Below, piece by piece: positions 1-64,000 of a DNA stretch of 64,000 bases. Positions within the stretch are counted from its first letter, which is position 1. Every line of letters starts with the position of its first letter. This stretch comes from a virus (taxonomy: Duplodnaviria; Caudoviricetes). Under the pieces are notes generated by a model that worked only from the letters and a program-made list of their open reading frames with translations, ran no database searches and was not told the origin of the DNA. The stretch lies in IMG/VR virus record IMGVR_UViG_2857083903_000001, positions 22,883-86,882 of that record; one strand, written 5' to 3'. A program made the translations under genes and the position numbers.

Positions 1-182
1 GCAGGCGAAGGACTCGGCCGTGTACGCGGAGCCGATCGGTGCTGTGGACGAGGCGGAACGGCAGGCGGACCACTACGGGCGGAGCAATTTGGGGGCGAAG
101 GGCAACAGCCTCGCGGTGTCGTTGCCGTTGCAGCGGATGGTGGCGTGGTTCCGGGAGCATCCGGAGGGTTGAGGGTATGGGG

Positions 183-220
183 CGGCCCCGCCTCCGTGGG
201 GGTTTTCGGGGGCGGGGCCG
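183..220 (-). terminator. GC-rich hairpin downstream of the transfer operon
   Basis: cggccccgcctccg...cgggggcggggccg inverted repeat. Confidence 0.55.
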
Positions 221-342
221 GGTCTTGTGGCACGGTCCCTGAGTTCGCCTTGGCGCGGGGGTGCTAAGCCGCCCCCAGGGACCGTGCTAGTTCATGGTGG
301 CGTATGGGGCGGGGTTTGTCAGAGGTGCCTTCCCCCTGCGGG

Positions 343-897
343 TTAGTCGCCTGCGGGGAGTTGGTTGCGGTTGCTGGCCCACAGGCCGCGGTTGGTGCTG
401 TTCACGGTGCGGGTGTCCTGGTGGACGGTGCCGGTGTAGTGCTGGTGGATGACGGGCGGTGCGGCTTCCACGACCTGGCGGGCGCGGCGGAGGAAGCGGG
501 CGAGGGCGAGGATCGGCAGCGCGATGGTGGCGGGCGCGGCCGCTGCGATGGCCAGGGCGGCCGGGTCGACTTGGCCGAGGGTGTAGACGACGAGGCTGGT
601 CATGCCGCCGATGGGGAGTGAGGCGATGCCGGTGCAGAGGATTGTGGTGTTGAGGTCGACGGCGCGCTGGCTCATGGGGGGCCGTCCGGGCTGGGGCACG
701 GGGGCGGTCGGCCCGGTGGTGTAGGTGGCGGGGAGGGTGTCGTCGCGGTAGGCGGTGGGCGTGGTCTTCGCGGTGTTGGTGGTGGTGAAGGCGGATTCGA
801 GGTCGGCGAGGAATGCCTGGGCGGCGGTGTTGGTGGTGGGCTGCCCGGCCTGGGTGGCGTGGGGCTGCCGTCCGGGGGGCTCGGGCAGTCGGTTCAC
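343..897 (-). CDS. Membrane protein, Spd-like plasmid spread protein
   Basis: GTG after AGGAG; two hydrophobic segments then a 'HQHYTGTVHQD' tail; directly downstream of traB. Confidence 0.6.
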   Translation of the reverse strand: MNRLPEPPGRQPHATQAGQPTTNTAAQAFLADLESAFTTTNTAKTTPTAYRDDTLPATYTTGPTAPVPQPGRPPMSQRAVDLNTTILCTGIASLPIGGMTSLVVYTLGQVDPAALAIAAAAPATIALPILALARFLRRARQVVEAAPPVIHQHYTGTVHQDTRTVNSTNRGLWASNRNQLPAGD

Positions 898-923
898 GGG
901 GATCGGTCTCCTGTCGGGGTGGG

Positions 924-3212
924 TTAGTCGGTGAGCTGGTAGGTGCCGCGGCTGATGGCGGTGACGTGGCCGGCGTCGCGGAGTTCGGCCATGGCGTTGT
1001 TGACGCTGCCGGCGGCGACGTCGGAGAGGTGGCGGCGGACGTCCTTGAGGGCCATGGGGCCGTCGGTGAGGAGGTCGAGGATGCGGTCCTTGATGCTGCC
1101 GGCGCTCGGCTGGTCGTCTTCGTCGTCGAGGACGACCTGCGTGTTGGATGCCTGCTGGCCGGTTTCGGGTGTGTCGTCGTCGCATTCTCCGGCGAGGAGG
1201 GCTTCGGCGTGGTCGAGCCAGCGGGCGTAGGACTCCTGGAAGACGCGGTCCTCGTCGGGGGTGAGGCGTGGGATGGGCGCGGATTCCATGAGGGTGATAA
1301 GGCCGGGGTAGGTCTTGTTCTCCTTGTGGGCGTACCAGGTGCGGTTCAGGAAGAGGCTTCCGCCGTTGATGATGTTGGCCATGCCGGCGGTGATGGGCCC
1401 CTTGGGGGCTTCGAGGCCGTGGAAGGCTGCGTCGATACTGCTGCCGTCGCTGGTGTTGAAGTAGCGGGGGATGGGTTCGATCTGGACGCCGGGCGGGAGG
1501 ACGCCGTCGCGGGCCATGCTCTGGGTGGTGGAGGAGTTGGTGCGGCCGAGCCAGACGGTGCCGTTCTTGGCGTTGGCGCGGATGCGGTCTTTGTCGCCGA
1601 GGTCGGCGAGGTGGATGGACTGGGCGGCGAAGCGGATGCCGAGGCCGAGCTTGCGGCCGGTTGACTGGGTGTCGCCGACCAGGCCGGTGACCCACTTGCG
1701 GAAGGGGCGGGGGACGACGGCGTCGGCGGAGAGGATGCGGTTGAGTTCGTCGAGGGTGACGTTGACCAGTGGCCAGGGGTTGCCGATGTCGAAGGAGCCC
1801 CAGCCGTTCTGGGCGCTGACCTGTTCGCGGTACTTACTGAGGTCGTTGGCGGCGGCGAGAGTGGCGGCGGTGGCGGCGATGCCCTTGCCGAAGTGGTAGA
1901 CGCGGCCGTCGACCTCGGGCAGGGACATGCCGTCCTGGGCGTCGGCGGCAATGGAGACGATGCCGCTGATGCGTTCGCCGGCGATGACGTGGAGCAGGGT
2001 GACGGACTTGCCTGCGCCGGGGGCTCCGACGTACAGGTCGGTGATGGCTCCCATCTGGGGGTCGTAGAGGGGGACGCGGCCGGTGCGGCCGTCGGGGCGT
2101 TGGCCGAGGGCGATGGTGCCGTCGGGCTGCATGGTGAGGTCTTCGATGGTGGCTTCGCGGACGTTCATCAGCGGGTGGGTTTTGTAGATGCTGATGAGGC
2201 CCTCTCCGAGTCCGTCGGTTTCGACCATGAGGAGGGTGGCGTCGGCGATGTCGAAGGCGCGGGCGAGCATCTTCTGATTGAGCTGGATGAGGTGTCCGTC
2301 GGGGGCGGTGGTGCGTAGCGCGATCCGGTTGTCTTCGATGCGGTAGTCGGTGAGGAGCATGCCGGGGGCGGCGCCGCGCGGGTGGGTGATCTTCTCGTTC
2401 CAGATGCGGTGGATGGGGTCCTGTTCGGCCTGGGCGGCGGTGTCGAGGGTGGGGCGGGCGATGAGGACTTTCCGGCCGGGTCCGGAGCCGTCCATGGGCT
2501 GGAGGGTGACGGTGCCGGCGGGGAGGTCGAAGACGGCGGCGAGGGTGGTGGGGTTGAGGTCGGGGACGGCTTCGCCTTGGGGGGCGACGACGATGCCCCA
2601 GAAGTCGGGGGCGTTGTCCTGGTAGGGGGTGACGTTGGTGAGGAGGGTGTTGCCGGTGGTTCGGGCGGTGACCCATTCCCAGGCCCGGTATTCCTCGTAG
2701 GTGCGGGGGGCGGGCAGGGCGGGCGGGGTCTGCTGGGCGGGGGTGGTGTCGGGGGTGGGCGTCTCTGTGGTCGGGGTGGGGAGGATGGCCTTGAGGTTCA
2801 GGGAGTGGGTGATGGGGGTGGTGCCGGCCATGGTGATGCCCCAGGCGGCGGGCGCGAGGTACTCCCACCAGGTGGTGCCGGGGTGGAGGAGGTCGGTGAG
2901 GTAGACGCTGGCGCCGGTCAGCCAGGGCAGGGCGCGCTGGGTGGCCTGGAGGAAGCCGAGGGTGTGACCGGTGGTGTCGTCGTCGCGGCGGTCGAGTTTC
3001 TTCCACAGCCAGCAGAACGCGCCGACGGCGATCCCGCCTGCGGTGAGGTGGGCTGCCGTCCAGTCGGGCTGGGTGGGGGCGATGGTGATGCCGAGGGTGG
3101 CGGCGCCGTAGGTGAGGCGCTCGAGCTGGATTCGACGGCGCAGACTGTGTGCGGGTACGAGCCGGGGGCCGTCGGTGGCGGCTTCGATAGCGGGGGTCTG
3201 GTCGGTGGCCAC
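924..3212 (-). CDS. traB: FtsK/SpoIIIE-family conjugative DNA translocase (TraB-like)
   Basis: N-terminal TM helices, Walker A GAPGAGKS, Walker B VTLDE, 'TGRKLG..AAQ', C-terminal winged helix; RBS AAGGAGG. Confidence 0.8.
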   Translation of the reverse strand: MATDQTPAIEAATDGPRLVPAHSLRRRIQLERLTYGAATLGITIAPTQPDWTAAHLTAGGIAVGAFCWLWKKLDRRDDDTTGHTLGFLQATQRALPWLTGASVYLTDLLHPGTTWWEYLAPAAWGITMAGTTPITHSLNLKAILPTPTTETPTPDTTPAQQTPPALPAPRTYEEYRAWEWVTARTTGNTLLTNVTPYQDNAPDFWGIVVAPQGEAVPDLNPTTLAAVFDLPAGTVTLQPMDGSGPGRKVLIARPTLDTAAQAEQDPIHRIWNEKITHPRGAAPGMLLTDYRIEDNRIALRTTAPDGHLIQLNQKMLARAFDIADATLLMVETDGLGEGLISIYKTHPLMNVREATIEDLTMQPDGTIALGQRPDGRTGRVPLYDPQMGAITDLYVGAPGAGKSVTLLHVIAGERISGIVSIAADAQDGMSLPEVDGRVYHFGKGIAATAATLAAANDLSKYREQVSAQNGWGSFDIGNPWPLVNVTLDELNRILSADAVVPRPFRKWVTGLVGDTQSTGRKLGLGIRFAAQSIHLADLGDKDRIRANAKNGTVWLGRTNSSTTQSMARDGVLPPGVQIEPIPRYFNTSDGSSIDAAFHGLEAPKGPITAGMANIINGGSLFLNRTWYAHKENKTYPGLITLMESAPIPRLTPDEDRVFQESYARWLDHAEALLAGECDDDTPETGQQASNTQVVLDDEDDQPSAGSIKDRILDLLTDGPMALKDVRRHLSDVAAGSVNNAMAELRDAGHVTAISRGTYQLTD

Positions 3213-3251
3213 AGGTGGTCCTCCTTCGCTGGCTGTCGTGGGGTGGGCGGG

Positions 3252-3740
3252 TTAGCGGACGGTATTGAAGCCGGGCTTTGGCTGCGCGTAGGGGGATGCC
3301 TGGCGGACTTCGTAGATGCCGCGGTATTCGGTTTCGTGGGCGTCGCCGACGGCGCGGGCGTTGGCTTCCATGCCGTCGGCGGCGCCGGCGAGTTCCCCGG
3401 AGGCTTCCGCGACTCGGTCGAGAGCTTGGGAGGCTTCGATGGCGAGGCCCTGGAAGTAGGGGTCGACGCCTGCTTGACCGCACATTTCGGAGATGCGTCG
3501 GGCCTGTTCGGCGTCGCGGTGCATGCGGTCCTTGAGGAGGTGCAGGTTCTCCTTGAGCCACATCGCGGCAGTGGCGAGGGCCATGAAGCGTGCGGTGAGG
3601 GTGACGAAGTTGAGGATGCCGAAGAGGAGTCCGCCGAACGTTTTGCGGGGGGCGGCCGGCTGGCTGCCGTCGGTCTGGCTGGCGGGCGGTGCGGGCGGGG
3701 TGGGGTCGGCGGGTTCGATTTCGCTGCTCATGGCGGTCAT
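3252..3740 (-). CDS. Transfer-region helical protein
   Basis: ATGA overlap with the upstream gene; C-ending codon bias; TM segment plus amphipathic helices. Confidence 0.65.
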   Translation of the reverse strand: MTAMSSEIEPADPTPPAPPASQTDGSQPAAPRKTFGGLLFGILNFVTLTARFMALATAAMWLKENLHLLKDRMHRDAEQARRISEMCGQAGVDPYFQGLAIEASQALDRVAEASGELAGAADGMEANARAVGDAHETEYRGIYEVRQASPYAQPKPGFNTVR

Positions 3741-5812
3741 TCCTCGTTGTGGATGGGCGCGGACGGGGTGGTGAGGCCGGCGTCGGCGGTGGCCGTGTTG
3801 TAGGGCCGGTAGGCGTCGTTCATTTCGTTGCTGGCCGTCTCGGTCTTCTCTGCGGCTTCGAGGCTGGAGGTCTCCATCTCGTCGGCCATGCGGGCGACGA
3901 GGTCCATGGATTCGGCGAAGCGGGCGAGTGCGGCGGTGAACAGGGGGCCGATGAGGTTGTGGTTGACGGCCAGGTAGTCGGCGAACGTCAGGCAGGTGTC
4001 GCGGAGGCTGCGGGCTTTGGTGGCGAGGCGCTGGGATTCGTCGTGGGTGGCGAACGCGTCGGTGGTGAGTTGGTCGAGGCCGTCGCAGGCGTCGTCGAGG
4101 GTGATCTCGGTGGCGTGCTGGGCGTCCATGCCGTGGGCGACGGCCTGGCTGGCGGTGCGGGCGGCTTGGTGGCGGGCTTTGACGATGCGGGGGTCCGGGC
4201 CGGTGGTGCTGGGGGGCATGGGGCTGGGCTCCTGGGGGCGGCTGGTTCCGGGGCGCGGGGTGTGCGGGGTGGGGGCGGCCGGGAGGGCGGTGATGCCGGT
4301 GGTGACGGCGGCCGCGGTCTGCTGACGCCTGCTGCTGCCGGGGACGTGTTCGCTGACGACGGTCCAGGTGGTGCCTTCGGTGTGGGCGGCGTTCTCGAAG
4401 GGGCTGCGCCGGCTTCCGGAGGTTCCGGAGGTTCCGGAGGTTCCGGTGGGTCCTGTAGTCGGTCCGGTGGTTCCGGTGGGGCGGTGGGTTTGGGCGTACT
4501 TCCAGGCGCGGGCGCGGGTGTTCGTCCACCAGTTGCTGTTGTGCTTGCTCCGGTTGTGGGGGCCGCGGGTGTTGTCGCGGCGCGCCTTCGGGCCGGTGCC
4601 GCCGCCTGTGCTGGTGTTGCGGGGGGTCTTGGGCTTGGGTGCCGGGCCGTGCGTGGCGTGGGGTGGGCGGTGGGTGCGCTGCTTCCAGCGGCGGGCGGCG
4701 GCCTGCTTGAGCTTCCTCCACATCTCCTGGTCCCGTTCGGTGGGCTTGGTCTTCTTGTCGGTGTGCTTGGCCGGGGGTGCGTCCTTGCGGTTCTTGCGCT
4801 TCTTCGAGCTGGTGTTGGCGTTCTTGGGGTCGGTCCAGACGGGGGGCTTGTCGCTGGTGTTCTTGCGGCGCTTCTTGAGCCGGCGGGCGGCGTTCTTGTG
4901 CACTGCGGCGCCGACGGAGTCGGCGTGGCCGGGGCGGTGCTTCTTGTTCTTGCTGCCGGGCTTGTGGGGGGTGTGCTTGCCGCCTGCGTGGTCGTTGGTG
5001 GGGCGGGGCTTGTGCTTGTTCAGGGTGTTGGCGGCGCCCTGGTGCTTGCGGTGCGGCGCCTTGGGGTGTGCGGGCTGCTTGGCGCCGCTGCCGTTGTTCT
5101 TCCGGGGGGTGGTGCTGCCCGGCTTGGGCGTCTTGGGAGTGCGGGTGGGGGTGGGCTTACGGTCCGCGGGACGGGTCTTGCCCCCGGCGGGCCTGGTACT
5201 GCGGGGGCCTGAGGTGTTGCCGGTGGACGGCTTCTTGCCGCCCTGACCGCCGCCCGCTCCCCCACTGCCGGACCCTCCGGACTTGGACCGGTTCAGGGTC
5301 TTACGGCCGTACTCCTGGCTCGACGGGATCTGCTTGGCGCGCTGCTGGGCGGCCTTGTCCTGGATGCCCTGCATGGCGAGCTGGTGCTTGAGCCGGGCCT
5401 CGCGGATCGGGTCGGCTTCGGTGAGGCGGGCCTGCCGGCGGTCCCACCAGGAGGCGCCGACGGTGTGCGCACCGCGGAGCGCGGCGACGGCGACGGCGAG
5501 GATCGCGGCGAGCGACAGGGCGCCGAGCCGGGGGCCGATCAGGTCGTCGTCGTGGGGGGTGTAGCCGTCGCTGCGGAACGTCGCGGGGACGGTGTCGCCG
5601 GCCAGGTCGGGGGTGGGGATGGCGGGCTGCAGGAGGGCCGGGGAGGGCAGTGCGGTGAGGAGGTCGAGGGGGCTGCGCCGGCTCCCGGCGGGGGTGGTGA
5701 GGGAGGCAGGGGTGGGGGTGTCCGTGGCCGTGGTGGCGGGCCCGTCGGGGGTGTTGCCGGGGGTGAGGGTGAACCCGATCCGCGGGAAGCTGATCACGTT
5801 GTCGTCGGTCAT
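3737..5812 (-). CDS. Large transfer-region protein (TM, basic low-complexity middle, helical C-terminus)
   Basis: 691 aa, RBS AAAGGAGG, operon context. Confidence 0.7.
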   Translation of the reverse strand: MTDDNVISFPRIGFTLTPGNTPDGPATTATDTPTPASLTTPAGSRRSPLDLLTALPSPALLQPAIPTPDLAGDTVPATFRSDGYTPHDDDLIGPRLGALSLAAILAVAVAALRGAHTVGASWWDRRQARLTEADPIREARLKHQLAMQGIQDKAAQQRAKQIPSSQEYGRKTLNRSKSGGSGSGGAGGGQGGKKPSTGNTSGPRSTRPAGGKTRPADRKPTPTRTPKTPKPGSTTPRKNNGSGAKQPAHPKAPHRKHQGAANTLNKHKPRPTNDHAGGKHTPHKPGSKNKKHRPGHADSVGAAVHKNAARRLKKRRKNTSDKPPVWTDPKNANTSSKKRKNRKDAPPAKHTDKKTKPTERDQEMWRKLKQAAARRWKQRTHRPPHATHGPAPKPKTPRNTSTGGGTGPKARRDNTRGPHNRSKHNSNWWTNTRARAWKYAQTHRPTGTTGPTTGPTGTSGTSGTSGSRRSPFENAAHTEGTTWTVVSEHVPGSSRRQQTAAAVTTGITALPAAPTPHTPRPGTSRPQEPSPMPPSTTGPDPRIVKARHQAARTASQAVAHGMDAQHATEITLDDACDGLDQLTTDAFATHDESQRLATKARSLRDTCLTFADYLAVNHNLIGPLFTAALARFAESMDLVARMADEMETSSLEAAEKTETASNEMNDAYRPYNTATADAGLTTPSAPIHNEE

Positions 5813-5934
5813 GTCGCCTCCTTTCAGGGGTTGACAGGCTGTAGTCGGTGGGCGATCCTCGCGCGTGCGCGTTGCGCGTGCGCATTGGACGGCTCGTCAC
5901 CCTCGTTTCCGGCGGGTGATGATGATGAATTCCG

Positions 5935-6159
5935 TCACTGGCTGTGAGCGCGGTAGAAGTCGTTGAGGTGTGCCGCAAGCCCGTTGGCGACCTTCGGGTC
6001 ACCGCTCTCGAGAGCGTCCTTGGCGAGCTTGCGGCACACGTTCGTCCAGAACGTGACGAGGTGCATCGGCCCGGCCGCGGCGGCCCTCGCCTGCGCCGCG
6101 TTGTAGTGCTCGGCCTGGTTGGCGCGGCGGGCCTGCTCGGCCTTCTGCGCGGCGTTCAC
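5935..6159 (-). CDS. Hypothetical protein
   Basis: GTGA overlap with the upstream gene; RBS GGAGG. Confidence 0.6.
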   Translation of the reverse strand: MNAAQKAEQARRANQAEHYNAAQARAAAAGPMHLVTFWTNVCRKLAKDALESGDPKVANGLAAHLNDFYRAHSQ

Positions 6160-6716
6160 AGCGCCTCCTGCTGGCCGAAGAAGTCACCGATGTGCGGGAC
6201 CGGGGCGGCCGTACTGCTGGGCTGGCCGGGGAACTGGAACGGCTGCGGGTTCACGTACTGCACGGCCGGCTGCCCGACCGTCGGGGGCTGGGCCGGCATG
6301 GTCGGCTGCACGCCGGTGAGGGTGTTCGTGCTGGTGGTGAGGGACTTGCCGACCTTGTCGTGGACGCTGGCCGCGGCAATCCCGAGGCGCTGCCTGCGGT
6401 CGTTCTTCTTCTCGAGTTCGCGGGCCCTGCGGGCGGGGAGTTCGACGACTTCCCGCAGGTAGACGGCGTTGACGGCTTCGGTTTCGGCGGCCGCCTTCTC
6501 GACGAGGCGGGCGACCTTGGTGAGGCGGCGGGCGACCTTGCGGGCGCGGCGGCCAGCGGAGCCGGTGCGGTCGCCGTCGATCTGGGTGTGGGCGAGGCGG
6601 GCCTGGATGATCTGGGCGAGCTGACGGAGCTGGGTGGCGTCGGTGGTGAACGTCTGCCGCTGCTCGTCGGTGAAGTCCCGCATGCCCTTCTGCGTCATCA
6701 GGGCTTCGATGTCCAT
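6156..6716 (-). CDS. Plasmid transfer protein, TraA-like
   Basis: RBS AAGGAG; coiled/basic 'ARRARKVARRL' segment; position between spd and traB. Confidence 0.55.
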   Translation of the reverse strand: MDIEALMTQKGMRDFTDEQRQTFTTDATQLRQLAQIIQARLAHTQIDGDRTGSAGRRARKVARRLTKVARLVEKAAAETEAVNAVYLREVVELPARRARELEKKNDRRQRLGIAAASVHDKVGKSLTTSTNTLTGVQPTMPAQPPTVGQPAVQYVNPQPFQFPGQPSSTAAPVPHIGDFFGQQEAL

Positions 6717-6736
6717 CGTTCTGGTCTCCTTCGTGT

Positions 6737-7657
6737 TTAGAGGTAGCCGCCGTCGGTGGTGGCGCGCTGCTTGCTGATGCGGGACAGGACGGTGCGCACG
6801 TATGCGGCGTCCGCTTCGATGCCGTGATGCGCGAGGCGCTCCACGATCTGCGGCGCTGATGCGGTCGGCTCCGCGTCACGGACGATGCGCACTGCGGCGG
6901 CCTTCGACAGGCCCTCGCTGCGCAGCGCCTCACCGAGGTGCTGCGGTGCCGCATCGCGGGTGATGCGCGGCGCGCCGGTGGGGGCGGGTGTCACGCGCGA
7001 CAGGGGCGCATCACGCTGCTCATCAGCGGTTTCACCGGCCGCATCGTTGCGGGCCGGGAGTTCGGGTGCGGCGGTCAGGGCCAGGGGCCGCATCCGGTGC
7101 AGCTCGCGGGCGCGGTCCTGCCGCATCACTTCGATGTCGAAGTCGGTGGACACTTCGCGCATCACGAGGTCGGCGTGCATCGTGCGGCGCCTCATCTCGA
7201 TGCGGTGCTGCGCCTCTTCGAAGACCATGCCGCGTTCCATGGCGGCGAGGGTGTGGAGTTCGTCGTGGGTGAGTGCGGCGGGGTCGCGCATGTCGGCGAG
7301 GGCGAGGGCCCAGACGGCTTTGGCGCCGAGGGGGAGGAAGGGGCCGGCGGCGGCCATGGCGAGGGATTCGCGGGCCATGCCGTGCATGGCGAGGAAGGTG
7401 GCGACGATGAGGAGGGTGGCCCAGCCGAGGGTGGGGACGATCCAGGTGCGGCCGGCGATTCGGAGGCCGCGGGCTTCGGCGATGATGACGCTGCCCCAGA
7501 TGATGTCGGCGCCGGCGGCGACGGTGACGCCGATGGGTCCGGTGCCGAGGAGGTCGACGAGGCTCCAGGTGGTCCAGGCCAGGGAGGCCAGGGACAGGAG
7601 TCCTGCCGGGTAGAGGAGCGGGCTGAGCCGCTTCTTGGTGGCCTGGACGGTGGTCAT
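6737..7657 (-). CDS. SpdB-like spread protein (4 TM + coiled coil + C-terminal HTH-like)
   Basis: Four N-terminal hydrophobic helices; 'AAYVRTVLSR' C-terminus; transfer operon. Confidence 0.65.
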   Translation of the reverse strand: MTTVQATKKRLSPLLYPAGLLSLASLAWTTWSLVDLLGTGPIGVTVAAGADIIWGSVIIAEARGLRIAGRTWIVPTLGWATLLIVATFLAMHGMARESLAMAAAGPFLPLGAKAVWALALADMRDPAALTHDELHTLAAMERGMVFEEAQHRIEMRRRTMHADLVMREVSTDFDIEVMRQDRARELHRMRPLALTAAPELPARNDAAGETADEQRDAPLSRVTPAPTGAPRITRDAAPQHLGEALRSEGLSKAAAVRIVRDAEPTASAPQIVERLAHHGIEADAAYVRTVLSRISKQRATTDGGYL

Positions 7658-7662
7658 GGGGT

Positions 7663-8008
7663 TCGGTGTCCTTTCGGGGGTTCAGGGGGTGGGGTCAGGT
7701 GTTGCGCCGGTTGGGGAGCCAGAGGCGACGCTTCGGCTGTGGCTCGGTCTGGGGCGCCTGGGCGGGTTCGGGCTGCTGTTCCAGGGCCTTGGCGATCCGG
7801 GAGAGGCTGTCGGCGATGCCAGTGAGGTGCCAGTTGGTGGCGCGCTGTTCCTTGACGAGGGCCATCAGCAGGTAGGGCATGGCGGCCTGGGGGGCGTCGG
7901 GGATGGGGAAGTCGTGCTTGGGGTGCTTGCCGTCGAGGGCCCTCTCGGCGCGGCGGATGAGTTCGGGGGTGTCCATCACGGGGATCGGTGTCCTTTCGGG
8001 GGTTCAGG
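7663..8008. repeat. 24-bp direct repeat flanking the 7695-7979 gene
   Basis: tcggtgtcctttcgggggttcagg at 7663-7686 and 7985-8008. Confidence 0.85.
7695..7979 (-). CDS. Hypothetical protein
   Basis: RBS AAAGGA; codon bias. Confidence 0.6.
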   Translation of the reverse strand: MMDTPELIRRAERALDGKHPKHDFPIPDAPQAAMPYLLMALVKEQRATNWHLTGIADSLSRIAKALEQQPEPAQAPQTEPQPKRRLWLPNRRNT

Positions 8009-8159
8009 CGGCGAGGTCGTGGTTGTCGGTGGTGGGCGGGGTGGTGTGGGCGTCGATCTCGGCGAGGTTCTGCTCGGCCTCGAAGTCGGCGGTGGTCCAG
8101 GTGCTGGAGTCGTTGCCGTGGGCGGCGGCGAACTCGGGTCCGGTCATCGGTCGGTTCAT
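8004..8159 (-). CDS. Small hypothetical protein (MNRPMTGPEF...DLAA)
   Basis: Read manually; ATGA overlap and RBS AGGAG. Confidence 0.55.
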   Translation of the reverse strand: MNRPMTGPEFAAAHGNDSSTWTTADFEAEQNLAEIDAHTTPPTTDNHDLAA

Positions 8160-8353
8160 CGGTTGGTGCTCCTGTTCTGGGTGCGGTGCCAGGTGGTGAC
8201 GACGTGTTCGGCGCCGGCCTTGGCGGCGTACAGGGAGAGGAGGGTGATGGCGGCGATGTCGAGGACGGGCATGTGGTGGCGGATGGCGGAGTAGATGGGG
8301 TGGCTGACGGCGAGGAGGGCGATGGCCCAGATGAGGAGCTGCTGTCGGTTCAT
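8156..8353 (-). CDS. Small two-TM membrane protein
   Basis: MNRQQLLIWAIALL..., RBS AGGA. Confidence 0.55.
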   Translation of the reverse strand: MNRQQLLIWAIALLAVSHPIYSAIRHHMPVLDIAAITLLSLYAAKAGAEHVVTTWHRTQNRSTNR

Positions 8354-8394
8354 CGAGGTCCTGTTCGGCAGGGGGGGGCGGAGGGGGTCGGGGG

Positions 8395-8682
8395 TCAGAC
8401 CATGAGGCGGTACTCGTCGACCATGTACGGCACCTCGTTCAGGTGGCGGGCTGCCCGCTGGAGGAGTGCGGTGTGGTCGTTGTGGGTGTCGTCGCCGGCT
8501 TCGGCGATGAGGGTGGCGGCGGTGTTGAGGCTGTCGGCGCCCGTGATCCCGGCCTGGTCGAGGTTGTCGGCGGCGTGGCCGAGCTGGGTGACGAACTCGG
8601 CGCTGGACGCGGCCGGGCGGGTGCCGGCGGCGGTGGCGATGTCGTCGGTGTAGGGGGTGAGGAGGGCCGGGAGGGCGCTCAT
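8395..8682 (-). CDS. Hypothetical protein
   Basis: RBS AAAGGA before MSALPALL. Confidence 0.6.
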   Translation of the reverse strand: MSALPALLTPYTDDIATAAGTRPAASSAEFVTQLGHAADNLDQAGITGADSLNTAATLIAEAGDDTHNDHTALLQRAARHLNEVPYMVDEYRLMV

Positions 8683-8762
8683 GCCGGGTGTGTCCTTTCG
8701 GTTGGGCGGGTGGGGTGCTGCCGCGCGGACTGGGGGGCGACCGCGCGGCAGCGGCTGGTGGG

Positions 8763-9227
8763 TTACTGGTTCCTGCAGGCGTCGCACACGCCGCCGTTCC
8801 AGTCGGGGAACGTGCCGCCACAGACGGAGCACTGGCCGGAGTTGGCGGCCGGGGTGTCGAGGGCGGCGCAGGCGGTGGCGGGGTGGGTGCGGAGGTCGGG
8901 GTCGCGGAGCTGCCATGCGGCGAGTTCGCCCTGGTGCTGGATGTCCTTCCTAAGAGGGGCGGGCAGCGGGTTGAGGGCGGGCTGGGTGGCGGTGGTGAGG
9001 TGTTCGATGAGGGCGGCGATGGCTCCGACGGTGTCGCAGGCGTCGGGGCTGGCCGCGAGCTGGGCGAGGAGGAGTTGGACGTCGGTGGGGGTGAGGGTGG
9101 GGTCTTCGGCGATGGTGCGGATGCCGGCGGCGATGGTGCGGACGCCGGGGTGGATGTTGCTGCCGGTGGTGAGGTCGGCGAGGCAGTCCCCGAGCTCGGT
9201 GCCGTCGAGGCGGTCGGTGGCGGCCAT
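8763..9227 (-). CDS. Hypothetical protein with C-terminal CxxC...CxxC
   Basis: CSVC...CDAC; TGATG overlap. Confidence 0.6.
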   Translation of the reverse strand: MAATDRLDGTELGDCLADLTTGSNIHPGVRTIAAGIRTIAEDPTLTPTDVQLLLAQLAASPDACDTVGAIAALIEHLTTATQPALNPLPAPLRKDIQHQGELAAWQLRDPDLRTHPATACAALDTPAANSGQCSVCGGTFPDWNGGVCDACRNQ

Positions 9228-9496
9228 CAGAGGTCCCCGTCCCACTCGCCGGTGACCATCTGCTCGTAGGCGGCGGCCGCGCCTTCCGGGTCGACGGCGG
9301 TAAGGACGTCGTCCAGGTAGGAGAGCGGGTCGATGCCCGCGTACATGGCGTCGATCTCGGCGTGGAGCAGGGGCTCGGGGTCGACGCTGTCCAGCAGGTC
9401 GACCAGGTCGGCGTACAGCTCTGGGTCGTTCTGCGCGACCGCGGCGGCCGACCACTCCCCCGACGGGATCTCCTCGAACTGGGGCTGGTCCATCAC
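9227..9496 (-). CDS. Acidic hypothetical protein
   Basis: Coupled ORF, RBS GGAGG. Confidence 0.55.
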   Translation of the reverse strand: MMDQPQFEEIPSGEWSAAAVAQNDPELYADLVDLLDSVDPEPLLHAEIDAMYAGIDPLSYLDDVLTAVDPEGAAAAYEQMVTGEWDGDL

Positions 9497-9768
9497 CGGT
9501 CACCTCCGACCACGTGCAGAGCCGGACGGCCGGCGGGCGCGACGGGGGCGGGGGCGGTGTCGTTGCGGACCAGGTCCCGCAGGGCACGCAGCCCAGCCAG
9601 ACCCAAGTCGACGTGCCCGAGCCGCTCGTTGCCGTCCAGGCGGGTGAACGTGACCCGGATGACCGGCTGCTCCTGCATCCGGTTCTTGCGGGCAGCCCAG
9701 GCGCGGACGATGTCGGTGAGGTGGTAGCCGACCGTGTTCACGACGGCGGTCAGGTCGCGGGCCATCAC
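9493..9768 (-). CDS. Hypothetical protein
   Basis: Coupled ORF. Confidence 0.55.
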   Translation of the reverse strand: MMARDLTAVVNTVGYHLTDIVRAWAARKNRMQEQPVIRVTFTRLDGNERLGHVDLGLAGLRALRDLVRNDTAPAPVAPAGRPALHVVGGDR

Positions 9769-10067
9769 ACGTTCACCGTCTTGAGGACGCGGTCACTGCC
9801 GGTCCAGGTGGCGCCGGTGTAGTGGGTGGCGTTGGTGTGCAGGTCCTGGACGAGGACCGCGAACCGGGCGGCGTTGCGGCGGAGGATGCGGCGGGCTTCG
9901 GAGGGGTCGGTGACGACGGCGATGACCTGGAACAGGCCGGTCGCGTTGTCGTACACCGTGCCCGGCCTGCGCGGGCCGATCTGCTGCGCGGTGACCCGGC
10001 GCAGGGCCTCGTCGGCCGGGTTGGTGTCGGTGCGGCTGGTGGCCGCGAGTCCGCTACGGTTTTCCAT
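9765..10067 (-). CDS. Hypothetical protein, first gene of the transfer operon
   Basis: RBS AGGAG. Confidence 0.6.
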   Translation of the reverse strand: MENRSGLAATSRTDTNPADEALRRVTAQQIGPRRPGTVYDNATGLFQVIAVVTDPSEARRILRRNAARFAVLVQDLHTNATHYTGATWTGSDRVLKTVNV

Positions 10068-10189
10068 GGGTCGCTCCTGGTTGAGGCTGGTAGCGATCTG
10101 CCGGGTCCTTCGGGGCCCCCGAGAGGCCTGGGTGGTAGGACACCTGGGCCTCTTCGGCTTCCTGAGCCGCCGTCATCTCCGACAACTGA

Positions 10190-10255
10190 CACGTTATTAG
10201 GTACCTCTTGGACGTGTCAAGTAACTTGCAAATGAGATAGGCTCTACTTGACGGA
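10190..10255. promoter_or_regulatory. AT-richer divergent promoter region between the transfer operon and the GntR gene
   Basis: AT-rich, short palindromes aggtacct and caagt-a-acttg. Confidence 0.45.
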
Positions 10256-10276
10256 ACATCAGAGAGGAAGGATGCG

Positions 10277-11050
10277 ATGCCTCAGGCAGAGATCATCAAG
10301 GCGCTCACCGACGCGATCGACTCAGGCATCTACAAGTACGGCGACAGCTTGCCGTCCACCAGGAAGCTGGCTGACGAGTACGGCACCAGCCAGCAGACGG
10401 TGGCCTCGGCGCTCGCGGTCATGGCCGGCATGGGCATGGTGCAGGTGCAGCGCGGCGCCGGTACGAAGGTCATCACGGGTCGGCGCGGGCACATCAAGCT
10501 GGGCACGTACCGGTCCGCCAACCGCACGGTGCCGACAGGAATGACCGCCTGGGCGAGGGACGCTGGCGAAGGCGCTAAGGAGGGACCGACTCAGGTCAGT
10601 CAGACCATCTCTACGGACGCCGATGTCGACACTGGTATCCCGGCCGGGACGGAGGTTGTTGAGCGAGCGCGCACGCGATTCGCTGCGGACGGCGCCCCGA
10701 TGCAGCACAAGCGGACCCTGGTGACCGTCGAGGCAGCCACGCTGACTCCGCAGGGCTGGACGGGACTTCCGCCGATGATGAGTCCGGGCGATGTCATCCC
10801 GCCTGACGGTATGAGCATTGCCAAGTGGCTCGGCATGGGGGTGGAGCGTGTCGTCTACGACATCTGCACGTCGCCGGTGTCAGGCGCCGCTGCAGTAGCG
10901 CTGACTCTGCCCGAAGGAACGCCCTGCTTGCGGATCGTGTCTCGCGGGATCAGGGGTGATGGGCAGGTCGCCTACGCAACCGTGACCACGGCGCCACTGC
11001 GCAGTTCGATCTCGCTGGAGATCCGTGACGACGAGGGAGGATCCGCCTGA
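10277..11050 (+). CDS. GntR/HutC-family regulator (Kor/TraR-like), wHTH + UTRA
   Basis: 'SLPSTRKLADEYGTSQQTV...VQRGAGTKV'; divergent from tra genes as in Streptomyces plasmids. Confidence 0.85.
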   Translation: MPQAEIIKALTDAIDSGIYKYGDSLPSTRKLADEYGTSQQTVASALAVMAGMGMVQVQRGAGTKVITGRRGHIKLGTYRSANRTVPTGMTAWARDAGEGAKEGPTQVSQTISTDADVDTGIPAGTEVVERARTRFAADGAPMQHKRTLVTVEAATLTPQGWTGLPPMMSPGDVIPPDGMSIAKWLGMGVERVVYDICTSPVSGAAAVALTLPEGTPCLRIVSRGIRGDGQVAYATVTTAPLRSSISLEIRDDEGGSA

Positions 11051-11220
11051 ATTTACGAACGGCCGACCGGTGGTCTAGACCGGCCGACCGTCCTGAGCCG
11101 CTGCCCTGCGAAGACAAAGCGGCCCCGCACAGAACCCCCTGCTTAAGGAAGGATCCATACGTTGCCCACCCTAGCGACAACTCCGAGAACATCGAAGTTC
11201 ACGGTCTTCGGTGATGCCCG

Positions 11221-11505
11221 ATGACACGCAACGAACCCCCTTTTGTCACCTTCACGACAGGCGCACAACTCCTGATCGACAAGGGCTTGGTCGAGAGCAT
11301 CACCCCCGATGGCCTCAGGTACATCGCCCGCACCGCGAAGGACTGGCCGTTCGGCGACAAAGCCAGCCAGCGTCCGTACGTGAAGGTCGGCAACGCCCGA
11401 ACCATGGAGACGAAGGCGTTCATGAGGTACTTCGCATCAGGGCCGACGCGCGGCGGCCGAGGTCCGAACGAGGGGCAACACATGCGGACGAAGGCGGAAG
11501 AATGA
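11221..11505 (+). CDS. Small DNA-binding protein (Xis/Cro-like, tentative)
   Basis: HTH-like N-terminus, basic C-terminus, upstream of rep. Confidence 0.5.
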   Translation: MTRNEPPFVTFTTGAQLLIDKGLVESITPDGLRYIARTAKDWPFGDKASQRPYVKVGNARTMETKAFMRYFASGPTRGGRGPNEGQHMRTKAEE

Positions 11506-11727
11506 CCGCGTTACCGGTTCCTGAGATAGCAGCCTCAGCCCGGAAACGCAGAACGGCCGGGTCATCAGGGTCGCAGCAACCCCTAGCCGGCCGTCCTAGT
11601 AAGTCACAGCGGGTTGCACCCCGCTGGTTCTCCGAGTCCCACCTAGCGAAAGGGTCCTCGCAGTGAGGGTACCCAAGGTTGTTGGTGTAGCAAGCACTCC
11701 CCCGGCCACTCGGACGCTGGGGGAAGC

Positions 11728-12759
11728 ATGAGCGATCAGTTCAGCGGTGCTGCTTTTGGGCGTGGCGACGAGGCTCCTGAGGAGGTCATCGTTGGTCGCG
11801 GCATTGCTGAGACCCACGGACTTCAGCCAGAGGACCTGGGTGTACTCATCCATCTGCTTCTCCTCCCTCCCGGCCAGTTGACTGCCGGCAAGGAACTTGC
11901 GGCCGGAATGCGCGCACTCGGCTGGAAGATGAGCGTCGACCGGTTCGAAGTGATCTCGAAGCGACTGATGGCTGCTGGCCACCTGCACCGCAAGTCGGTG
12001 TACGACCAGTCCTCGAAGCGCCCTCAGTGGCGGTACTGGGCGTACCGGAACCCGGCGAACAACCCTGGGTACGTCACGGCAGGCACTGCCGCGTTGTCAC
12101 AGGTCAGTGGCGAAGTAGGGGAAAACCCGGTTTCGCATGAGCAGGGCCCGAGGGAAGTCGGGGAACCCCCTGTTTCGCAAGGTCAGAGCCGGAATCGGGG
12201 AATCCCCGACTTCGGGAAATCCCGATCGGCCGATTCGCACGTTGATGCAGGTCAGAGCCGGGATCGGGAAATCGCCGGTTTCGGCGTTCACCCCCCACAC
12301 CCCCCGGAGGAGGTGGATACCTCCTCCCCCTACCCCCTCACTACGGTCTCGCGGCCCCATCCGCCACAGACGGAGGAGGGGCCGGAGTTCCTCCCAGAAG
12401 AGATCCGGCAAGCCGAGGTCTTCCTGCAGCAGATGAAGCGCTGGCAAGCAGGAGCTGCGACCGCCCGGAAGTGCGCGCCGCGGCTGCTGCGGGTGATGCG
12501 CACTCAGGGGTGGCCGGCGCTGGCCGACTTGGATGATGAGGCGCGCTCCAAGCTCGAGGCGGAGATCTTCCGCAACACCGGTGGCGCACGGTCCTGGGTG
12601 AAGTGTCTTCCCGGATGGATCGAAGACCTGAGGCTCTACGACCGCGTGCGGGCCCGGAAGGGCGCTGAGCCGGGCTCTGACGGCCGTGAGCGCTGCCCGG
12701 AGCATCCCAGCCGCTACCGGGTCAGCTGTGTCATCTGCGCCATGGCTGTGCCCGTCTGA
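11728..12759 (+). CDS. Phage-type replication initiator (wHTH, linker, C-terminal domain)
   Basis: Upstream of dnaB; internal DNA repeats; C-terminal CxxH..CxxC. Confidence 0.6.
   Translation: MSDQFSGAAFGRGDEAPEEVIVGRGIAETHGLQPEDLGVLIHLLLLPPGQLTAGKELAAGMRALGWKMSVDRFEVISKRLMAAGHLHRKSVYDQSSKRPQWRYWAYRNPANNPGYVTAGTAALSQVSGEVGENPVSHEQGPREVGEPPVSQGQSRNRGIPDFGKSRSADSHVDAGQSRDREIAGFGVHPPHPPEEVDTSSPYPLTTVSRPHPPQTEEGPEFLPEEIRQAEVFLQQMKRWQAGAATARKCAPRLLRVMRTQGWPALADLDDEARSKLEAEIFRNTGGARSWVKCLPGWIEDLRLYDRVRARKGAEPGSDGRERCPEHPSRYRVSCVICAMAVPV
12101..12283. repeat. Iteron-like degenerate repeats inside the initiator gene
   Basis: aggtcag...gggRaa...ttcg units at about 12101, 12180 and 12249, plus a partial unit at about 12151. 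Confidence 0.65.
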
Positions 12760-12768
12760 CAGCACAGT

Positions 12769-12800
12769 GCGGGCCGCTCCCATGCCGGGGAGCGGCCCGC
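12769..12800 (+). terminator. Hairpin between rep and dnaB
   Basis: gcgggccgctccc...gggagcggcccgc. Confidence 0.45.
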
Positions 12801-12837
12801 GTTACCCCTGCCTCTTTGACCGAACAGGAGACCTCCA

Positions 12838-14226
12838 GTGTCCCCCAGCATCCCCGCACAGCAACACGACCCTGCCGATGACACCGAACCGTGGGACGCC
12901 AAGCCCGACGGATGGAGCCGTACGCCCCCGCGAGACCTGGACGCCGAGCAGTCCGTCCTCGGGTCCCTGCTGCTGTCCGGGAGCCCCGGCAGCGCGTCGT
13001 CCCGGTACTTTGCCGAGGTCCTCGAGACCGGTCTCGTTGCCGAGGAGTACTACCGGCCCGCGCACCAGACCATCCACCGCGCGATCTGTGACCTCCACCA
13101 GGCCGGCGAGGCCGTGGACCCGGTCACGGTCGCCGACAAGCTCACCGAACGCGGCGAGATCACCCGTGCCGGCGGGCGTGCCTACCTGCATGCCTGCGTG
13201 CAGGCCGCTCCGACGGTCGCCAACGGCCCGTACTACGCCGAGATCGTCCGGGCCAAGGCGTACCGGCGGGCGGTCATCGACGCGGCGCAGCGCGTCCTGG
13301 AGTACGCGTACAGCGAGGAAGGCGACGAGAACGAAGTCCGGGACCTGGTCGAGCGGCAGCTCACCGAAATCATCTCGGGCATCTCCGGACTGCACGAGGC
13401 GCCCCCCACCGTCGGTGACCTCTACCTCGACTTCGTGTCTGACCTCGAGGACATCCAGAACGGGCAGCAGATCGGCCTGCCCTACGGCTTCGAGGACCTG
13501 GACACCCTGACCTCGGGCATGCGGCCGGGCAACGTGAGCGTGGTGGCGGCACAGTCCGGCGTGGGCAAGTCCACGTTCGCCCTGAACGCCGCGGTCGCCG
13601 CCGCAAAGACAGGCGCGCGGGTGATGTTCTCCTCGCTGGAAATGAGCAGCACCGAACTCATGCAGAAGATCGCCGCCGCGGAGGGGAAGATCGCCCTGCA
13701 CCACCTGACGCACCAGGGCGGGCTTACAGCCGAGGGCTGGGAGACGGTGAGGCGTCTTGGTCCGGAGCTGTTCCAGACGCTGCCGTTGCGGGTCTACCGG
13801 CCCGACGGCGCGTCCCTTGGCGACATCGCTTCAGCGGCACGGGCCTGCGCCCGCGACGGCGGCCTGGAACTCCTCGTCGTGGACTACCTCCAGCTCGTCG
13901 AGGTCGAGCAGTCCCGCAGCATCACCCGCGAGCAGGCCGTGGCGTCCGTGTCCCGCGGTCTGAAGAACCTGTCGGTGGAGCTGGGCTGCCACGTCATCGC
14001 CCTGTCGCAGCTCAACGACGACGGCTTGATGCGCGAGTCTCGGGCGATCAAGAACGATGCCTCGGTTGTCATCAAGGTCGAGCGGCCGGACGCGGACGAG
14101 CCGGAGTCAGCGCGGGCCGGCGAAGTCGACCTGGTGGTCGAGAAGAACAGGTTCGGGCCCACTGCCTGTGTCACCGTGGCTGCGCAGCTCCACTACTCGC
14201 GCTTCGTGGACATGACGCAGACCTGA
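12838..14226 (+). CDS. dnaB: Replicative DNA helicase
   Basis: AEQSVLGSLL, Walker A QSGVGKST, FSSLEMS, VDYLQL, ALSQL, KNRFGP. Confidence 0.93.
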   Translation: MSPSIPAQQHDPADDTEPWDAKPDGWSRTPPRDLDAEQSVLGSLLLSGSPGSASSRYFAEVLETGLVAEEYYRPAHQTIHRAICDLHQAGEAVDPVTVADKLTERGEITRAGGRAYLHACVQAAPTVANGPYYAEIVRAKAYRRAVIDAAQRVLEYAYSEEGDENEVRDLVERQLTEIISGISGLHEAPPTVGDLYLDFVSDLEDIQNGQQIGLPYGFEDLDTLTSGMRPGNVSVVAAQSGVGKSTFALNAAVAAAKTGARVMFSSLEMSSTELMQKIAAAEGKIALHHLTHQGGLTAEGWETVRRLGPELFQTLPLRVYRPDGASLGDIASAARACARDGGLELLVVDYLQLVEVEQSRSITREQAVASVSRGLKNLSVELGCHVIALSQLNDDGLMRESRAIKNDASVVIKVERPDADEPESARAGEVDLVVEKNRFGPTACVTVAAQLHYSRFVDMTQT

Positions 14227-14290
14227 CCGCCCTCGCGGCGCCCCTGCACTCCGGTCTGGGGGTGCCGGTCTGCAACTCACCCCGTCGTAA

Positions 14291-14322
14291 GCATTGCGGC
14301 CCCATGCCTACACGGGTATGGT
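14291..14322 (+). promoter_or_regulatory. Promoter/operator motif, copy 1
   Basis: gcattgcggccccatgc; TTGCGG-N17-TATGGT. Confidence 0.75.
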
Positions 14323-14357
14323 CAGTGTTGCAGGTCCCGCCGGAAGGGGAGTCGGAA

Positions 14358-14903
14358 ATGCACACCACGGTTCACGAACAGACGCAGGCCACGGAAATCC
14401 CGTGCCTCGCCTACGACATCAAGAACCAAGCCCCGACCCAGCGACTCGAAGCAGACGAGGCCGGAGACGCCGTCGTCAAGCACTTCCGCCGTGGCGCCAC
14501 CATCCACGAGTACGACACCACCGACCGTGATGGCATCCCCCTACACGTCGTCATCGCCACCACGGCCGATCAAGGCACCGTCTACGAGTTCCCCGAGACC
14601 CCCGCCACCGTCTCGACCGCATCCTCGCCGCAAGCCGCCACACCGGAGCCTCAGATCGCGCGGCCCGCCCCCACTGGCGCCTATGCTGCCGCCCTCAAGA
14701 CGTGCCGCGCCAAGGGCGCCACTCACGCCCCCGGCGATGCCCTCATGGCCGGACTGTGCCAGGACGTCGTCCAGATCCTCGCCGGCGCCGTCTCCCCGCA
14801 GCTCGTGTGGGAAGGCGCCGTCAAGAAGGGCCTGACTGCGAAGCAACTCCTGATCCTGTGCCATGCCGACTACGCGGCTGTCGATGACCTTCAGTGGGTC
14901 TGA
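14358..14903 (+). CDS. Hypothetical protein
   Basis: RBS GGAG, follows promoter copy 1. Confidence 0.65.
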   Translation: MHTTVHEQTQATEIPCLAYDIKNQAPTQRLEADEAGDAVVKHFRRGATIHEYDTTDRDGIPLHVVIATTADQGTVYEFPETPATVSTASSPQAATPEPQIARPAPTGAYAAALKTCRAKGATHAPGDALMAGLCQDVVQILAGAVSPQLVWEGAVKKGLTAKQLLILCHADYAAVDDLQWV

Positions 14904-14990
14904 TCCACCCGCCAGCCTTCACCACCGTCACCGAAGCACTCGCCCTCCTCGCAACCATCCGGCAACTCCGCTAGCCGAAAGGAACCCGCC

Positions 14991-15176
14991 ATGAGCACCG
15001 GCCGCATCCACGAGACCGACGCAGTGCAGCGAGGCGGCATCGGCCGCACTCTCCCCGTCACCGTCCTCACCGACGACGGCACCCACGCCGTCGTACGCGT
15101 CCAGGACAGCGGCCTGTACTTGAAGGCGGGTGACACCCGCACCGTTCCGTCCAGCATCATCACGCCGCAGCACTGA
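14991..15176 (+). CDS. Small hypothetical protein
   Basis: RBS AAAGGA. Confidence 0.6.
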   Translation: MSTGRIHETDAVQRGGIGRTLPVTVLTDDGTHAVVRVQDSGLYLKAGDTRTVPSSIITPQH

Positions 15177-15195
15177 CCCCCACACCCCCCGATCC

Positions 15196-15240
15196 GGCCC
15201 CGGCCGCCGTCCCCCTCGGCAGCCGGGGTCCTTCGTTTGT
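15196..15240 (+). terminator. Intrinsic terminator
   Basis: ggccccggc...gccggggtcc followed by a T-rich tail. Confidence 0.6.
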
Positions 15241-15252
15241 TCGAGGCACAGT

Positions 15253-15435
15253 TCAGTCGGCCGGCGTCCACGGCGGTGCGGGGCTGGTGCTTTCCCCACC
15301 ACAGAACCAGCAGGTGAACGTGTCCGGCGCCTGATACTTCTGTGTCCACCAGGACATCACCGGCTCGCACCAGACGGCACACTCTTCCCCGCACCAGCCG
15401 CACACGAAGACGAAGTCCACCCGACAGTCCCCCAC
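15253..15435 (-). CDS. Small Cys-rich (zinc-ribbon-like) protein
   Basis: CGWC...CWFC; start uncertain. Confidence 0.4.
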   Translation of the reverse strand: MGDCRVDFVFVCGWCGEECAVWCEPVMSWWTQKYQAPDTFTCWFCGGESTSPAPPWTPAD

Positions 15436-15514
15436 TTCGTACCGTCATGTCCTCGAGGCCATGGTCCCCCATCGCCTAGGGAACGACCGGCGGAAACAGC
15501 GGGACCCTGAGGAC

Positions 15515-15769
15515 ATGACCCCACCGATCCTCGCTTGCAAGGGCTGCGGCGCTACGAAGCCCGAACCTGACGGCACTCCCACCGACCTTTTCCCATCCGA
15601 GCACTGCGGCGACTGCCCGCCCTGGACGTGCGAAGACTGCGGAGCGACCTGCTCCGCTACGGCCCTCTGCTCCTGCTGGACAAGCCTCAACGACATGACC
15701 ACCGCAGACATCAAGGCAATCTTCGCCACAGACGGAACCTTCAACCTGCGGCCGGTGATCGAACCATGA
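15515..15769 (+). CDS. Cys-rich hypothetical protein
   Basis: Several CxxC motifs; RBS GAGG. Confidence 0.55.
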   Translation: MTPPILACKGCGATKPEPDGTPTDLFPSEHCGDCPPWTCEDCGATCSATALCSCWTSLNDMTTADIKAIFATDGTFNLRPVIEP

Positions 15770-16134
15770 CCAGCCGCCCCATGGTGGGCGTCGGCATGCC
15801 GGCTGCCCTCCACCTCGAAGCGTTCGGCCGGGAGATCGACGCCGCGTTCGGGCACCTCCCGTACCTCGTCGGCACTGCAGCCGTCGGCAAGCAGTGGCGC
15901 GACGTAGACGTCCGCCTCATCCTCCCCGACGAGGAGTTCGACACTCTGTTCCCGGCCGTTGATCCGGAACAGCCTGACGGCCGGTGGGGCCTACTGTGCG
16001 CGGCCCTGTCCGAACTCGCCCGCCAGCGCACCGGCCTCCCTGTCGACTTCCAGATCCAGCGCATGAGCGTCGCCAACGACCGCTACCCAGGTCCGCGTCT
16101 CGCCCTCGGCATCCACGACAGGAATGGCCAGTAG
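15766..16134 (+). CDS. Minimal nucleotidyltransferase-like protein
   Basis: YLVGT...RDVDVR...VDFQ, resembling the hG[S/T]-DxD-D pol-beta motif. Confidence 0.55.
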   Translation: MTSRPMVGVGMPAALHLEAFGREIDAAFGHLPYLVGTAAVGKQWRDVDVRLILPDEEFDTLFPAVDPEQPDGRWGLLCAALSELARQRTGLPVDFQIQRMSVANDRYPGPRLALGIHDRNGQ

Positions 16135-16169
16135 GAACGGCACGGAGCGATCGGGCTGGCCCGCACGCT

Positions 16170-16385
16170 CTACGCCGCGGTGCCTGGTCCGGCTTCGCGT
16201 GGGTCTCCGATGGGCCGGGTGAGTGCGTCGTCTGTGAGCAGCCGGCGTTCGGGTGCGGTGGCGTCCAGCTCGAAGTAGTGGAGGCATTCTTCGCAGCGGA
16301 CGCCGTCGATGAGGACCTCGTCCTCGGCGTTGGGGCAGTCGGTGCCGTCTCCGCGTCCGGGGCATCGTTCGCGTGTGTCTGCCAT
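16170..16385 (-). CDS. Small Cys-containing hypothetical protein
   Basis: CPG..CPN..CEEC. Confidence 0.4.
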   Translation of the reverse strand: MADTRERCPGRGDGTDCPNAEDEVLIDGVRCEECLHYFELDATAPERRLLTDDALTRPIGDPREAGPGTAA

Positions 16386-16565
16386 GGGTTGACGGTGCGT
16401 CGCCTGCCGGGGGTGTGGGAGTGGGCGTGGTGGGGCGCACGGGTGTGCGGGTCGGGCAGGGCGGCACTTTGGTGGTCTGGAGTCTCACTGGCCTGGTGTG
16501 AGGGCCTGTCTGGTGGGTGTTGGTGGTTGGGCGGTGAGGGTTCCTGCCCACTCATCCCCGCATGG

Positions 16566-16597
16566 GCATTGTGGCCCCATGCTTAGAGCGGTATGGT
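16566..16597 (+). promoter_or_regulatory. Promoter/operator motif, copy 2
   Basis: gcattgtggccccatgc; TTGTGG-N17-TATGGT. Confidence 0.75.
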
Positions 16598-16719
16598 TGC
16601 AGTCCCTCCCCCACCACCCAACCCCACCTGCGGCCACCCGCAATCAGGCGGAGGGAACAAACCCACACCCCCACGGCACGATCAAAGCCAACGCCCCCAC
16701 CCACACCGGGAGGCCACCC

Positions 16720-17016
16720 ATGAAGGTCCGCGCCGACGTCGCCGAACTCATCTACCAAGGCTTCAACAACGCCGAGATCCGTGAACGCACCGGACTCTCC
16801 GGACAGGCCATAGGCGCCGCACGCCGCCGCCTCCAGCGCCCCAACGCCCCCACCCGCCGCGACACCACCGCCCTCGAGCGGCTGTACGCCGAAGCCCTGC
16901 CGACCGGCCGGGTCAAGGACTGGAAGCCCGCCACCGGCCGCACCCCGCTCTCCCCCGCCCAGCAGCGCGCCAACCGGGAACGGCTCCTCGCCGCCCTACG
17001 CGAACCCGCCGCCTAG
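16720..17016 (+). CDS. HTH-like hypothetical protein
   Basis: 'GFNNAEIRERTGLSGQAI'; RBS GGAGG. Confidence 0.6.
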   Translation: MKVRADVAELIYQGFNNAEIRERTGLSGQAIGAARRRLQRPNAPTRRDTTALERLYAEALPTGRVKDWKPATGRTPLSPAQQRANRERLLAALREPAA

Positions 17017-17047
17017 CCCGCCACGACCCGACACCGCGGAGACGTAC

Positions 17048-17593
17048 ATGACCGCCACACCTCCCACCACCCAAGCCATCGAAGGCCGCCGCGTCACCCT
17101 CAACTACACCAACAACCCCAAAACACACCCCGGTGTCATCACCCGAACCGAGACCACCACCAACGGGGTCCTGCTCACCCTCGTCCGCCTCGACGGCCAC
17201 CGGTCCAGCATCGCAATCCCCGCCGACCACGACGGCCTCCGCTACCTCAACGAGGTCGGCCCGATCCCCGACCTGCCCATGGGCCGCTTCCAGCCCAGCA
17301 CACGGCATCCCGCCATGGACTGGGAGTACGACGGCGTCATCGTCCTCGAGTTCGAAGACGGTGACATCGCCGCGATCACCGGAGACCGCATCAAGGCCGT
17401 CGCCGCGGTCGCCACCTACCTCCGCGAGCGACACGACCTCGACGAGACCGCCATCGGCAAGGAACTGGTCGAGCTGAAGTTGAAGGAGGTCGTTTTCGAG
17501 TGGGAGCCCGAGGGCGCCGAGTGTGCCTGGCTCATGCAGTGGGCTGACCGCGACCCCGAGGCCCTGCCGGTCCACTACCTGCCCTCGTTGTGA
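17048..17593 (+). CDS. Hypothetical protein
   Basis: RBS GGAG; codon bias. Confidence 0.65.
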   Translation: MTATPPTTQAIEGRRVTLNYTNNPKTHPGVITRTETTTNGVLLTLVRLDGHRSSIAIPADHDGLRYLNEVGPIPDLPMGRFQPSTRHPAMDWEYDGVIVLEFEDGDIAAITGDRIKAVAAVATYLRERHDLDETAIGKELVELKLKEVVFEWEPEGAECAWLMQWADRDPEALPVHYLPSL

Positions 17594-17784
17594 CTCGCTG
17601 CCGTGGGTGTGGTCGTCGTCTGTCCCGCCCGTCCCCGACCGGATTCGGGCCCGTCTGCGCCCGCCGCCAAGGCATCACCCGACGCCGGCCAGCACCCGTG
17701 CGCCTGCCACCCGCACCCGACACCGTGCCCGGCCAGACCGAGATACCGCTCTACGTCCACCAGCCCACCCTCTGGTCAGCCTGA
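17590..17784 (+). CDS. DUF6011-like zinc-finger protein
   Basis: CRGCGRRL...GFGPVC. Confidence 0.6.
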   Translation: MTRCRGCGRRLSRPSPTGFGPVCARRQGITRRRPAPVRLPPAPDTVPGQTEIPLYVHQPTLWSA

Positions 17785-17883
17785 CCGACCCGCAGACGCC
17801 CGCACAGCCCCACCCCCGACCCAGACACCACCCCACCCCGTGAACACGCCCCACACAGGCGCACAGACCCGAAAGGCAGACAC

Positions 17884-18363
17884 GTGACCGACATCGCCAA
17901 CCCCACCGACTGGTCCGACTACGACTTCCTGGAGTTCGAAGGCTTCGTCTCCAAGGTCGAGAACGAAGGCTTCACCTACGCCGCCGAGGAGTACAGCCCC
18001 AAGTTCGAAAGCCCCGAACTCCAGGCCATCGCCAACGACTTCGGCAAGCTGCGCGCCTTCTACCTGGAGCACGAGCCGAAGATCGACGCCTGGTACCAGC
18101 AGGTCGGCCCGGAGCGCGCTTGCGACCTCCACAACGCCCACGTCGACGAGGAGCGCCAGCGCCGCGAGGACGCCTGCCTGTTCGGCATCCGCTGCACCGA
18201 CGGCCAAGTGATCACCTGCGGTAGCGAGCAGTACCGGGATCAGCTCTCCGCCGACCTGCTAGCCCGAGAAGGCAACGGCTGGCGCGTTCCCGAAGCCCTC
18301 CTCCGCCGCGACACCCCCGGCGGCCAGTGGACCGACGAACGCCCCGCCCGCCCCGCCGCCTGA
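17884..18363 (+). CDS. Hypothetical protein
   Basis: RBS AAAGG; codon bias. Confidence 0.65.
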   Translation: MTDIANPTDWSDYDFLEFEGFVSKVENEGFTYAAEEYSPKFESPELQAIANDFGKLRAFYLEHEPKIDAWYQQVGPERACDLHNAHVDEERQRREDACLFGIRCTDGQVITCGSEQYRDQLSADLLAREGNGWRVPEALLRRDTPGGQWTDERPARPAA

Positions 18364-18411
18364 CCTGCGGTTCCGCGCCCGCACCCCACCCCAACACACC
18401 CGGAGGAAACC

Positions 18412-19413
18412 GTGAAGATCCCGCCCGCGCTCCTCGCCACACTGAAGGACCGCGCCCACACCGACGGCAACCGGCTCACCCTCACCGGCCCCCGCCTGGA
18501 CCCGCGCACCTACCAGCAGATCAACGAGATCCTTGAAGCCGTCGGCGGCCGATGGACCTCCAGCGAGGGCGCCCACCTGTTCCCCACCGACGCCGACACC
18601 GCCCTGGCCCCCGTGTACGCCACCGGCAGCGTCGTCACCCTGCGGGAGAAGCGGCAGTCCGCCCAGTACTTCCCCACCCCGAAGCCCGTCGTCCAGCGGC
18701 TCATCGACCTCGCCAAGCTCACGCCGGGCGTGCGGGTGCTGGAGCCGTCCGCCGGCTCGGGCGCCATAGCCGGTGCCGTGACCGAGGCAGGCGCAACCGT
18801 GGACTGCATCGAGCGCGACCCTGGCTACGCCGCCGTCCTCGCCGACGCCGGACACCAGGTGCACGCCGCCGACTTCCTCACCGTGCCCGCCGAAGCTGCC
18901 TACGACCGGGTGGTGATGAACCCGCCCTTCACCAAGGGCGCCGACATGCAGCACGTCGAGCACGCGCTCAGGTTCCTCAAGCCCGACGGGCTGCTGGTGT
19001 CGGTCATGTCATGGACAGTGACCACCGAGTCCCGCGCCACCGCGAAGTTCCGGACGCTCGTCGAAGCCCGAGGCGGCACGGTCGAGGCGGTCGGCAAGGG
19101 CGCGTTCCGGGAGTCCGGCACCGACGTGCCCACCGTCATCGTCACCATTCCCGCCACCCGGCCGGCCGATGCGCAGCCCACCACCTGGCCCACCCGCAAG
19201 ACGCCGCCGGCCACGGAGTCAGAGTTCGAGGACCCGGCCGCTATCGCTGCCGAGATCATCGCCAGCCTGAAGGAAGCCACCGCCCAGTTCGAGAAGGTGG
19301 CCGCCGCCCTCGAACGGCCCGCACCGCCAACCCCGGCCCGCCCGGTGGACGTTGTGCCGCTTCCCCAGCGCACGCAGGACCAGCTGTTCTTCGACTTCGA
19401 CGGCGCCGCGTAG
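18412..19413 (+). CDS. SAM-dependent (probably N6-adenine DNA) methyltransferase
   Basis: QYFPTP, VLEPSAGSG, VMNPPF. Confidence 0.85.
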   Translation: MKIPPALLATLKDRAHTDGNRLTLTGPRLDPRTYQQINEILEAVGGRWTSSEGAHLFPTDADTALAPVYATGSVVTLREKRQSAQYFPTPKPVVQRLIDLAKLTPGVRVLEPSAGSGAIAGAVTEAGATVDCIERDPGYAAVLADAGHQVHAADFLTVPAEAAYDRVVMNPPFTKGADMQHVEHALRFLKPDGLLVSVMSWTVTTESRATAKFRTLVEARGGTVEAVGKGAFRESGTDVPTVIVTIPATRPADAQPTTWPTRKTPPATESEFEDPAAIAAEIIASLKEATAQFEKVAAALERPAPPTPARPVDVVPLPQRTQDQLFFDFDGAA

Positions 19414-19510
19414 TCGCGCCCCGGGGACTGCACCCCATGACCCGCGCACGGCTCGGCGGTGGAGCTATCACCGCCGAGCCGGCAGCCGAAACCCTACGAC
19501 TGGAGACCAC

Positions 19511-20797
19511 GTGAACCACACCGACCCGACCGCCCGGCCGCCGCTTCTCGCTGCTGCCCTCGCCCTGGAGTTGGACCGGGATGCTGCGTCCACCGGGGAA
19601 AGCGCTGATTACTGGCGCGGTATGACGCGAGCCGTGGAGCTGCTGCGCATCCTGAACCAGGACGAGCCTGCCGCGCCTGTGCTGGTGTCCCCGCCGCCGG
19701 ACCACGCCCCCCTCCGAGACCGTGTGGCTGCGGCTGCGCGCACGGTGTCGCTGCGCCTGGGCCCGAACGCGCTGGCTATGGCCGAGCGTGGGGAACCGAT
19801 CATCCTGTCTGGCGGCGAGGCCGACATGGTGGCCGACGCGGTCCTGGCGGTGCTGCCCGAGTCGGGCCGGGCCGCCACCCTGCTCGACGCAGCCGAGGCG
19901 ATCGACGCCGAGACCCGACAGTTGAAGGCCGATGGTGTGCTGGAGCCGGACAAGTTCCGTCCGTGCCGGGACGTAGCCGAGCAGCTGCGCCGTCTGGCCG
20001 CCGAGGCGCCCACCTGCACGCCTGGCCAGCCGTGCAACGCCGCCGTGATGCATCGCCTCGGCAACCTGGCCACAACCCACGGCCCGCACCTGTGGGTCGT
20101 GCAGCCGGGCATGGACCCCGTCCGCTGCCCCGGTACACCGATGCCGCAGTCTGAGGCGGGGGAGGCGCCCACTGTCACCTCCAACACTGATGGTGGTGTG
20201 ATCCTGCACCTGCCGGAGATCACGCACCTGGACACCCAGGTGTGGTCCGTCGACATCGGCCTCACCCCCGAGGGGCTGGCCGCGCTCCGGGCCGTGCTGA
20301 ACGGAGCCGAGGCACCCCAGCCCGACACCGAGGCGCGGCCCCGGCAGGCGTCGTGGCGTGTCGAGACCTATGACCCCGATGCGGGCGAGTGGGCGCCTGG
20401 GAGCCACTTCCTGTGCCGGGAGGCTGCTGTCGAGCGGCGGGACACCGCGACTGAGCGCGCCCCCCGGTGGGCGGACGACACCCCGGTTCAGCGGCGGATC
20501 GTCCGGGAGACGACCACCTACAGCGTGGAGCCGCCCAGCACTGGCGTGCCGACGTTGCTGCAGCTCGCTGATGCCGACCCCGAATACAGGGAGGTGCTGC
20601 TGAAGCGCGGCGACGAGATGACCGCCGTGTCCCAGCCTGCGGCAGACGGCGGCGAGGAGACGCCGCTCACGGTCACCACCCACCCGACCCGCTGCTGGCC
20701 GTGCATGACCGACGACTGCCCCACCGGGCCGCACCAGGTCGACGACATGCCGGACGTGGCCTGCGGCTGCGGATGCGTCAGCGAGGGGACGCGATGA
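19511..20797 (+). CDS. Mosaic phage hypothetical protein
   Basis: GTG after GGAG; ATGA overlap with the next gene. Confidence 0.6.
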
Positions 20798-21174
20798 CCC
20801 CCTACCGCGTCCTCGTCACCGGCTCGCGCACGTGGACCGATGTGGGCGCCGTCCAGCGGGCGCTCGCTCGAGCCGCCGAAGGTGTGCCCGCCGGCCGGGA
20901 GCTGGTCGTGGTTCACGGTGACTGTCCGCGTGGTGCTGACGCGATGGCCGATCTGTGGGCTCGCCAGTGCGGCGCCACCATCGAGCGGCATGCTGCGGAC
21001 TGGCGACCCAACGGTGTCTTCGACCGAGCGGCTGGCCCGCGCCGCAACGCCCGCATGGTCAGCCTCGGTGCCGACCTGTGCCTGGCGTTCATCCGTGACG
21101 GCAGCCGGGGCGCCACACACTGCGCCGACCTCGCCGAGAAGGCGGGCATCCCCGTCCGCCGCTACACCGCCTGA
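20794..21174 (+). CDS. SLOG/YspA-like (DUF2493) protein
   Basis: [37 protein letters not shown]. Confidence 0.8.
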
Positions 21175-21220
21175 CCACCCACACCTCCAGCGCGCGGCGC
21201 TCCGACAGATAGGAAACCTT

Positions 21221-21553
21221 ATGAAAGGTCCCCGCAGCGACAACCTCGCCGTCTCCCGGGCCGTCGGCGCCAACGTTGCCGCACTACGCAGAACGCGCGG
21301 CATCTCCCAGCGCACGCTCGCCAGCACCACGGAACAGACAGGCAAGTCAGTCGGGTTCAGCACCATCTGCCGCATGGAGAAGGCCGCCGCACCCGGTGCC
21401 GCCCCCGTAGCGGTCTACGTTGACGATGTCGTCTCCCTAGCCGCCGCCCTCGGCGTCACCGTTCAGCAGCTCATCACCACGCCCAATTGCAACGCCTGCA
21501 TGGACAGCCCGCCGCCCGGATTCGCCTGTCGCACCTGCGGAGCCACCGCCTAA
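21221..21553 (+). CDS. XRE HTH regulator with C-terminal zinc ribbon
   Basis: LRRTRGISQRTLA...ICRME; CNAC...CRTC. Confidence 0.75.
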   Translation: MKGPRSDNLAVSRAVGANVAALRRTRGISQRTLASTTEQTGKSVGFSTICRMEKAAAPGAAPVAVYVDDVVSLAAALGVTVQQLITTPNCNACMDSPPPGFACRTCGATA

Positions 21554-21816
21554 CCCCGCCCCTGTGGCCGCCTCCTTGTGCTCGGGGGCGGCCCCTGACC
21601 GGAAGGACTCCGATGACCCCCGCCGACTACGACTGTGACCCCCCAAGCCCTCGCATGGGCGTTCGCCAAAGTGCAGGCGTACATCGACCGGCTTGCCGAC
21701 TTCGAACAGCAAGCCAAAGCAACACGTGACCACGGTCACGCCCGTTGTGGGCCTGCGGACCAGACGAAACCCCCCACCCCCGAGACAGTAGAAGCAACAC
21801 ACCCAAGGAGAACCCC

Positions 21817-22023
21817 ATGAGCAAGGACATGACCATCGCCGAGATCGTCGCCATGGCCAAGGCTGAGGCCGCCAAGCACCCCAACCGTGACACCGACAGC
21901 CCCCGCAACATCAACATCGGAGTCCTCCACGGCGGGCAGCACGTCAGCAACGTCACCATCACCGGCGACTACATCCCCAACAACAAGACCGGCAAGAGCA
22001 GCAAGAAGGGGAAGAAGGCATGA
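21817..22023 (+). CDS. Small hypothetical protein
   Basis: RBS AAGGAG; ATGA overlap. Confidence 0.6.
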   Translation: MSKDMTIAEIVAMAKAEAAKHPNRDTDSPRNINIGVLHGGQHVSNVTITGDYIPNNKTGKSSKKGKKA

Positions 22024-22469
22024 CCGCTGCCGCGTTCGCCGCCACCTACGCCGCCCTCACCGCCGCCCACGAAGTCGGCGACCATTGGACTCAAGTCGAC
22101 GCCCAGGCTGCCGCCAAGGGACTACCGAACCGTGACGGCGCCCTCGCCTGCACCGAGCACGTCCTCACCTACACAGCCACCCAGGCCGCCGCCCTGTACG
22201 CCATCCACCGGGCCACCGGATTAAGACTGTCGTGGAGGCGGGCCGCCCTCGGGCTTGCCGTGTCCGCGGTCACGCACTACATCGCGGACCGGCAGGGCGG
22301 CCACTGGCAGGACAAACAGCCGCGCGGCATCGTCCGCCTCGCCGCCGCCACCGGGCACGCAGAATGGCTAGAGCGAGACCCGAACGCCGGGTACCTGATG
22401 GACCAGGCATGGCATAAGGGCTGGATCTTCATGGCCGCCCTGGTTGTCGCGGGCGGGCGTGAGCAGTGA
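22020..22469 (+). CDS. DUF3307-like membrane protein; contains a TTA codon
   Basis: HEVGDHWTQ, HYIAD, DQAWH; in-frame TTA at 22221. Confidence 0.65.
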   Translation: MTAAAFAATYAALTAAHEVGDHWTQVDAQAAAKGLPNRDGALACTEHVLTYTATQAAALYAIHRATGLRLSWRRAALGLAVSAVTHYIADRQGGHWQDKQPRGIVRLAAATGHAEWLERDPNAGYLMDQAWHKGWIFMAALVVAGGREQ

Positions 22470-22705
22470 ACGAGCCGACCGAGGAGGACCCGCACGCCTA
22501 CCTCTCCTACCTCATGACCGACGGGCAAGAGCAGGCGTGGGCCCGGCTCTACCGAGAGGCTGCCGAGTGGAAGCATGACAGGCGGTGGGAGCCGCCCAAG
22601 AAGTACGGGCTGCGGGCGGACGACTGGCCGCTCCCCGGCAAGGTCGTAGAGCCGGAGCCCTTCCGCCTCCGCCTCATCGCATCGGGCGGCGAGAGGCTCA
22701 TCTGA
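22466..22705 (+). CDS. Hypothetical protein
   Basis: GTGA overlap; ends before a hairpin. Confidence 0.5.
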   Translation: MNEPTEEDPHAYLSYLMTDGQEQAWARLYREAAEWKHDRRWEPPKKYGLRADDWPLPGKVVEPEPFRLRLIASGGERLI

Positions 22706-22717
22706 GGGCAACACACC

Positions 22718-22756
22718 ACGGTGCCCCCGCCTGACGGAAACAGGCGGGGGCACCGT
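22718..22756 (+). terminator. Strong hairpin terminator
   Basis: acggtgcccccgcctg / caggcgggggcaccgt. Confidence 0.7.
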
Positions 22757-23174
22757 CATGCAGACTACCCGGCACGCGCAGGCAGGCCGGAAAGGCATCA
22801 GGCGGGCCGGGATGGCGCGGGTGTGCTGGCGGCCGGTGTCGGGGCCCCTGGTGTAGGGCGGGAGGACACCGGCCGCAGTCAGACACGTTGCGAAGCAACC
22901 AGTAGGGGGCCGGTCCGATTGCCGCGCTGCGATTCCCCATAGGGAAACGGCTACCGAAACCGGTTACCCACCCGGTTTACCCGCAGACCCCCACCCGAGA
23001 AGCACCCCGACAGTAATTCGAACACCGCCACAGCACCCACAACCCCAGACAAGAGCCAGCACACGATCCCCAACAACCTGGCAGGCCAGGACCGCGCACA
23101 CCGATGATGCACCGGACAACTACCCGTTTTCCACGGAAGATTTTGAGGGGTAAACCTATGCTCACTACCTACAC

Positions 23175-23189
23175 TTGACTCTTAGTCAA
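23175..23189. promoter_or_regulatory. Palindromic operator candidate upstream of the MmyB-like gene
   Basis: ttgact-ctt-agtcaa in an AT-richer intergenic region. Confidence 0.45.
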
Positions 23190-23215
23190 CTCGCCTATCG
23201 GGGGGATACCGCAAA

Positions 23216-24031
23216 GTGAACAAGGACGCACTTAAAAAGTTCCTCAAGGAACGGCGCGACGGTATAGCACCCGAATCCCTCGGCCTTACCCGGCCCGCCG
23301 CACGACAGGGACGCCGCTCCCTCGGCCTCGCCCAGGACCAGGTCGACGAACTCCTGAACCGGGCCCGCAACACCTACCAGAAGCTCGAAGCCGGCCGGTA
23401 CAAGAACCCGCCCGTCGACCTGCTCCGCGACATCGCCTGCCTCTACCAGCTCAACGAGCAGGAGTGGACCGCGCTGTGCCGGTACGCCCGCGGCGAGGAC
23501 CCGCCCACACCCCTCTACGACACCACCGGCTATGCCGTACCCGCGGCCTGGGAGGACGCCGTCACCCGGGTCGTCGCCCCCGCCTACGTCACCGACGCCT
23601 CCTGGACCGTCCTCGCCCACAACCAGCCGTTTGAGGACCTGTTCATCAGGGAGCCGCCAGCGAACACCATGCGGTGGATGCTCGTCTCTGGGAGGGAGCA
23701 ACTCATCGACTGGGAAGGCGCGTGGGCGCCGCTCGTCATGCCCCAGCTCAAAGCGGCTCTCGCCCAACGCCCCCAGGATCAGGTCCTCCGCGGGATCGAA
23801 ACCGACGTCTGCGCCGACCCGGCATCCAGAGCCCTGTACGAGAAGGGTGGGGCGTCGATTCACCCGGACGGGCATGAACGGCCGATCCGGCACGCCGTGG
23901 AGGGCGATGGCTGGGTGACGATGTGCGCGGCGCAGCCCATGGCCTCCCCCGGCGCCCGGTTCATGATCCTCATTTTTCGGCCGGACACCCAGCCCCCCAT
24001 GGACCGGCCGCCGCTCCTGAAAGCCCCCTGA
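23216..24031 (+). CDS. MmyB-family regulator (XRE HTH + PAS-like ligand-binding domain)
   Basis: LKKFLKERR..PESLGL..RR..GL; YQKLEAGR; PAYVTDASWTVLAHN; NTMRWML. Confidence 0.85.
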   Translation: MNKDALKKFLKERRDGIAPESLGLTRPAARQGRRSLGLAQDQVDELLNRARNTYQKLEAGRYKNPPVDLLRDIACLYQLNEQEWTALCRYARGEDPPTPLYDTTGYAVPAAWEDAVTRVVAPAYVTDASWTVLAHNQPFEDLFIREPPANTMRWMLVSGREQLIDWEGAWAPLVMPQLKAALAQRPQDQVLRGIETDVCADPASRALYEKGGASIHPDGHERPIRHAVEGDGWVTMCAAQPMASPGARFMILIFRPDTQPPMDRPPLLKAP

Positions 24032-24162
24032 GCAGCCAGTCCACCCATCTATGCCCCGATTCGACGGGCAGTCGGGCACCATGCCAGTACGGCAGAGGGA
24101 AACGTTCAAGCCATCTGCCGTACTTTGACCGGACCAGGTCACGTGTGTCCAAGGGGGGACCC

Positions 24163-25209
24163 ATGCCCGTCCGTATCAGCCAGCCCGTCACCATCCTCGC
24201 CGCCCACAAAGTCACGACCGCGGAGATAGCCGACGACATCCGCGCCCACCACCCGGACCATCCGCGGCTCGGCGCGATCCTCCGCGTCATCGACAACTGC
24301 GGCGTCGACTCCCGCTACTTCACGCAGCCGCTCACCGCGGACACCATCACCGGCACCGCCCCCATCGCCGACCGTGTCCGCCGCGCGTTCGCCGACGGCC
24401 TGGCCATGGCCGAGCAGGCCGCCCGCCGCATCCTCGACGAGCAGGGCCTCCAACCCGCAGACGTCACCGGGCTCATCACCACACACGCCACCGGCTGGGC
24501 CGTCCCCAACCTGGACGTCCACCTGGTGCACCGGCTCGGCCTCAGCCCGACCATCCGCCGCACCGCCCTCACCACCACAGCCTGCGCCGGCGGAGCCCAC
24601 GCCCTCATCCGCGCCACCGAGCAAGCCCTCCTGCACCCCGGCTCCCACGTCCTCGTCGTCGCCGCCGAAGTCCTCTCCACCTCCTACAACCATGCCGACA
24701 CCGGCATCGAGCACATGATCTACAAAGCCCTGTTCGGGGACTCCGCGGCCGCGACCATCGTGTCCTCCGACCCGCACGGCCCCGGCCTCCAGGTCGACGC
24801 TGACGGCTTGTTCGAGTACGCCATGCCAGGCTCACTGGACTACTACGCCGGCCGCATCGACAGCACCGGCCTCCACTTCGACTCCACGAAGCAAGCCTCC
24901 GGCGGCGCGAAGCAGGCGATGCCCGCCGTCATCGACTGGCTCGACGGCCGCACCGTCGACACACCCGTCATCCACCCCGGCTCCCGGCCGATCATCCTCG
25001 ACACCGCGACCGCGCTCGGCATGACCGAGCACGATGCACGGCACTCCCTGGACACCCTCACCACCGAAGGCAACCTGGGTGGGGTAGCCGTACTCCGGGT
25101 CCTGGAACGCACCCACGACGACCCGCCCGCCGCCGGGGCGCAGGCACTGGTGGTGGCGTACGGGCCAGGATTCACCGTGTCCGCCCTCCACGGCGCCTGG
25201 ACCAACTGA
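24163..25209 (+). CDS. Type III polyketide synthase (PhlD/RppA-like)
   Basis: Catalytic Cys (ACAGG), His (IHPGS), Asn (EGNLG); LFGDSAAA; YGPGFT. Confidence 0.9.
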   Translation: MPVRISQPVTILAAHKVTTAEIADDIRAHHPDHPRLGAILRVIDNCGVDSRYFTQPLTADTITGTAPIADRVRRAFADGLAMAEQAARRILDEQGLQPADVTGLITTHATGWAVPNLDVHLVHRLGLSPTIRRTALTTTACAGGAHALIRATEQALLHPGSHVLVVAAEVLSTSYNHADTGIEHMIYKALFGDSAAATIVSSDPHGPGLQVDADGLFEYAMPGSLDYYAGRIDSTGLHFDSTKQASGGAKQAMPAVIDWLDGRTVDTPVIHPGSRPIILDTATALGMTEHDARHSLDTLTTEGNLGGVAVLRVLERTHDDPPAAGAQALVVAYGPGFTVSALHGAWTN

Positions 25210-25297
25210 GGTAGCCAGCCTGGCGCGCTGCCTGGCGGCATGCGCGCCGGCATCCAGCGGAGGGAACAACCGGCCGGATCAGCGGCACCGTAGAGGC

Positions 25298-25720
25298 ATG
25301 ACCACGCCCCCGCCCCAGGCCATCATCCACCGCATAGAACTTCCCATCGACGACCGCCCCCACGGCATCGACCTCACCGGCGAGATCCTCCACACCGCCA
25401 TCCGCCGCCCCAACGTCGTGGACGTCTGGTACCAGGCCCGCCCAGCCGGCATGGACCCGATGCGGCGCAGCTTCCAAGTCGTCGGCACCGGCCAGCCCAT
25501 CCCCACCCACCTCGGCTTCTACATCCATGCCGGCTACAAGGGCACCGCGATCACTCCCGACGGGCAACTGGTGTGGCACGTCCTCGAGAACTGGTGCCCG
25601 CACCCGAACATCGTCGAGACCACCGAACTGCGGGACAAGCCCGGCTATGGCACTGGCATCTGCGAGTGCTGCCCTGTCGTCCTCCGTGGTGATGGCAACG
25701 GCGGCTGGCTGCCGATCTGA
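25298..25720 (+). CDS. Hypothetical protein
   Basis: 'RSFQVVGTGQPIP...LVWHVLE'; RBS GAGG. Confidence 0.65.
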   Translation: MTTPPPQAIIHRIELPIDDRPHGIDLTGEILHTAIRRPNVVDVWYQARPAGMDPMRRSFQVVGTGQPIPTHLGFYIHAGYKGTAITPDGQLVWHVLENWCPHPNIVETTELRDKPGYGTGICECCPVVLRGDGNGGWLPI

Positions 25721-25762
25721 GCAGAGGGAACACGGCGGCGTTTCGTGCCCACACTGAAGGGC

Positions 25763-26527
25763 ATGCCTCAGCCCAAACCCGCACGAATACGCCGCACCCT
25801 CACCGCCCTCACGGCAGCCGACCTCACCGCGGCCGCGCTGCTCCTCGCCTCCGCCACCGACACCCGCGCCGCCACCACCACACCCGTCTACAAGGGCACC
25901 GGCTGGAAAGCGGAGACCGGCAGCGGCATCTTCAGCCTCTCGCCCGACCCATACACGATCGTCTTCGCCGACACCACAGCCCGGACCAAGCTCACCAGCT
26001 ACCTGACAGCGCCGGCCGCGCAGGTCACCGGCAGCGTCGGTGTCCCCGTCACCGTGTCGACCAGCCTCGACACCACACCCACCAGCGCCTGTCCGGCCCG
26101 GCACCGCATCGTCGTCCACTACCTGTACCGGCCCATGAACGTGAGCGGCATGAGCCAGGCCCTGCCCTGCCACAACACCGGTGACGGCTCCGCGTGGGGC
26201 GGCCACATCCTGATGGACTCGGAGTACTGGACGTCCAGCACGTGGTTCTCCACGAACGTCACCACGAACGAAGCCCGCCGCAAGGACGCCGTCACCCACG
26301 AACTCGGGCACATCCTCGGCTTGGACCACCCCAACACCGACCTGGACAAGGACGGAGTGGTGGAGAACGGCGAGTGCGTGAAGTCCACGGCCGGCCGCAA
26401 GCCGATCCTGTGCTCACCGAACCGTGGAGTCCCGGCCGCCACGGACGGCGGCAGGTTCACCACGGAGTACGACCTACCCGGCCTGCGGCAGATGCTCGCC
26501 AACTACTACCTACGGCAGACCACGTAA
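25763..26527 (+). CDS. Secreted zinc metalloprotease (metzincin/matrixin-like)
   Basis: Signal-like N-terminus; HELGHILGLDH. Confidence 0.8.
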   Translation: MPQPKPARIRRTLTALTAADLTAAALLLASATDTRAATTTPVYKGTGWKAETGSGIFSLSPDPYTIVFADTTARTKLTSYLTAPAAQVTGSVGVPVTVSTSLDTTPTSACPARHRIVVHYLYRPMNVSGMSQALPCHNTGDGSAWGGHILMDSEYWTSSTWFSTNVTTNEARRKDAVTHELGHILGLDHPNTDLDKDGVVENGECVKSTAGRKPILCSPNRGVPAATDGGRFTTEYDLPGLRQMLANYYLRQTT

Positions 26528-26744
26528 CCCAAGGAGCGTTGTCAGACCGGCATGCCACACTGGATACGCGCGCTGATCCCGGCCTCCTTGCCGGAGGTAG
26601 GCGTGAGATCAACCCGGTGGGGGTGGCCCCGGCCACCCACCGATCGGCACCGGGCCTTCGCTGGCCTAGCTAGCCAGTGTTCGCCTTCCGCCCTGCCACG
26701 CACGTCCCCCGTCGTGGCAGGGCGGACGTACGTTCCGGCCCGGT

Positions 26745-27089
26745 CTACTGCTCCAGCATCCCCAGCTCGGTGTCCGGACGGCACACCGTGCACGCCGACA
26801 CCCCCGCCGCCAACGCCTGCCGGGCCACGTCGGCGTCGATGCCCTTCGACCGCTGCCCGGCCATCCGGCAGTCCCCCACATGCACCCCGACCGGCGGCCG
26901 GTCACGATTCAGCCCGTAGTCCAGCAGCCACGCCGGCCGCTCTGCCTCCCGTACGGCTGCGGCGCGGGCCTGCTCGGCTTCTCGCTGGCGGGCCTGGGTG
27001 AGCTTGGCGTCGATCCGGGTGACCCACATGGCGTGCCAGGTCCGCAGGGTTTCGAGGCGGGGCACATCCTCCGGCAGGTCGTCGAACAC
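26745..27089 (-). CDS. DUF6233-like protein
   Basis: VHVGDC...ACTVCRPDTELG. Confidence 0.7.
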   Translation of the reverse strand: MFDDLPEDVPRLETLRTWHAMWVTRIDAKLTQARQREAEQARAAAVREAERPAWLLDYGLNRDRPPVGVHVGDCRMAGQRSKGIDADVARQALAAGVSACTVCRPDTELGMLEQ

Positions 27090-27167
27090 ATGACCGATTG
27101 TATGGGTGTGAAAAAAGAGCCCGCCACCTGGGACGAACGCCAGGACGGCAGGCTCTCGAGAGCACGC

Positions 27168-27800
27168 TCAGTACGACGGGAGGACTACGGTTGCGCGCCG
27201 GGCCAGGGCGGCAGCTTCCCGCCGGGCGGGCGGGCCGTCGTTCACCCGCAGCACCTCCACCAGCCGGTCGGTAGGCACGACGGGCACCTCCCGCACCGTG
27301 AACCCGGACCCGGCCACCGGAGCGTTGTGCACGGCGATGACCGGCTGCACCGGCACCCCAAGAGCACGGGCGATCAGATCCGTCTCGTACAGGACGCTCC
27401 GCAGGTCCCTGCTGCGGTTCGCCGGCTTGTGACCGGCCTCCCCATGCCACAGCGTGCCGCCCGCAGCGTGGACGAGGTACCGGCTGGACCACAGCTTCGA
27501 GTCGACCAGGAACACACGGGCACCGGGGCTGACGAGGACGTGGTCGGCGTTGGCGCTGCGGGCGCCGGGTATCGCCCGGTCGTGCAGCACTTTCCACCCC
27601 ACGGCCTCCAGCGGCTGGAGCAGGGCGGCGGTGCGCCGCTCCCCCTCGGCCCCGGCGTTACAGGCGGCAGCGTGGGCGTCCGCGCGCCGTGCGGCGGGGC
27701 TGAGCCCCAGGGCGGCGAGGAAACGCCTCCACACGCCTCTGCGGGCGGCCTGGCGCTGCTCCTCACCCCACCGGGACACTGACCCACCAGCCGCACTCAC
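27168..27800 (-). CDS. NERD-domain nuclease-like protein
   Basis: GAEGE, VLHDRAIP, NADHVLV, VDSK. Confidence 0.8.
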   Translation of the reverse strand: MSAAGGSVSRWGEEQRQAARRGVWRRFLAALGLSPAARRADAHAAACNAGAEGERRTAALLQPLEAVGWKVLHDRAIPGARSANADHVLVSPGARVFLVDSKLWSSRYLVHAAGGTLWHGEAGHKPANRSRDLRSVLYETDLIARALGVPVQPVIAVHNAPVAGSGFTVREVPVVPTDRLVEVLRVNDGPPARREAAALARRATVVLPSY

Positions 27801-28099
27801 GCGGCACTCGGAGCGGTACGGCGGACGCCCTGGAAGCGGCGTGCCCAGGTCCGGAGCCGCCGCTTCGTGTCATCGCCTCCCCCGCCCTTCCACCACAGCC
27901 AGCCGCTCACCGCAGCGAAGCCAGCCGACATGGATGCGGACACTGGACTCCCGTCCACGACACCGCCTAGCGCGATGACACTGTTAGCCAGGCACATCAG
28001 GCCGTTGATCTTGTGCAAGGGAAGGCGTCGGGTAAACAGCGAGGCCAGGCCGCATACGACGACAGCTATACCGATTCCCCAGAGGACGAACGACAGCAT
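27797..28099 (-). CDS. Small membrane protein
   Basis: Three hydrophobic segments; coupled. Confidence 0.6.
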   Translation of the reverse strand: MLSFVLWGIGIAVVVCGLASLFTRRLPLHKINGLMCLANSVIALGGVVDGSPVSASMSAGFAAVSGWLWWKGGGGDDTKRRLRTWARRFQGVRRTAPSAA

Positions 28100-28335
28100 C
28101 AGAGTGCCTTCCTTGTCTTAACGGTTCGGGCGTGGGCGCGGCGGCGCCGGTGGTAGCGGACAGCCCGCCATCCCGCCTCCACAGCCATGGCGAGAGCGAC
28201 GGCGACGATCGTGCAGACGATGACCGCACCCGGCGACAACACACGGGCGCCGATCAGAGTCAGCCATCCCCAGGCAGTACCCACGGCTATGACGCCGACG
28301 AGGACGCTCTGGGCGAGGAGCGGGGGTATTCGCAC
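28099..28335 (-). CDS. Small membrane protein
   Basis: GTG after AGGAGG; two TM segments. Confidence 0.55.
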   Translation of the reverse strand: MRIPPLLAQSVLVGVIAVGTAWGWLTLIGARVLSPGAVIVCTIVAVALAMAVEAGWRAVRYHRRRRAHARTVKTRKAL

Positions 28336-28360
28336 GGGCCCTCCTGGGCGTTGTTCGGTG

Positions 28361-29017
28361 TCAGGACGCCCGGCTTTGCGGGGCTGGGCTGTCGGGAACG
28401 CTGGAGAGCGCGGCAAGGACCTGCTGGCCCGCGGCCCGCTTCGCAGGAATGTGCAGCCACCGTTTCGCCAGCTCCGTCACCCGACGCACCCCACCCGCAT
28501 CCACCGGCACGGTCCCGGCCTGCAAGGCGCGCTGCTTCCACCGCTGCCTAGACGTGCGGAGGTTGGTGCACTGTCGGCGTTCCTCGTCCAGCAGCGCTTC
28601 CGTCTCCAAGTGAGCGGCGATCAGCCCGCGGAGTCCTTCCCGCAGCCGGTCGCCCTCGCTGTAGTCGAGGCCGCCTTTGCGTTCGGCCCGGCCGATCAGG
28701 TTGAACATCTGCTCCAGCGTGGGCTGCCCGCCGGCCGGGCTGCTGGGTTCGCGGTAGGTGGTGACGGTGACGATCCCGGCCTGGCTGGCGACACCGACGG
28801 CTTGGGCGCGGTCGTTGACGTGGAGCCGTTTGAAGACTTCGGCCATCTGGGTTTTGACGGTGTTTTCACTGGTGTTGAGGTGGTGGGCGATGAGCCGGTT
28901 GGAGTGGCCGTTGGCGGCGAGTTGGAGGACTTGGAGTTGTCGGGGTGTGAGTGTGTCGGGGTGTGGGCGGGGCCCGTCACTGGACTGCGACGGGCCCACC
29001 TGAACGGGTGCGGTCAC
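28361..29017 (-). CDS. LuxR-type HTH protein
   Basis: LTPRQLQVLQLAANGHSNRLIA...TVKTQ. Confidence 0.8.
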   Translation of the reverse strand: MTAPVQVGPSQSSDGPRPHPDTLTPRQLQVLQLAANGHSNRLIAHHLNTSENTVKTQMAEVFKRLHVNDRAQAVGVASQAGIVTVTTYREPSSPAGGQPTLEQMFNLIGRAERKGGLDYSEGDRLREGLRGLIAAHLETEALLDEERRQCTNLRTSRQRWKQRALQAGTVPVDAGGVRRVTELAKRWLHIPAKRAAGQQVLAALSSVPDSPAPQSRAS

Positions 29018-29415
29018 TCGCTACTCCCCTCGTTGGCGAGGGCGAGCAGGACTGCGGCGTGGCAGGGCAGTGACTCGGCGCACCAGCACATGAGGTCCCG
29101 ACCCGCGAGCTGCTTAGGGACCGCCACCCACAGTTGCGGGCGGTGGTTGACGTAGATCTCGAACAACTCGACCGCCAGGGTGTGGGCGTCACGCTGGTCG
29201 TTGGCGAGAATGAAGTCCCGCAGTCCCTTAGGTCGCTGCTGCTGCGTGTGGCCTGCCCAGTTCACGGCCCACCCGGTGCCGGTGTCCGTCTTGATGACGA
29301 CCCAGGGGTTACCCCACTGACTGCCACGTCCGACGTAGACCGGCTTGCGGCCCTGAGCGTCGAGGGGCGCCGTCCACCCGGCCGTACGGCGGCGCTGGAT
29401 ACGGGTCGGGCTCAT
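29014..29415 (-). CDS. DUF4326 protein
   Basis: YVGRGSQWGNPW...LAGRDLMCWC..PCHA. Confidence 0.8.
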   Translation of the reverse strand: MSPTRIQRRRTAGWTAPLDAQGRKPVYVGRGSQWGNPWVVIKTDTGTGWAVNWAGHTQQQRPKGLRDFILANDQRDAHTLAVELFEIYVNHRPQLWVAVPKQLAGRDLMCWCAESLPCHAAVLLALANEGSSE

Positions 29416-29870
29416 GCGGTGGTCTCCTTGCGGCTGCGGCGGGTGAACGGGAGCCGGGCACCAGGACGACCCAGCGGGCGCCGCACAGACACCGGCCGTA
29501 GCACGGCCTGTACGGGCCCGTGAGCCGTCGGGGCCGGGTCGGGGTGCCACACCTCCACCCACACCCCGTCCAGCCGCCACACCGCCGCCGTACGCCCCGG
29601 CACCGTGAAGTCCAGGACGGGCAGCAGATCCTCCCCGCACGGGTTCGCACGGATCGTCAGGAACGAAGCCTGCCGGGCCGCGAACGCGGTCAACGCGGCT
29701 GCCGGGTCGGGGCCGGAGAGTTGGGCGGACACGTGGAGCAGTCCGTCCTGGGCGCGGGTGATGGTCCAGCCGGTGAGGGTTTCGGGTCGCTGGCTCTGGC
29801 TGTCCCGCCAGGCTTTGATGGTGGCGTGCTTGGCGGCGAGGGCGTCGGGATGCAGGGTGAGGGCGGTCAC
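29412..29870 (-). CDS. Hypothetical protein
   Basis: Coupled ORF. Confidence 0.55.
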   Translation of the reverse strand: MTALTLHPDALAAKHATIKAWRDSQSQRPETLTGWTITRAQDGLLHVSAQLSGPDPAAALTAFAARQASFLTIRANPCGEDLLPVLDFTVPGRTAAVWRLDGVWVEVWHPDPAPTAHGPVQAVLRPVSVRRPLGRPGARLPFTRRSRKETTA

Positions 29871-30322
29871 AGGGCGCCACCCTCGGAAGCGACGGACGTC
29901 GGAACGAGGGCACGGCGGCGCATGTCGGCGGCGACGTCGCAGTGGCAGTTCATCCAGACGGTGTCGCGGCTCCCGTGCTCGGGGCAGTGCGCGACAAGTT
30001 CGTCAGCCTCGGTGGTGAGGGAGTTCGTTCGAGTAGCGGCCAGCTCGGCACGGAGGCGACGGGCTTCGGTGACAAGGATCTTCGCCACCTCGGGGCGCAT
30101 CGCGGCGATGTACTCGGCGTCAGCCATTCGCCAGGGCGCATCCGCGACGGTCTGGCGGGTGGTGCAGCCGTCTTCGTCGATGTACTCGGTTTTCACCCAG
30201 TAGACGGGGCGAGGATCGTGCTCGTTGGGCGGGAGTTCGACGGCTGTCCAGGTGCCGGGGGTGGCGGCGTCCGCGCGGGCTTCGATGCCGTCGAGCTGCT
30301 GGTCGGTGAGCGGGCTGGTCAC
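29867..30322 (-). CDS. Ead/Ea22-like phage protein
   Basis: IEARADAATPGTW...DAEYIAAM. Confidence 0.6.
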   Translation of the reverse strand: MTSPLTDQQLDGIEARADAATPGTWTAVELPPNEHDPRPVYWVKTEYIDEDGCTTRQTVADAPWRMADAEYIAAMRPEVAKILVTEARRLRAELAATRTNSLTTEADELVAHCPEHGSRDTVWMNCHCDVAADMRRRALVPTSVASEGGAL

Positions 30323-30413
30323 AGGTCTCCTCGGGGTGTGGGTGGGGCCGTGCAGCGGTGGGGGTGTGCTGCACGGCCCCGAGGAAGCCCCCGTGGGGGA
30401 AGGGGCGGCGGGT

Positions 30414-30530
30414 CTACTGGCCGTAGTGGTCGGACGGGTCGTCTGCGGGGAGGGTGTGGTGGATGCAGTCGGGGCCGTGGATGCCTGCCGCCCGCTCTTC
30501 GGGGGTGGCGTCGCAGTCGCAGGTGAGCAT
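30414..30530 (-). CDS. Very small Cys/His protein, first gene after promoter copy 3
   Basis: MLTCDC...HGPDC. Confidence 0.4.
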   Translation of the reverse strand: MLTCDCDATPEERAAGIHGPDCIHHTLPADDPSDHYGQ

Positions 30531-30571
30531 GGGTGTCCCCGGTGGGTTGGTGGGGGTGTGCCTGAGGTTCC

Positions 30572-30603
30572 ACCATACCGGTTTAGGCATGGGGTCACAA
30601 TGC
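30572..30603 (-). promoter_or_regulatory. Promoter/operator motif, copy 3
   Basis: Reverse complement: gcattgtgaccccatgc; TTGTGA-N17-TATGGT. Confidence 0.75.
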
Positions 30604-30676
30604 TTGAGACGGATTGGGTGCAGACACACAAGAGGGGCCCGACCACACGGCCAGACCCCTCACACAACACCGCAGG

Positions 30677-31213
30677 CTAGAAAGGCGGACTATCCCAACT
30701 ACCGTCCTGCTGACCCCCAGCCGGCGCCGACGACGCCCACGGGTCCTCCGACTGCCCACCACCCTGCTGCCGGCCACCAGACGACCAGCCGCCACCACCC
30801 TGACCCTGGCCCTGGCCGCCGCCCTGACCACCACGGGAGCCACCCGACGCCTTCGTCACCTTCGCCGTCGCGCTGCGAAGGCTGGGACCGACTTCCTCGC
30901 AATCCACCTCGTAGACCGTGCGTCGGACTCCCTGATTGTCGTCGTACGACCGCTGCTTCAGACGGCCCTGCACGATCACCCGCATGCCCTTCTGCAAGGT
31001 CTCCGCACAATTTTCTGCCGCCTGACGCCACACCGAGCAGGTCAGGAACAGGCTGCCGTCCTTGTCGTCTTCCCAGGTGTTCGTGTCCCGGTTGAACTTC
31101 CGCGGCGTCGACGCCACCCGGAACTTCGCAACCGCCGCACCCCCCGGCGTAAAACGCAGCTCAACTTCGTCGACGAGGTTCCCGATCAGTGTGATCTCGG
31201 TGCCGTTACTCAT
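30677..31213 (-). CDS. ssb: Single-stranded DNA-binding protein
   Basis: [17 protein letters not shown]-rich linker, PPF end. Confidence 0.95.
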
Positions 31214-32136
31214 GCTGCTTCCTCCATCTCGTTCTGCTTCAGGGTTCGTTCACGCGGCTGGTACACACGCCGCCACATCCGCCGGCCTTCCAGAGCGGCC
31301 GCTTTCTTCGCCCGCTCCCACCGCTTCTCCGCGGCCACTGGGGACAGGTCGAGCTTCTCTGCGATCTCGGCTGCTGTGTCGTTGGTCCACTCGAACAGGT
31401 GGAGCAGCACCTCACGCTTGGCGTCCTCGGTGAGGACCACGGACTCACCCATCAGCCAGCGGGCGGCCAGGTTGTCGCCATCCGTAGCTACCGGCTCGGG
31501 GCCCTCGGTGACTGGTACCGCCGTAGGGTCGTCGATGGTGTCGTCATCCCAGGCCAGCGGAGGAGCCCATCCGTGGCGCTCGGCCACAGTCCGGGTCTTC
31601 CACGACGTCCCAGTTCGCATCGACATGCGGTCGTACGCTGCACGGACTTGCTCATCCATACCGACCTTGATGGTGGGCCACCGGCCAGCAGCCAGCGCGC
31701 TTACGGCATCCCGTGAGATTCCGGCGGCGGATGCTATCTCGTGGTTGAAGTGCCCCAGCGCGTACAGGGCACGAACCCGGCGGACAGCACCGACCGCCGG
31801 AACGTCGCCCAGAGAGACTCGGACATCGAGCGGAACGGCCAGGACCTTCGTAGCGGTACGCGACCATGTTGTTTTCTGCTTGCCGTCCATCAGGCGGCGC
31901 ACGGTCGACGGTTCGATTCCTGCTTCGCGGGCGATCTGCAAGGAGGTGAGTCCGCGGGCGGTCAGCGCTTTGACGTGAGTCACTACGGGGTCAGCCGGGA
32001 CACTTCGCGGCTTGCCGGCGAGACGGTCCAGTTTGCGTTCGGCGTCCGCGCGGGTGGCAGCGACGGTGCACGGCCGGCACCGGCATCCGTAGGCGTACCG
32101 GTTCGCCGTGGCGTGCGGGGCGATCTGTCGACTCAT
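31210..32136 (-). CDS. Phage multi-HTH protein
   Basis: YGCRCRPC, two HTH-like segments, PPLAWDDD. Confidence 0.7.
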
Positions 32137-32798
32137 GCCGCCAGTTCCTGTCCTGCTCGTTCCGCAGCCCGCTTCCACGCCTGCCTCGCCGCCTGCACCT
32201 GCTCCGGCGACACCCCCAGGTGGAGGGCGATGTTCGTCCGGGACACACCCATGGCCGTCAGCTTCTGCACCAACTGCTGGTGGTCGTCGTGGATCTGAAC
32301 GGACATCAGGCGGCCGTCACCAGACCACGGCTGCGCCACCAGCGCGGCACGGCAGCCCAGCCACCACATCGCCACCCGGATCGTCACCGCCGACGCGGTC
32401 ACCCCTTGTCCACGGAACTCGGTGACGACCGCGGCGAGCGACCAGTCCCGCAGCTTCCACAGCAGATCCCCGAACGTCTGCGGCAGCACCAGCATCCCGG
32501 CCTGCTTCAGGTCAGGGTGCTCGCCGAGGAGGGCGTGGACACGCAGGGCCTGTCGCTGCAGGTGGGTGAGACCGCCGGCGACACCCCACGGCTGGTAGGG
32601 GCCTTCCTCCCAGCGGGTGGCGTCGGCCAGGCAGAGGGTGCGGACGGGGCAGCGAAGGCAGGCGGCCTGTACTTCGGCCTGGTCGCCGCGTTCGTCGGAG
32701 TAGATGGTGTCGATGTCGAGGTTCTGGCAGGCGGCTCGGGTGCGCCAGTCGGCAGACCGGGTGGCGGGAGTTGTGTCGTGGCGGGTCGCGGTGGTCAT
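32133..32798 (-). CDS. WhiB-family protein with C-terminal HTH
   Basis: WRTRAAC...CLRCPVRTLC...WGVAGGLT. Confidence 0.8.
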   Translation of the reverse strand: MTTATRHDTTPATRSADWRTRAACQNLDIDTIYSDERGDQAEVQAACLRCPVRTLCLADATRWEEGPYQPWGVAGGLTHLQRQALRVHALLGEHPDLKQAGMLVLPQTFGDLLWKLRDWSLAAVVTEFRGQGVTASAVTIRVAMWWLGCRAALVAQPWSGDGRLMSVQIHDDHQQLVQKLTAMGVSRTNIALHLGVSPEQVQAARQAWKRAAERAGQELAA

Positions 32799-33466
32799 CG
32801 GTGGTCTCCGGTGAGGGTGTACAGGCGGATGATCGCGCCGGGCTCGGGCAGGGCGTCGGGGTGCTCGTCGGGGTAGACCTTGCGGTTGTGGTTCTCGATG
32901 ACGCGTCCGTCGTCTTCCCAGGCTTTGGCTGTGGTGATGGCGTCGTAGGTGGAGCGTTCGAGCTTGTCGATGTCGGGGCTGACTGCGGGGTAGGTGCGGC
33001 GGCGTTTGGGGGCGCGGCCGGGCTTGGGCATGGTGAAGGTGATGTCGGCTCGTACGGGTCCGACGAGGGGCTGGGCGCCGTCGAGGGCTTCGGTGATGGC
33101 TGCGGTGACCTTGTCGCGCCAGGGCTTGACCTTGGCGGATGACTCCCGCATGAGGGGGATGGCTTTGCCGGTCTTGCGGCTGCGGCCCCAGCCGACGGGG
33201 GACTTGCTGCCCTGAGGTCCGGCGAGCCCGTACACGGTGACGGTGAGAGCTGGCTCGGGTTCCCAGTCGTAGGTGCTCTGGGGGGTGTGGTCGTAGAGGG
33301 CTGCGTGCTGGAGGGTGGCGGCGAGCTGCTGGGCTTCTTCGGTGGTCATGCGGAGGTCGCCTATGGGGGTGGCGACGCGGATGTAGGTGATGCCGAGGTT
33401 GGTGCCTTCGATCTGTTCGCCGGCGAGGTAGACGCTGAAGGATTCGTCGGGGGTCGTGGTGGTCAT
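32795..33466 (-). CDS. rusA: RusA-family Holliday junction resolvase with N-terminal extension
   Basis: PQGSK, PDIDKL, WEDD. Confidence 0.85.
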   Translation of the reverse strand: MTTTTPDESFSVYLAGEQIEGTNLGITYIRVATPIGDLRMTTEEAQQLAATLQHAALYDHTPQSTYDWEPEPALTVTVYGLAGPQGSKSPVGWGRSRKTGKAIPLMRESSAKVKPWRDKVTAAITEALDGAQPLVGPVRADITFTMPKPGRAPKRRRTYPAVSPDIDKLERSTYDAITTAKAWEDDGRVIENHNRKVYPDEHPDALPEPGAIIRLYTLTGDHR

Positions 33467-33675
33467 GGTTGGGTCTCCTGGAGTGGGATGCCGTGCCGCA
33501 TGTACGTGGCTTGGCCGGGGCGGTGCCCTACGTGGAAGTGCGGGCAGAAGTCGCAGTCGTAGGGGCGCATGGCCGGTCCGCCTTCGCGGCGTATCTGGTT
33601 GGCGCGTCTCTTCGCGGCCCGGCGGGTGAGGAAGCGGGTCTTGCCGAGGCAGGCGACTTCTTCCTCGGTCATCAC
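33463..33675 (-). CDS. Small zinc-binding basic protein
   Basis: CLGK..PYDCDFCPHFHVGH. Confidence 0.6.
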   Translation of the reverse strand: MMTEEEVACLGKTRFLTRRAAKRRANQIRREGGPAMRPYDCDFCPHFHVGHRPGQATYMRHGIPLQETQP

Positions 33676-33884
33676 TGGGGTCCGGGTTCGGGGAGTTGAA
33701 GGCGTCGGGCGAGGTTGGTGCGGGCGTCGCGGTCTTGGGTGGGGTCGTGGATGAAGGCGACGGTGAGGGCGATGCGGCTGCGGAGGACGGCGAGGTCGTT
33801 CTCGGCGGTGGCGAGGAGTGCGGTGTGCCGCCGGCAGAGTTCGGTGGCGAGGGTGTCGACGTAGGCCGGGTCGTGGTCAGCCAT
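33672..33884 (-). CDS. Hypothetical protein
   Basis: RBS GAGGTG; coupled. Confidence 0.5.
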   Translation of the reverse strand: MADHDPAYVDTLATELCRRHTALLATAENDLAVLRSRIALTVAFIHDPTQDRDARTNLARRLQLPEPGPQ

Positions 33885-34353
33885 CGGTGTCACCTCGCAG
33901 CCGGCGCAGCTCGGCTTCCAGCTCGGCGACGCGGGCTTCGGCCTTCTGCCGGGCCTCGTGCGGGGTGAGGGCGCCGGGGGCGTGCCGCTGGATGACGATG
34001 GTGTACAGCTCGGGGGACTCGGCGACCTTGATGTCCCACTCCAGCTTGGTCTCGCTGTAGTTCGGGGCGTCGCCGAGCATGGTGCGGGCGGCGGCGACCT
34101 GGTGGGCGAGGAGTTCGCGGGCGGCTTGCAGGTCCATGTGCATGCCGTTGCGGAAGTCGATGGAGCGGATGGCGGTCTCGTCGAGTTGCTTCTGAATCCA
34201 TCGCTGGGTGGCCGCTTCGGCGAGGACGGTGGAGAGCACGGGGCGGAGGATGTCGGTGTCGTGGCCGAAGAGGGGGGCGACACGGGGGTCCTCGTCGTGG
34301 AGGGCGTTGTACAGGACGCGGGCCAGTTCGCTGACGGGGTCGTGGTTGGTCAC
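33877..34353 (-). CDS. Hypothetical protein
   Basis: GTGA overlap; RBS AAGGAG. Confidence 0.6.
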   Translation of the reverse strand: MTNHDPVSELARVLYNALHDEDPRVAPLFGHDTDILRPVLSTVLAEAATQRWIQKQLDETAIRSIDFRNGMHMDLQAARELLAHQVAAARTMLGDAPNYSETKLEWDIKVAESPELYTIVIQRHAPGALTPHEARQKAEARVAELEAELRRLRGDTDG

Positions 34354-35066
34354 GGCTGGGGGTGCTCCTTGGGTGCGTCGTCGGTGGCGGGGTGGATGGC
34401 GGGGATGGGCTGGGTGTCGTCGGTGCCGGCGGCCGAGTGGGTGAGCTGGTCGCCGAGGGCCCGCGGCCGGGTGGGGAGGGGGATGGTGATGCTGCGGGTG
34501 TCCGGGGCGCCGGGCAGGGGCCGGGTGAGGGTGACCGCCGGGTCGATGCCGACTTCCTGCCACTCGATGGGGCTGAGGCCCTGGATGTGGCTGAGGTCGG
34601 TGTGGGGGGTGGTGCAGGTGGCGGTCTGGACGCGGGCGGCGGTGGTGTCGGAGGGGTTGGCTATCTCGTACTGGTGGAGGGCGCCCATGGGGCAGTGGCC
34701 CTGCCAGGTGAGGGTGCGGGTGTTGAGGGTGTAGTGGAGGACGGCGTTGTCGGGGAGTCGGCGGGTGGTGGTGCCGTTGCGGTGGTCGTGCCAGTCGCGG
34801 ATGTGGGGGGTGTGGATGCCGGCGATGCGGGCGGCGAGGGTGGCGTAGCCCTGGAGGTCGGTCATCCAGGGGGTGTGGCGTGTGGGGAGGTTGGTGGTGG
34901 GGGGGTTGACGAGGGAGAGGCGGGGGGCCGGCGTCTTCTTGGCGGCGGTGGTCTTGCGGGCGGCCGCGGTCTTGGCGGGGGTGGCCTTCTTCGCCGTCTT
35001 CTTCGCGGGCTGCGCGCTGCTGGTGGTCTTCTTCGCCGTGCTGGCCGTGGTGCGGGTGCGGGTCAT
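34350..35066 (-). CDS. Protein with a histone-like AKK-rich N-terminus
   Basis: PAKKTAKKATPAKT. Confidence 0.65.
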   Translation of the reverse strand: MTRTRTTASTAKKTTSSAQPAKKTAKKATPAKTAAARKTTAAKKTPAPRLSLVNPPTTNLPTRHTPWMTDLQGYATLAARIAGIHTPHIRDWHDHRNGTTTRRLPDNAVLHYTLNTRTLTWQGHCPMGALHQYEIANPSDTTAARVQTATCTTPHTDLSHIQGLSPIEWQEVGIDPAVTLTRPLPGAPDTRSITIPLPTRPRALGDQLTHSAAGTDDTQPIPAIHPATDDAPKEHPQP

Positions 35067-35180
35067 GGCCTTGCTCCCTGTCGGTGCGGGGTGTGGTGGT
35101 GCTCCGTCGGGCGTGGGGGGTGTGGTTGAGGAGGGCGATGGTGGTGAGGCCGACGGCGAGGGCGATGCCGTCGGGCCAGG

Positions 35181-35417
35181 TCACTGGTCGATGTCGAGAA
35201 ACAGGCGGATGGCGCCGCGGTCGACCTTCGAGGCAAGAACGCCAATGTCTTCGCCCTCACGGGCCTTCTTGGCCAACCAGGCGACGACCTCAGCCTTCGC
35301 CTCTCGCAGGACCTCGTCTCGGTAGTCGTCGAGATCGCCGATGGCTTCCTCCAGTTCCACCTCGTCGGAGGACGCGCGGGCCAGCCAGGACTCGACCTGG
35401 TCGCGGGCGGCGCTCAT
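35181..35417 (-). CDS. Hypothetical protein
   Basis: ATGA overlap; RBS AGGAG. Confidence 0.55.
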   Translation of the reverse strand: MSAARDQVESWLARASSDEVELEEAIGDLDDYRDEVLREAKAEVVAWLAKKAREGEDIGVLASKVDRGAIRLFLDIDQ

Positions 35418-35710
35418 GCGGCGCGCTCCTGCTCGGTGAGCCAGCGGTGGGCGACCTCGGTCTGGGCGCCGATCTGTGCGATGTGCCCGTTGAGGAGACC
35501 GGCGATGGCGGTGGCGTAGCCGCATACGTACAGGTTGGCGGGGACGAGGCCGGTGGGGGCGGCGTCGAGCATCTCCTCGGCGCGCTGCTTCAAGGCGTGG
35601 ATGTCCTCGCCAGCGGTGTACTCGTCGTAGGCGTCGGCGATGCCGAGGCAGTAGAACGGGTCGCGGGCGAAGGGGCTGGGCGTGGTCGCCTCGCTGGTCA
35701 TGGTGGTCAT
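35414..35710 (-). CDS. Hypothetical protein
   Basis: RBS AAAGG. Confidence 0.6.
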   Translation of the reverse strand: MTTMTSEATTPSPFARDPFYCLGIADAYDEYTAGEDIHALKQRAEEMLDAAPTGLVPANLYVCGYATAIAGLLNGHIAQIGAQTEVAHRWLTEQERAA

Positions 35711-35723
35711 GGGGGTGGCCCTT

Positions 35724-36050
35724 TCAGGCGGTGGGGTGGGTGATGGCGGGGCGGCAGTAGTCGTCGATGAGGTCGGTGTCCAGGGCGAGGGCGTGGACGT
35801 AGAGGGGGGTGCCGGTGCCGTGGTTGACGGTGGTGGTGAGGGTCCACTTGGTGACGCCGTCTCCGGCGGGCTGGTGGGTGATGGTGCCGCCGGCAGCCAG
35901 GTACCAGGCTTCGAGTTCGGTGAGGCTGGCGGTGAAGATGTGTGCGGCGTCGTGGTGGCTGGTGATGCGGGCGTGGGGGAGGTCGTTCCACTCGGCGAAG
36001 ACTTCGGCCTGCTGGGCGGGGGTGAGGGGGCGGAGCCGAGTGGTGTGCAT
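35724..36050 (-). CDS. Hypothetical protein
   Basis: RBS GGAG. Confidence 0.6.
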   Translation of the reverse strand: MHTTRLRPLTPAQQAEVFAEWNDLPHARITSHHDAAHIFTASLTELEAWYLAAGGTITHQPAGDGVTKWTLTTTVNHGTGTPLYVHALALDTDLIDDYCRPAITHPTA

Positions 36051-36133
36051 GTGGTTCTCCCTGTGGTCGTGCGGGGGGTGGGTCACCCGGCCGTGCAGCG
36101 TGAACGTGCACGGCCGGGGAGTCGGCGGAGGGA

Positions 36134-36343
36134 TCAGAAGCAGAGGTCACAGGTGCAGTGCACGCGGGTGACCCGGTCGGTGCCCTCGTCGTCGGGCCGG
36201 AAGCTGCTGCGGCAGAACCTGCTAGGCCAGTGCTGGACGGGGAAGCCGGGGCGGCACTCGGGGCACTCGCTCGGACGCCGGTTACTGCGGGCCTCCTGAG
36301 AGGCCTCATCCCGCGTGAGGGAAGGGATTGTGTAGCCAGCCAT
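36134..36343 (-). CDS. Small Cys-rich protein
   Basis: CPEC...HCTCDLCF. Confidence 0.55.
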   Translation of the reverse strand: MAGYTIPSLTRDEASQEARSNRRPSECPECRPGFPVQHWPSRFCRSSFRPDDEGTDRVTRVHCTCDLCF

Positions 36344-36361
36344 AGGGCGCTCTCCTCTGAG

Positions 36362-36691
36362 TTAGGCGGTTTCGCGGTGGTGGTCGGCGCAGGTGGGGCA
36401 CTGGACGCGGCCGAGGTTGTAGCCGCCGGTCCACTCGATGACGTGGGCGTCGGGGTGTTCGGCGTCGAAGACGAGGCCGCAGACGCAGGAGCAGGCGCAG
36501 CGCCGTATGTCGCCGCTCGGGGGGAGGGTCATGCCGATGGTGGCGGCGGCGCGGGCCATGAGGGTGAGGAAGTGGTCGTTTGTGCCCGCTTCGTCGGCCT
36601 GCTCCATCAGCTCGTCGAAGGTGTCCTGGATGTCCGTGGGGAGGTCGCGGTAGTCGACGGTGTCGATTCGGGCGTGCGTCATCACGGCCAC
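36362..36691 (-). CDS. Zinc-ribbon protein, first gene after promoter copy 4
   Basis: CACSCVC...CPTC; RBS GGAG. Confidence 0.6.
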   Translation of the reverse strand: MAVMTHARIDTVDYRDLPTDIQDTFDELMEQADEAGTNDHFLTLMARAAATIGMTLPPSGDIRRCACSCVCGLVFDAEHPDAHVIEWTGGYNLGRVQCPTCADHHRETA

Positions 36692-36761
36692 GGTGGCTCC
36701 AGGGGGTGCGAGAGAGGGGCAACAGGCTGTCGCTGATGCGGTGTTGCCTTGCTACGCCTCC

Positions 36762-36793
36762 ACCATACCCCTCTAAGCATGGAGTCACAATGC
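36762..36793 (-). promoter_or_regulatory. Promoter/operator motif, copy 4
   Basis: Reverse complement: gcattgtgactccatgc; TTGTGA-N17-TATGGT. Confidence 0.75.
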
Positions 36794-36867
36794 TTTCTCG
36801 GGGTTGGGTATGAGAAAGGGGCCCCCGCCCGTCACAGGCGAAGGCCCCACTTGAACTCAGCAGCAGG

Positions 36868-37095
36868 TCAGCGGGAGTCCACCCACCGCGCATGCACCAC
36901 CAGCAGATCCGACCACGACGCCTTCACGGGCCTGCCCCGGCCGGCCTGGTTGAGCTCCACACCCTGGAGCTTGCACTGCCGGACGAGCGTCTCCCGCGCG
37001 ATGGGGTGCCCGGTCTCGGCGAACAGAAGGAGAGCCTCCGGCACGCTGATTTCGTCAGCGGCAGGCTCGTAGGGGGTGAGCATGCTTGCGGCCAT
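36868..37095 (-). CDS. Small HTH-like protein
   Basis: RBS GGAGG. Confidence 0.55.
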   Translation of the reverse strand: MAASMLTPYEPAADEISVPEALLLFAETGHPIARETLVRQCKLQGVELNQAGRGRPVKASWSDLLVVHARWVDSR

Positions 37096-37233
37096 AGCGG
37101 CCTCCCGTTCTCAGGCGGCCATCGTTCGCAGCTCCGGCGGCCGAGACTCGGACACGCAACCCCTTGTGGGGGTGTGCGCTGGTGAGGGTTATGAGGTTGT
37201 TGAACCTACAGTCTTTGACACGCGAACCATCAG

Positions 37234-37776
37234 TCAGGTTGCACGGGCCTGACGGAAAGTTTCCTGGGACATCACCCAGGCGTGCGCGAGGTGGGCGACG
37301 GTGAAGCGTCGGCTGGCGCCGTCACGTGCGGTGCAGCGCCGGTTGGTGCAGATAGCCCGCTGGTCCGATCGCAGCCACTCCAGGCCGAACGTGCGGCATT
37401 TGGGGCAGCGTTCCTTGCGGATGACGAGCCGGTCCCCGGCGCGCAGGGAGTGTTCGAGGTAGTGGCGGCGTTCGATGACGGCGAGACGCAGCCGGGCCTC
37501 TTCGGGGGCGTGCGCGGTGTGTTCCCGGCACCAGTCGTAGACGGCATCGACCGTGGCGGGTGCGGGGCCGGCGTCGGGGTTGACGGCGCGGGTGTGATCG
37601 GTGACTTCGTGGACGGAGGCGGTGATGTGGTCGTGGGTGCTGAGGTTCAGCGGGGTGCCGGCCTCGGTGGTGGTGCGGTGGCCTTCGACGGGTCCGGTGA
37701 CGGGGTGTTCGCGGAAGTACTGGTGGAGGACGGCTAGGCGTGAGGCTGCGTCGTCTTCGTCGGTTCTGGTGCCCAT
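37234..37776 (-). CDS. Hypothetical protein with zinc ribbon
   Basis: CPKC...CTNRRC. Confidence 0.65.
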   Translation of the reverse strand: MGTRTDEDDAASRLAVLHQYFREHPVTGPVEGHRTTTEAGTPLNLSTHDHITASVHEVTDHTRAVNPDAGPAPATVDAVYDWCREHTAHAPEEARLRLAVIERRHYLEHSLRAGDRLVIRKERCPKCRTFGLEWLRSDQRAICTNRRCTARDGASRRFTVAHLAHAWVMSQETFRQARAT

Positions 37777-37994
37777 GGGTTGTGTCCCCGTCCCCTAGGC
37801 GGCCGGTGGCGCGTGCACCGGGCTGTGGGTGTGCGGGGCGCGCGCCGGAGGCCGGATGGTGTGACTCCGGTGGTCCGGACGCCCATCATGGCATGGGTGG
37901 GGCGGGTGTTGAACTCATCGTCAAAAATGATCAACAGAGTGTGTTGGTGGGTAGTCAAGACCCTTTGGAGAGACGGCACATCAGAGAGGCATAT

Positions 37995-38261
37995 TCAGAT
38001 GAGGCCCGGTGCCTGTTCCATCCCCCGGACCATGGCGAGGAGTTCGGCGAGCTCGCTGTCCTCTACGTGAATGAGGCCGGTCGCCTGGGAGCCCTCTATG
38101 GCCTGCGCGCAGATCTGGAGTGTGAGCCGGAAGGCGGCTGCGGTGTCCTCGTCGGCGAGGGTGAGACCCAGGCCGGTGAACCGGGTCTCAAGGGTTTCCG
38201 CCCAGGCTTTCATGGCGGGCGTGGCGGGGGGTTGGGGAGCGGGTGGTTCTGGTGTGGTCAT
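37995..38261 (-). CDS. Hypothetical protein
   Basis: Codon bias; MTTPEPP start. Confidence 0.55.
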   Translation of the reverse strand: MTTPEPPAPQPPATPAMKAWAETLETRFTGLGLTLADEDTAAAFRLTLQICAQAIEGSQATGLIHVEDSELAELLAMVRGMEQAPGLI

Positions 38262-38818
38262 GTGCCACCGTCCCTGGGCTGTGGTCCGTGCGCGGCGCCG
38301 TGCGAGGTCGATTACGGCGGGGCGGGTGGGATTGTTCAGGGGGCGGGGGTTGGCCGGCTCTGCTGCGGACATAGGTCCGGCTCCACATCCTCCGGCAGCT
38401 GGGAAGGGTCCCGTGGGGTTGGTCGAGCCCTGGCGGGTTGGTGTGTGGCTGCCAGTCCACTGCACCGGTAGGTCACTGTGGCATGGCTGGGTGTGGGTGT
38501 GGGTGGTCGGGTCGTGTTTTAACGCTGTTGTGACCGGATGTGGCTACTCGTGTGGCTCGTTCCACTACCGCGAGTGAAGCTCTGGGGTGATATAGGGATA
38601 TCTCTGCTTCGGGGTGGCGGCTGGGGGGCGGCGGGAAGTCGTGGGACCTGAACGCTTCGGGGGCCGCTACACGCGGGGGTGGTGTGTGGGCGTGCCCGTC
38701 AGGTGACGGCAGTCTAGTCCGGCAGTTCACCACCCGGTAGGGGTTGATTCCCTTCCGCTTGCCCGCCGTTGGCCGGGGCGGGTCTGGCGTGCGGCGAAGG
38801 CCCGCTGAGACGACGAAA

Positions 38819-38862
38819 GCGGCCCCGGCCGCCACCCGTCAGGGCAGGCAGGCCGGGGCCGC
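38819..38862 (-). terminator. Hairpin after parB
   Basis: gcggccccggcc / ggccggggccgc. Confidence 0.6.
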
Positions 38863-38864
38863 GG

Positions 38865-40007
38865 TCATGCTTGTCGAGCCTTGACTGCCGCCTGAGTCTC
38901 CTCATCACGGCCGAGGCCAAGGAAGACGGTCGCCCGATCTTCGGCGGCCATCTTCCGCAAGAGCAAGAAGAGAGCCTCGCCGCCATGCTCGTAGGGGAAG
39001 CGCGGTGCCTGATTCTCCGCTTCCGCCGCAGTGGTGTCACGCGGCTCCGGAATCGACTCCGCGGTGCGGGTCTTGCCCAGTTCCGGCCCGCCGTCGCTGG
39101 GGTTGGGGTGTGCCGGTACGGCCGGCTTGGGAGCCGGTGCCGCCTCCGCTGGCGGGTATACCGCGGTATACGCGTCGGCCTCCTGCTGGGCTGGTACCTC
39201 CACTTGGGCCGGCGCCTCCACCTCAGGTCTGCTGGCAACCGCAGGCTCCACGGGAGGCGTCTCGGGCACCGTGTATACCGCGGTATACGCCGCCGGGGTC
39301 TCGGCGACGCCCGGCCGCTGCTGCTTGGTGGGGCGGGGCTGCTCCTGGTCCAGCTTCCAGGTGGCGTACTGCTCCTCCGGCGGCATCGCCGCATAGCGGC
39401 GCATCTCCCGGAACGCAGTCAGCTGGCCGTCGAGAACAAGCTGCACCATCTCGTCGGTGAGCCGAAGCAGGCCGATGCGCTGGTTGAACCACTGCTTCGA
39501 CTTGCCCATGGCCTTGGCCGCGGCGGACTGGTTGCCGTCGTGGAGGGTGAGCATGGCGTGCAGGCCGTTGGCTTCCTCGATGGGGTTGAAGTTGGCGCGC
39601 TGCACGTTCTCGGACAGCACCGCGGCGAGGAACCGGATACGGGACTCGGTGAGGTCGTGCCGGATCAGAAGATCCAGACTCTCCAGGCCGACGTTCACGG
39701 CCGCGCGCCAGCGGCGTTCACCAGCAGCCATCACGTACCGGCAGGTGTCCGGGAGCTCGTCGGCGTGCTCCGGATAGAGCTTGAGGTAGCTGGCTTTGGG
39801 GACGGCTACGCAGGGCTGGAGCTGCCCGGCCCGCATGTCTTCGCCGAGCTCGGTGAGTTCGGTTTCGTCGAAGTTCCGTCGCGGGTTCAGCGGGGTGGGG
39901 GCGACGGTGTTCGGGTGTACGTGGAGCAGGTCGGGTCGGCTGGCGCCGGGCACGGTCTCGACTTTGCTGGTGGCGAGGGAGGCGAGGGAGATGCGCTTGC
40001 CGGACAT
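38865..40007 (-). CDS. parB: ParB/Spo0J partition protein
   Basis: NPRRNFD, AGERRWRAA, ENVQR, PIEEA, HTH; TAATG overlap with parA. Confidence 0.9.
   Translation of the reverse strand: MSGKRISLASLATSKVETVPGASRPDLLHVHPNTVAPTPLNPRRNFDETELTELGEDMRAGQLQPCVAVPKASYLKLYPEHADELPDTCRYVMAAGERRWRAAVNVGLESLDLLIRHDLTESRIRFLAAVLSENVQRANFNPIEEANGLHAMLTLHDGNQSAAAKAMGKSKQWFNQRIGLLRLTDEMVQLVLDGQLTAFREMRRYAAMPPEEQYATWKLDQEQPRPTKQQRPGVAETPAAYTAVYTVPETPPVEPAVASRPEVEAPAQVEVPAQQEADAYTAVYPPAEAAPAPKPAVPAHPNPSDGGPELGKTRTAESIPEPRDTTAAEAENQAPRFPYEHGGEALFLLLRKMAAEDRATVFLGLGRDEETQAAVKARQA
39156..39171. promoter_or_regulatory. parS-like palindrome 1 (inside parB)
   Basis: GTATACCGCGGTATAC. Confidence 0.7.
39273..39288. 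promoter_or_regulatory. parS-like palindrome 2 (inside parB)
   Basis: GTATACCGCGGTATAC. Confidence 0.7.
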
Positions 40008-40669
40008 TAGCGTCGGCCTCCGTAGCCGCGCTCGAGGGCCAGGCGGAAGTAGTCCTCGCGGGCGCGGAGGGTGGTGCCGTTGTCGGCGTACTGGGTGACG
40101 ACCTTCCCTTCGGACGCCGCACGGGTGTGGATCTTGTATCGGCGGATGACGGTCTTCGCGCGGGGCCAGCCCATGGCGTCGATGTAGGCGATGGTGTCGT
40201 TGAGGTCGGCAACACCGTCGCGGGGGTCCCAGGCGTTGATGACGACGGTGTAGGGCAGGCCACGGGGCACGATGACCCGCTCGATGGTGCGGGCGGTCGG
40301 GTCGAACGCGAGGGGCTCGGGGGGCATGGGGACCAGAACGTCGTCGGCGACGTCGAGGGCGGCGGCGAGGATGTGTTCGTTCTCGAGGCTGCCGGGGGTG
40401 TCGATGAAGACGTGCTGCCGGCTGTCGGTGTCGCCGAGGACGTCGTGGGCGACGGCGGCGAGGTTGACGGCGGTGGTGGTCTTGCCGACTCCGCCCTTCT
40501 GGTTGCAGATGACGTGGATCTGCGCGCCGAGGTTTTTCAGTTCGGCGAGGCTGGCGGGGTCTTCGTGGGCGGCGGCGAAGTCGAAGGGGAGGTCGTCGCC
40601 GACGCGGTCGGCCCACCAGATGGTTGACCCTTGGGGGTCGGTGGACACGACGAGGATGCTGGAAGGCAT
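40007..40669 (-). CDS. parA: ParA ATPase with permuted motif order
   Basis: VVSTDPQGS (A') precedes NQKGGVGKTT (A); IDTPG (B). Confidence 0.85.
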   Translation of the reverse strand: MPSSILVVSTDPQGSTIWWADRVGDDLPFDFAAAHEDPASLAELKNLGAQIHVICNQKGGVGKTTTAVNLAAVAHDVLGDTDSRQHVFIDTPGSLENEHILAAALDVADDVLVPMPPEPLAFDPTARTIERVIVPRGLPYTVVINAWDPRDGVADLNDTIAYIDAMGWPRAKTVIRRYKIHTRAASEGKVVTQYADNGTTLRAREDYFRLALERGYGGRR

Positions 40670-40793
40670 GGTGCTCCGTTCCGTGTGCTTCCCGGAGGGT
40701 TTCCGGTACTCGGACGGGCCATAGCTTCTCAGATCGGGTGGGTGGGGCTGCTGATTGGGAGGCGGTTTCGGGTTGGGATTTCTGTGCGGGCGT

Positions 40794-40809
40794 GTATACC
40801 GCGGTATAC
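40794..40809. promoter_or_regulatory. parS-like palindrome 3 (upstream of parA)
   Basis: GTATACCGCGGTATAC. Confidence 0.7.
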
Positions 40810-40830
40810 GCCTGAGCCGGGAGGGCGGGC

Positions 40831-40998
40831 TCAGTCGTCGTCTTCGTCGTCCTCGTCGTCGTAGGGCTGCCCGTCCTCGTAGGCGGGTTCGAGGAACAGG
40901 GTGCGGTGGTCGTGGACGAGGGTGGGCCGCGGCCAGGCGGGGGCGGTTCGCGGGGTGTTGATGCGGGTGGCCGGCGGGCGAGGCGGGGCGGTGGTCAT
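40831..40998 (-). CDS. Small protein with acidic tail
   Basis: ATGA overlap; RBS GGAG. Confidence 0.5.
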   Translation of the reverse strand: MTTAPPRPPATRINTPRTAPAWPRPTLVHDHRTLFLEPAYEDGQPYDDEDDEDDD

Positions 40999-41159
40999 CG
41001 GATGCTCCGGACGGTCAGGGCTGGTTCGGGTGTGGGGGTGCCGGGTTGGAGGGTGGCGGGGTTGATGTGGCCGCGTGCCCACTGGTCGAGCCACGCCCGT
41101 TCTTGGTCGGTTTCGGCAGCGTGCCAGGTGTGGGGGTAGCGGCTGGTGGTGGGTTGCAT
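40995..41159 (-). CDS. Small hypothetical protein (MQPTTSRY...)
   Basis: Read manually; RBS GGAG. Confidence 0.45.
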   Translation of the reverse strand: MQPTTSRYPHTWHAAETDQERAWLDQWARGHINPATLQPGTPTPEPALTVRSIR

Positions 41160-41228
41160 GGCGGCTCCCTGTGGTGCTGGGTGATCGCCGCCAACAGTGC
41201 ACCAGATACGCCGTGGTGTTCCCTCCGC

Positions 41229-42002
41229 TCAGGCGACGTCGAACGCCCGACGTGGTGCGGGGGCGGTGCCGGAGGCTTCTTGGCGCTTCCGGGCGAGGGC
41301 GGCCCGGTGGCTGGCGTCGCTCCGGTCGACCTGCCGGGCGGCCGCCTGCTCCAGGTCCACGGCGGGCTCGGGCTGCCGGTTGGCGCGGAGGGCGGCTTCC
41401 TGCCGTCGCATGGCCCGCTGAAGGTAGGGGTCGATGCTGGGGCGGGTGGGCTGGTGTTGGAGGGCTGCGGCGAGCGTCTGCCGGTAGCCAGGGCTGGCGG
41501 TCTCCCGTGTCCGTACCGGGCCGGGCTGCGGCTTGGGGGCGTCCGGGAGAGCGGCCGCCGCGGTGGTGAGGTTGGCGACGGGCAGGACACGAATCGTGCG
41601 GACCACGGGGCGGCCGAGCTTGTCGTTGATCTGCTTGGCGAGCTGCCCGCCGAGGAGTCGGAGTTGTGCGGCGTAGGCGTGGCTGGCGGGGCGGAGGTCG
41701 AGGCGTCCGGTCTGGTCCTCGTAGTGGGCGGGTTCGACGTGGCCGATGTACTGGGGGCAGAGGGAGGGCCACTGGTCGTGGATGCTGCCGCCGGCGAGGC
41801 CCGCTTCCATGGGGGCTTCGGCGTGCAGGTTGGCGATGGCGGTTGCGAGGCTGACCGGCTCACGGCCTTCTCCGTTGCGCGGTGGGCGCCTGCGCTTGGG
41901 CTTGGCCGGGGCGGCGCCGGGATAGGTGCGGGTGGCGGCTTTGTAGGTCTCGAGGGCTTGCCGGGCGAGGTCTTTCCCGGAGAGCTGCGGGGTGTCGGTC
42001 AT
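41229..42002 (-). CDS. DciA/DUF721-family protein with C-terminal extension
   Basis: DLARQAL, GREPVSL, DQWPSLCP, SHAYAAQLRLL, INDKLG..VRTIRV. Confidence 0.75.
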   Translation of the reverse strand: MTDTPQLSGKDLARQALETYKAATRTYPGAAPAKPKRRRPPRNGEGREPVSLATAIANLHAEAPMEAGLAGGSIHDQWPSLCPQYIGHVEPAHYEDQTGRLDLRPASHAYAAQLRLLGGQLAKQINDKLGRPVVRTIRVLPVANLTTAAAALPDAPKPQPGPVRTRETASPGYRQTLAAALQHQPTRPSIDPYLQRAMRRQEAALRANRQPEPAVDLEQAAARQVDRSDASHRAALARKRQEASGTAPAPRRAFDVA

Positions 42003-42877
42003 GCAGCACCGCCGAAGTCGAGGACACCCTGAACGAACCGGCCCTTTGCCAGCTCGTGGTACTCAGGATTGAGATCGACGCCTATGTACTTCCTGCCGAG
42101 TTGACGGGCCGCCGCGCCGGTCGTACCCGACCCAGAGAACGGATCAAGCACGGTTCCACCGGGCTTGCAGCCAGCCTTGATGCAACGCAGTGGCAGGTCG
42201 ATCGGGAACACCGCAAAGTGCGCGGCCGGGTACGGGCGGGTCGTGATGGACCAGACATCGCCGGGGTTGCGGCCATTACTGTCGTCTGCCGTACGGGAGG
42301 CGGAGCGAATTGAATCAAGATCGAACCAATAGCGGGGCTGCTTAGCGAGCATGAACAGGTGCTCGTGCCGGTTCGACAGCCGATCCCGGACACTCTCGGG
42401 CATGGCATTGGGCTTGTTCCAGATGATCTCGTTGCGGAGAAACCAACCGTCGTCCTGCAACGCGAACGCCACCCGCCACGGGATACCGAGAAGCTGCTTC
42501 ATCGCCAACCCTCCGCCGCTCTTGCCGCCACTCCCCGCAGGCGTCGTCAGGTGGTTGCTGCGGCCCACGAGACCGTCTGTTTTCGACTCGCTGCCCTTGG
42601 GGCTGCACACGTAGGAGTCACCAAGATTGAGCCACAACGTCCCGTCGTCGGCGAGCACCCGCCGCGCCTCGGCGAACAGGCTTCGCATCGTCTCCACGTA
42701 CTCGGCTGGCGACGCTTCCAGACCGTACTGGCCGTCCACGCCATACGACCGCAGTCCGTAGTACGGCGGGGAAGTCACCACGCAGTCGACGGATGCATCC
42801 GCCAGGGTGCGCAGGGTCTCGAGCGCGTCGCCGAGCAGCAGGGTGACCTGGTCGTCGCTGTAGTAGGGCTCGGTCAC
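41999..42877 (-). CDS. DNA methyltransferase, N4-C/N6-A beta class
   Basis: VTSPPYY, HFAVFP, VLDPFSGSGTT. Confidence 0.9.
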   Translation of the reverse strand: MTEPYYSDDQVTLLLGDALETLRTLADASVDCVVTSPPYYGLRSYGVDGQYGLEASPAEYVETMRSLFAEARRVLADDGTLWLNLGDSYVCSPKGSESKTDGLVGRSNHLTTPAGSGGKSGGGLAMKQLLGIPWRVAFALQDDGWFLRNEIIWNKPNAMPESVRDRLSNRHEHLFMLAKQPRYWFDLDSIRSASRTADDSNGRNPGDVWSITTRPYPAAHFAVFPIDLPLRCIKAGCKPGGTVLDPFSGSGTTGAAARQLGRKYIGVDLNPEYHELAKGRFVQGVLDFGGAA

Positions 42878-42890
42878 GGTTGGTCTCCGT

Positions 42891-44177
42891 TCAGAAGGCG
42901 GGGGCGAGGGTGTTACGGCGGGCGTTGATGGCCTCGAGGGCGAGGGTCTGATCGACGAGCCGGCTGGTGTAGAGGCGGCGGGCGTACTGCTCGCCGGCCA
43001 GTTCGATCGTGGTGAGGAGCAGGCCGGGGTCGGCCATGGCGTCCAGGCGCATCTGCACGACCTCCTCGGAGGTGAGGTCCTCGAGGTCGAGCGGGCTGTC
43101 TTCGACGGGCGTGGTGTCGGCGGCAAGGCGGCCGCTGATCGTGTTGAACGCCACGTCCCAAGCGCGGCGGGCAGCGGCGCTCTGGGGGCCTGCACCGAGG
43201 TCGCTGTAGTCGGGCTCGGCGTGGCGCTCCTGCGCGGCGTGCTGGGAGTCCTCCCACATGGCGACCAGCTCGGCCCGCTTGGCGGGGGTGTCGAACACGA
43301 GGTGCTTGGAGGCGAGGCGGGAGGCGAGCAGTCCGGAGGGCCGGGAGACACCGCGGGCGGGCAGGGGGGTGAGTTCGGCGGCGGCCTGGATCTCGCGGGC
43401 GGTCCAGCCCTGGTCGGTGAACTTGCGGATGACCCAGGCGATGCGTTCGCGGTTGGCGTGCTGCAGCCAGGTGACGGTGCGGATGAGTTCTCCGGCTACC
43501 TGGAAGCGGCGGCCGATCTTGTTCAGCTTCCGGGGCCTGTGGTTGGACTTCTTCGGGGTGGGGGACTTTGCCTGCCCGCTTGCGAGCTTGCTCTCAGGGG
43601 GGGAGTTAGTACTAGCCGCAGAAGAAGTGCCAGTAGTACCACCCTCCATTGGGGTGCAACGCGGTCCCTTCGAAGAGGGGGTGCGGTGGCGGGGGCGGCG
43701 GGTCTTCCGGGCGGCCTTCTTCGCCAGCTTCCCCAGCAGGGTCCGGGACTCTTCGGCGGCGCCGATCGGGCGGCGCGTTGCACCCTCGCCGATGGTGCGG
43801 ATACCGAGCGCGTGGTCGAAGGCGGCGGGGATGACGCGCTCGAACTCGGAGGCGCGGCCGCCGATGCCGCTGATGCGGGTGCCCTTGGTCCGGTAGACGA
43901 GGAGTCCGGCTTCGCGGAGCATCCCGAGGTGGTACTGGACGGTGCGTTCGGCGACCTTCAGCTTGCGGGCGAGGTAGTCGACGGATGGCCGGCATTCCTT
44001 GAGTGCGGCGATCTCCTGGGCGATGGCGATGGTGGTGGTGCCCCAGCGGGGGCCGTGGGTGCGGGCGGGGGTGTAGAGGCCGCTGCCGGCGATCCAGTGG
44101 ACGGCGGTCATCCAGGAGTGGGGGCAGGTGGTGATGCGGCCGCTGGTGGTGTGGAGCCACTGTTGTGTGGGGGGCAC
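42891..44177 (-). CDS. wHTH protein, probable plasmid replication initiator (start uncertain)
   Basis: CRPSVDYLARKLKVAERTVQYHLGMLREAGLL; adjacent to dciA/parAB. Confidence 0.55.
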   Translation of the reverse strand: MPPTQQWLHTTSGRITTCPHSWMTAVHWIAGSGLYTPARTHGPRWGTTTIAIAQEIAALKECRPSVDYLARKLKVAERTVQYHLGMLREAGLLVYRTKGTRISGIGGRASEFERVIPAAFDHALGIRTIGEGATRRPIGAAEESRTLLGKLAKKAARKTRRPRHRTPSSKGPRCTPMEGGTTGTSSAASTNSPPESKLASGQAKSPTPKKSNHRPRKLNKIGRRFQVAGELIRTVTWLQHANRERIAWVIRKFTDQGWTAREIQAAAELTPLPARGVSRPSGLLASRLASKHLVFDTPAKRAELVAMWEDSQHAAQERHAEPDYSDLGAGPQSAAARRAWDVAFNTISGRLAADTTPVEDSPLDLEDLTSEEVVQMRLDAMADPGLLLTTIELAGEQYARRLYTSRLVDQTLALEAINARRNTLAPAF

Positions 44178-44504
44178 GGCGAGTCGGGTTTGGGGGCACT
44201 GGGTGTCGCCCGTGCGGGGGGAGATATGCCGCGAATCGCCATGCGTGGGATTGCGAAGCTGACAAGTGGGGGTGCGCTGAGGCACTATGTACCTGCTTCC
44301 GGTTGTGCGGGAGCGTAAAAGGGCCCCGCTTCGGTGGTGGTTCGCTTCGGTGGTAGAAGCACTCGCTCCGGGATTCCGGAGCCTTAGCTCGAAGCGCCAA
44401 CTTCGAGCCGTGGAAGTAGGCCGCGCACGGTGCGCCAACACCAGCGGCCAGCGGTTGAGGGTGAAGCCCCCGCCAAGGGGCTCAGGAACCTCCCGCAGGA
44501 AGCA

Positions 44505-44939
44505 CTACGTCACTCGATCTCCCTCAATGGGTGGGGTCTGCCCCTGCGTCGACGCGAGGGAAGTCTCGAAGTGCCTCAGCCAAACGCTCTTGGCATCGAA
44601 TCCGGCACTGCTGGCCAACCAAGCGCCGCACGAGCAGGAGACGGTCACGCCTTGGCCGCCGGGGTTGTCGGTCTGCGGCAGGTGCTCAGCGACGGCGTCC
44701 GGATGCGCAGGGCACAGGTGCAGCCAGAAGCGTCCGACGGTCCGCACGCCGTCTGCGCTCATGGCATGCAGACGAGCCCGGCCGGACTTCACTGAAGGCA
44801 GGGGGCCGTAAGCCTGGTGCGCGATGCTGGAGACTTTCGTCCAGTCAGAGGGGGCCTCGTTGGTGTCGGAGAGAACCGACGTTGCGCACTGGACTTCGTC
44901 GCACCGGAAACGGTAGGTACGCAGCACCTCGACGCTCAT
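44505..44939 (-). CDS. Cys/His-containing hypothetical protein
   Basis: ATGA overlap; RBS GGAGG. Confidence 0.55.
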   Translation of the reverse strand: MSVEVLRTYRFRCDEVQCATSVLSDTNEAPSDWTKVSSIAHQAYGPLPSVKSGRARLHAMSADGVRTVGRFWLHLCPAHPDAVAEHLPQTDNPGGQGVTVSCSCGAWLASSAGFDAKSVWLRHFETSLASTQGQTPPIEGDRVT

Positions 44940-45334
44940 CGCTCGCCTCCCGTCCAGCCATAGCCCTGAGCGATGAACTGAACGGCGGGGCAGATCTCGT
45001 GGTCGTAGAAGTCGACGCGCTGATCGAAGTCTCCGTCGTCGTCCCACACCGGGCAGGAGTGCGCCCGGCCGCCGTGAAGCCCCAGCAGCTTCCGGTCGGC
45101 GGCGCAGCGACGCAGAACCGATGCAGGGTCGGCGGCAGCGATGTGAACGATCGAACGCGCCCGATCCTCGCGGGACTTGGCCACCAAGGCGTTCTTCTGA
45201 TCCCGCACGCCGTAGACGAACGGGTCCTCCCGCCACTCACCACCAGCTTCAGCAGCAGCATCGCTGGCCACCCGCTCGCGCTCACGGATAGCGGACTCAA
45301 GCCAGGCGAGGACGGCCTCGCCCTGGGCGGTCAT
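44936..45334 (-). CDS. DUF6221-like protein
   Basis: HIAAADPASVLRRCAADRKLL. Confidence 0.65.
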   Translation of the reverse strand: MTAQGEAVLAWLESAIRERERVASDAAAEAGGEWREDPFVYGVRDQKNALVAKSREDRARSIVHIAAADPASVLRRCAADRKLLGLHGGRAHSCPVWDDDGDFDQRVDFYDHEICPAVQFIAQGYGWTGGER

Positions 45335-45677
45335 GCGACTGCGGGGGTAGAAGTGACAGGGCCCGTGTGCGTCGGCGGTGTGATCTTCACGCCAGATACG
45401 CGGAAACTTCGGGCTGCCCTGCCTACGTGGTCGGGACCACGGGTACGCTTGGCCATTGTCGGCACCTTCGGTTGAGTGTGGTGTCGGCCCGGCCCCGCTC
45501 CTGATGTTTGCCGCATCAGGGTTACAGCGGGGCCGTTCCTTATTGTCTTGTGGCGTCGGACTGCATCTGACTGCATGTCTGGCGCAGGCACCAGCCTACC
45601 CGTTGACCCCGCCATCTGTCTCCGGTCCTTCCCCTTGTGTCTCTCATGCGACTTGTCACACCGTTCGTGACGGTGTA

Positions 45678-46112
45678 TCAGCGTCCGCGCTCCGACTCGC
45701 CGTCCGCCGGATGACGCCCCTCCACCGGAGCCACCAACCGCCGCGACCTGGCCGACAACCCGCCCATCGCGTTGAACCCCACCTCCTCGAACACGCCCTG
45801 CACCCGCGCCATCTCATCCGCGAACAGACGCGGCGCCGACGACAACCTCCCGGCATAGAAGCCCACCGCCAACGCCCGATCCCACACCGCTTGAATCAGC
45901 GCCGGGTCCTGGTCAGCCCATATATCCACCGCGAGCTTGTCCGGGCGTCCCGCCGTCGCCAGCTCCGCATGCGCCAACAGACCCGCCAGGAACTCCCCCG
46001 ACGACATCGCCCGCCCCGCCAGCACCGCATCCCGGCACATCACCTCGAACCCCGCCTCCTCCCCGCCATCCACGGCGGCGTCCACGGGCGTGGGGGTGTG
46101 GTTCTCGGTCAT
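45678..46112 (-). CDS. Hypothetical protein
   Basis: ATGA overlap; RBS GGAG. Confidence 0.6.
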   Translation of the reverse strand: MTENHTPTPVDAAVDGGEEAGFEVMCRDAVLAGRAMSSGEFLAGLLAHAELATAGRPDKLAVDIWADQDPALIQAVWDRALAVGFYAGRLSSAPRLFADEMARVQGVFEEVGFNAMGGLSARSRRLVAPVEGRHPADGESERGR

Positions 46113-46945
46113 GCGGCAGCTCCCAGGTTGGAGGGGATCAGAGACTCGAACGACAACTGGCCCGGCAACACCGGAACCTGACCGGGCATGACCCGGACCT
46201 GCGGACGGCGCGGCCGGCTGGTCGGGGTGCGGCGCGGCCGCGGGACCGGCAGCACAGCCACCGGCGGGACCTTCGTCGGCGGCGGCACCGCAGGCACCGT
46301 GCCGTCATCCGCCACCACAACCACCCCCTCCAGCAGCCCCCGCTCACGCGCCACCGCCAGAGCCCGCATCCGTGTCACGTCCTTCGGCAACCCCAGCAAC
46401 CGGACAAGCTGCGACCGCTGCCAATTCGCCGTCCGCACATCCACCCCGCCCGCAGGGCCCTCCCCCCACACCGCCAGCAACCGAGACGCCTCCCTCGCCA
46501 CCTGGAACGGCTCCCACACCACGGCCAGCGCCGCCAACACAGCCCGCTTCTGCGCCGTCCCGAACGCCGCCCTCGGCGCCGCCACCGTGGCGACCCGCCG
46601 CTTCACCAACGCCCGATGCCGCTCCAACGACCGCCGGCCACCCCACACCCCATCCGGCTCCGCCAACTTCCCGTCCACCGTCACCGACGAGGCATACGCA
46701 TCGCACTGCACCATCACCGGACACGCCACACACACCGCGATAGCCGCAGCCTCACGCTCCAGACGCTCCCGCTGCCCCTCCGCCTCAAAAGCGTCCGGCC
46801 CGTGATGCGCCCCCACCGGCAGCCGCGTGTCGCCAGCCATCCGCGACGGGTCATCCACATCCGGAGCACACCCCCGATACCGGAACCACCGGTGCTCCAG
46901 CCACCTCCGCCGCAATTCCTCACTACTCAACGCTGCTGCACTCAC
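46109..46945 (-). CDS. WhiB-like protein with C-terminal extension
   Basis: C...CVACPVMVQC...GVWGG. Confidence 0.7.
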   Translation of the reverse strand: MSAAALSSEELRRRWLEHRWFRYRGCAPDVDDPSRMAGDTRLPVGAHHGPDAFEAEGQRERLEREAAAIAVCVACPVMVQCDAYASSVTVDGKLAEPDGVWGGRRSLERHRALVKRRVATVAAPRAAFGTAQKRAVLAALAVVWEPFQVAREASRLLAVWGEGPAGGVDVRTANWQRSQLVRLLGLPKDVTRMRALAVARERGLLEGVVVVADDGTVPAVPPPTKVPPVAVLPVPRPRRTPTSRPRRPQVRVMPGQVPVLPGQLSFESLIPSNLGAAA

Positions 46946-47217
46946 CGGGAGCCTCCCTCCGACACCGACACCGGCCCACACGACCCACACCCACACGCAC
47001 GCCCCGCCACCACCCGCTCCAGACGGCGCCGAAACACCTCCACATCCCGCACCAGACACCCCTCCACCAGCCCGTGAGACGCCCGCTCCCGCACCAACAC
47101 CCGCCGAAGACGCCGCCTCTCACGACACCCCCACACCGCCACCCACACAGCCGCCACACCCACCACGACGGCCCGAACGCGAACCGCCACCGCGGCCACC
47201 TCCTCCACTCGGGAAAC
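46942..47217 (-). CDS. Possible small membrane-anchored protein
   Basis: GTGA overlap with the next gene; very G/T-rich, start uncertain. Confidence 0.35.
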   Translation of the reverse strand, partial: VSRVEEVAAVAVRVRAVVVGVAAVWVAVWGCRERRRLRRVLVRERASHGLVEGCLVRDVEVFRRRLERVVAGRACGCGSCGPVSVSEGGSR

Positions 47218-47265
47218 ACAAAGGCCGGACCCGCACACCGCGAGCCCGGCCACCACCAGAGCTGA

Positions 47266-48864
47266 TCACGCAGCAGCCACGAACCCGCTGCTCTCCGACC
47301 GGCTTATCTCCTCACCCGTGATCGCCTCCACCAGCGCGCACACCAGGACCTCGGCGGCGTTCGGCGTGACGGCGTTGCCGTACTGCCGGACCTTTTCCCG
47401 CTTGTTACCGAGGACTATGTAGTCATCGGCGAAGCTCATGGCCCGCCCGATCTCGTGAGGCTCGAGCATCCGGAACAGAACGTCGTCGATGTCGACCTCC
47501 CCCCGCACCAGCGCATACCGGTCGCGGGTGGTGAGCGCGCCGATCGGCTCGTTGACGGACCGCGGGGCGCCGGTGCCGTAGTACGGGATCAGCATGTTCT
47601 CAGAGGCACCGGCCGGGGCGACGAGCCCGTGATGGTTACCGGACGCCGTCACAGTGGCGAGGGACTCGCCCACCGACCGGGCGACAGAGCCGCCGCCGCG
47701 GAGCTCCGCGATGAACGGCAGCCACGCCAACCCCGTCTCGTTCCGGGTCGTCATCGTGCGCAGCGGCCCGTGCGCCGAAGCAGCATCCTTCCCATCCCGG
47801 CCCTCCACCGGGACCAGGAGCGGCGGCACCATCAGCGCATCGTTCTCGCGGGTGGTACGGGCAGGCATCGGCTCCCCGACACTGACCGCCGCGTCCCGCC
47901 AGGTACCGCCGGCCGGAACCATCATCGGGACCGGGCGGGCGAACTTCTTCAACCCGGCCTCGATCCGCCTGAGGGTCTTCTCCGCAAGCGGCTTGGCACG
48001 GTCACCGATGCGCTGACCGGGGATCGACCAGTCGATCGCTGCGGCGGCCGGGAGAGCCTCCGGCTCGACGACCTGGTTCCGGCACGAAGTGTTCGGACAC
48101 CGGTAGACGTACTGCTGCCGGTAGCGGCCCATGTCCCGCTTGGGGTCCTTGAACATCTGCATGGCCTGCACCCACGTGTCGCAGCCGGAGCACCAGGCGC
48201 GCGGCCGCAGCCACTTGTCCCAGTCGGGGGTACGACCCAGCGACTCGTGCCAGTAGCCGACGTACAGGCGGTCGCGGGATTGTGGCGCCCGGTGCACGGA
48301 CCGCGGGTTGGCGTGCATCGAGTTCAGGGCGATGATCCGGGTGCGGTATCCGAGCTTGTGGATCTCACCGATCCAGCGATCCCACTGGTCCCAGGCGCGG
48401 ACGTCGACGACGTTCTCGACGATCCCGGCCTTGACCAGGCCGCCCCGCTCGATCACGCCGCGCAGATACAGCGGCACCTCCTCCATCAGCGCACGGGACT
48501 CCTCCTCCGCGGTCGGCTGCTCCTCCTCGTCGTCGAGGCCGGCGAGGAGGTCGAGGAGGCTGCCCTGCATGGCGTTCTGGAAGTCCCGCTTCTTCCCCTT
48601 GGCCACCGACCAGTTGGTGCACTCCGGGGACGCCCAGAAGATGTCGGTGACGGGCCAGTCCCACACCGGCGCCTTACGGATGTCGCCCTGGTAGTGACTG
48701 GTCTCCGGGAAGTTCTCAGCGTGCGACTCAATCGCAAGCCGCCAATGGTTCGCCGCTCGCGCCACCCGGACGCCAGGCACAGCGTGGACGCCCTGCGAGG
48801 ACCCGCCAGCACCACAGAACCAGTCCATGACCGTGAGCGCGTTGTCATCGTTGCGGTAACCCAT
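47266..48864 (-). CDS. C5-cytosine DNA methyltransferase
   Basis: DWFCGAGG, SPECT, VENV, QSRDR, QYGNAV. Confidence 0.9.
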   Translation of the reverse strand: MGYRNDDNALTVMDWFCGAGGSSQGVHAVPGVRVARAANHWRLAIESHAENFPETSHYQGDIRKAPVWDWPVTDIFWASPECTNWSVAKGKKRDFQNAMQGSLLDLLAGLDDEEEQPTAEEESRALMEEVPLYLRGVIERGGLVKAGIVENVVDVRAWDQWDRWIGEIHKLGYRTRIIALNSMHANPRSVHRAPQSRDRLYVGYWHESLGRTPDWDKWLRPRAWCSGCDTWVQAMQMFKDPKRDMGRYRQQYVYRCPNTSCRNQVVEPEALPAAAAIDWSIPGQRIGDRAKPLAEKTLRRIEAGLKKFARPVPMMVPAGGTWRDAAVSVGEPMPARTTRENDALMVPPLLVPVEGRDGKDAASAHGPLRTMTTRNETGLAWLPFIAELRGGGSVARSVGESLATVTASGNHHGLVAPAGASENMLIPYYGTGAPRSVNEPIGALTTRDRYALVRGEVDIDDVLFRMLEPHEIGRAMSFADDYIVLGNKREKVRQYGNAVTPNAAEVLVCALVEAITGEEISRSESSGFVAAA

Positions 48865-49781
48865 CAGGCCGCCCCCCGTTCCCCGTTGTCCTGCGCCTGC
48901 TGCCCGAGCCGACTGATCTGGTTGTTCAGCAACTCCCGGAACGTCACCACCGACTGGTCCCTCAGCGTCACCTCCGCCTCGGCGACACCGTGCTTCTCCG
49001 CGTCCAGGACGATCTGACCCAGCGCATCCGAGTTCCCCCAGCACGACGACGCCTGACCCTGCAGCCGCGCCAGATGATCGACCCCGTCAGCATGGGCGGC
49101 CTGCGCCGGCGGCTCCTCCACATCCACGGAAGGCGCCTGCGGTTCCGGCTTCACCGGCGGGTCCACCGGCACCGGCTCCGGCGCGGCCTGCCGCTGCCAC
49201 TCACTCGGCGGATGAGCCGCAGAGAACTGCACCACCGCGTCACGAGAACCGTCGTTGTACAACGACAGCCCGAACTGGTCACCCAAGTTCGTCGCACAGC
49301 GCTTCACCGCCTGCGAGAGGCTCGTCTTCATCGCCATGTCGTGGGCATCGCCCACCGACGGCTGGTTCACCGCGTCCCCGGCAGCCCCGTCCTCCCAGTG
49401 GGAGATCTCCCGCCCGCTGGTGTCGTAGATGGTCAGCCGGACCTGGGCGCGGTAGACGACCGTCCAGGCCGTGAACGGGTCGCCGTAGTACTCGCCCTGC
49501 TTGTTCTTCCGCCGGAAGCCCTCCTGCCCGTGGTTGTGCACCAGGTCCAGAGAGAGCGTCTCGATGGAGAAGCCACCGAAGCCGAAGATGCGGATGAGCT
49601 GGCGCCGGACGTCCCAGGCTTCGAGGTGAGCCAGCCCGCGAAGGTTCTGGACCCGGTTCGGGTTGATGCCACCGTGCAGCAGGCGGAGCTGCGGGGCAGT
49701 CAGCCGGGCGACCTGATTTTGGGTGTGCGAGGTGGGGCCCTCCGCCATCGTGCCAGCGGGGGCCTCAATGGCCTGAGCCAT
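48864..49781 (-). CDS. Rad52/Sak-like single-strand annealing protein
   Basis: LIRIFGFGGF, AMKTSLSQAVKRCATNLGDQFGLSLY. Confidence 0.85.
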   Translation of the reverse strand: MAQAIEAPAGTMAEGPTSHTQNQVARLTAPQLRLLHGGINPNRVQNLRGLAHLEAWDVRRQLIRIFGFGGFSIETLSLDLVHNHGQEGFRRKNKQGEYYGDPFTAWTVVYRAQVRLTIYDTSGREISHWEDGAAGDAVNQPSVGDAHDMAMKTSLSQAVKRCATNLGDQFGLSLYNDGSRDAVVQFSAAHPPSEWQRQAAPEPVPVDPPVKPEPQAPSVDVEEPPAQAAHADGVDHLARLQGQASSCWGNSDALGQIVLDAEKHGVAEAEVTLRDQSVVTFRELLNNQISRLGQQAQDNGERGAA

Positions 49782-49867
49782 GAGGGATCTCCTATGAGGT
49801 TGTACTCAACGAAGAGGTGGCGGCCGGCCCGGCCACATCACAGGCCAGCCCACACCCCGGAATCGAC

Positions 49868-50671
49868 TTAGTCGGGCATCCCGAACTGGTTGATCAACAC
49901 CTGCCGCAGGATCGTGCCGGGGAAGACGCGAGCACCCAGCTCCTTCGACAGCTCAGGCGCGAGCTCATGCAACGCGGTGCGCTGCGAGTCCTCCACCCGA
50001 ACCGGAAGGGTGTTCCACCCGGTATCAGCCCACGTGTGCTTCGGGAACCGAACCGGCTTCGGCATCGACCACGAGCCATCCAGCAACTCGCTGATCCCCT
50101 TAGCCGCAGCCTGCTCCAGCGAAACACCCGAAGACTCGGAAGCAGACCGGAAGTGCGCGATCACAGGCTCCGGCAAGTACAGCTTCATATCGAGGCCGGT
50201 ACCCCTGTCCACCCCCAGCTCGCTGCACGCGTACGCCATGATGATGCCGCCCTCACTGATCCGACGGCCCTCCTGGTCCGACAGACGCGGCAACTCGGCC
50301 TGGAGACGCCCCCGGAGCTCGGCGTTGACGTCCACCGACAGCACCGCCCGCTTCAGACCGGTGCCCTTCAGGCGCCGCTGCCCCGTCTTCGGGGGAAGCC
50401 ACTCACCGGACAGGACCTTCTCGTACGCCTCCTCAGCCACGATCCGAATCGACGTCTCGAACTCGTCGAGCGCGTCCTGCAACGCCGCCTTCAGTTCGTC
50501 ATCCGTGGAAACGCTCAGAGGGGAGGTGGCAGCCGGGTCGGCAGTCTGCTTCAGCTTGTTCCATCCGCCAGGGGCCAGCAGCGTCTCAATGGCCTGAGCC
50601 CACTCGTGATGGCCTTCCTGCCTCAGATGCCGGGCGCCGGCGGCCGCACTCGAACGGAGGGAGCCTGCCAT
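49868..50671 (-). CDS. Putative DNA-binding regulator (repeated RHH-like segments)
   Basis: LSVSTDDELK, LSVDVNAELR, LPVRVEDSQR segments; RBS AAAGGA; operators upstream. Confidence 0.5.
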   Translation of the reverse strand: MAGSLRSSAAAGARHLRQEGHHEWAQAIETLLAPGGWNKLKQTADPAATSPLSVSTDDELKAALQDALDEFETSIRIVAEEAYEKVLSGEWLPPKTGQRRLKGTGLKRAVLSVDVNAELRGRLQAELPRLSDQEGRRISEGGIIMAYACSELGVDRGTGLDMKLYLPEPVIAHFRSASESSGVSLEQAAAKGISELLDGSWSMPKPVRFPKHTWADTGWNTLPVRVEDSQRTALHELAPELSKELGARVFPGTILRQVLINQFGMPD

Positions 50672-50758
50672 GGGGCGGGGTCCTTTCTTCGGGCGCCCGT
50701 TTGGCGGGTGGCCAGGCGGGCGCGTGGGGGAGTTTGCCACGCCAGTGTCCTCCAGTCT

Positions 50759-50863
50759 GCATTGCGACGCCATGCCTAGATTGCATGGTGGTCGGGGCGG
50801 CGCCCCAACACCACAGACAATACCGTTCTAGGCATTGCTTGGCAATGCGTATCTCGGTATGGT
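50759..50863. promoter_or_regulatory. Divergent promoters with operator copies 5 and 6
   Basis: gcattgcgacgccatgc at 50759; perfect GCATTGC-N3-GCAATGC at 50832-50848; TTGCTT-N17-TATGGT on + and TTGCCA-N17-TATTGT on -. Confidence 0.75.
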
Positions 50864-50895
50864 GGGCACACACCGCACCACAAGGGGGAGCCACC

Positions 50896-51234
50896 ATGAA
50901 CGCCAGCAGCCGCCAGGCCCGCCACACCATCCGCACCCGGACCCGCACCCAGCGCGCCGCCTCCCGCATCAACCGCCGCGGCAACGGCTCCCTCACCACC
51001 CACTGCCTCGCCGCTGGCCTCACCCCCAAGGAAGCCCGCACCGTCGCCAGCTCCCTCCGGAAGAACGCCGCCAAGGCCGGCGTGGTCGGCACCACCGGCA
51101 TCGCCTACACCAAGGGCCGCGCCCGCCAGTGCACCCGCTACACCCCCGCCCAGGTCGCCGCCCTCGCCGTCGTCTACCGCCCCCGCAAGGCCGCCTACGT
51201 CCAGGCCGCCGCCCGTCTCGCCCTCGCCGCCTGA
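50896..51234 (+). CDS. Basic hypothetical protein
   Basis: RBS GGGAG; YRPRK motif. Confidence 0.65.
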   Translation: MNASSRQARHTIRTRTRTQRAASRINRRGNGSLTTHCLAAGLTPKEARTVASSLRKNAAKAGVVGTTGIAYTKGRARQCTRYTPAQVAALAVVYRPRKAAYVQAAARLALAA

Positions 51235-51295
51235 CCGGAGGCAACGATCCCGGCCAGCAAGGGCATCGTGGGCACCAGCCGCATAGGAGGACGCC

Positions 51296-51748
51296 GTGAG
51301 TCTTCACCTCGTACCCGTCCGTTTCCAGGACGCCGCAGCCTTCGTCGCCATGTGGCACCGGCACAACGCCCCTCCCATCGGCTGCAAGTTCTGCATAGGC
51401 GTGGCCGACGAAGACGGAGTTCTGCGCGGTGTTGCCATAGTCGGTCGGCCCGTAGCCCGCCACTTCGACAACGGCCAGACCCTCGAGGTCACCCGCACCG
51501 CCACCGACGGCACCGCGAACGCCAACTCGATGCTCTACGGCGCCGCATGGCGGGCAGCCCGAGCGCTCGGCTACACCCGGCTGATTACATACACACAGGC
51601 TGCCGAGACGGGCGCCAGTCTCCGTGCAGCTGGATGGCATGTCATCGCCCACCGACCCGCCCGCCCCGGCTGGAACGTCCCTTCGCGCCCCCGAAAGCTC
51701 AACGGCACCGAGCACATGCCGCGCAGTCTTTGGGAAGCCACTGCCTGA
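51296..51748 (+). CDS. XF1762-family (GNAT-like) protein
   Basis: WHRH, GVAIVGRPVAR, LEVTR, ITYT..ETGASLRAAGW. Confidence 0.75.
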   Translation: MSLHLVPVRFQDAAAFVAMWHRHNAPPIGCKFCIGVADEDGVLRGVAIVGRPVARHFDNGQTLEVTRTATDGTANANSMLYGAAWRAARALGYTRLITYTQAAETGASLRAAGWHVIAHRPARPGWNVPSRPRKLNGTEHMPRSLWEATA

Positions 51749-51763
51749 CCCTGGACACGGAGA

Positions 51764-51794
51764 AGGCCACCAGCCCGATGGGGGTTGGTGGCCT
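51764..51794 (+). terminator. Hairpin
   Basis: aggccacca...tggtggcct. Confidence 0.5.
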
Positions 51795-51988
51795 GAGGTG
51801 TGGGTGTTGCGTAGGCGCAGCATACAAAACCAGTTCACCACCTGGCTAGCCCGGCGCCCGAAGCCCGCCCAACTCCCGCCCGGCGCGCGGCCAAGGGGAG
51901 CGGAGGGAACACCGCGGCGGATCGGCCGTAGCGTGATCCGTGCAGCCTCCAAGAGGCACCCGCACCCCCAACCCAACCCCCCACCTGC

Positions 51989-52113
51989 ACTTTCAGTAAA
52001 ACCTCAGAAGCCCCCACCCCCAGCAGCCCGTCGTGGTGTACGGCCGGACCACCCCCGCCCCTCGCCCCCGCGACATCCCCTAGTGGGTGGTGAGCTGAGG
52101 TTTTACCGAAAGT
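51989..52113. repeat. 19-bp inverted repeat pair, 87 bp apart
   Basis: actttcagtaaaacctcag (51989-52007) and ctgaggttttaccgaaagt (52095-52113), one mismatch. Confidence 0.8.
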
Positions 52114-52148
52114 ATTGATCTTGAGTCGGGGGCGGGCACAATACCCCC

Positions 52149-53006
52149 ATGGAACCGCTCACACTCCTGAACCACTGGCTCGACACCGCACCCCTGCGCT
52201 CGTCCAGCCGCATCGAGTACGAGCGTGAAATCACCCGCTGGCTCACCTGGTGCGCCGCACAGCACCCCCCGATCAACCCCTTCGACATCAGCATCGAAGA
52301 CATCGCCGCCTGGTGCGCCGGCTACCTCACCGACCAACTCGACGGCCGTCCCTTCAACGGACCCGACGCCCTCACCCACATCGCACAGCACCACCCCGCC
52401 GCAGCCCTCACCCACGACCGGCGCATCACCGCCCTCACCCAATGGCACGAAGCCGCCAAACAGCACGGCGCGATCCGCCTCGTCCCCGACCTGACCATGC
52501 TGCGCTCCGGCCTCGACCGCGACGCCAACCCCCCACGCCGCCTCACCCCACCCGAACGCGCCATGCTCTTCTACTGCATCGGAATGTGGGGCCCCGACCA
52601 CGCCCGCCACTACCGACGCGACCGGCTCGTCGCCTTCCTCCTCCTCGAGGGCTTGCGCCCCGCCGAGGTCACCCGTGTCGACATCCGCCACCTCTACGAC
52701 GTCCAGGACGGCACCTGGGAAGTCCGCGCCCCCGACTACGAGTACGAGGCCGTCGGTAAGAAACACGTCCTGGAGTCGCTGACCGTGGCCGCGTTGAAGG
52801 CGTACCTGCCGCACCGTATCCGGCCCGCCGAAGGCGTCCACGCCCTCATCCTCGGCCAGGGCGGCCGCCCCATCACCACCGACTACCCGAACAAGCTGGT
52901 CCGGCAGATCGTCTCCACCGAGCCCTCCCTCGCCCAACGCCAGCCCCCCGTCACCGCCGACACCATCGCGCACACGGGATTCTGGGACACGCCGGTCGGC
53001 GGATAG
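52149..53006 (+). CDS. Tyrosine-recombinase-like protein lacking the catalytic C-terminus
   Basis: RDRL..LLEGLRPAEV (Arg I); HxxR position reads DTIAHT; ends before the Tyr box. Confidence 0.7.
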   Translation: MEPLTLLNHWLDTAPLRSSSRIEYEREITRWLTWCAAQHPPINPFDISIEDIAAWCAGYLTDQLDGRPFNGPDALTHIAQHHPAAALTHDRRITALTQWHEAAKQHGAIRLVPDLTMLRSGLDRDANPPRRLTPPERAMLFYCIGMWGPDHARHYRRDRLVAFLLLEGLRPAEVTRVDIRHLYDVQDGTWEVRAPDYEYEAVGKKHVLESLTVAALKAYLPHRIRPAEGVHALILGQGGRPITTDYPNKLVRQIVSTEPSLAQRQPPVTADTIAHTGFWDTPVGG

Positions 53007-53039
53007 CATGCCCGCACCCGCCGACGAGAAGGACCCGTT

Positions 53040-53288
53040 GTGCCCGAGGACGACCTCACCCCCACAGAGCAGCCCGCACCGCCTACAGCCGCGGACAAGG
53101 ACCTGCAAAGAGAGGCTGTCAGGTTCGGGATGATCCTCGTCGGAGCGATCGTCGGCACCGCACTGTGGTTGCCCAGGGAGTACAGCCAAAGAGCGTTCCG
53201 ACTGATCGACGTGTTCAAGCGAGACCCGAAGCTGGCACCCGAGTACGACGACGGGGACGAGGACGACCTGCCTTCCATCGAGCGCTGA
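53040..53288 (+). CDS. Small membrane protein
   Basis: One TM segment; RBS AAGGA. Confidence 0.5.
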   Translation: MPEDDLTPTEQPAPPTAADKDLQREAVRFGMILVGAIVGTALWLPREYSQRAFRLIDVFKRDPKLAPEYDDGDEDDLPSIER

Positions 53289-53352
53289 ACACACCCCAAG
53301 TAACCCGCCAGTACCCGCATCTGCCCGCCCACACGGGGAGGAGGATGCGGGC

Positions 53353-53679
53353 ATGACCTGCGAAGACACCAACCCCCGGCGCATCACCTGGGAAGTCCAA
53401 CTCTACGAGCCCGTCAGCCGTGTCTGGATGTGCGAAGCATACGGACGAGCCACCACCACCGCGGCGCCCGCCGACATCGCCCACGCCGTCCTGGCCGGCT
53501 ACCTCGCCCACCACCCACCCCGCAGCACCGACACCTACCGGGCCCTCGCACGCCCCGACCACGGACCGGCCGCGATCGTGAGAGCCGACCAGCTCGAGGA
53601 CGACGGCTGGACAGCAGGACCAGACGTCCGCCAAGCCCTCCCCGTCTACCTACGCGAGGCGCTGGCGGCGGGCACCTAG
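53353..53679 (+). CDS. Hypothetical protein
   Basis: RBS GAGGA; codon bias. Confidence 0.55.
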   Translation: MTCEDTNPRRITWEVQLYEPVSRVWMCEAYGRATTTAAPADIAHAVLAGYLAHHPPRSTDTYRALARPDHGPAAIVRADQLEDDGWTAGPDVRQALPVYLREALAAGT

Positions 53680-53687
53680 CAGCGGGA

Positions 53688-54338
53688 TCAGGCTGCCTTG
53701 CGTGCTGGTCGGCGGGCTCTCGCCTGCATGTGCTCCACGTTGATGAGTAGCCCAATGCGGTCGGAGTGGTACGGCCAGCGCGCGACGCCACCTTCCATGT
53801 GCAGGTGCATGTAGGTTCGGCTCGGCTTCGAGGTCCCCACCTCAAGGGGTACTCCGCCAGGCTCGACTAGCAGGCCCATGTTCACAGGAGATGTTCCGCA
53901 GTCGGTGATGAGGCCCAGACTGGACGACCTGTTCATGCTGATGTCAGTCTTCCAGGAGAGCCACCCATCGCAGTCGGCGCCGTTCTGTTCCATGTCCAGC
54001 TCCGGACAGAACAGCGGGTGGGTGCCTCGCAGTTTGGCGGCGTTGCCGACACGGTCGGCGTCCGGGCCGGGCATGGCGTTCACGGAGATCTCTACGCGGG
54101 CGTACAAGCCGGCCATGAGCCCCGTGTGAACCTTGAGGAAGGCTGCCACCTGCTCCAGAGGCCAGTAGGCGGGATCGTGCTGGGTCTGTCCGATCTGGGC
54201 CACGTACTGCTCGTCGAAGTCCCGTGCCTTGAAGCGGTTTCGCCAGTCCGCGAGGACAGCCGCTGCGCCAGGGTGGGTCAGGATCTCGTCCAACATCGAT
54301 TCGGCGATCTCTTCGTGCATGGTGCGTGCGCTGCTCAC
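53688..54338 (-). CDS. Hypothetical protein coupled to the recombinase
   Basis: GTGA overlap; lower GC. Confidence 0.6.
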   Translation of the reverse strand: MSSARTMHEEIAESMLDEILTHPGAAAVLADWRNRFKARDFDEQYVAQIGQTQHDPAYWPLEQVAAFLKVHTGLMAGLYARVEISVNAMPGPDADRVGNAAKLRGTHPLFCPELDMEQNGADCDGWLSWKTDISMNRSSSLGLITDCGTSPVNMGLLVEPGGVPLEVGTSKPSRTYMHLHMEGGVARWPYHSDRIGLLINVEHMQARARRPARKAA

Positions 54339-55369
54339 AGGCCGATTCCAATCAGTGCGTTGTCGTTCTCGTCCCACTGGTCAACGATCTGCATGTAGCC
54401 GTCCAAGACCTTCGAGCCGTCCGCGTGCCCAGTCACCGCAGCGATGGCCTTCCGGTCCTTCCCCGCCCGGCGGGCCTCCGTGGCCATGCCAGACCGCACT
54501 GAGTGGCCGGTGAACAGCTCCTCGAAGCCGGCGCGCAGCCCGGCCGCCGTGATGAGGTCGCCGGCGCGCTGCGGGGAGAGGCCCTGGGGTTGGACGGCAC
54601 CGGTGTGGTGGATACACCGGAACGCGTGCCGGTCGGGGTCGGTGATGCGGGCGGCGGCGGCCCACGTCTTCCAGGCCCGGACGGGGCAGGTGTCGGGGTT
54701 GGTGCCGTAGGGGACGGCGACGGTGCGGGGTTCGGTCTTGGAGACGCGGACGTCGACCAGGAGGCCGTTGTCGTCGTCGCGGATGTTGCGGAGGCGGAGT
54801 CCGGCGAGTTCGGCGCGGCGGGCGGCGATGGCGAAGCCGAGGAGGATCATGGCGCGGTCGCGGAGGCCGAAGATGTCGGTGTCGCACTTGGAGACGATGA
54901 CCCGCAGGTCGACCAACCGCATCGCGGGTGCCTTGCCGCGGCCGCGCCTGGGTTCCTCGGCGGCTTCGGCCTGCTTGCGGTAGTCCTTCAGCAACTCGCG
55001 GGCGGCGCGGGTGGCGTCGGGGTCGACGAGGATGCTGTACGGCGGCCGCCGGAGGGTGACGACGACGCCGGCGAGCTTGCGGTCGATGGTGGCGTAGGCG
55101 CGTTTCTCGCGGTTCCAGAGGTAGTCGACGAAGGCGCGGAGGGTGCCGCGGGTGGCGGCGGTGGTGGGGATCTGGAGTTGGGTGCAGAAGGTTTCCCAGG
55201 TGCGCCAGTCGCTGGCGTAGGAGCGGGTGGTGTTGTCGGGGCGTTGTCCGGCGGCGTGTTGGTCGCTGGCGGCGTCGAGGGTGGCGAGGCGGGCGCGGAG
55301 TTCGGCGCTGTACTGGTCGGGTAGGAGCGGCGGTTCGGCCTGTCTGGCAGGCAGGCGCTCAGCGCTCAT
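54335..55369 (-). CDS. Cre-like tyrosine recombinase/resolvase
   Basis: NTTRSYASDW, RDRAMILLG..AARRAEL, SKT, TCPVRA, GHSVRSG, TGH..LDGY. Confidence 0.9.
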   Translation of the reverse strand: MSAERLPARQAEPPLLPDQYSAELRARLATLDAASDQHAAGQRPDNTTRSYASDWRTWETFCTQLQIPTTAATRGTLRAFVDYLWNREKRAYATIDRKLAGVVVTLRRPPYSILVDPDATRAARELLKDYRKQAEAAEEPRRGRGKAPAMRLVDLRVIVSKCDTDIFGLRDRAMILLGFAIAARRAELAGLRLRNIRDDDNGLLVDVRVSKTEPRTVAVPYGTNPDTCPVRAWKTWAAAARITDPDRHAFRCIHHTGAVQPQGLSPQRAGDLITAAGLRAGFEELFTGHSVRSGMATEARRAGKDRKAIAAVTGHADGSKVLDGYMQIVDQWDENDNALIGIGL

Positions 55370-55638
55370 GACTTCCAGTCCAGTTGCTCGCCCTTGCGGA
55401 TGTACTTGCCGCTGCGGTGGTCGAAGATGAGCGCCTTGCCTTGCTGTACGCCGATGCTCTTTCGGACAGGCATCCCCCATAGTCGGCAACCTTCGAGCCC
55501 CTCGGCGTCCTCAGGGTTCAGGAAGACCTCCAGCTTGTCGGAGTTGGTGATGGTGAGGGCCCACGCCTGTGTGTCGTGAATCTCCGTCCCCAGGGATGAC
55601 GTCATGAGCCGTTCGAGGGCGGTTCTCCAGTCGCTCAC
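55366..55638 (-). CDS. Hypothetical protein
   Basis: Coupled at both ends. Confidence 0.6.
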   Translation of the reverse strand: MSDWRTALERLMTSSLGTEIHDTQAWALTITNSDKLEVFLNPEDAEGLEGCRLWGMPVRKSIGVQQGKALIFDHRSGKYIRKGEQLDWKS

Positions 55639-55991
55639 GGCCGCCAGCTCTCCTTGTAGTCCGGGTGGTCGGAGTACGCCAGGCCCATCTGCTGGGCCAC
55701 GAACAAGAGGGCATCCACGAACGGGCGTGGCTGGCCGTGCACTGCGAGGTCCAGTTCGTCCAGGACCGCGATCTTGGCGTCTGATTCACGGAGAACGCGC
55801 GCGGGATCGTGGCGGGCGATGTGCTCAGCGTTGTCCCCGTCGCTGGGGTCGGTCCGCCACTCCGGTCCGGTGCACTCTGCGGCGACATCCTTGTCCTCAG
55901 CAATGCGCTTGCGGAGGAAGGTGGTGAGGTCGTCGACGGCGGGCGGCCCGGAGGCGGCGATGATGCGGTTCGTCAGTTCGGCTTCGTGCAT
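55635..55991 (-). CDS. DUF6221-like protein
   Basis: EHIARHDPARVLRE...YSDHPDYKESWRP. Confidence 0.75.
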   Translation of the reverse strand: MHEAELTNRIIAASGPPAVDDLTTFLRKRIAEDKDVAAECTGPEWRTDPSDGDNAEHIARHDPARVLRESDAKIAVLDELDLAVHGQPRPFVDALLFVAQQMGLAYSDHPDYKESWRP

Positions 55992-56178
55992 GCCTCATTC
56001 TACGATTTTGAGGCTTGATATGTGAGCTTATCGTGCCCCAGTAGCGCGCCTCCCTGACTAACGGGCCATCAACTCCGTTTAGCAGACCGTCAATAGACCG
56101 CTGACAAACGAGCCCGGCTGCGCTACGCTCATCTCGTTAGCCCGGCGTTCATCCGGGTTCATCGCAACGGGAGGCATC

Positions 56179-56616
56179 TTGAAGATCACGGTCACCATCG
56201 ACCAACCCACCGGAGACTTCCAGGACCGACTCCTGGCCCTCCTCGCCGAACACGCCGCCAACGTCGAGATCGACACCTCCTGGACCGTGCCGCGCGCGGA
56301 GAACTACTTCACCCGTCTGCCGCCCCGCGCGCAGCGCATCGTCCGCCAGGCCGTCGCCCGAGGCGGGTACGTGGCAGCAGACGACCTCCGCGACTCGCCC
56401 GAGGCCAGCCTTCGCGGACACAGCGGGGCACTGACTCGCGCTCTACGCAGCGGGGCCATGGGAGGCGACTGGCCCGACGGGATGCCACTGCCGGTCTTGG
56501 CTCAAGGCCCCGGCTTCGGGAAAGTCGTCGGCTACCGAGTGCCCGACGAACTCCTGGACGTGTTCCGTACCGCTGTCACCAACATCGACGGGCAGCCGCC
56601 CACCACTGAGAAGTGA
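56179..56616 (+). CDS. Hypothetical (wHTH-like) protein heading the cassette array
   Basis: TTG after GGAGG; ends TEK*. Confidence 0.65.
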   Translation: MKITVTIDQPTGDFQDRLLALLAEHAANVEIDTSWTVPRAENYFTRLPPRAQRIVRQAVARGGYVAADDLRDSPEASLRGHSGALTRALRSGAMGGDWPDGMPLPVLAQGPGFGKVVGYRVPDELLDVFRTAVTNIDGQPPTTEK

Positions 56617-56627
56617 GGACACCGACC

Positions 56628-56822
56628 ATGGACATGCAGGAGATCAACGAGCGCGTCGCCCAGATTGCCGCATCTGGGGACGATGAGGAGCAGCACGGCA
56701 TGGAGGACTCGCTGTACGAGGACGTGCTGAAGGCGATTGCCGAGGGAGCACCGAACGCGTCCGAACTGGCCGCCGCTGCGCTCAAGACGAAGGACATGGA
56801 CTTCAGCCGCTGGTACGCGTGA
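56628..56822 (+). CDS. Cassette ORF 1, acidic helical protein
   Basis: ATG supplied by repeat 1. Confidence 0.65.
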   Translation: MDMQEINERVAQIAASGDDEEQHGMEDSLYEDVLKAIAEGAPNASELAAAALKTKDMDFSRWYA

Positions 56823-56859
56823 CTGCCTTCAAGAACACCGAGAAGTGAGGACAGCGACC

Positions 56860-56991
56860 ATGGCCGGCATCTACGACGACGGCGCCACCTACGGCCCCGA
56901 CCCGAGCGCCACCATCCCGACCGACACGCCCGCTGACCCGATCTACGACGACGGGGACGTGTACGGCGCCGACCGCACCACCGAGAAGTGA
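56860..56991 (+). CDS. Cassette ORF 2, 43 aa with a duplicated IYDDGxxYG
   Basis: ATG from repeat 2; stop in repeat 3. Confidence 0.55.
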   Translation: MAGIYDDGATYGPDPSATIPTDTPADPIYDDGDVYGADRTTEK

Positions 56992-57002
56992 GGACACCGA
57001 CC

Positions 57003-57179
57003 ATGGCACTTGCCGTCCCACGCGGGGTCTGCACCGTCTGCGAACGCTCGTACCAGTTGAAGGCCGACGGCACCGTGCGCGCCCACTGGGCTCGCTCCGC
57101 CGACGGCACCGCCGCGCCAGGCTTGAAGGACTGCGCTGGTACCGGACAGCCACCTGCCGACCACGCCACCGAGAAGTGA
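57003..57179 (+). CDS. Cassette ORF 3, CxxC...H...C zinc finger
   Basis: ATG from repeat 3; stop in repeat 4. Confidence 0.6.
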   Translation: MALAVPRGVCTVCERSYQLKADGTVRAHWARSADGTAAPGLKDCAGTGQPPADHATEK

Positions 57180-57189
57180 GGACACCAGC

Positions 57190-57618
57190 ATGAGCGCAGC
57201 TGCCATCTACGCCGACGCCGCCACCTACGAGCGCAAGGCCCGCGAACTCCTCAACACCCTGAACCCGACCATGCCGTGGGAGCAGCGCTTCCAGATCGAG
57301 GACCAGGCCGAGGAACTGCGTGAGGACGCCCGCAGTATCCGCACCCGCGTCGAGAATAGCGTCGAGCACATCCGGAACTACTACGGGTTGAACCTCCGTG
57401 TCGGGTTGGAGGTGAAGCACGAGGGCCGGGCGGGTCGGATCGTCGGGTTCGCGGGCCAGTACGTGGCAGTGCACCTGGACGGGGACGAGACTTACGTCGT
57501 CTGCCATGCCACGGCGGAGATGGAGTACCCCGAGGGCGTGCAGGTCGGGCCGGGCCCCGACGAGCGGTTCGCCCACCTCGTTCAGGTACCCGCCGCCGAC
57601 CGCAACAACGAGAAGTAG
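57190..57618 (+). CDS. Cassette ORF 4, coiled coil + small beta domain
   Basis: ATG from repeat 4; stop in repeat 5. Confidence 0.65.
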   Translation: MSAAAIYADAATYERKARELLNTLNPTMPWEQRFQIEDQAEELREDARSIRTRVENSVEHIRNYYGLNLRVGLEVKHEGRAGRIVGFAGQYVAVHLDGDETYVVCHATAEMEYPEGVQVGPGPDERFAHLVQVPAADRNNEK

Positions 57619-57629
57619 GGACACCGATC

Positions 57630-57893
57630 GTGGGGCATCAGATCATCAAGCAGCCGGATGGCCGTCTCGCTGTCTTCTCCAGCGTCGTTGACGCCTTCGT
57701 CGTCATGGACGCAACGCCCGAGGAACTGGTCGAGTGGTACGCCCAGGAAGCTGCTCAGGATGCGCGTGATCGGACACAGCGTCTCCTGGACAAGCTCCAC
57801 TCCGAAGGCGCTCAGTTCGTGTACGGCCGTCGGGCACTGACGTGGGAAGAAGCCTCACGGATGAGCGAGGAACACGGAGGGGATCTCCACTGA
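57630..57893 (+). CDS. Cassette ORF 5
   Basis: GTG from repeat 5. Confidence 0.65.
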   Translation: MGHQIIKQPDGRLAVFSSVVDAFVVMDATPEELVEWYAQEAAQDARDRTQRLLDKLHSEGAQFVYGRRALTWEEASRMSEEHGGDLH

Positions 57894-57907
57894 TCCGGTG
57901 TGTATGA

Positions 57908-57944
57908 CGGTGCCCCGCCTGAGGTGAATTCAGGCGGGGCACCG
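57908..57944. terminator. Hairpin between the convergent array and dcd
   Basis: cggtgccccgcctga / tcaggcggggcaccg. Confidence 0.75.
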
Positions 57945-57957
57945 GTGCGTCCGCACC

Positions 57958-58539
57958 CTACCCAGGCAGGACGGTGCGGTGGAAGTTCTGCCACGACCGG
58001 GATGCGGTCGGCCCCCTCTGCCCCTGATACCGGGAGCCGCGCACCGCGCTCCCGTACGGATGCTCAGCCGGGCCACTCATCTGCGTCACCGCCAACTGGC
58101 CCACCTTCATCCCCGGCCACAACTTGATCGGCAGGCGGGCCAGGTTCGCCAGCTCCAGCGTGATGTGACCCTCGAACCCCGGATCGATGAACCCCGCCGT
58201 CGAATGCGTCACCAACCCAAGCCGCCCCAACGAGCTCTTGCCCTCCAGCCGGGCAGCCAGATCATCCGGCAACGACACCCACTCCAACGTCGCCGCCAAC
58301 ACGAACTCCCCCGGATGCAGCACAAACGGCTCCCCCGCCGCAGGCACCACCAGCCGCGTAAGGTCCGGCTGCGACCGCGATGGGTCGATGCATGAGTAGC
58401 GGTGGGAGTCGAACACCCGGAACTCGCCGCCCAGACGGACATCCAACGACGCCGGCTGAAGCATCCCCTCCTCGTACGGGGAGACACCCAGCCGGCCAGT
58501 CGTTATCGCGGCATGCAGATCACGGTCACACAGCAGCAT
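57958..58539 (-). CDS. dcd: dCTP deaminase
   Basis: [46 protein letters not shown]. Confidence 0.95.
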
Positions 58540-58548
58540 TCCCGCAGC

Positions 58549-58725
58549 CTAGGCGCGAATGCTGCCGCCCTTCCCCTGGCTGTCCCGCCACGCATTCAGG
58601 ACGCCCGCGCAGCCCTCACACAAGGGGCTGCCACCCGGCCCGTAGCGGACGGTAGGAGCCTGGCAGCCGGTACACGGGCCAACCTGAGACGGGGAAGGGG
58701 CGGGAGCACTAACGGGACTGGTCAC
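58549..58725 (-). CDS. Small zinc-finger-like protein
   Basis: CTGC...RYG...LCEGC. Confidence 0.4.
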   Translation of the reverse strand: MTSPVSAPAPSPSQVGPCTGCQAPTVRYGPGGSPLCEGCAGVLNAWRDSQGKGGSIRA

Positions 58726-58786
58726 ATCCCCATCGTACGTACCAGCCCCGCAGCCACGGCGGCCGCCTCGCAGCACCATCCATGCA

Positions 58787-59095
58787 CTAGCTGGCGCTCG
58801 GAGTAGGCGTCGGAACCTCCGAACAGATCCGGTCCGCAGCCTGCCGCATCTGCGCAGTGATATCCGCCGCCCTGTCATTACGGAGAATCGCCCACAGTGC
58901 GCACGTCAACTGCTGCTGATCCGTACGCTGCGCCAGCCCAGCCGTCTGCCCGGACCGCAGAGTAGTCAGACGGTCCTGGGCTCGGGAGTTCTGCCACATG
59001 AGGACTGCGGCGAGGACCATGACCAGGGACAGGACGGCCGCGATGACCGGGGTGGTGTCGTGTCGTACCCGGTGAGGTGTTCCAGAGATGGCCAT
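58787..59095 (-). CDS. Membrane-anchored protein in the lysis region
   Basis: RBS AAAGGAGG; TM segment + Cys pair. Confidence 0.6.
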   Translation of the reverse strand: MAISGTPHRVRHDTTPVIAAVLSLVMVLAAVLMWQNSRAQDRLTTLRSGQTAGLAQRTDQQQLTCALWAILRNDRAADITAQMRQAADRICSEVPTPTPSAS

Positions 59096-59107
59096 GGGGG
59101 CCTCCTT

Positions 59108-59791
59108 TCAGCGGGTGATCAGCCCCAGCAGGCTGGGCAGCAATGGGGTGTCGCTCGGTGCCGGGGATGCCGAGCCGGTGGGTTCGGCATCGCTGCCGGC
59201 GCTACTGGAGGTGGTGCGACGGCATACGAGGGTGTCAGGGTCGTTCGGATCGGGTTGGAGGCTGTAGCCGTCCGGGCAGGTCTGACCGTCCTTGCCGTCC
59301 CGGCCGTCGGCGCCGTCCTTGCCGGGCTTGCCATCCGAGCCGTTCTGCCCGGACTGGCCGGCCGCGCCAGACGGCCCCGGAGAACCCGCGGCGCCGGGCA
59401 GGCCAGGGACTCCGCTCGCGCCCGGAATACCGCTCGTTCCGGGCGGTCCTGGTGACCCCACCGACCCTGGGGAACCTTGCGGGCCGGGCACCGTGGACGA
59501 CGGACCGGGAGAGCCACTATCTCCGGTGTCACCCTTGTCGCCTTTCTGGCCGGGCAGTCCGTCACCGTCCCGGCCCGGCTTTCCCGACGGGCCGACGACA
59601 GGGGTGGCGCCGAGGTCACGGACCTGCTGGGCAAGTAAGTCCCGCTGCCGGTTCGCGTCGTGCAGGGACGCCGACAGATCCTGCATCGTCACCACGATCC
59701 AGCCGAGCACCACCACCAGCAGTGCCATCCCCACCAGCCACAGCAGATCGGTGCGACGCCTACGCCTGCGTGACACCGCCGACTCCCTCAT
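59108..59791 (-). CDS. Membrane-anchored collagen-like protein
   Basis: TM, coiled coil, long Gly-X-Y run, CPDGY..LVC. Confidence 0.85.
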
Positions 59792-60135
59792 CCGCTCGAC
59801 CCCCTACTGGCCAGATAGACCTGCAACAGAAGAAGCAGGAGGGGGACGACCAGTGCGGTCAGGATGAGCCGCTTGTCCCCGGCCCGCCGGTTCTCGGCTT
59901 CGCGCTGTTCTTGTTGGCGCCGCTCTGCCTCTCGGGCGCGTTCTTCTTCGATGGCACCGACGCGCATCATGAGTGCTTGGTGTCGGTCGTCCTGCGCCTG
60001 CTGTTGCAGGGCGAGAAGGCTGGCGTCGACCTTGGTGTCCAGGCGCCCCGCGAGGGTGCGCATGTCTTCCTTGAGGTCGTCGAATCCGGCGTCCAGGCGA
60101 CGAGCCAGCTCTCCGTTGGTCGGCTCGTCGCCCAT
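59788..60135 (-). CDS. Coiled-coil protein with C-terminal TM (lysis cassette)
   Basis: [10 protein letters not shown]; RBS AGGAG. Confidence 0.7.
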
Positions 60136-60152
60136 GGCAGCGGCTCCTAAGT

Positions 60153-60512
60153 TCAGGCGTCCTGCCGCGCGACGGCGGCGGCCGGGACCGGAGCGATGAC
60201 CTGGGTGCGGTCCCACATGCCGATGACGACGGTCACCGCGGCCATGACGACGGCCTGCTGGTCCGCGGACCAGTCCAGGCCGAAGCCGAGCGCGAGGGCC
60301 AGCGCGGACTGGGCGAACCCGATGAGGGCGGCGCCGAGGCCGTCGCTGGCCAGGAGGGCGATGAGAACGCCCATCCCGGCTGCGGCGACGGCGTTGATGG
60401 ATGCCTGCTGCTCGGCGGACACGTCCAGGCCGAACGCGGCGAGCAGCTTCACGGCGACGGCGATGACGCTCAGCCATGCGGCCGGTTCGCGGCCGAAGAG
60501 TCTGGTGGACAC
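60153..60512 (-). CDS. Holin-like four-TM protein
   Basis: FGREPA, internal duplication, directly after the endolysin. Confidence 0.75.
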   Translation of the reverse strand: MSTRLFGREPAAWLSVIAVAVKLLAAFGLDVSAEQQASINAVAAAGMGVLIALLASDGLGAALIGFAQSALALALGFGLDWSADQQAVVMAAVTVVIGMWDRTQVIAPVPAAAVARQDA

Positions 60513-60544
60513 GGTTTCTCCCGATGGATGGGTGTTGGGTGGGT

Positions 60545-61708
60545 TCAGACCTTGGGAACGCGGAGCTTGTCCCAGGACGCCTTGCCGGGGATGCCGTCGG
60601 CCGCGGTGCCGGTGTAGCCGAGCTTGCGCTGCCAGGCGGCGTAGGAGTCGCGGTCGACGGTGGTCCAGTTCGGTCCCGGCCCGGACCGGTACTTGCCGCA
60701 GCCGACGGCTACCAGGCGGCGCCCCATCGCGGTGATGATCGGGCTGTGACGGCCGCCGTGGAAGAACCCAGCGCCGGGGAACGGCTCGTACTGCAAGGCG
60801 GACGGGGACGGCTTCGACGGGGCCGGCGCAGTCGACGGCTGGCCGGGCACGATGTCCGTGTTGATGGCGCCAGGGTCCCAGTGGGTCTGACCGGGGACCT
60901 GGCCGTGGGCGAAGTGGCCGCCCTTGGACTGCCACGTGCTGCGGTTCCGGGGGGTCTTGGCGACCGCTGCGGCGGTGGCGAGCGGCTTGCCCGCGGGCCA
61001 GGTGTCGGCGATGCCGTGGGCGCGCATCGCTGCCAGCAGCTTGCGGAAGTTCGGCTTGCCCGCCGGGTCGAATCCGTTCGTCCACGGGGAGGCGGCACGG
61101 CCGAGGACCTCGACCTGGATGCACACCTTGCCTTCGCGGTTGGTGCGGCGGGAGCCGTCGTTCTGCAGCGCCCGTGCGGACTGGGTGAGCGGCCCGAACT
61201 GGCCGAGCTTGTCAGAGATGGGGTCGTAGATGACCTGAGGTTCGGAGGCGACCCGGATCAGGTAGAGGGCGACCGAGTTGAAGTAGGCGTCGCCGGCCGG
61301 GGACTCGGTGGTGTGCCAGACCGCGCGGGGCGGGTTGCCGGGGTAGTCCATGGCGCCGCCGATGGACTGGTCACCGAACTTGACGACTCCGTCGATGTAG
61401 GCGGGCCCGGACGACAGGGTGCGCGGCTCGTCGGCGGTCTTGGCGCGCTTGGGTTCCGGGTCGGGCTGGTGGACGCGGTACTCGGTGGCCCCGTCGGGCA
61501 CGTACACGTCCAGGTCACCGTCGTCGCGGAGCACCATGAACGCGCCCTCGACGTGGGGGTGGTCCCGTACGAAGCGGGGGGAGGTGTCGAGCGCGGCGAT
61601 GGCCCGGACCTCGTCCACGTGCTCCTGCGTGCAGGTGCCGTGGTAGGTGGTGGTGACCTGCCCGGAGTCGGCGTCCAGGTGGTCGATGGCGACGTGGAAG
61701 GCGGTCAT
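60545..61708 (-). CDS. Endolysin: N-terminal extension + amidase-2-like + peptidoglycan-binding domain
   Basis: VWHTTE, IQVEV, H-x3-PG-x2-HWDPG; WQRKLGY..ADGIPG. Confidence 0.85.
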   Translation of the reverse strand: MTAFHVAIDHLDADSGQVTTTYHGTCTQEHVDEVRAIAALDTSPRFVRDHPHVEGAFMVLRDDGDLDVYVPDGATEYRVHQPDPEPKRAKTADEPRTLSSGPAYIDGVVKFGDQSIGGAMDYPGNPPRAVWHTTESPAGDAYFNSVALYLIRVASEPQVIYDPISDKLGQFGPLTQSARALQNDGSRRTNREGKVCIQVEVLGRAASPWTNGFDPAGKPNFRKLLAAMRAHGIADTWPAGKPLATAAAVAKTPRNRSTWQSKGGHFAHGQVPGQTHWDPGAINTDIVPGQPSTAPAPSKPSPSALQYEPFPGAGFFHGGRHSPIITAMGRRLVAVGCGKYRSGPGPNWTTVDRDSYAAWQRKLGYTGTAADGIPGKASWDKLRVPKV

Positions 61709-62529
61709 CGGGAGGCGTCCAATCGAGGCTGTACGACGTCGATGTCGTGGCGGAGGGCCTGGTAGAGGGCGAGTGACATACGAAAGTCGCCGTGGTCGGC
61801 CCAGGAGGAGGACCAGGAGTTCCGTATGCGGAGCACGGTGCGTGCGTAGTCGAGGTCGCCGTCGGGTCGGTAGGTGACGTGCTCGAGCGCGGTCACGCAC
61901 ACTTCGTGGCCGCCGGCGATGGGCGAGTCCTGCCAGTTGGGAAGGTCGTCCAGCAGGGCATGCTTGCCGGGCGGGGTGAAGAACTCCTCGTACCAGGGCA
62001 TGCCGATCAGGAGGGGCCCGGTCTGGAGGTCGCGGCAGAGTTCCTCGGCGGTGGTGGCGTGCCCGTACTGGTCGATAAGGCCGCGGCCGCGCAACGCTTT
62101 GGCGACGCCGAGGCCGGAGGAGCCGCAGTCCTGGTCGGGCCAGGCCGAGTCGTGCCACTGGTCGCGGTGGGTGGCGTCGCTGTAGAGGCCGATAGCCCAC
62201 GATTCGGCGGCGGCCGGGTCGGTGACGTCCAGGCCGGCGGCCGCCAGCTCGTCGGCGGTGTGAAGGATGGAGATGAGGGCCGTGGCCGCGTTGGCGGTGC
62301 AGGACCCGAGGGCGTCCACGTCGCCGACACCTTCGACCAGGGTGGAGGTGCGGATGCCCTGGGCGAGGAGGTCCTGCTGGTTGAGGACGGGAACCTTGGG
62401 TGCCCATTCCACGGGGTGGATGGGTTCGCCGGTGTAGCGGCGCCGGTAGGCGAGGCTGCGGGGGTCCAGGACGAGGTGCCTGCCGAGGGCAGGGGTGACC
62501 TCGTATTCGTGAATGGTCAGGTCGGGCAC
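61705..62529 (-). CDS. Papain-like (C1) cysteine peptidase
   Basis: LNQ, GSCTANA, GGHEV, RNSW. Confidence 0.8.
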   Translation of the reverse strand: MPDLTIHEYEVTPALGRHLVLDPRSLAYRRRYTGEPIHPVEWAPKVPVLNQQDLLAQGIRTSTLVEGVGDVDALGSCTANAATALISILHTADELAAAGLDVTDPAAAESWAIGLYSDATHRDQWHDSAWPDQDCGSSGLGVAKALRGRGLIDQYGHATTAEELCRDLQTGPLLIGMPWYEEFFTPPGKHALLDDLPNWQDSPIAGGHEVCVTALEHVTYRPDGDLDYARTVLRIRNSWSSSWADHGDFRMSLALYQALRHDIDVVQPRLDASR

Positions 62530-62673
62530 AGGCCCGTACTCCTGGATCTCCCCGCGCCCAGGTTTGATGGTGGCGGACCACTAGGTGTGGTCGTCCCTCG
62601 GGGGCGGATCTGCGGGCGGAGGGTCGCCCGTTGATCTCAGGCTACGGCCTGCGGGGTGGGGTGTTCCCCCTGC

Positions 62674-63003
62674 TCATTCCTCGATGGGCTGGGGGTCGAG
62701 TTTCTGCGCGGTGAGGATGGTGCAGTCTTTGCCGCAGCAGCCGTCGGCGGCGCAGACGACGCGGATGAACTTCAGTTGCCCGTTGTTGGAGTAGAACATG
62801 GGGGCTGCCTTGACGATGTTCTGCTGGGAGCAGCCGGGGGTGAGGCAGGCGAAGGTGATGGAGTACCAGGTCTGCGGTTCCCAGGTGATGGGGTCTGGTG
62901 CGGGCGGCGGGGGCGGCGGCGGGTCGGCGGGCGGCGGCCAGGCCGGCTCGGTCACGTCGGTGGTGCTGTCGGTGATATCGGGGTCGCTGCTGTCTTCGGT
63001 CAT
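62674..63003 (-). CDS. Hypothetical Pro/Cys-rich phage protein
   Basis: ATGA overlap with the tail gene. Confidence 0.6.
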   Translation of the reverse strand: MTEDSSDPDITDSTTDVTEPAWPPPADPPPPPPPAPDPITWEPQTWYSITFACLTPGCSQQNIVKAAPMFYSNNGQLKFIRVVCAADGCCGKDCTILTAQKLDPQPIEE

Positions 63004-64000
63004 GAGCCGATCACCATCCAGTTGATGTTGGTTGCGCTGGTGTTCTCACGGTTGACCCAGACGACCATGCTGGTCGCTGAGACGCTGGAGACGGCGACGC
63101 CGGTAACGCCGGCGGCGCCGACGGGTGCGCGGACGCCGGGCACTGTGGAGTTGGCGGTGGCGTAGCCGCGCCAGGTGGTTCCGGGGACCGTCGGGAAGGT
63201 GACGGTCATGCTGGTGGGGGTGCTGGCTGCGGACGGGGTGATGCTGACGGTGCCGGTGGCGATGCTGGCGGCGTTCAGGAGCCCGGTGACGGTGGTGTTG
63301 CCGTCCTTGTCGACGGTGAACTTGTCGCTGCCGTTGATGCCTGCCCGCAGCAGCGGACCGGTGTGGCCGGTGGACGCGCTGGCGTAGAGAACGGCGCTGC
63401 TGCTGGCGGGGGCGGCGACCTGCATGCGGGCGTTGTCGACGTGGACGTAGTTGGCTTCGGCGGTGACCTGGGTGTTCTTGCTGGTGTCAGTCGTGTTTTG
63501 GATACCGATGAGTGCGAACGTTTCACTGAGGGAGAGACGGCCGCCGATACGGGTGGTGTTGGGGTCGCTGTTGCGGAGGCGTTCGATGGAGGCGAAGTCT
63601 TTGGCGAGGATGGTCCGCCAGGTCATGTCGGTGAATCCGTTGCCGGCGAAGGGGCCGCATGCCTGCTCCAGGGATGCCTCGCCGGTGGTGGGCTCTGCTA
63701 CTTGGACGTAGGCGTAGTTGGTGATCCCTGCGTTGTACAGCTTGATCTGCGGGTAGGTGGTGTTCGGGTTGAGCCAGATCACGGCGCCGTTGGTGCCCTG
63801 AACGAGGAGTCCGCGGGCGGAGAGTTCGTTGATGGCGGTGCCGGCGCTGTTGTAGACGAGGAACTTGTTGACGCCGCCTTCGTTGAGGGCGATGCGTTCA
63901 CCGCTGGCTGCGGTACGGATGAGACCACCAGTGATAGTGGTTCCGTTGATGGAGCCTCCATTAATGATCTTTCCGGTAAGGGCGTCAACAGCCAAGGCTG
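63000..64000 (-). CDS. Phage minor tail/tail-fibre protein, C-terminal part (5' end outside the window)
   Basis: GKIINGGSINGTTITGGLIRTAASGER repeats; G/T/S-rich beta content; upstream of lysis genes. Confidence 0.7.
   Translation of the reverse strand, partial: ALAVDALTGKIINGGSINGTTITGGLIRTAASGERIALNEGGVNKFLVYNSAGTAINELSARGLLVQGTNGAVIWLNPNTTYPQIKLYNAGITNYAYVQVAEPTTGEASLEQACGPFAGNGFTDMTWRTILAKDFASIERLRNSDPNTTRIGGRLSLSETFALIGIQNTTDTSKNTQVTAEANYVHVDNARMQVAAPASSSAVLYASASTGHTGPLLRAGINGSDKFTVDKDGNTTVTGLLNAASIATGTVSITPSAASTPTSMTVTFPTVPGTTWRGYATANSTVPGVRAPVGAAGVTGVAVSSVSATSMVVWVNRENTSATNINWMVIGS

Follow-up and report, generated by a model that had tools for sequence, protein, structure and literature searches.

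Which protein reads the 17-bp palindrome that recurs at promoters of this element, and what does its binding do to them? The stretch of DNA analysed here (the window, 64,000 nucleotides) makes up the greater part of a Streptomyces phage-plasmid of the pZL12/phiZL12 type (86.9 kb), whose plasmid contig, C2, is 86,882 bp long and is accompanied by a chromosome of 6.34 Mb. The pattern GCATTG-N5-CMATGC (GCATTGNNNNNCMATGC) has seven matches in the window, which are six sites because a perfect palindrome scores on both strands; the mean in shuffled sequence was 0.02, and 0 of 100 shuffles attained seven matches. The six copies listed in the initial annotation are thus borne out. The positions it gave are correct for four of them (14291, 16566, 50759 and 50832), and the other two figures, 30572 and 36762, mark the lower-numbered edges of minus-strand -10 boxes, the palindromes themselves lying at 30587-30603 and 36777-36793. 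A more apt notation for the palindrome is a pair of 7-bp subsites, GCAWTGC-N3-GCAWTGC.

The sites are distributed across 36 kb. A scan of the whole genome placed all six plasmid sites on C2 and found one on the chromosome, with a count of two for the reversed-pattern control. In a weight-matrix scan of all of C2 the six sites scored 25-32 bits and everything else fell below 12 bits, so the operator set is sharply bounded; the same scan found zero operators in the 22.9-kb structural-gene part of C2 that lies outside the window. The chromosomal copy (C1:2835217) was considered as a real site and rejected, as neither of its sides has a -10 box at N9 and it falls between two ORFs of the same strand that are 48 bp apart; given the control count of two, we take it as a chance match. 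Exact sites number 0-1 on host chromosomes versus 5-6 on plasmid contigs, which favours a binder encoded by the element.

Four of the sites are dispersed over promoters of separate operons, and two of these promoters have a terminator-like hairpin immediately upstream:

14291..14307, plus strand: operator A (GCATTGCGGCCCCATGC), covering the -35 and spacer of rightward promoter A
14317..14322, plus strand: -10 box TATGGT of promoter A, 9 bp past operator A
16566..16582, plus strand: operator B (GCATTGTGGCCCCATGC)
16592..16597, plus strand: -10 box TATGGT of promoter B, 9 bp past operator B
30572..30577, minus strand: -10 box TATGGT of leftward promoter C
30587..30603, minus strand: operator C (GCATTGTGACCCCATGC, minus-strand reading)
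30632..30661, minus strand: terminator-like hairpin of 13 pairs, immediately upstream of promoter C
36762..36767, minus strand: -10 box TATGGT of leftward promoter D
36777..36793, minus strand: operator D (GCATTGTGACTCCATGC, minus-strand reading)
36818..36848, minus strand: terminator-like hairpin of 14 pairs, immediately upstream of promoter D and kept in the 12-element alignment (below)

Promoter A heads an operon whose first gene is called at 14325-14903 (start uncertain), and the operon of promoter B (16.6-22.7 kb) contains a DNA methyltransferase-like gene at 18412-19413. The promoter C operon runs from 30.5 to 26.7 kb and encodes a small Cys-rich protein and DUF4326, LuxR-type, NERD and DUF6233 proteins. 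Promoter D is that of the g61 operon (36.7 to 30.7 kb), with Cys-rich small proteins, RusA, WhiB-HTH, HTH and SSB.

The other two sites, O1 and O2, lie together in front of a leftward gene for an RHH-type protein, where O1 is common to two back-to-back promoters:

50858..50863, plus strand: -10 box TATGGT of the rightward O1 promoter
50832..50848, unstranded: O1, the perfect palindrome GCATTGCTTGGCAATGC
50817..50822, minus strand: -10 box TATTGT of the leftward O1 promoter, toward the RHH gene
50759..50775, unstranded: O2 (GCATGGCGTCGCAATGC, read toward the RHH gene)
50749..50753, minus strand: Shine-Dalgarno GGAGG, 8 nt ahead of the GTG, in 12 of 12 elements
49868..50740, minus strand: RHH gene, 290 aa, start GTG 50740, with Shine-Dalgarno GGAGG and start context kept in 12 of 12 elements
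50896..51234, plus strand: g79 (phrog_10890; 112 aa), which opens the divergent operon, with a helix/beta-hairpin model

The -10 boxes stand 9 bp off O1 on each side, which makes O1 a bidirectional promoter. The reverse promoter that had been proposed over the perfect copy (TTGCCA-N17-TATTGT) was recovered by a consensus promoter scan, at 50845-50817, and the description of five copies as lying in TTGNNN-N17-TATGGT promoters also holds, each being followed by N9 and (GG)TATGGT. The sixth copy, O2, is 73 bp from O1, 5 nt ahead of the Shine-Dalgarno sequence and 18 nt ahead of the GTG; it is followed by N8 and CATGGT and has no conserved -10 box in relatives, so the sequence context marks it as an operator just upstream of the ribosome-binding site of the RHH gene rather than a conserved promoter. 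The gene had been given the extent 49868-50671; its start is most likely GTG 50740 rather than 50671, judging from the Shine-Dalgarno sequence and its conservation, and we have moved it accordingly. It stands at the head of a lengthy run of leftward genes, with Rep, DciA and ParAB among them. The rightward O1 promoter heads 50896-53679, which encodes the 112-aa basic protein g79, a Mom-like/XF1762-type protein, an integrase-like 285-aa protein and two small genes. No known fold was clearly matched by the g79 model, the best Foldseek E being 0.13.

Comparison of the window's element with 11 related elements (12 in all) indicates what is constant in this arrangement. The layout of divergent -10 box, O1 (N9, TAnnnT), GC hairpin, O2, Shine-Dalgarno GGAGG and GTG of an RHH homologue is common to all 12, with O2 kept beside the RHH gene in 10 and degenerate in G004 and G009. 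The first divergent gene varies, being of the g79 type in 4 of 12 elements and of a WYL-domain type in 8; g79 was accordingly dropped as a general binder of the palindrome. Each element has 2-4 dispersed operator-promoters and, with O1 and O2 counted, 3-7 operator copies, counts that are not independent for G005-G009 (5 of the 12), which were chosen for carrying the motif. Ahead of the g61 homologue, by 81-87 nt, all 12 elements have an orthologous operator-promoter, including those with a different operator sequence; for the g48/g46/g45 operon the count is 10 of 12. A relaxed-pattern match in five elements, GTATGGAGAGGCCATGG (ATATGG... in G009), was left out of the counts: it lacks a -10 box and has identical flanks, and is probably conserved coding sequence. 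The O1-O2 spacing is 73-79 bp among the elements, so that helical phasing is not conserved and looping between the two sites by such phasing was rejected.

The operator itself also differs between elements. In phiZL12 a symmetric variant, GTATTGC-N3-GCAATAC, occupies three dispersed promoters, the fourth site being GTATGGC..GCAATAC, and O1 and O2 are related N4-spaced 18-mers; G004 has a third operator type, at three promoters. These comparisons bear on the reading that no dedicated regulator exists and a 35-bp block has been copied around as a strong promoter cassette in which the palindrome is incidental. The whole block, including CCATGC-yTAnA-nnGGTATGGTgg, is indeed conserved among the window copies. 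However, the palindrome is kept at the O2 sites of the relatives although these lack a -10 box, the -10 hexamers vary from element to element (TATGGT, TACGGT, TAGTCT and others) while the palindrome is retained, and both phiZL12 half-sites have been altered, symmetrically. We give the cassette reading almost no credence; the conservation of O2 without a -10 box and the symmetric half-site change show the palindrome behaving as a protein operator and not as a promoter alone.

The geometry of the promoters suggests what a protein bound there would do. From the end of the palindrome to TAnnnT is 9 bp at five of the six window sites, and the distance to the -10 box is 9 bp at all 42 tabulated one-way sites of the 12 elements, whose direction was assigned by that same -10 box. 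At these one-way sites the T of TTG is present in the distal half in 40 of 42 versus 18 of 42 for the proximal half (Fisher p 2e-7), and at the bidirectional O1 sites TTG is kept in both halves (11/11). This fits a role of the distal TTG as the -35 element. The operator extends from about -38 to about -22 in these promoters, which are of the housekeeping type (TTG... N17 TAnnnT), and, with the distal TTG doubling as the -35, its occupancy should block RNA polymerase, i.e., repress.

On position alone an operator centred near -30 is also compatible with an activator, be it the RHH protein or some other factor, which would bring in RNA polymerase and so substitute for a proper -35 contact; the regulon would then be turned on by binding, not off. 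Some RHH proteins do activate, and T4 MotA works from about -30; in addition, the -35 hexamers are weak beyond TTG, and the consensus scan flags the leftward O1 promoter only. The orientation bias of TTG fits a working -35, however, the spacer has the optimal 17 bp, and O2 lies downstream of the RHH gene's own promoter, a placement that suits repression. We consider activation quite improbable, and repression is the reading carried forward here.

The candidate repressor is the 290-aa product of the gene flanked by O1 and O2. It has a basic Pro-rich N-terminal arm and three helices, followed by four beta-alpha-alpha (RHH) units. In the AF2 model (pLDDT 82) the four units are, in 267-aa numbering, E49-57/H58-70/H75-88, E108-116/H117-134/H140-152, E161-167/H168-181/H185-198 and E219-225/H228-245/H251-263. 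Single-chain RHH folds superpose on both halves of the model: for residues 156-267 the matches are an F-relaxosome chain (Z 8.4, rmsd 3.5, 97 aligned) and single-chain Arc (1u9p; Z 6.0), and for residues 50-170 the match is DndE (Z 5.9), all middling scores, since Z <8 can reflect a common arrangement. AvtR (Z 4.6) and VirC2 (Z 3.9) scored lower. The best ten Foldseek matches were again F-relaxosome chains, which we take from the entry title alone to be TraY, at E 0.03-0.25, also a middling result. The two halves of the protein align with each other at 25% identity (E 8e-5). From the model, the four units likely form two pseudo-dimeric tandem-RHH domains, as in F TraY or single-chain Arc. The description of the product as "RHH-like" is therefore upheld as to the type of fold by AF2, Foldseek and fold comparison, but not as to a simple RHH protein, given four units per chain.

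By sequence the protein stands apart. It matched zero Pfam families at E up to 10, RHH models included, and no NCBIfam or PHROG family; a profile search of the PDB gave nothing meaningful (best E 0.016, a designed protein). Nor did it match HTH or Peptidase_S24, the features of CI/LexA-type repressors, and the S24 domain was absent from all 99 window proteins scanned. Its family comprises 249 representative clusters, and a half-length form is present in relatives. A recognition code was sought in the beta-strands and given up, the strands being too variable and the operator types too few.

It may be asked whether the palindrome is instead read by another regulator of the element or by a host factor, with the RHH protein acting, for example, only locally. 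Among the regulator-like genes tested, those present in all 12 elements are the RHH gene, WhiB, the 464-aa HTH gene (whose product is probably Rep) and g61, so that three other candidates are as constant as the RHH gene. G005 and W01 moreover have "hybrid" O1/O2 half-sites (GCATTGC..GCAATAC) unlike their own dispersed sites, which simple co-variation with the RHH protein does not explain and for which a model of one protein with one specificity does not account. Against this, the paired O1/O2 flank only the RHH gene, in 12 of 12 elements; host chromosomes carry so few exact sites (above); the operator type tracks the element and not a host regulon; and WhiB-like proteins are not known to read palindromes unaided. 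A different binder thus seems to us improbable.

We therefore regard it as probable, from the sequence comparisons, that the 290-aa protein (49868-50740, minus strand) is a regulator that acts through the element's 17-bp operator and represses five promoters in addition to its own. Each tandem-RHH domain would insert its two-stranded sheet into a single 7-bp subsite; the centres of the paired subsites are 10 bp apart, on the same face of the helix. Half-length relatives would bind equivalently as homodimers. The five promoters shut in this way would be those of the four dispersed operons and that of the divergent operon at O1. The protein's own O1 promoter would also be shut, with O2 as a second site between promoter and ribosome-binding site, giving negative autoregulation. 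The replication, recombination, DNA-modification and small-protein operons would then fire on entry into a cell that lacks the RHH protein, and the same operons would be kept down in the plasmid state. A search of sequencing runs for this DNA listed no RNA data set, only a soil metagenome with a 0.14 share of words. Tight self-repression needs to be reconciled with plasmid maintenance, as Rep, DciA and ParAB are encoded downstream, presumably through internal promoters. The initial annotation's "autoregulated master repressor" is thus supported in part: the protein's own promoter is overlapped by the perfect palindrome in 12 of 12 elements, and on the "master" role we are more tentative.

The same protein and sites could also serve a transient shut-off, or establishment, regulator, which would allow a burst of expression on entry and then silence it, the choice between plasmid and lytic states being made by another factor among the element's WhiB-type, LuxR-type, HTH or WYL genes. 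P22 Arc and the zygotic-induction regulators of conjugative plasmids are precedents. The controlled operons hold DNA methylase, Mom-like, recombination and SSB genes, functions typical of entry or establishment; the structural and lysis gene blocks have no operator, so late genes need other control; and the element does code for several further regulators. Yet the sites and the autoregulation are predicted identically by establishment and maintenance repressors. We rate a purely transient role as unlikely, if a serious contender. A fuller form of the maintenance reading we hold at somewhat less than even confidence: that the protein is a natural "single-chain tetramer" with four Arc-type RHH units in one chain, one per GCA/TGC triplet, whose half-length form dimerises; that throughout the pZL12 group of Streptomyces phage-plasmids it acts as the master switch (immunity) between plasmid and lytic states; and that operator variants such as GTATTGC..GCAATAC set separate immunity groups apart.

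We infer by analogy that the circuit would be a dispersed-operator regulon like that of P1 C1, worked with RHH chemistry of the Arc/Mnt/omega type. P1 C1, like the regulator proposed here, is encoded by its own element and has a 17-bp operator dispersed over a phage-plasmid of about 90 kb, overlapping promoters of several operons and of its own region, and our element likewise has the same operator at several unlinked promoters and at the RHH gene's own promoter. The sites of P1 C1 are asymmetric and the protein does not belong to the RHH class, in contrast to the two-subsite palindrome and four-RHH chain of the present system, and no relation between the two proteins was seen in the Pfam, NCBIfam and PHROG searches. 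P22 Arc and Mnt share the proposed RHH chemistry, with two RHH dimers at neighbouring subsites spaced by roughly one turn of the helix across a promoter, and they too autoregulate; they are small chains that act as tetramers on DNA at one local region (immI), whereas the protein here has four units per chain (two in the short form) and sites over 36 kb. The omega protein of pSM19035, like similar global plasmid regulators of the RHH class, represses several plasmid promoters, that of its own gene among them, by way of short subsites that recur. Omega is a small dimer that binds along runs of 7-bp heptads, and differs from the present case, in which every operator has exactly two subsites and keeps a fixed distance to the -10 box. 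In phiC31, a Streptomyces temperate phage, a conserved inverted repeat of 17 bp likewise occurs at numerous places in the early region, but its repressor c is a helix-turn-helix protein and the sequence is unrelated.

F-plasmid TraY, AvtR of an archaeal virus and VirC2 of Ti have, as here, two RHH repeats in one polypeptide as a pseudo-dimer; in contrast to their one tandem pair, the present protein has two pairs, an N-terminal arm and a helical part. F TraY is described as folding like an RHH dimer within a single polypeptide (PMC12117103). TraY and VirC2 serve DNA transfer, whereas the RHH gene here sits in a promoter-regulon context, and a Pfam search of the window saw no relaxase.

In the full texts searched, the original pZL12 paper not among them, we found no regulator or operator described for the pZL12 group. 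The present analysis offers a testable circuit in which a single protein would act through a 17-bp operator at five to six promoters, with target operons that are conserved, and its promoter and operator parts could serve as tight switches in Streptomyces. Two tandem RHH pairs per chain, together with a fission form, would be a neat case of evolution from oligomer to single chain, and, as to immunity groups, the model predicts which elements should exclude each other.

The 17-bp palindrome GCATTG-N5-CMATGC, which can also be written GCAWTGC-N3-GCAWTGC, occurs six times in the window, as the initial annotation had claimed, against 0.02 expected, and only seven times in the whole genome (G000), six of these on the plasmid. 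The observation is thus confirmed, and it extends to the whole group of related elements. The features concerned are as follows.

14291 (+), 16566 (+), 30587 (-) and 36777 (-): dispersed operators A, B, C and D
50832-50848: O1, the perfect palindrome shared by two back-to-back promoters
50759-50775: O2, on the RHH-gene side of O1
49868-50740 (-): gene of the 290-aa predicted ribbon-helix-helix (RHH) protein, the putative repressor
50896-51234 (+): g79, first gene of the divergent operon at O1
60156-60512: holin, a lysis gene
60548-61708: endolysin, a lysis gene

The positions 30572 and 36762 originally given for two copies are ends of -10 boxes rather than palindrome starts. A weight-matrix scan of the plasmid, with the six sites as its training set, gave them 25-32 bits and no other site more than 12. 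At five of the six, TATGGT follows 9 bp past the operator, in agreement with the five promoters proposed; at O2, 8 bp are followed by CATGGT. O1 is flanked by two -10 boxes, each at a distance of 9 bp: TATGGT on its right and, on the opposite strand, TATTGT on its left, which fits the reverse promoter proposed there. Strong terminator-like hairpins lie directly upstream of both minus-strand promoters. The sole chromosomal copy (C1:2835217-2835233; locus L003 1501-1517) is fully palindromic, GCATTGCGATGCAATGC, and has the same sequence as dispersed sites of the relatives G006 and G008; it lies between two ORFs of the same strand, 48 bp apart, and no -10 box is found at N9. We also note CCATTGGGGTGCAACGC at 43646-43662, two mismatches from the motif and within the gene of a 464-aa HTH (probably Rep) protein; it is repeated in G003 and G004, where agggtggtac again flanks it, and may serve as an origin or iteron element, not as an operator.

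DNA similarity links the element to phage ZL12 (phiZL12) and to Streptomyces plasmids that are circular and 85-93 kb in size, and judged by sequence the element is therefore a pZL12/phiZL12-type phage-plasmid; the S. leeuwenhoekii plasmid pSLE1 has been reported to be syntenic with pZL12 (PMC4487206). Its contig C2 (86,882 bp), of which the window is 22883-86882, is accompanied by a 6.34-Mb chromosome. Window genes (GC content ~0.69) were called by GC3 and their products scanned against Pfam and PHROGs. Among the matches are DnaB, SSB, RusA, Rad52, DciA and ParA/ParB; others are two WhiB-type genes, three DNA methylase-like genes, a Mom-like gene, a tyrosine integrase, the holin, the endolysin and tail genes. 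A collagen-like triple-helix repeat protein (59111-59791(-)) adjoins the lysis genes. No regulator gene is found in the 22.9 kb of C2 outside the window, where genes for portal, scaffold, major head, major tail, tape-measure and minor tail proteins lie.

Eleven relatives were compared with the window's element. G001-G004 came from a protein search in genome contigs, W01 (NZ_CP109172.1) and W02 (phage ZL12) were chosen via DNA similarity, and G005-G009 were picked by scanning viral contigs for the motif, so that motif counts in the last group are not independent. Among the motif-independent elements, all six exact sites of G002 are on its plasmid contig; in G003 six are on the plasmid and one is elsewhere. 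G001 has five sites with 1-2 mismatches, its three dispersed ones being GCATTGC..GCCATGT, and W01 has one exact and three near sites. The dispersed promoters of phiZL12 carry GTATTGC-N3-GCAATAC (three) or GTATGGC..GCAATAC (one), and two related 18-mers adjoin its RHH-gene homologue; G004 has a third operator type, CYATKGTG-N2-CACMATRG, at three promoters. In each element found without the motif a TAnnnT hexamer follows 9 bp after the operator's end, and this hexamer varies by element (TATGGT, TACGGT, TACAGT, TAGTCT, TACTGT). Several elements have their own inverted repeats flanking the 17-mer, such as TCATAC..GTATGA (W01) and GTTCAG..CTGAAC (G009), so the real footprint may be ~29 bp. Another sequence, GTATGGAGAGGCCATGG (ATATGG... 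in G009), recurs with identical flanks and no -10 box in G003 (e.g. G003:C14:91410), G007, G008, G009 and W01, and is probably conserved coding sequence mimicking the relaxed operator pattern.

A palindrome overlapping the -35 region could be merely promoter, and three results favour a putative protein-binding site instead. O2, 73-79 bp from O1 on the RHH-gene side and recognisable in 10 of the 12 elements (degenerate in G004 and G009), has no -10 box conserved across the twelve. The -10 hexamers drift while the palindrome persists, and phiZL12 has the same change in both half-sites. Finally, one-way promoters have TTG in the distal half at 40 of 42 sites and in the proximal half at 18 of 42, whereas the two-way O1 has it in both halves in 11/11 (the degenerate G004 O1 left out); this fits a protein that tolerates T or G there and an RNA polymerase that needs TTG where the -35 is read.

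The layout is the same in all 12 elements: divergent gene, its -10 box, 9 bp, O1, 9 bp, TAnnnT, GC-rich hairpin, O2, GGAGG, 8 nt, GTG. The initial annotation placed the start of the neighbouring gene at ATG 50671, as many gene callers do. Since tblastn alignments of the 290-aa reading begin at residue 3 in G007 and at residue 1 in the other 11 elements, GTG 50740 is most likely the start; in the representative search many matches open only at profile position 25, others already at position 1. Conservation in the protein is highest over its first 25 residues (MANAPTxRPPG..GRRPPRGPRP). This segment (50672-50740(-)) is a basic, proline-rich arm, MANSPTRPPGHPPNGRPKKGPRP, with GRP/RGP cores reminiscent of AT-hooks. 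The GC hairpin GGGGCGCCGCCCC (50776-50816(-)) is part of the RHH-gene leader, where it separates the leftward -10 box from O2; most of the 12 elements retain it, and no T-run follows it.

The RHH protein has no family match in Pfam, NCBIfam or PHROG. A word-indexed search found only 5 relatives; a profile search (E up to 0.001) gave 249 representative clusters, covering a long form of about 260-320 aa and a short one of about 157-200 aa, and all named members looked up are annotated "hypothetical protein". Eight of the 12 elements have long proteins (284-297 aa) and four short ones (182-192 aa, one tandem pair). In the AF2 model (pLDDT 82, pTM 0.63) three helices precede four beta-alpha-alpha units, and the two halves of the protein align mutually (25% identity, E 8e-5). 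Fold scores are middling: in VIA-align, residues 156-267 gave Z 8.4 with an F-relaxosome chain (rmsd 3.5, 97 aligned) and 6.0 with permuted single-chain Arc, and residues 50-170 gave 5.9 with DndE; AvtR scored 4.6 and VirC2 3.9. The best ten Foldseek matches are the same relaxosome chains (E 0.03-0.25); the matched chains, E-G, are presumably TraY. F TraY carries the RHH dimer fold within one polypeptide, and three TraY molecules sit on DNA in the F relaxosome (PMC12117103). In contrast to that single dimer fold, the long form is modelled with four units; on this model the family, which is unannotated, is an unusual RHH one.

Only four of the regulator-like genes tested are common to all 12 elements, namely the RHH gene, one WhiB, the gene of the 464-aa HTH (probably replication) protein and g61; host chromosomes have 0-1 exact operator sites. 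The leading gene of the divergent operon is ruled out as the common binder because it comes in two unrelated types: in 4 elements it encodes a 112-aa basic protein, in 8 a WYL-domain protein that lacks an HTH. Its start, at this "cro position", lies 46-50 nt after O1 (50896-51234(+) versus L012 2338-2796(-)); the two types are swapped cassettes at one fixed regulatory position.

The 3 kb downstream of each operator-promoter were compared by blastx with window proteins. An operator-promoter precedes the g61 operon (81-87 nt upstream) and the RHH gene followed by a recombinase in 12/12 elements, and the g48/g46/g45 operon and the divergent operon with g81 in 10/12 each. In the twelve aligned g61 upstream regions the terminator, operator, -10 box and ribosome-binding site/start are conserved and little else. 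Putatively controlled window genes encode small Cys-rich proteins, RusA, WhiB-HTH, HTH, SSB and LuxR-type proteins, a NERD nuclease, and methyltransferase-like, Mom-like and integrase-like proteins; there are no operators in the structural or lysis blocks. The called TTG start of the first gene after operator B (16597-17016(+)) overlaps the -10 box and is unlikely; the gene probably starts near 16721 (RBS GGGAGG, MKVRADV...) and looks like a short HTH protein (NAEIRERTGLSGQAIGAARRRL). Between two operator-controlled operons lies a cargo block (23216-26527) with an XRE/MmyB-like regulator, a type III polyketide synthase, DUF7352 and a metallopeptidase-like gene; such a synthase is also reported from pZL12 and pSLE1 (PMC4487206).

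Each 7-bp subsite, GCA-W-TGC, is two-fold symmetric by itself, and the two lie 10 bp apart centre to centre, the geometry expected of two RHH (pseudo)dimers on one DNA face. Arc and Mnt bind as tetramers with two RHH dimers on one face. The four triplets could then pair with four RHH units, from one long chain or two short ones, and the phiZL12 operator, in which only the outer triplets differ (GTA/TAC), would fit non-identical units inside a tandem pair. With a 17-bp spacer and transcription assumed to start ~7 nt after the -10, the operator would cover roughly -38 to -22, so that a bound protein would exclude polymerase. There are weak points: the O1/O2 half-sites of G005 and W01 are hybrids, unlike these elements' own dispersed sites; O1-O2 spacing is not phased across elements; and the gene string headed by the RHH gene extends to rep, dciA and parAB, and tight self-repression would call for internal promoters. 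The regulator interpretation is well supported in its architecture; binding and repression by the protein are predicted.

Among the titles and abstracts covered, with the original pZL12 paper outside this coverage, no paper on pZL12, Streptomyces phage-plasmids or RHH prophage repressors of Streptomyces describes the operator or regulator. The system is a known kind in a new form, centred on this predicted RHH family.

Follow-up and report, generated by a model that had tools for sequence, protein, structure and literature searches.

INTRODUCTION

A type III polyketide synthase (PKS) is reportedly already present in the record of pZL12, where it is said to have gone unexplained for want of a cluster. 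Among characterized enzymes, germicidin synthase (Gcs) is encoded by a stand-alone gene, uses acyl-ACP starters and makes a small autoregulatory pyrone; we know of no Gcs that is paired with an MmyB-type regulator. LuxI/LuxR and arbitrium (AimP/AimR), in which mobile DNA carries a signal gene beside the gene of a ligand-binding transcription factor, offer a functional analogy only, and to our knowledge there is no communication system on record for the virus group considered here.

In the accessible part of the 2015 study of pSLE1, a type III PKS is noted and left unexplained, its cluster missing and its neighbours giving no indication of natural-product biosynthesis; it stands there as a lone curiosity, and neither the MmyB-type regulator next to it nor the mobile pair is recognized in that part (PMC4487206). 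In the available portion of a 2023 prophage survey, the only prophages with T3PKS are those that were detected on plasmids. For the regulator family, the accessible sections of the MltR study report a crystal (3PXP) with myristic acid in a buried cavity, a model of MltR as a dimer on a palindrome with roughly 10-bp spacing, a divergent position relative to the target for 15 of the 16 MmyB-type regulators of S. coelicolor, and neighbours that are antibiotic-related or SDR genes; activation by a ligand is proposed (PMC3406030). Neither the pairing of an MmyB-type regulator with a type III PKS nor the mobility of such a cassette was found in the searchable literature; the supplementary tables of PMC10023795 may already name some of the plasmids.

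In this report, we analyse such a pair in a window of 64,000 nucleotides from a tailed virus (IMG/VR record IMGVR_UViG_2857083903_000001, positions 22,883 to 86,882). An earlier note on this DNA had proposed that the two genes form a small-molecule signalling module.

RESULTS

A regulator and a type III PKS in tandem on a phage-plasmid

The replicon is a separate 86,882-bp contig on which genes for tail, tape-measure, major capsid, scaffold and portal proteins are combined with genes for DnaB, DciA, a ParA-like protein and an integrase. It thus has a complete set of tailed-phage structural genes as well as plasmid replication and partition functions, on a replicon of its own within the range of about 85-95 kb, and is a pZL12-like phage-plasmid; the earlier note, too, had placed the pair on a plasmid-phage. 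Neither a terminal repeat nor an overlap turned up on the contig, and many plasmids of 85-94 kb have capsid proteins with 64-92% identity to its own. Genes on this contig and in the retrieved contexts were called with a GC3-based ORF filter, by which small genes may be missed. The pair consists of two genes on the same strand:

23216..24031, + strand: regulator with an XRE-HTH and an MmyB-type (PAS-like) ligand-binding domain; 271 aa, GTG start (Pfam, AF2, Foldseek)
24163..25209, + strand: stand-alone type III PKS; 348 aa, Cys141/His271/Asn304 (profile and 1U0M alignment)

The long ORF of the PKS opens at 23923, but the ATG at 24163, with AAGGGGGGA ahead of it, is the plausible start and gives 348 aa. 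Scoring 80.2 bits with Chal_sti_synt_N (cut-off 27), the protein passes the curated threshold of the chalcone/stilbene synthase superfamily; FAE1_CUT1_RppA also matches (29.0 against 27), and neither C-terminal profile rises above its cut-off (Chal_sti_synt_C, 17.7 against 27; ACP_syn_III_C, 26.5 against 26.6). The nearest solved structure by sequence is THNS/RppA of S. coelicolor (1U0M, E 1.4e-42), which has the same triad and size, aligns over residues 7-347 and is about one third identical by eye; unlike it, the PKS described here has no partner P450. Second comes Gcs (3V7I, E 5.2e-38), with which the PKS has ExLSTxY and GNxGG in common, although identity is low and the N-terminal 65 residues align weakly. 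Cys141 (codon 24583), His271 (24973) and Asn304 (25072) fall on the catalytic positions of 1U0M, and the triad is invariant in 25/25 aligned homologues; the intact Cys-His-Asn triad described earlier is thereby confirmed, and type III PKS activity is predicted for the protein. As to the HPGS and GNLGG variants, previously taken as hints of an atypical product, H-P-G and G-N-x-G-G are invariant across the PKS clade; the latter is not unique to it, germicidin synthase 3V7I having GNRGG where the PKS has GNLGG. The type III PKSs on the host chromosome are 29% identical to the cassette PKS.

For the regulator, Pfam returned HTH_31 at 27.0 bits (cut-off 27), HTH_3 at 26.4 against 23, and MLTR_LBD (PF17765) at 46.3 bits against 26.3 (E 6e-12), so that the N-terminal Xre-type HTH and the C-terminal MmyB-type PAS-like domain of the MmyB-like (MltR) architecture are both present. 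Because a sequence search of the PDB gave no match at E <= 0.01, a fold search was needed. The AlphaFold2 model (pLDDT 91.3) has MltR (3PXP) as its top PDB match in Foldseek (E 4.8e-9, 281 columns, 14% identity), with PAS domains ranked after it; the two-domain architecture and the fold are thus those of MmyB/MltR (PF17765; 3PXP), and the XRE and PAS-like regulator that had been noticed directly before the PKS is confirmed. By analogy with MltR, the regulator is probably a dimer. An alignment of 25 homologues contains 46 invariant columns. The host chromosome has no second homologue (tblastn, 1e-5), and the regulator is therefore considered to be dedicated to the cassette. PHROGs holds no family for either protein, and neither was matched by PADLOC, a blank scan on which membership of an anti-phage defence family was rejected for both.

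Non-coding elements around the pair

Several non-coding elements were located, the first of them upstream of the pair:

22718..22756, + strand: terminator-like hairpin closing the upstream operon; 16-bp perfect stem, 7-nt loop, no T-tract
23085..23215, + strand: conserved regulatory region of the cassette, ~130 bp (alignment of 28 upstream regions)
23103, + strand: conserved block GATGATGCACC (upstream alignment)
23127, + strand: conserved block TTTTCCACGG (upstream alignment)
23139-23156, + strand: T-rich/A-rich dyad GATTTTGAGGGGTAAACC (upstream alignment)
23170-23175, + strand: -10-like TACACT (upstream alignment)
23175..23189, no strand assigned: palindrome TTGACTCTTAGTCAA right after the -10-like hexamer, a weakly supported candidate operator
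23200, + strand: putative ribosome-binding GGGGGGA (upstream alignment)
24086..24124, no strand assigned: inverted repeat AGTACGGCAGAGGG / CCATCTGCCGTACT that extends across the -35 region in the putative PKS promoter
24097..24126, + strand: putative PKS promoter, with GGGAAAC around -35 and a -10-like GTACTTT at 24120-24126, 43 nt before the start

The upstream hairpin is strong (-41.2 kcal/mol, z -5.5; equalled by 0/200 shuffles) and is omitted by a consensus terminator scan because it lacks a T-tract; with that reservation, it corresponds to the upstream terminator that had been read from the sequence. The conserved region before the regulator was delimited from 28 upstream regions whose encoded proteins are 37-80% identical, and the two arms of its dyad co-vary among loci. 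The blocks within 23085-23215 may serve as promoter, operator and ribosome-binding elements. A small ORF of 18-24 codons, readable in this region in several loci, was rejected by eye, its frame differing in loci L003 and L010, and the conservation is accordingly read as conservation at the DNA level.

The palindrome on which the earlier note had remarked is present, but it is statistically weak. When up to two mismatches are allowed, the window contains 2 matches where 0.45 would be expected, and 8/100 shuffles reach 2; its TGAC-N5-GTCA form is kept, besides the window, only in L004 and L009. With conservation in only these two other loci and no recurrence on the replicon, it was rejected as a shared operator. 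The inverted repeat before the PKS (-21.1 kcal/mol, z -2.9) has a core, ACGGCA-N21-TGCCGT, that is kept only in the subclade of the window (L004-L009). Six candidate operator or promoter motifs were followed across the replicon and none recurs elsewhere on it.

In 27/33 loci a -10-like motif stands 43-61 nt before the PKS start, whereas 1.9% of random 80-nt windows contain it; the motif was defined post hoc from the same sequences in which it was counted. In the PKS promoter region, this -10-like element is conserved and a consensus -35 is missing; activator-dependent promoters keep the -10 and lack a consensus -35. A consensus sigma-70 scan of 22400-25800, with a consensus that is uninformative for Streptomyces, gave no promoter. 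The PKS promoter carries no second copy of the dyad that precedes the regulator gene, which weakens the case for direct control of the PKS. Control through TTA (bldA) codons was rejected: in 31/33 loci neither gene contains one, the exceptions being the PKS of L028 and the regulator of L030.

Linkage, co-inheritance and selection

In 30/30 PKS-bearing plasmids of 84-103 kb the regulator gene immediately precedes the PKS gene and shares its strand, and the arrangement is the same in pZL12 and in 29/29 genome loci tested, with only the C-terminal half aligning in L032. The same cassette on the same kind of replicon is found as pZL12.99/pZL12.100 in pZL12 (GQ919031; PKS 57.9%, regulator 53% identical) and in pSLE1 of S. 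leeuwenhoekii (PKS 75.5%, regulator 72% identical). The regulator and PKS trees have 15/29 splits in common, against 0.2 with shuffled labels, and the pairwise identities of the two proteins are correlated (r = 0.82). The co-occurrence for which the earlier note had asked for a survey is strict, and the genes are largely co-inherited; since adjacent genes share their history, co-inheritance is no evidence that a product fits its receptor.

There is no internal stop in any of the 33 loci, and both genes have dN/dS values under 1 in all 16 pairs compared (0.04-0.55 overall; 0.12-0.55 for the PKS). Both genes are under purifying selection. Two observations count against reading the pair as a self-contained module. 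Homologues of the regulator (51-53% identity) occur in six plasmids where no PKS match reaches E <= 1e-40, of which CP108296 was inspected, and the tandem layout on one strand, seen in all loci, differs from the divergent layout usual for MmyB-like regulators.

Distribution and mobility

On the replicon, the neighbours of the cassette are a PHROG 'membrane protein', a 79-aa ORF, DUF7352, a metalloprotease-like ORF, DUF6233 and NERD. No tailoring or export gene is among them, in agreement with what had been seen in the window. In a plasmid of S. janthinus, homologues of 22466-22705 and of DUF7352 flank a LuxR gene and small ORFs, with no cassette, and the cassette thus appears to occupy a variable accessory slot of the phage-plasmid. 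A more distant three-gene relative has a fabG-type reductase gene that adjoins the regulator and is divergent from it.

Among Streptomyces/Kitasatospora plasmids with a capsid like that of this replicon, 25/33 carry the cassette and 8/33 do not; it is missing from the three plasmids with the nearest capsid (92% identity). Retention in 25/33 exceeds the expectation for a neutral passenger and so leaves room for a role in the phage-plasmid. The association suggested earlier stands to this extent, but the cassette is not phage-specific. Carriers make up about 7% of sampled Streptomyces species, mostly with the cassette amid ordinary chromosomal genes, and in 26/29 species-genome loci no other gene of this replicon is nearby (10/10 at +-20 kb; 16/19 at ~+-9 kb). 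No tailoring set recurs in the genome flanks, which differ from genome to genome, and sharing at the nucleotide level with pSLE1 and other plasmids is limited to the cassette (window ~23170-25209). Chromosomal homologues thus consist of this two-gene cassette as well, set among unrelated genes; the refuting outcome named in the earlier note, homologues that are for the most part pieces of chromosomal clusters, was not observed. On a tree of 66 PKSs there are at least 9 switches between contigs of 84-109 kb and contigs of >140 kb, 8 of them forced by well-supported branches; with shuffled labels, the mean number of switches is 22.

Product class of the PKS

The Cys-rich stretch EFCSLCY of 1U0M corresponds to EVLSTSY in the PKS and to EALSTTY in Gcs. 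Tyr224 and Cys106/168/171 of RppA form a set that we take to be the cavity residues for malonyl-CoA priming and pentaketide folding; in the PKS, Tyr224 is replaced by Gly (32/33 loci) and the others by Ala/Thr/Ser, Leu/Ile and Ser/Val/Ile. With the Cys-rich stretch and Tyr224 replaced, identity with THNS/RppA was rejected. PhlD, the NCBI name of most homologues, was treated as an annotation label only, and this identity was rejected in turn, as the NCBIfam scan gave no PhlD model and no phl-type neighbours (phlACB) occur in any context examined. DpgA (3,5-dihydroxyphenylacetyl-CoA synthase) was also discarded, NF042429 scoring 97.6 bits against a cut-off of 425. A few aligned residues, read with background structure-function data, suggest a small lipophilic polyketide and not tetrahydroxynaphthalene as the product.

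DISCUSSION

In all surveyed loci, the type III PKS is accompanied by an MmyB-type regulator and by control DNA of its own, which the present analysis adds to the earlier sightings. It also adds the repeated moves of a 2.1-kb unit between phage-plasmids and chromosomes, as judged from the PKS tree, and the maintenance of this unit by selection in roughly 7% of sampled Streptomyces species. On balance, we favour the view that the two genes make up a mobile and self-contained biosynthetic cassette of ~2.1 kb (~23085-25209), a 'moron' in a variable slot of the phage-plasmid, and we consider this somewhat better than an even bet. The MmyB-type regulator would bind dyad DNA upstream of its own gene, at the PKS promoter, or both. 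A hydrophobic, fatty-acid-like ligand on the regulator, acting as an activator, would then switch on the PKS promoter, and the PKS would join an acyl starter and malonyl-type extenders into a small, untailored, membrane-permeant alkyl-pyrone, resorcinol or phloroglucinol. The polyketide itself would be the output, a trait that may benefit any carrier cell and that would be unconnected to the phage-plasmid life cycle.

The earlier note had gone further and proposed synthase-receptor signalling, in which a diffusible polyketide would be the ligand of the regulator and, by autoinduction, would let carrier density tune lysis, transfer or host development. We hold this to be unlikely. The synthase is strictly paired with a ligand-binding regulator, the regulator is dedicated to the cassette (tblastn 1e-5 on the host chromosome), its upstream region is conserved along with the synthase, the absence of tailoring and export genes points to a small and probably permeant product, and the cassette is kept in 25/33 plasmids with a related capsid, all of which suit a signal. 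However, 26/29 loci lie in chromosomal surroundings without phage genes, so the function cannot depend on the phage; the plasmids with the nearest capsid (92% identity) lack the cassette; and co-inheritance, expected of adjacent genes, is silent on the fit between product and receptor. As for the tuning of lysis or transfer, no sign of it was seen, none of the six candidate cis-motifs recurring on the replicon. The cassette has no homology with LuxI/LuxR and AimP/AimR, it also occurs outside phages, and its candidate motifs offer no link from receptor to life cycle.

A precursor-sensing valve, in which the regulator would sense a host lipid or acyl-CoA and the PKS product would be an overflow or stress metabolite (an antioxidant or a membrane-active phenolic lipid), seems to us just as unlikely. 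It differs from the preferred reading only in the ligand and is inseparable from it by sequence, and it leaves the enrichment on phage-plasmids without a reason. It draws on the active-site stretch of the PKS, which resembles germicidin synthase, on the divergent fabG-type reductase beside the regulator of the three-gene relative and, in the accessible sections of the MltR study, on the fatty acid contained in the sole solved member of the MmyB/MltR family and on the link of the family to SDR genes in S. coelicolor (PMC3406030). More doubtful still is a portable polyketide autoinducer-receptor unit that would be exchanged repeatedly between phage-plasmids and chromosomes and would either sense carriers of related elements among hyphae or manipulate germination and development.

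The accessory slot of the cassette and its frequency in the phage-plasmid family would also suit a chemical weapon or shield acquired by lysogenic conversion, with a polyketide that inhibits rival bacteria, the germination of neighbours' spores or superinfecting phages, and antiphage small molecules of Streptomyces are on record in the available part of PMC10023795. The same part of that source, however, describes prophages as being without biosynthetic gene clusters for known antiphage molecules; PADLOC was blank for both proteins and no resistance or immunity gene accompanies the cassette, so that we regard this explanation as improbable. A decaying passenger, a functionless remnant that hitch-hikes, would agree with the absence of the cassette from 8/33 related plasmids but is scarcely credible given intact frames in 33/33 loci, an invariant catalytic triad, dN/dS of 0.04-0.55 and conserved non-coding blocks.

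As a small, cloneable two-gene system, the cassette provides a handle on the ligands of the MmyB family, on the purpose of untailored bacterial type III PKSs and on the benefit that temperate actinophages derive from biosynthetic genes. If the product proved to be the ligand of the regulator, it would represent a new chemical class of signalling by mobile elements, and the autoinducer-receptor reading, if true, would provide a polyketide counterpart of arbitrium and acyl-homoserine-lactone signalling.

Genes and proteins of the cassette

The MmyB-type regulator gene and the type III polyketide synthase (PKS) gene form, with their control DNA (about 23085-25209), a cassette with the following features.

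Features of the cassette and its upstream border (window coordinates)
22718-22756: hairpin after the stop of the preceding ORF; perfect 16-bp stem, -41.2 kcal/mol, z -5.5
23103: conserved block 1, CATGATGC
23127: conserved block 2, GTTTTC(C/T)ACGG
23139-23156: T-rich/A-rich dyad
23170-23175: -10-like hexamer of the regulator, TAnnCT
23175-23189: palindrome, just 3' of that hexamer
23216-24031, + strand: MmyB-type regulator, 271 aa; Xre-type helix-turn-helix and MmyB-like ligand-binding domain PF17765
24089-24121: inverted repeat ACGGCA-N21-TGCCGT spanning the putative PKS promoter region, in the window's subclade
24163-25209, + strand: type III PKS, 348 aa; Chal_sti_synt_N 80.2 bits, cut-off 27

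Both proteins named in the earlier note are present, with PF17765 at 46.3 bits against a cut-off of 26.3 and the synthase domain likewise above its threshold, the palindrome lies where it had placed it, and the hairpin lies upstream, where it had noted a terminator. Its view of the PKS as an intact Cys-His-Asn enzyme also stands, since Cys141, His271 and Asn304 align to the catalytic residues of THNS 1U0M, and these are unvaried across 25 homologues; its start, however, is corrected, the ORF being open from 23923 and the credible start being the ATG at 24163, preceded by AAGGGGGGA.

The confidently predicted structure of the regulator (pLDDT 91.3, from an alignment of 25 sequences) has as its top structural match, spanning both domains, MltR 3PXP (E 4.8e-9, 14% identity); PAS sensor domains rank next. 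By sequence, the regulator had no match in the PDB, nor any in the host chromosome, C1, by tblastn at a cut-off of 1e-5. According to the available text of PMC3406030, family members usually lie beside, and divergent from, SDR or antibiotic-related genes, whereas the regulator and PKS genes of the cassette are in tandem. The same paper describes myristic acid inside a closed cavity of the MltR crystal and proposes that the MmyB/MltR family links antibiotic and fatty-acid metabolism.

Of the solved structures, THNS/RppA 1U0M is closest to the PKS (E 1.4e-42), with germicidin synthase 3V7I next (E 5.2e-38). Where THNS has EFCSLCY, the cassette PKS has EVLSTSY and Gcs has EALSTTY; a Gly stands at the position of RppA Tyr224 in 32 of 33 loci; and the PKS shares with Gcs a Gly following the catalytic Asn+1 (GNLGG versus GNRGG). 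Given the functional roles that we take these aligned positions to have from the THNS/RppA/CHS literature, tetrahydroxynaphthalene is an unlikely product, and the enzyme probably has a roomy cavity. NCBI labels most homologues 'PhlD', a name without backing from any PhlD model in the NCBIfam scan; DpgA, the sole type III PKS model listed by that scan, reached 97.6 bits, well short of its cut-off of 425. Two further host type III PKS genes (C1 672211-673239 and 5751489-5752538) show 29% identity to the cassette PKS.

Control DNA

The 130 nt 5' of the regulator were aligned across 28 fetched loci of the cassette, after removal of five divergent ones (L029, L031-L034). Several blocks stay conserved even though the proteins of the aligned loci are only 37-80% identical: blocks 1 and 2, the dyad, the -10-like hexamer and the ribosome-binding site of the regulator. 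The dyad arms co-change across loci, reading GTTTTTG-N4-CAAAAAC in L027, AGTTCTTC-N4-GAAGAACT in L028 and CTTT-N6-AAAG in the L011 group, and about one helical turn separates the half-sites, the same spacing that the MltR dimer model predicts for the family (available text of PMC3406030). The palindrome is kept in L004 and L009 only.

Upstream of the PKS, 27 of 33 loci have a -10-like GTA(C/G)NTT 43-61 nt 5' of the start, compared with 1.9% of 80-nt windows drawn at random from these loci, a descriptive count as the motif was defined from those very loci; near-variants are present in L018 and L024. The motif lacks a consensus -35, and an AGGGG(A/G)AAC-like stretch stands in its place. We regard this element as a putative activator-dependent promoter.

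Pairing and co-inheritance of regulator and PKS

In the phage collection the PKS matched pZL12 only (57.9% identity), where it is annotated pZL12.100 and a 'transcriptional regulator', pZL12.99, lies just upstream. PLSDB holds the PKS (E <= 1e-40) in 53 plasmids, 51 from Streptomyces and two from Kitasatospora. On the co-occurrence of the pair, a question raised by the earlier note, the regulator lies directly 5' on the same strand in all 30 PKS plasmids of 84-103 kb. The gap between the two matches is 80-540 bp, with one of 955 bp (Streptomyces sp. W75 plasmid), and in the W9 plasmid the pair straddles the record origin. A PKS of the cassette clade (45-80% identity) was found in 30 of 400 genomes of other Streptomyces species; taking one locus each from 29 of these 30, and leaving out the genome copies G274:C18, G274:C16, G143:C1, G167:C84 and the truncated G040:C86, the regulator is again directly 5' on the same strand in 29/29, that of L032 aligning over its C-terminal half only.

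TTA codons are almost absent from the two genes across 33 loci. Pairwise identities of regulator and PKS are correlated (r = 0.82, 528 pairs), and their FastTree topologies have 15 of 29 splits in common, where shuffled labels give 0.2 on average and 3 at most (L032 excluded). The two genes are thus co-inherited; co-inheritance is not evidence of molecular co-adaptation, because adjacent genes have a common history.

Related arrangements were also seen. On the S. melanogenes linear plasmid NZ_CP108296.1, the locus 5001-7685 holds a regulator homologue (53% identity) without a PKS; next come a small ORF, DUF3995, a sigma factor and an SRPBCC protein. Five larger plasmids (176-220 kb) carry the regulator at 51-53% identity with no PKS match at E <= 1e-40. 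A three-gene cousin on the 939-kb S. chartreusis plasmid NZ_CP108821.1 (1929-6086) has an MmyB-like regulator with a divergently oriented fabG-type reductase on one side and, after the regulator, an MBL-fold hydrolase and a type III PKS; its PKS and regulator are 46% and 41% identical to those of the window. A block-2 variant lies 5' of its regulator too, and CP108098 and CP108397 have the same 1.1-1.2 kb regulator-PKS gap. The sampled genome G143 has a second MmyB-like + MBL pair adjoining its cassette. Another plasmid-borne type III PKS paired with a small-molecule receptor, of a different clade (39% identity), lies on the S. anulatus plasmid NZ_CP109342.1 (4995-6636), where it overlaps convergently with an ScbR-family autoregulator-receptor gene beside P4-type primase genes.

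Carriers and settings of the cassette

The replicon that holds the window, C2, is the second contig of its genome (86,882 bp, 68.7% G+C, beside a 6.34-Mb chromosome of 71.9% G+C); the window covers its bases 22883-86882. It has a complete siphovirus-type structural module (minor tail proteins, tape measure, major tail, major capsid, decoration, scaffold, portal) and also encodes DnaB, DciA, a ParA-like ATPase, a tyrosine integrase, two WhiB-like proteins, RusA, Rad52, methyltransferases and dCTP deaminase; because the structural module and plasmid-type genes occur together, it is a phage-plasmid of the pZL12 kind. A search of C2 for a terminal repeat or end overlap found none. The cassette's neighbours on C2 are a PHROG 'membrane protein', a 79-aa ORF, DUF7352, a metalloprotease-like ORF, DUF6233 and NERD; as the earlier note stated, there is no recognisable tailoring enzyme or exporter among them.

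Other genes of C2 merit a note (window coordinates). Directly 3' of the PKS (25298-26527) lie the DUF7352 protein and a 260-aa ORF with a signal-like N-terminus and an HExxH motif, all of whose metallopeptidase profile matches are below or near threshold. On the far side of the slot, a block of DUF6233, a NERD nuclease-related protein and a GerE/LuxR-type regulator (26745-29017, - strand) keeps its synteny in the NEAU-sy36 plasmid and, in part, in genome G026. Two large ORFs of 762 and 691 aa (924-5812, - strand) matched nothing in Pfam or PHROG and lack a counterpart in the S. janthinus relative, and an SLOG/YspA-like (PF10686) protein in the early-gene block (20701-21174) has a homologue in the S. 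janthinus plasmid.

The C2 capsid protein matched 34 plasmids (E <= 1e-20). Among the 33 Streptomyces/Kitasatospora plasmids with such a capsid, 25 have the PKS and eight do not, the latter including the three closest capsids (92% identity: S. janthinus and two S. chartreusis plasmids) and the S. ambofaciens ATCC 23877 plasmid; a C2-like capsid is absent from five PKS-bearing plasmids of 88-102 kb. Of the 400 sampled genomes, 43 have the capsid, and only four of these also have the cassette. On the S. janthinus plasmid, the place between homologues of the cassette-flanking genes (22466-22705, 54% identity; DUF7352, 66%) is taken by a LuxR-family gene and small ORFs, so the cassette occupies a variable accessory slot.

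With window 19000-30000 as megablast query against plasmids, nucleotide homology was limited to the cassette, and that to pSLE1 (query 4221-6210, window 23220-25209) ends exactly at the PKS stop. Other C2 genes were absent from all ten genome contexts viewed at +-20 kb, which were picked for a gene deep inside large contigs and are thus biased away from plasmids; in the remaining 19 (about +-9 kb), C2-like phage-plasmid genes occur in three (G026, G139, G369) and are absent from 16. By Pfam, the flanks are ordinary chromosomal genes that differ between genomes (sigma factor/YCII, NRPS, TetR+SDR+acyltransferase, DNA ligase, GNAT+isochorismatase, OMT+ABC transporter, P450, acyl-CoA dehydrogenase), with no recurrent tailoring set; the homologues are therefore not mostly fragments of chromosomal clusters, the case that the earlier note had set against its proposal. 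Nor is the cassette a phage-plasmid invention. At one locus (G303:C288, 8235-14926) it lies immediately beside an RppA-type type III PKS (29.5% identity), a P450 and an acyl-CoA dehydrogenase, so that type III PKS genes of two different clades stand back to back.

Among the best 120 PKS homologues in a large protein collection, 34 are on contigs of 84-109 kb, 32 on contigs above 140 kb (up to 10 Mb) and 53 on contigs too short to be informative, P0105 being left unclassed. A FastTree of the 66 informative PKSs, with contig size as a proxy for replicon type, requires at least nine label changes, eight of them forced by well-supported branches (shuffled mean 22; 0/500 shuffles as low); we infer no direction of transfer, because of this proxy and an insecure root.

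Discussion

The earlier note proposed a signalling module. That the PKS product feeds back on its own regulator is plausible; the full proposal, in which it would also tune lysis, transfer or development of the element, appears unlikely, as such tuning is without sequence support and is weakened by the existence of the cassette outside phages. None of six candidate cis-motifs from the cassette recurs elsewhere on C2, so there is no hint in the sequence of the regulator reaching life-cycle genes, with the proviso that the true operator may differ. A precursor-sensing variant of the module is likewise improbable, and we consider a role as weapon or shield quite doubtful. Decay of the cassette is scarcely credible: both frames are stop-free in 33/33 loci, and in 16/16 pairs dN/dS (Nei-Gojobori) ranges over 0.12-0.55 in the PKS and 0.04-0.48 in the regulator, values that are, if anything, overestimates because GC3 is saturated.

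A PKS on pSLE1 is already in print (available text of PMC4487206) and that on pZL12 is public as a database record; type III PKSs only in prophages on plasmids were remarked earlier (main text of PMC10023795), and the MmyB family itself is already known. In the searchable literature we found no description of the MmyB-type identity of the PKS partner, the invariant pairing, the conserved control DNA, the chromosomal copies or the repeated replicon switches, and the available portions of PMC4487206, PMC10023795, PMC9903846 and PMC3406030 do not describe the regulator-PKS pair.

The best-supported reading, which we favour somewhat over even chances, is that the cassette is a ligand-gated minimal biosynthetic module that would make a small lipophilic polyketide and confer it on any carrier, and that pZL12-like phage-plasmids may repeatedly have picked up or shed as a moron, that is, as accessory genes carried by a phage.

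Follow-up and report, generated by a model that had tools for sequence, protein, structure and literature searches.

ATPases of the ParA/MinD family usually carry their nucleotide-binding motifs in the linear order Walker A (KGGxGKT), A' and Walker B, and the textbook A' motif of ParA is hhhDxDPQ. To our knowledge, few topologies are as conserved as that of the P-loop NTPase core, and enzyme cores are rarely permuted non-circularly. The literature that we searched contained no report of a permuted ParA, MinD, SIMIBI or Walker ATPase. In the accessible part of a preprint on ParA lineages (bioRxiv 10.64898/2026.10.19.760177), the string "permut" concerns FHA domains.

Here we describe a parA gene from a 64,000-nucleotide stretch of a virus record (hereafter, the window; positions 22,883 to 86,882 of IMG/VR record IMGVR_UViG_2857083903_000001). 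Its product resembles the small type-Ib ParAs, represented by ParF/TP228 ParA (PDB 4dzz, 4e07 and 5u1g), Synechocystis ParA 3cwq and the NF041546 family, in size (~205-220 residues), in the deviant Walker A with its signature lysine, in the DPQ A' motif and the Walker B hhhDTPG, in the predicted fold of residues 49-220 and in having a downstream ParB partner. Unlike these proteins, it carries the first two modules in the opposite linear order. We consider it very likely that the protein is a working type-Ib partition ATPase, as predicted from its sequence and model, which keeps the ParA fold in a non-circularly permuted chain.

Results

Motif order of the window ParA

The original prediction, made from the DNA alone, was of a ParA in which the A' motif precedes Walker A. 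Translation of the gene places ILVVSTDPQGS at residues 5-15, NQKGGVGKTT at 56-65 and IDTPG at 89-93, as claimed, and the protein reads A', Walker A, Walker B rather than following the canonical linear order. The deviant Walker A includes the signature lysine (K58-G-G-V-G-K63-T64), Walker B is a hydrophobic strand ending in Asp (HVFIDTPG), and in the A'/switch-I motif Ser (S9) replaces the first Asp of the consensus, as it does in canonical relatives of the same clade. The putative ribosome-binding site (a Shine-Dalgarno-like GGAG) and the TAATG coupling to parB described for the gene are likewise present, the parA stop (TAA, 40009-40007) overlapping the next ATG (40007-40005). Dividing the chain into modules P, A and C (Table 1) gives the order P-A-C. 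Because this order is not a rotation of A-P-C, circular permutation of the canonical order cannot produce it, and the window ParA is no circular permutant.

Table 1. Features of the parAB locus, in window coordinates
Feature	Position	Strand	Description
parB	38865..40007	-	380 aa + stop; ATG overlaps parA stop (TAATG); C-terminal half Pro/Ala/Glu-rich
Palindrome GTATACCGCGGTATAC, candidate parS	39156..39171	.	16 bp; within 3' part of parB
Palindrome GTATACCGCGGTATAC, second copy, candidate parS	39273..39288	.	within parB
parA	40007..40669	-	220 aa + stop; non-circularly permuted ParA, order A' module, Walker A module, Walker B core
Core C, residues 82-220	40010..40426	-	Walker B strand HVFIDTPG + remaining ParA fold
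IDTPG	40391-40405		parA motif
Module A, residues 49-81	40427..40525	-	relocated element; strand 50-54, deviant Walker A NQKGGVGKTT, helix 63-78
Walker A	40475-40504		parA motif
Module P (A'/switch-I), residues 1-48	40526..40669	-	predicted strand 5-9, helix 15-26, strand 30-33, helix 38-47
A' motif	40625-40657		parA motif
Shine-Dalgarno-like GGAG	40674..40677	-	4 nt upstream of parA ATG; read from sequence
Palindrome GTATACCGCGGTATAC, third copy, candidate parS	40794..40809	.	125 bp upstream of parA start

Comparison with the solved canonical ParA 3cwq_A by phmmer returned three out-of-order stretches (window residues 53-73 on 4-24, 5-31 on 31-55 and 84-200 on 68-182). Profile-based annotation detects only part of the protein. 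The AAA_31 profile scored 39.5 bits (cut-off, 27), and PF01656 (CbiA, the CobQ/CobB/MinD/ParA nucleotide-binding domain) passed its gathering cut-off (34.3 vs 25.4 bits) over residues 53-188 only. The NCBIfam equivalog NF041546 (ParA_partition) matched in two stretches, the best aligning residues 82-199 with profile positions 75-192, and stayed below its cut-off (72.2 bits vs 180).

Relatives with three module orders

Relatives were gathered from the best 120-150 of 580-897 matches, and 356 proteins were collected. Module mapping among the matches listed assigned the P-A-C order to 132 of the 356, the canonical A-P-C order to 161 proteins within the same well-supported clade, and a P-C-A order, with Walker A at the C-terminus, to eight (P0122, P0124, P0143, P0166, P0215, P0271, P0274 and P0282). 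With canonical forms (for example P0123, P0125, P0127-P0133, and L013 from G009) and circular permutants in one clade, the picture is wider than the original prediction had drawn it. P0152, which had been flagged by a DxQ at residue 2, proved to be canonical and was rejected.

The canonical ParAs of the clade are 48-60% identical to the window ParA (up to 73% in the core) and share with it the clade-specific residues SxDPQ, WW, LPFDF, RRYKxHTRA and LALELGYGG, but their order is A-P-C. The P-C-A proteins, 30-65% identical among themselves, have the same three modules, the same A' module at their start and a core up to 68% identical to that of the window ParA; they differ in carrying module A at the C-terminus, a true circular permutation. 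BLASTP alignments locate the displaced segment. Canonical P0123 is colinear with the window ParA over A and C, its N-terminus aligning with module A, and the alignment has a 46-residue gap at module P of P0123. With P0122 (P-C-A) the colinear regions are P and C, interrupted by a 34-residue gap that falls exactly at module A of the window protein, and this module (residues 45-80) matches C-terminal residues 195-230 of P0122 (69% identity, E 4e-13). As read from these sequences, the rearrangement appears to be a clean cut-and-paste of a strand/P-loop/helix module of ~33 residues, placed between the A' module and the Walker B core.

Predicted structure

AlphaFold2 modeled the window ParA as one compact domain (pLDDT 93.1, pTM 0.91); over residues 1-50, pLDDT averaged by block was 86-93. 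The top Foldseek matches of the model were ParF, TP228 ParA, 3cwq and Soj. In a VIA-align superposition, residues 49-220 of the model fit residues 1-206 of ParF (4dzz_A) with Z 18.3 and an rmsd of 2.4 over 162 aligned residues, and they also superpose on Soj. AlphaFold modeling, proposed as a check with the original prediction, yielded a confident single domain in which residues 49-220 match the ParA fold. The model of the P-C-A protein P0122 had a pLDDT of 84, and its residues 4-191 (P and C) aligned with ParF residues 28-206 (Z 17.6, 174 aligned).

Conservation and selection

We aligned 119 P-A-C sequences end to end, with a mean column identity of 59%. Residues D11, Q13, K58, G59, G60, G62, K63, T64, T65, D90, P92 and G93 are invariant in this alignment and P12 is nearly so. 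In all six pairwise comparisons of four genes, dN/dS was 0.085-0.243; in the most diverged pairs the values by module were 0.08-0.10 (P), 0.03-0.13 (A) and 0.11-0.15 (C). The near pair of the window and pSAM1 gave 0.69 for module P, a figure from nine changes only. The window parA is under purifying selection.

These results bear on the idea that the rearrangement broke the ATPase, leaving a decaying or inactive relic that either serves ParB in a structural or regulatory capacity or has no role at all. The score below the NF041546 cut-off would fit such a relic, as would three copies that look broken (two of 31 genomic copies with an in-frame TGA and a plasmid copy, P0038, with a frameshift). 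Yet the catalytic residues are all invariant in the 119 sequences, dN/dS is low and lowest for module A in the diverged pairs, the fold is predicted with confidence, and this old family has members in several actinomycete genera. We regard this explanation as unlikely.

The probable partition locus

The parB product contains ParB_N (PF02195, E 1.8e-10) and HTH_ParB (PF17762, E 5e-9) domains and matched TIGR00180 with 81.4 bits (cut-off, 58.45), giving parA an adjacent ParB gene. The 16-bp palindrome that we identified as the candidate parS occurs three times in the whole 6.43-Mb genome, where none is expected, and all three copies are at the parAB operon; the pSAM1 operon also has three copies. 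The replicon, which carries methyltransferases, an integrase and an endolysin, is most likely an 86.9-kb Streptomyces plasmid-prophage of the pZL12/pSLE1/pSAM1 type.

In such a replicon, a ParA-like NTPase could have been recruited beyond partition, into anti-phage or anti-plasmid conflict or into prophage regulation; the accessible part of one preprint proposes wide recruitment of ParA lineages into immunity (bioRxiv 10.64898/2026.10.19.760177). Against this role, parA is translationally coupled to a gene with ParB_N and HTH_ParB domains, the palindrome that flanks the operon is absent from the rest of the genome, the relatives of solved structure that come closest are ATPases of plasmid partition, and we found no effector domain fused or adjacent to the window ParA. 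Recruitment to another role therefore seems quite improbable, and partition remains the function that we favor.

Identity of the N-terminal module

The structural aligners used, all of them sequential, left residues 1-48 unaligned, and this N-terminal stretch alone matched 3cwq weakly (-1.3 bits). Both observations would be expected if the N-terminal 48 residues were an unrelated extension of a ParA that lacks an A' module, in which case there would be no permutation. However, residues 3-46 are colinear with the A' module of P0122 inside an alignment of 53% identity, and the alignment of the P-C-A model with ParF residues 28-206 equates module P with the canonical A' region. Module P also matches the stretch that follows Walker A in canonical relatives (33-66% identity), and its DPQ is invariant or nearly so. 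Furthermore, only eight residues separate helix 63-78 from the Walker B strand at residue 86 in the model, too few to accommodate another A' strand. An unrelated extension is thus very improbable. In the permuted ParA that we propose, the N-terminal A' module would lie in the canonical strand-2 position in space.

Spread of the P-A-C family

The same-order homologues whose search had been suggested as a check proved abundant and came from many independent assemblies. The order was kept in all 16 aligned homologues (66-91% identical to the window ParA), and full-length colinear matches were found in 31 of 401 sampled genomes (about 7%) of the same actinomycete family. P-A-C ParAs are found on complete plasmids and across several actinomycete genera, and they include those of the Streptomyces plasmid-phage pZL12, pSAM1 (94% identical to the window ParA) and pSLE1. 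In phage ZL12, residues 1-218 of the window ParA were matched in one piece (65.1% identity). The P-A-C family is old. Some genome matches that extended over the full span at lower identity (42-58%, query from about 5 to 212-219) resembled further permutants. This reading was rejected for the seven loci inspected, five of this type and two with core-only matches, all of which had the canonical A-P-C order.

An RNA library yielded a 784-nt contig that is colinear with positions 39972-40680, with 52 differences, and spans both module junctions, though it is no proof of transcription. None of the sequencing runs searched for the words of the stretch contained half or more of them (best share 0.21). 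A depth spike at 40438-40519 was rejected as a feature of parA, as it marks the P-loop region, whose sequence is conserved in many organisms.

The same order in many independent assemblies indicates that the order in the window is neither chance nor assembly error. Misassembly or a lack of homologues, named at the outset as what could undo the prediction, did not materialize, with P-A-C in 132 of 356 relatives and 31 of 401 genomes. We give almost no credence to an artefact of assembly or annotation, in which a canonical parA would have been misjoined or frameshifted, or its Walker A concealed upstream of a misassigned start codon. The open frame around parA does extend for 335 aa between stop codons, and translation could formally begin before the ATG, but that upstream frame contains neither ATG, GTG or TTG nor a Walker A. 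The same order and N-terminus recur in the 119 aligned proteins, whose sources are many, the order also stands on complete plasmids, in the sampled genomes and in phage ZL12, the independent 784-nt contig spans both junctions, and the source genome was assembled into two contigs that contain no N.

Rearrangement history

Duplication or fusion intermediates (A-P-A-C, A-P-C-A or tandem) would show module A or P twice, but no protein among the 356 matched either module at two non-overlapping places. A search for longer proteins (386-2000 aa) returned one at E <= 1e-10, P0357, and no fusion intermediate; P0357 was rejected as such because its order is canonical and its N-terminal extension spurious. 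Trees were built after leaving out fragments without any module and sequences more than 82% (or 70%) identical to another; the small set also excluded 10 of 11 flagged long-branch rows (P0197_APC was kept). The free tree of 119 rows implied two changes for P-A-C and three for P-C-A, and that of 57 rows four for each. AU tests rejected no single-clade hypothesis tested (P-C-A, p 0.78 and 0.26; P-A-C in the 57-row set, p 0.60; union, p 0.26). A core-only tree was set aside because its resolution was too poor.

Discussion

The natural segment-permuted P-loop ATPase with rewired topology of the original prediction is supported by its homologues, by purifying selection, by invariant catalytic residues and by a confident single-domain model. 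Such a protein may have started from a canonical A-P-C chain of strand 1/P-loop/helix 1 (A), A'/switch-I (P) and Walker B core (C). Module A would have left its N-terminal position and been inserted between P and C. The ends of all three modules appear to lie on a single face of the central sheet, where short linkers could rejoin them without loss of the ParA fold in three dimensions or of its active site. The active site would comprise the signature Lys58, P-loop Lys63 and Thr64, A' Asp11 and Walker B Asp90. An ATP sandwich dimer may then bind the nucleoid, and ParB on the 16-bp palindromes flanking the operon may stimulate hydrolysis and so lead to plasmid segregation.

The window ParA thus belongs to a large natural family, which includes the studied plasmid-phage pZL12, with the phosphate-binding strand/loop/helix moved within the chain, and sister lineages of this family have the canonical order and a circular permutation. 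On balance, we lean toward regarding the P-loop strand/loop/helix as a portable cassette that occupies N-terminal, internal and C-terminal positions within one clade, all of the forms apparently selected and with a predicted ParA fold. If so, this clade would provide the first series found in nature in which the core of a SIMIBI ATPase is permuted both circularly and non-circularly. The P-loop beta-alpha fragment has been proposed as an autonomous ancestral unit; the P-A-C family bears on such proposals, and a portable cassette would make the clade a natural test of this building block. Three homologous proteins, 50-65% identical and with three connectivities, make folding, ATPase kinetics and dimerization directly comparable.

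Natural reordering of nucleotide-binding motifs with retention of the P-loop NTPase fold has a precedent in the TRAFAC-class GTPases of the YlqF/RsgA type, which are natural circular permutants. The window ParA shares this feature with them but is permuted non-circularly and belongs to the SIMIBI rather than the TRAFAC class. Beyond P-loop proteins, the accessible parts of two reports describe a natural non-circular permutation in the HK97-like capsid fold of phage BPP-1 (PMC3863775) and a survey of non-cyclic permutations (PMC2096629). As in the window ParA, the segment order in these proteins is changed beyond circular permutation while the fold is kept; by contrast, the folds described in those parts are unrelated to ParA and none is a P-loop NTPase core.

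Module order in the window ParA

The 220-residue product of parA carries the A' motif ILVVSTDPQGS at residues 5-15, ahead of Walker A (NQKGGVGKTT, residues 56-65) and Walker B (IDTPG, residues 89-93), all in one ORF as the original prediction had described. For the ribosome-binding site attributed to the gene, a Shine-Dalgarno-like GGAG stands 4 nt upstream of its ATG, and the proposed coupling to parB was also recovered, the parA stop TAA sharing bases with the start of the next gene (TAATG). 5' of the ATG the frame stays open, with neither a start codon (ATG, GTG or TTG) nor a P-loop in it. Pfam matched AAA_31 at residues 51-73 (the Walker-A stretch), CbiA at 53-188 and nothing more, and the curated small-ParA model NF041546 aligned in two stretches with 72 bits (cut-off, 180).

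The phmmer alignment to the Synechocystis ParA (3cwq_A) broke into three pieces that were out of order: a Walker A piece (query 53-73 to chain 4-24), an A' piece (5-31 to 31-55) and a core piece (84-200 to 68-182). We therefore divided the protein into modules P (A', residues 1-48), A (strand, P-loop and helix, 49-81) and C (Walker B onwards, 82-220). In BLASTP alignments with a canonical (A-P-C) database protein, P0123, A and C were colinear and a 46-residue gap marked the place of P in P0123. With P0122, a P-C-A protein, P and C were colinear (53% identity counting the gap), a 34-residue gap corresponded to the window protein's own A, and that module matched P0122 residues 195-230 with 69% identity. 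At the level of sequence, the two alignments make the apparent cut-and-paste of a module explicit.

Homologues with the same order

When 5.8 billion proteins were searched with a word index, 863 matches were obtained. The best 120 were 64-96% identical and nearly all covered 95-100% of the query (75-76% in two partial ones); they came from Streptomyces, Kitasatospora, Actinomadura, Actinoallomurus, Actinocorallia, Embleya, Yinghuangia and one record labelled Leifsonia. Homologues with the same motif order were numerous, and all 16 aligned representatives were P-A-C. The 119-sequence alignment had a mean column identity of 59%, with D11, Q13, K58, G59, G60, G62, K63, T64, T65, D90, P92 and G93 invariant. 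The nearest PLSDB record was pSAM1 of S. ambofaciens (89,658 bp, 94% identity), and every one of the best 30 plasmid records was a single-piece colinear match. Phage matches were limited to two records, both of Streptomyces phage ZL12 (plasmid-phage pZL12, 90,435 bp), unbroken over residues 1-218 at 65.1% identity. Full-length colinear copies (63-100% identity) were present in 31 of 401 sampled same-family genomes, the window's own included; among the weaker matches, 7/7 fetched loci were canonical. Further, an RNA-Seq library made from another organism contained a 784-nt contig (run X16, record 12) that was colinear over 39972-40680 with 52 differences and holds the whole permuted parA of a relative about 93% identical. 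This contig is evidence independent of the window assembly and hints at transcription, though it is no proof of it; the window's own reads were looked for in sequencing runs and not found. An assembly artefact as the source of the P-A-C order is ruled out by the homologues, the plasmids, phage ZL12, the 31 genomes and the RNA-library contig.

Some P-A-C copies look broken. Two of the 31 genomic copies (G245 and G272) have one in-frame TGA each, and P0038 (CP042280.1) is frameshifted in its middle and tail.

Three connectivities in one clade

A HMMER search that exhaustively covered 1.84 billion cluster representatives gave 580 matches, and many close ones among the 150 listed showed a "three stretches" pattern. 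We assigned module orders by reading such matches and by BLAST-mapping the three modules on all 356 collected proteins. The canonical order was found in 161 of the 356 proteins, P-A-C in 132 and P-C-A in seven, plus one C-A fragment; the other 55 were partial or too distant for mapping. Eight P-C-A proteins (P0122, P0124, P0143, P0166, P0215, P0271, P0274 and P0282, all database proteins outside the window) are 30-65% identical to one another and share the C-terminal layout ...LALELGYG, linker, RIHVIANQKGGVGKTT...DVLG. They are circularly permuted ParAs of the window protein's clade with the Walker-A module at the C-terminus.

In a supermatrix tree with the modules aligned separately (119 rows, 208 columns), one clade (SH-aLRT 99) united 34/34 P-A-C rows, 7/7 P-C-A rows and 52 canonical rows, set apart from 26 more distant canonical ParAs. 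By outgroup comparison, the canonical order is ancestral. Resolution within the clade was poor: the free tree required two changes for P-A-C (with P0137 separate) and three for P-C-A, and AU tests did not reject P-C-A as one clade (p 0.78 and 0.26), P-A-C as one clade (p 0.60) or a joint clade of both (p 0.26). P0137 (234 aa), which shares 48% identity with the window ParA, is a remote P-A-C form whose place on free trees is outside the main group of that order. The rearrangements numbered at least two, and no duplication intermediates were found among the 356 proteins or in a search for longer relatives.

Predicted structure and selection

The AlphaFold2 model of the window ParA, built from the 119-row alignment, had a pLDDT of 93.1 and a pTM of 0.91, with block means of 86-93 in the first 50 residues. 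Its top Foldseek matches were ParF, TP228 ParA, 3cwq and Soj (E about 1e-9). VIA-align placed model residues 49-220 on ParF (4dzz_A, 1-206; Z 18.3, rmsd 2.4, 162 aligned), matching modules A and C and passing over the ParF A' region; both aligners are sequential, and the superposition covers residues 49-220. The P0122 model (pLDDT 84.2, from 8 sequences only) matched ParF 28-206 through residues 4-191, its P and C modules (Z 17.6, 174 aligned). Together with the colinearity of P and C between the window protein and P0122, this match indirectly supports a location of window residues 1-48 at the canonical A' site. Each of the three modules is predicted to open with a strand and close with a helix. 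The two ends of such a module would share one face of the sheet, so short linkers could join the modules in any order.

Nei-Gojobori dN/dS, computed between the window parA and three plasmid homologues and among the homologues, was 0.085-0.243 in 6/6 pairs. Every module was constrained in the three pairs of greatest divergence (0.08-0.10 for P, 0.03-0.13 for A and 0.11-0.15 for C); one close pair gave 0.69 for P, from 9 substitutions only. The proposal of a natural segment-permuted P-loop ATPase with rewired topology is supported by the P-A-C homologues, the purifying dN/dS and the P0123 and P0122 alignments.

The probable partition cassette and its replicon

The gene after parA encodes a 380-aa ParB (ParB_N, E 1.8e-10; HTH_ParB, E 5e-9; TIGR00180, 81 bits with a cut-off of 58) whose low-complexity tail was covered by no family match. 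Three copies of the perfect 16-bp palindrome GTATACCGCGGTATAC lie in the window (0 expected), and the rest of the 6.43-Mb genome has none. The two copies within the 3' half of parB, in the tail, read as YTAVY; the third lies 125 bp upstream of parA. The palindrome is likewise present three times at the pSAM1 parAB operon, once within parB and twice upstream of parA. These palindromes are good candidates for parS. The arrangement agrees with an ordinary partition cassette of type Ib (parA-parB-parS) in which the chain order of the predicted ATPase is extraordinary.

Features of the parAB region, its surroundings and the ParA model
Feature	Position	Strand	Remark
parA, 220 residues	40669 to 40007	minus	
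ParB tail, Pro/Ala/Glu-rich	38868-39500	-	C-terminal half, after HTH domain
Palindrome, in parB	39156-39171		
Palindrome, in parB	39273-39288		
Palindrome, upstream of parA	40794-40809		
DciA/DUF721-like gene	41232-42002	-	directly upstream of parA; PF05258, E 5.1e-9
DnaB-like helicase, two DNA methyltransferases, integrase, endolysin	12838-14226, 41999-43351, 47266-49044, 54335-55489, 60545-62581	+, -, -, -, -	PHROG
Module P	residues: strand 5-9, helix 15-26, strand 30-33, helix 38-47		AlphaFold2
Module A	residues: strand 50-54, helix 63-78		AlphaFold2
Module C	residues: strand 86-90 onwards		AlphaFold2

The window is C2:22883-86882 of a genome of two contigs, C2 (86,882 bp, 68.7% GC) and the chromosome (6.34 Mb, 71.9% GC), in which the window ParA matches by its P-loop stretch alone (21 bits). 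C2 resembles the 85-93-kb Streptomyces plasmids of the pSLE1, pSAM1 and pZL12 group, and the DciA/DUF721-like neighbour of parA is annotated likewise in pSAM1 and pSLE1. The replicon, 86.9 kb long, has the look of a plasmid-prophage of the pZL12 type. Synteny of pSLE1 with the plasmid-phage pZL12 was described in the pSLE1 paper, which has no word of a rearrangement.

Comparison with known permutations

A full-text literature search, in which few subscription journals were covered and an earlier remark may have been missed, yielded no account of a ParA, MinD or SIMIBI ATPase that is permuted. Circularly permuted members are known among the TRAFAC GTPases. Non-circular permutations are known in other folds (PMC3863775, PMC2096629). 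In a 2026 ParA survey preprint (bioRxiv 10.64898/2026.10.19.760177), "permut" appears only about FHA domains. The core of the window ParA, a predicted partition ATPase, is thus permuted non-circularly, within a clade that also holds canonical and circularly permuted forms.
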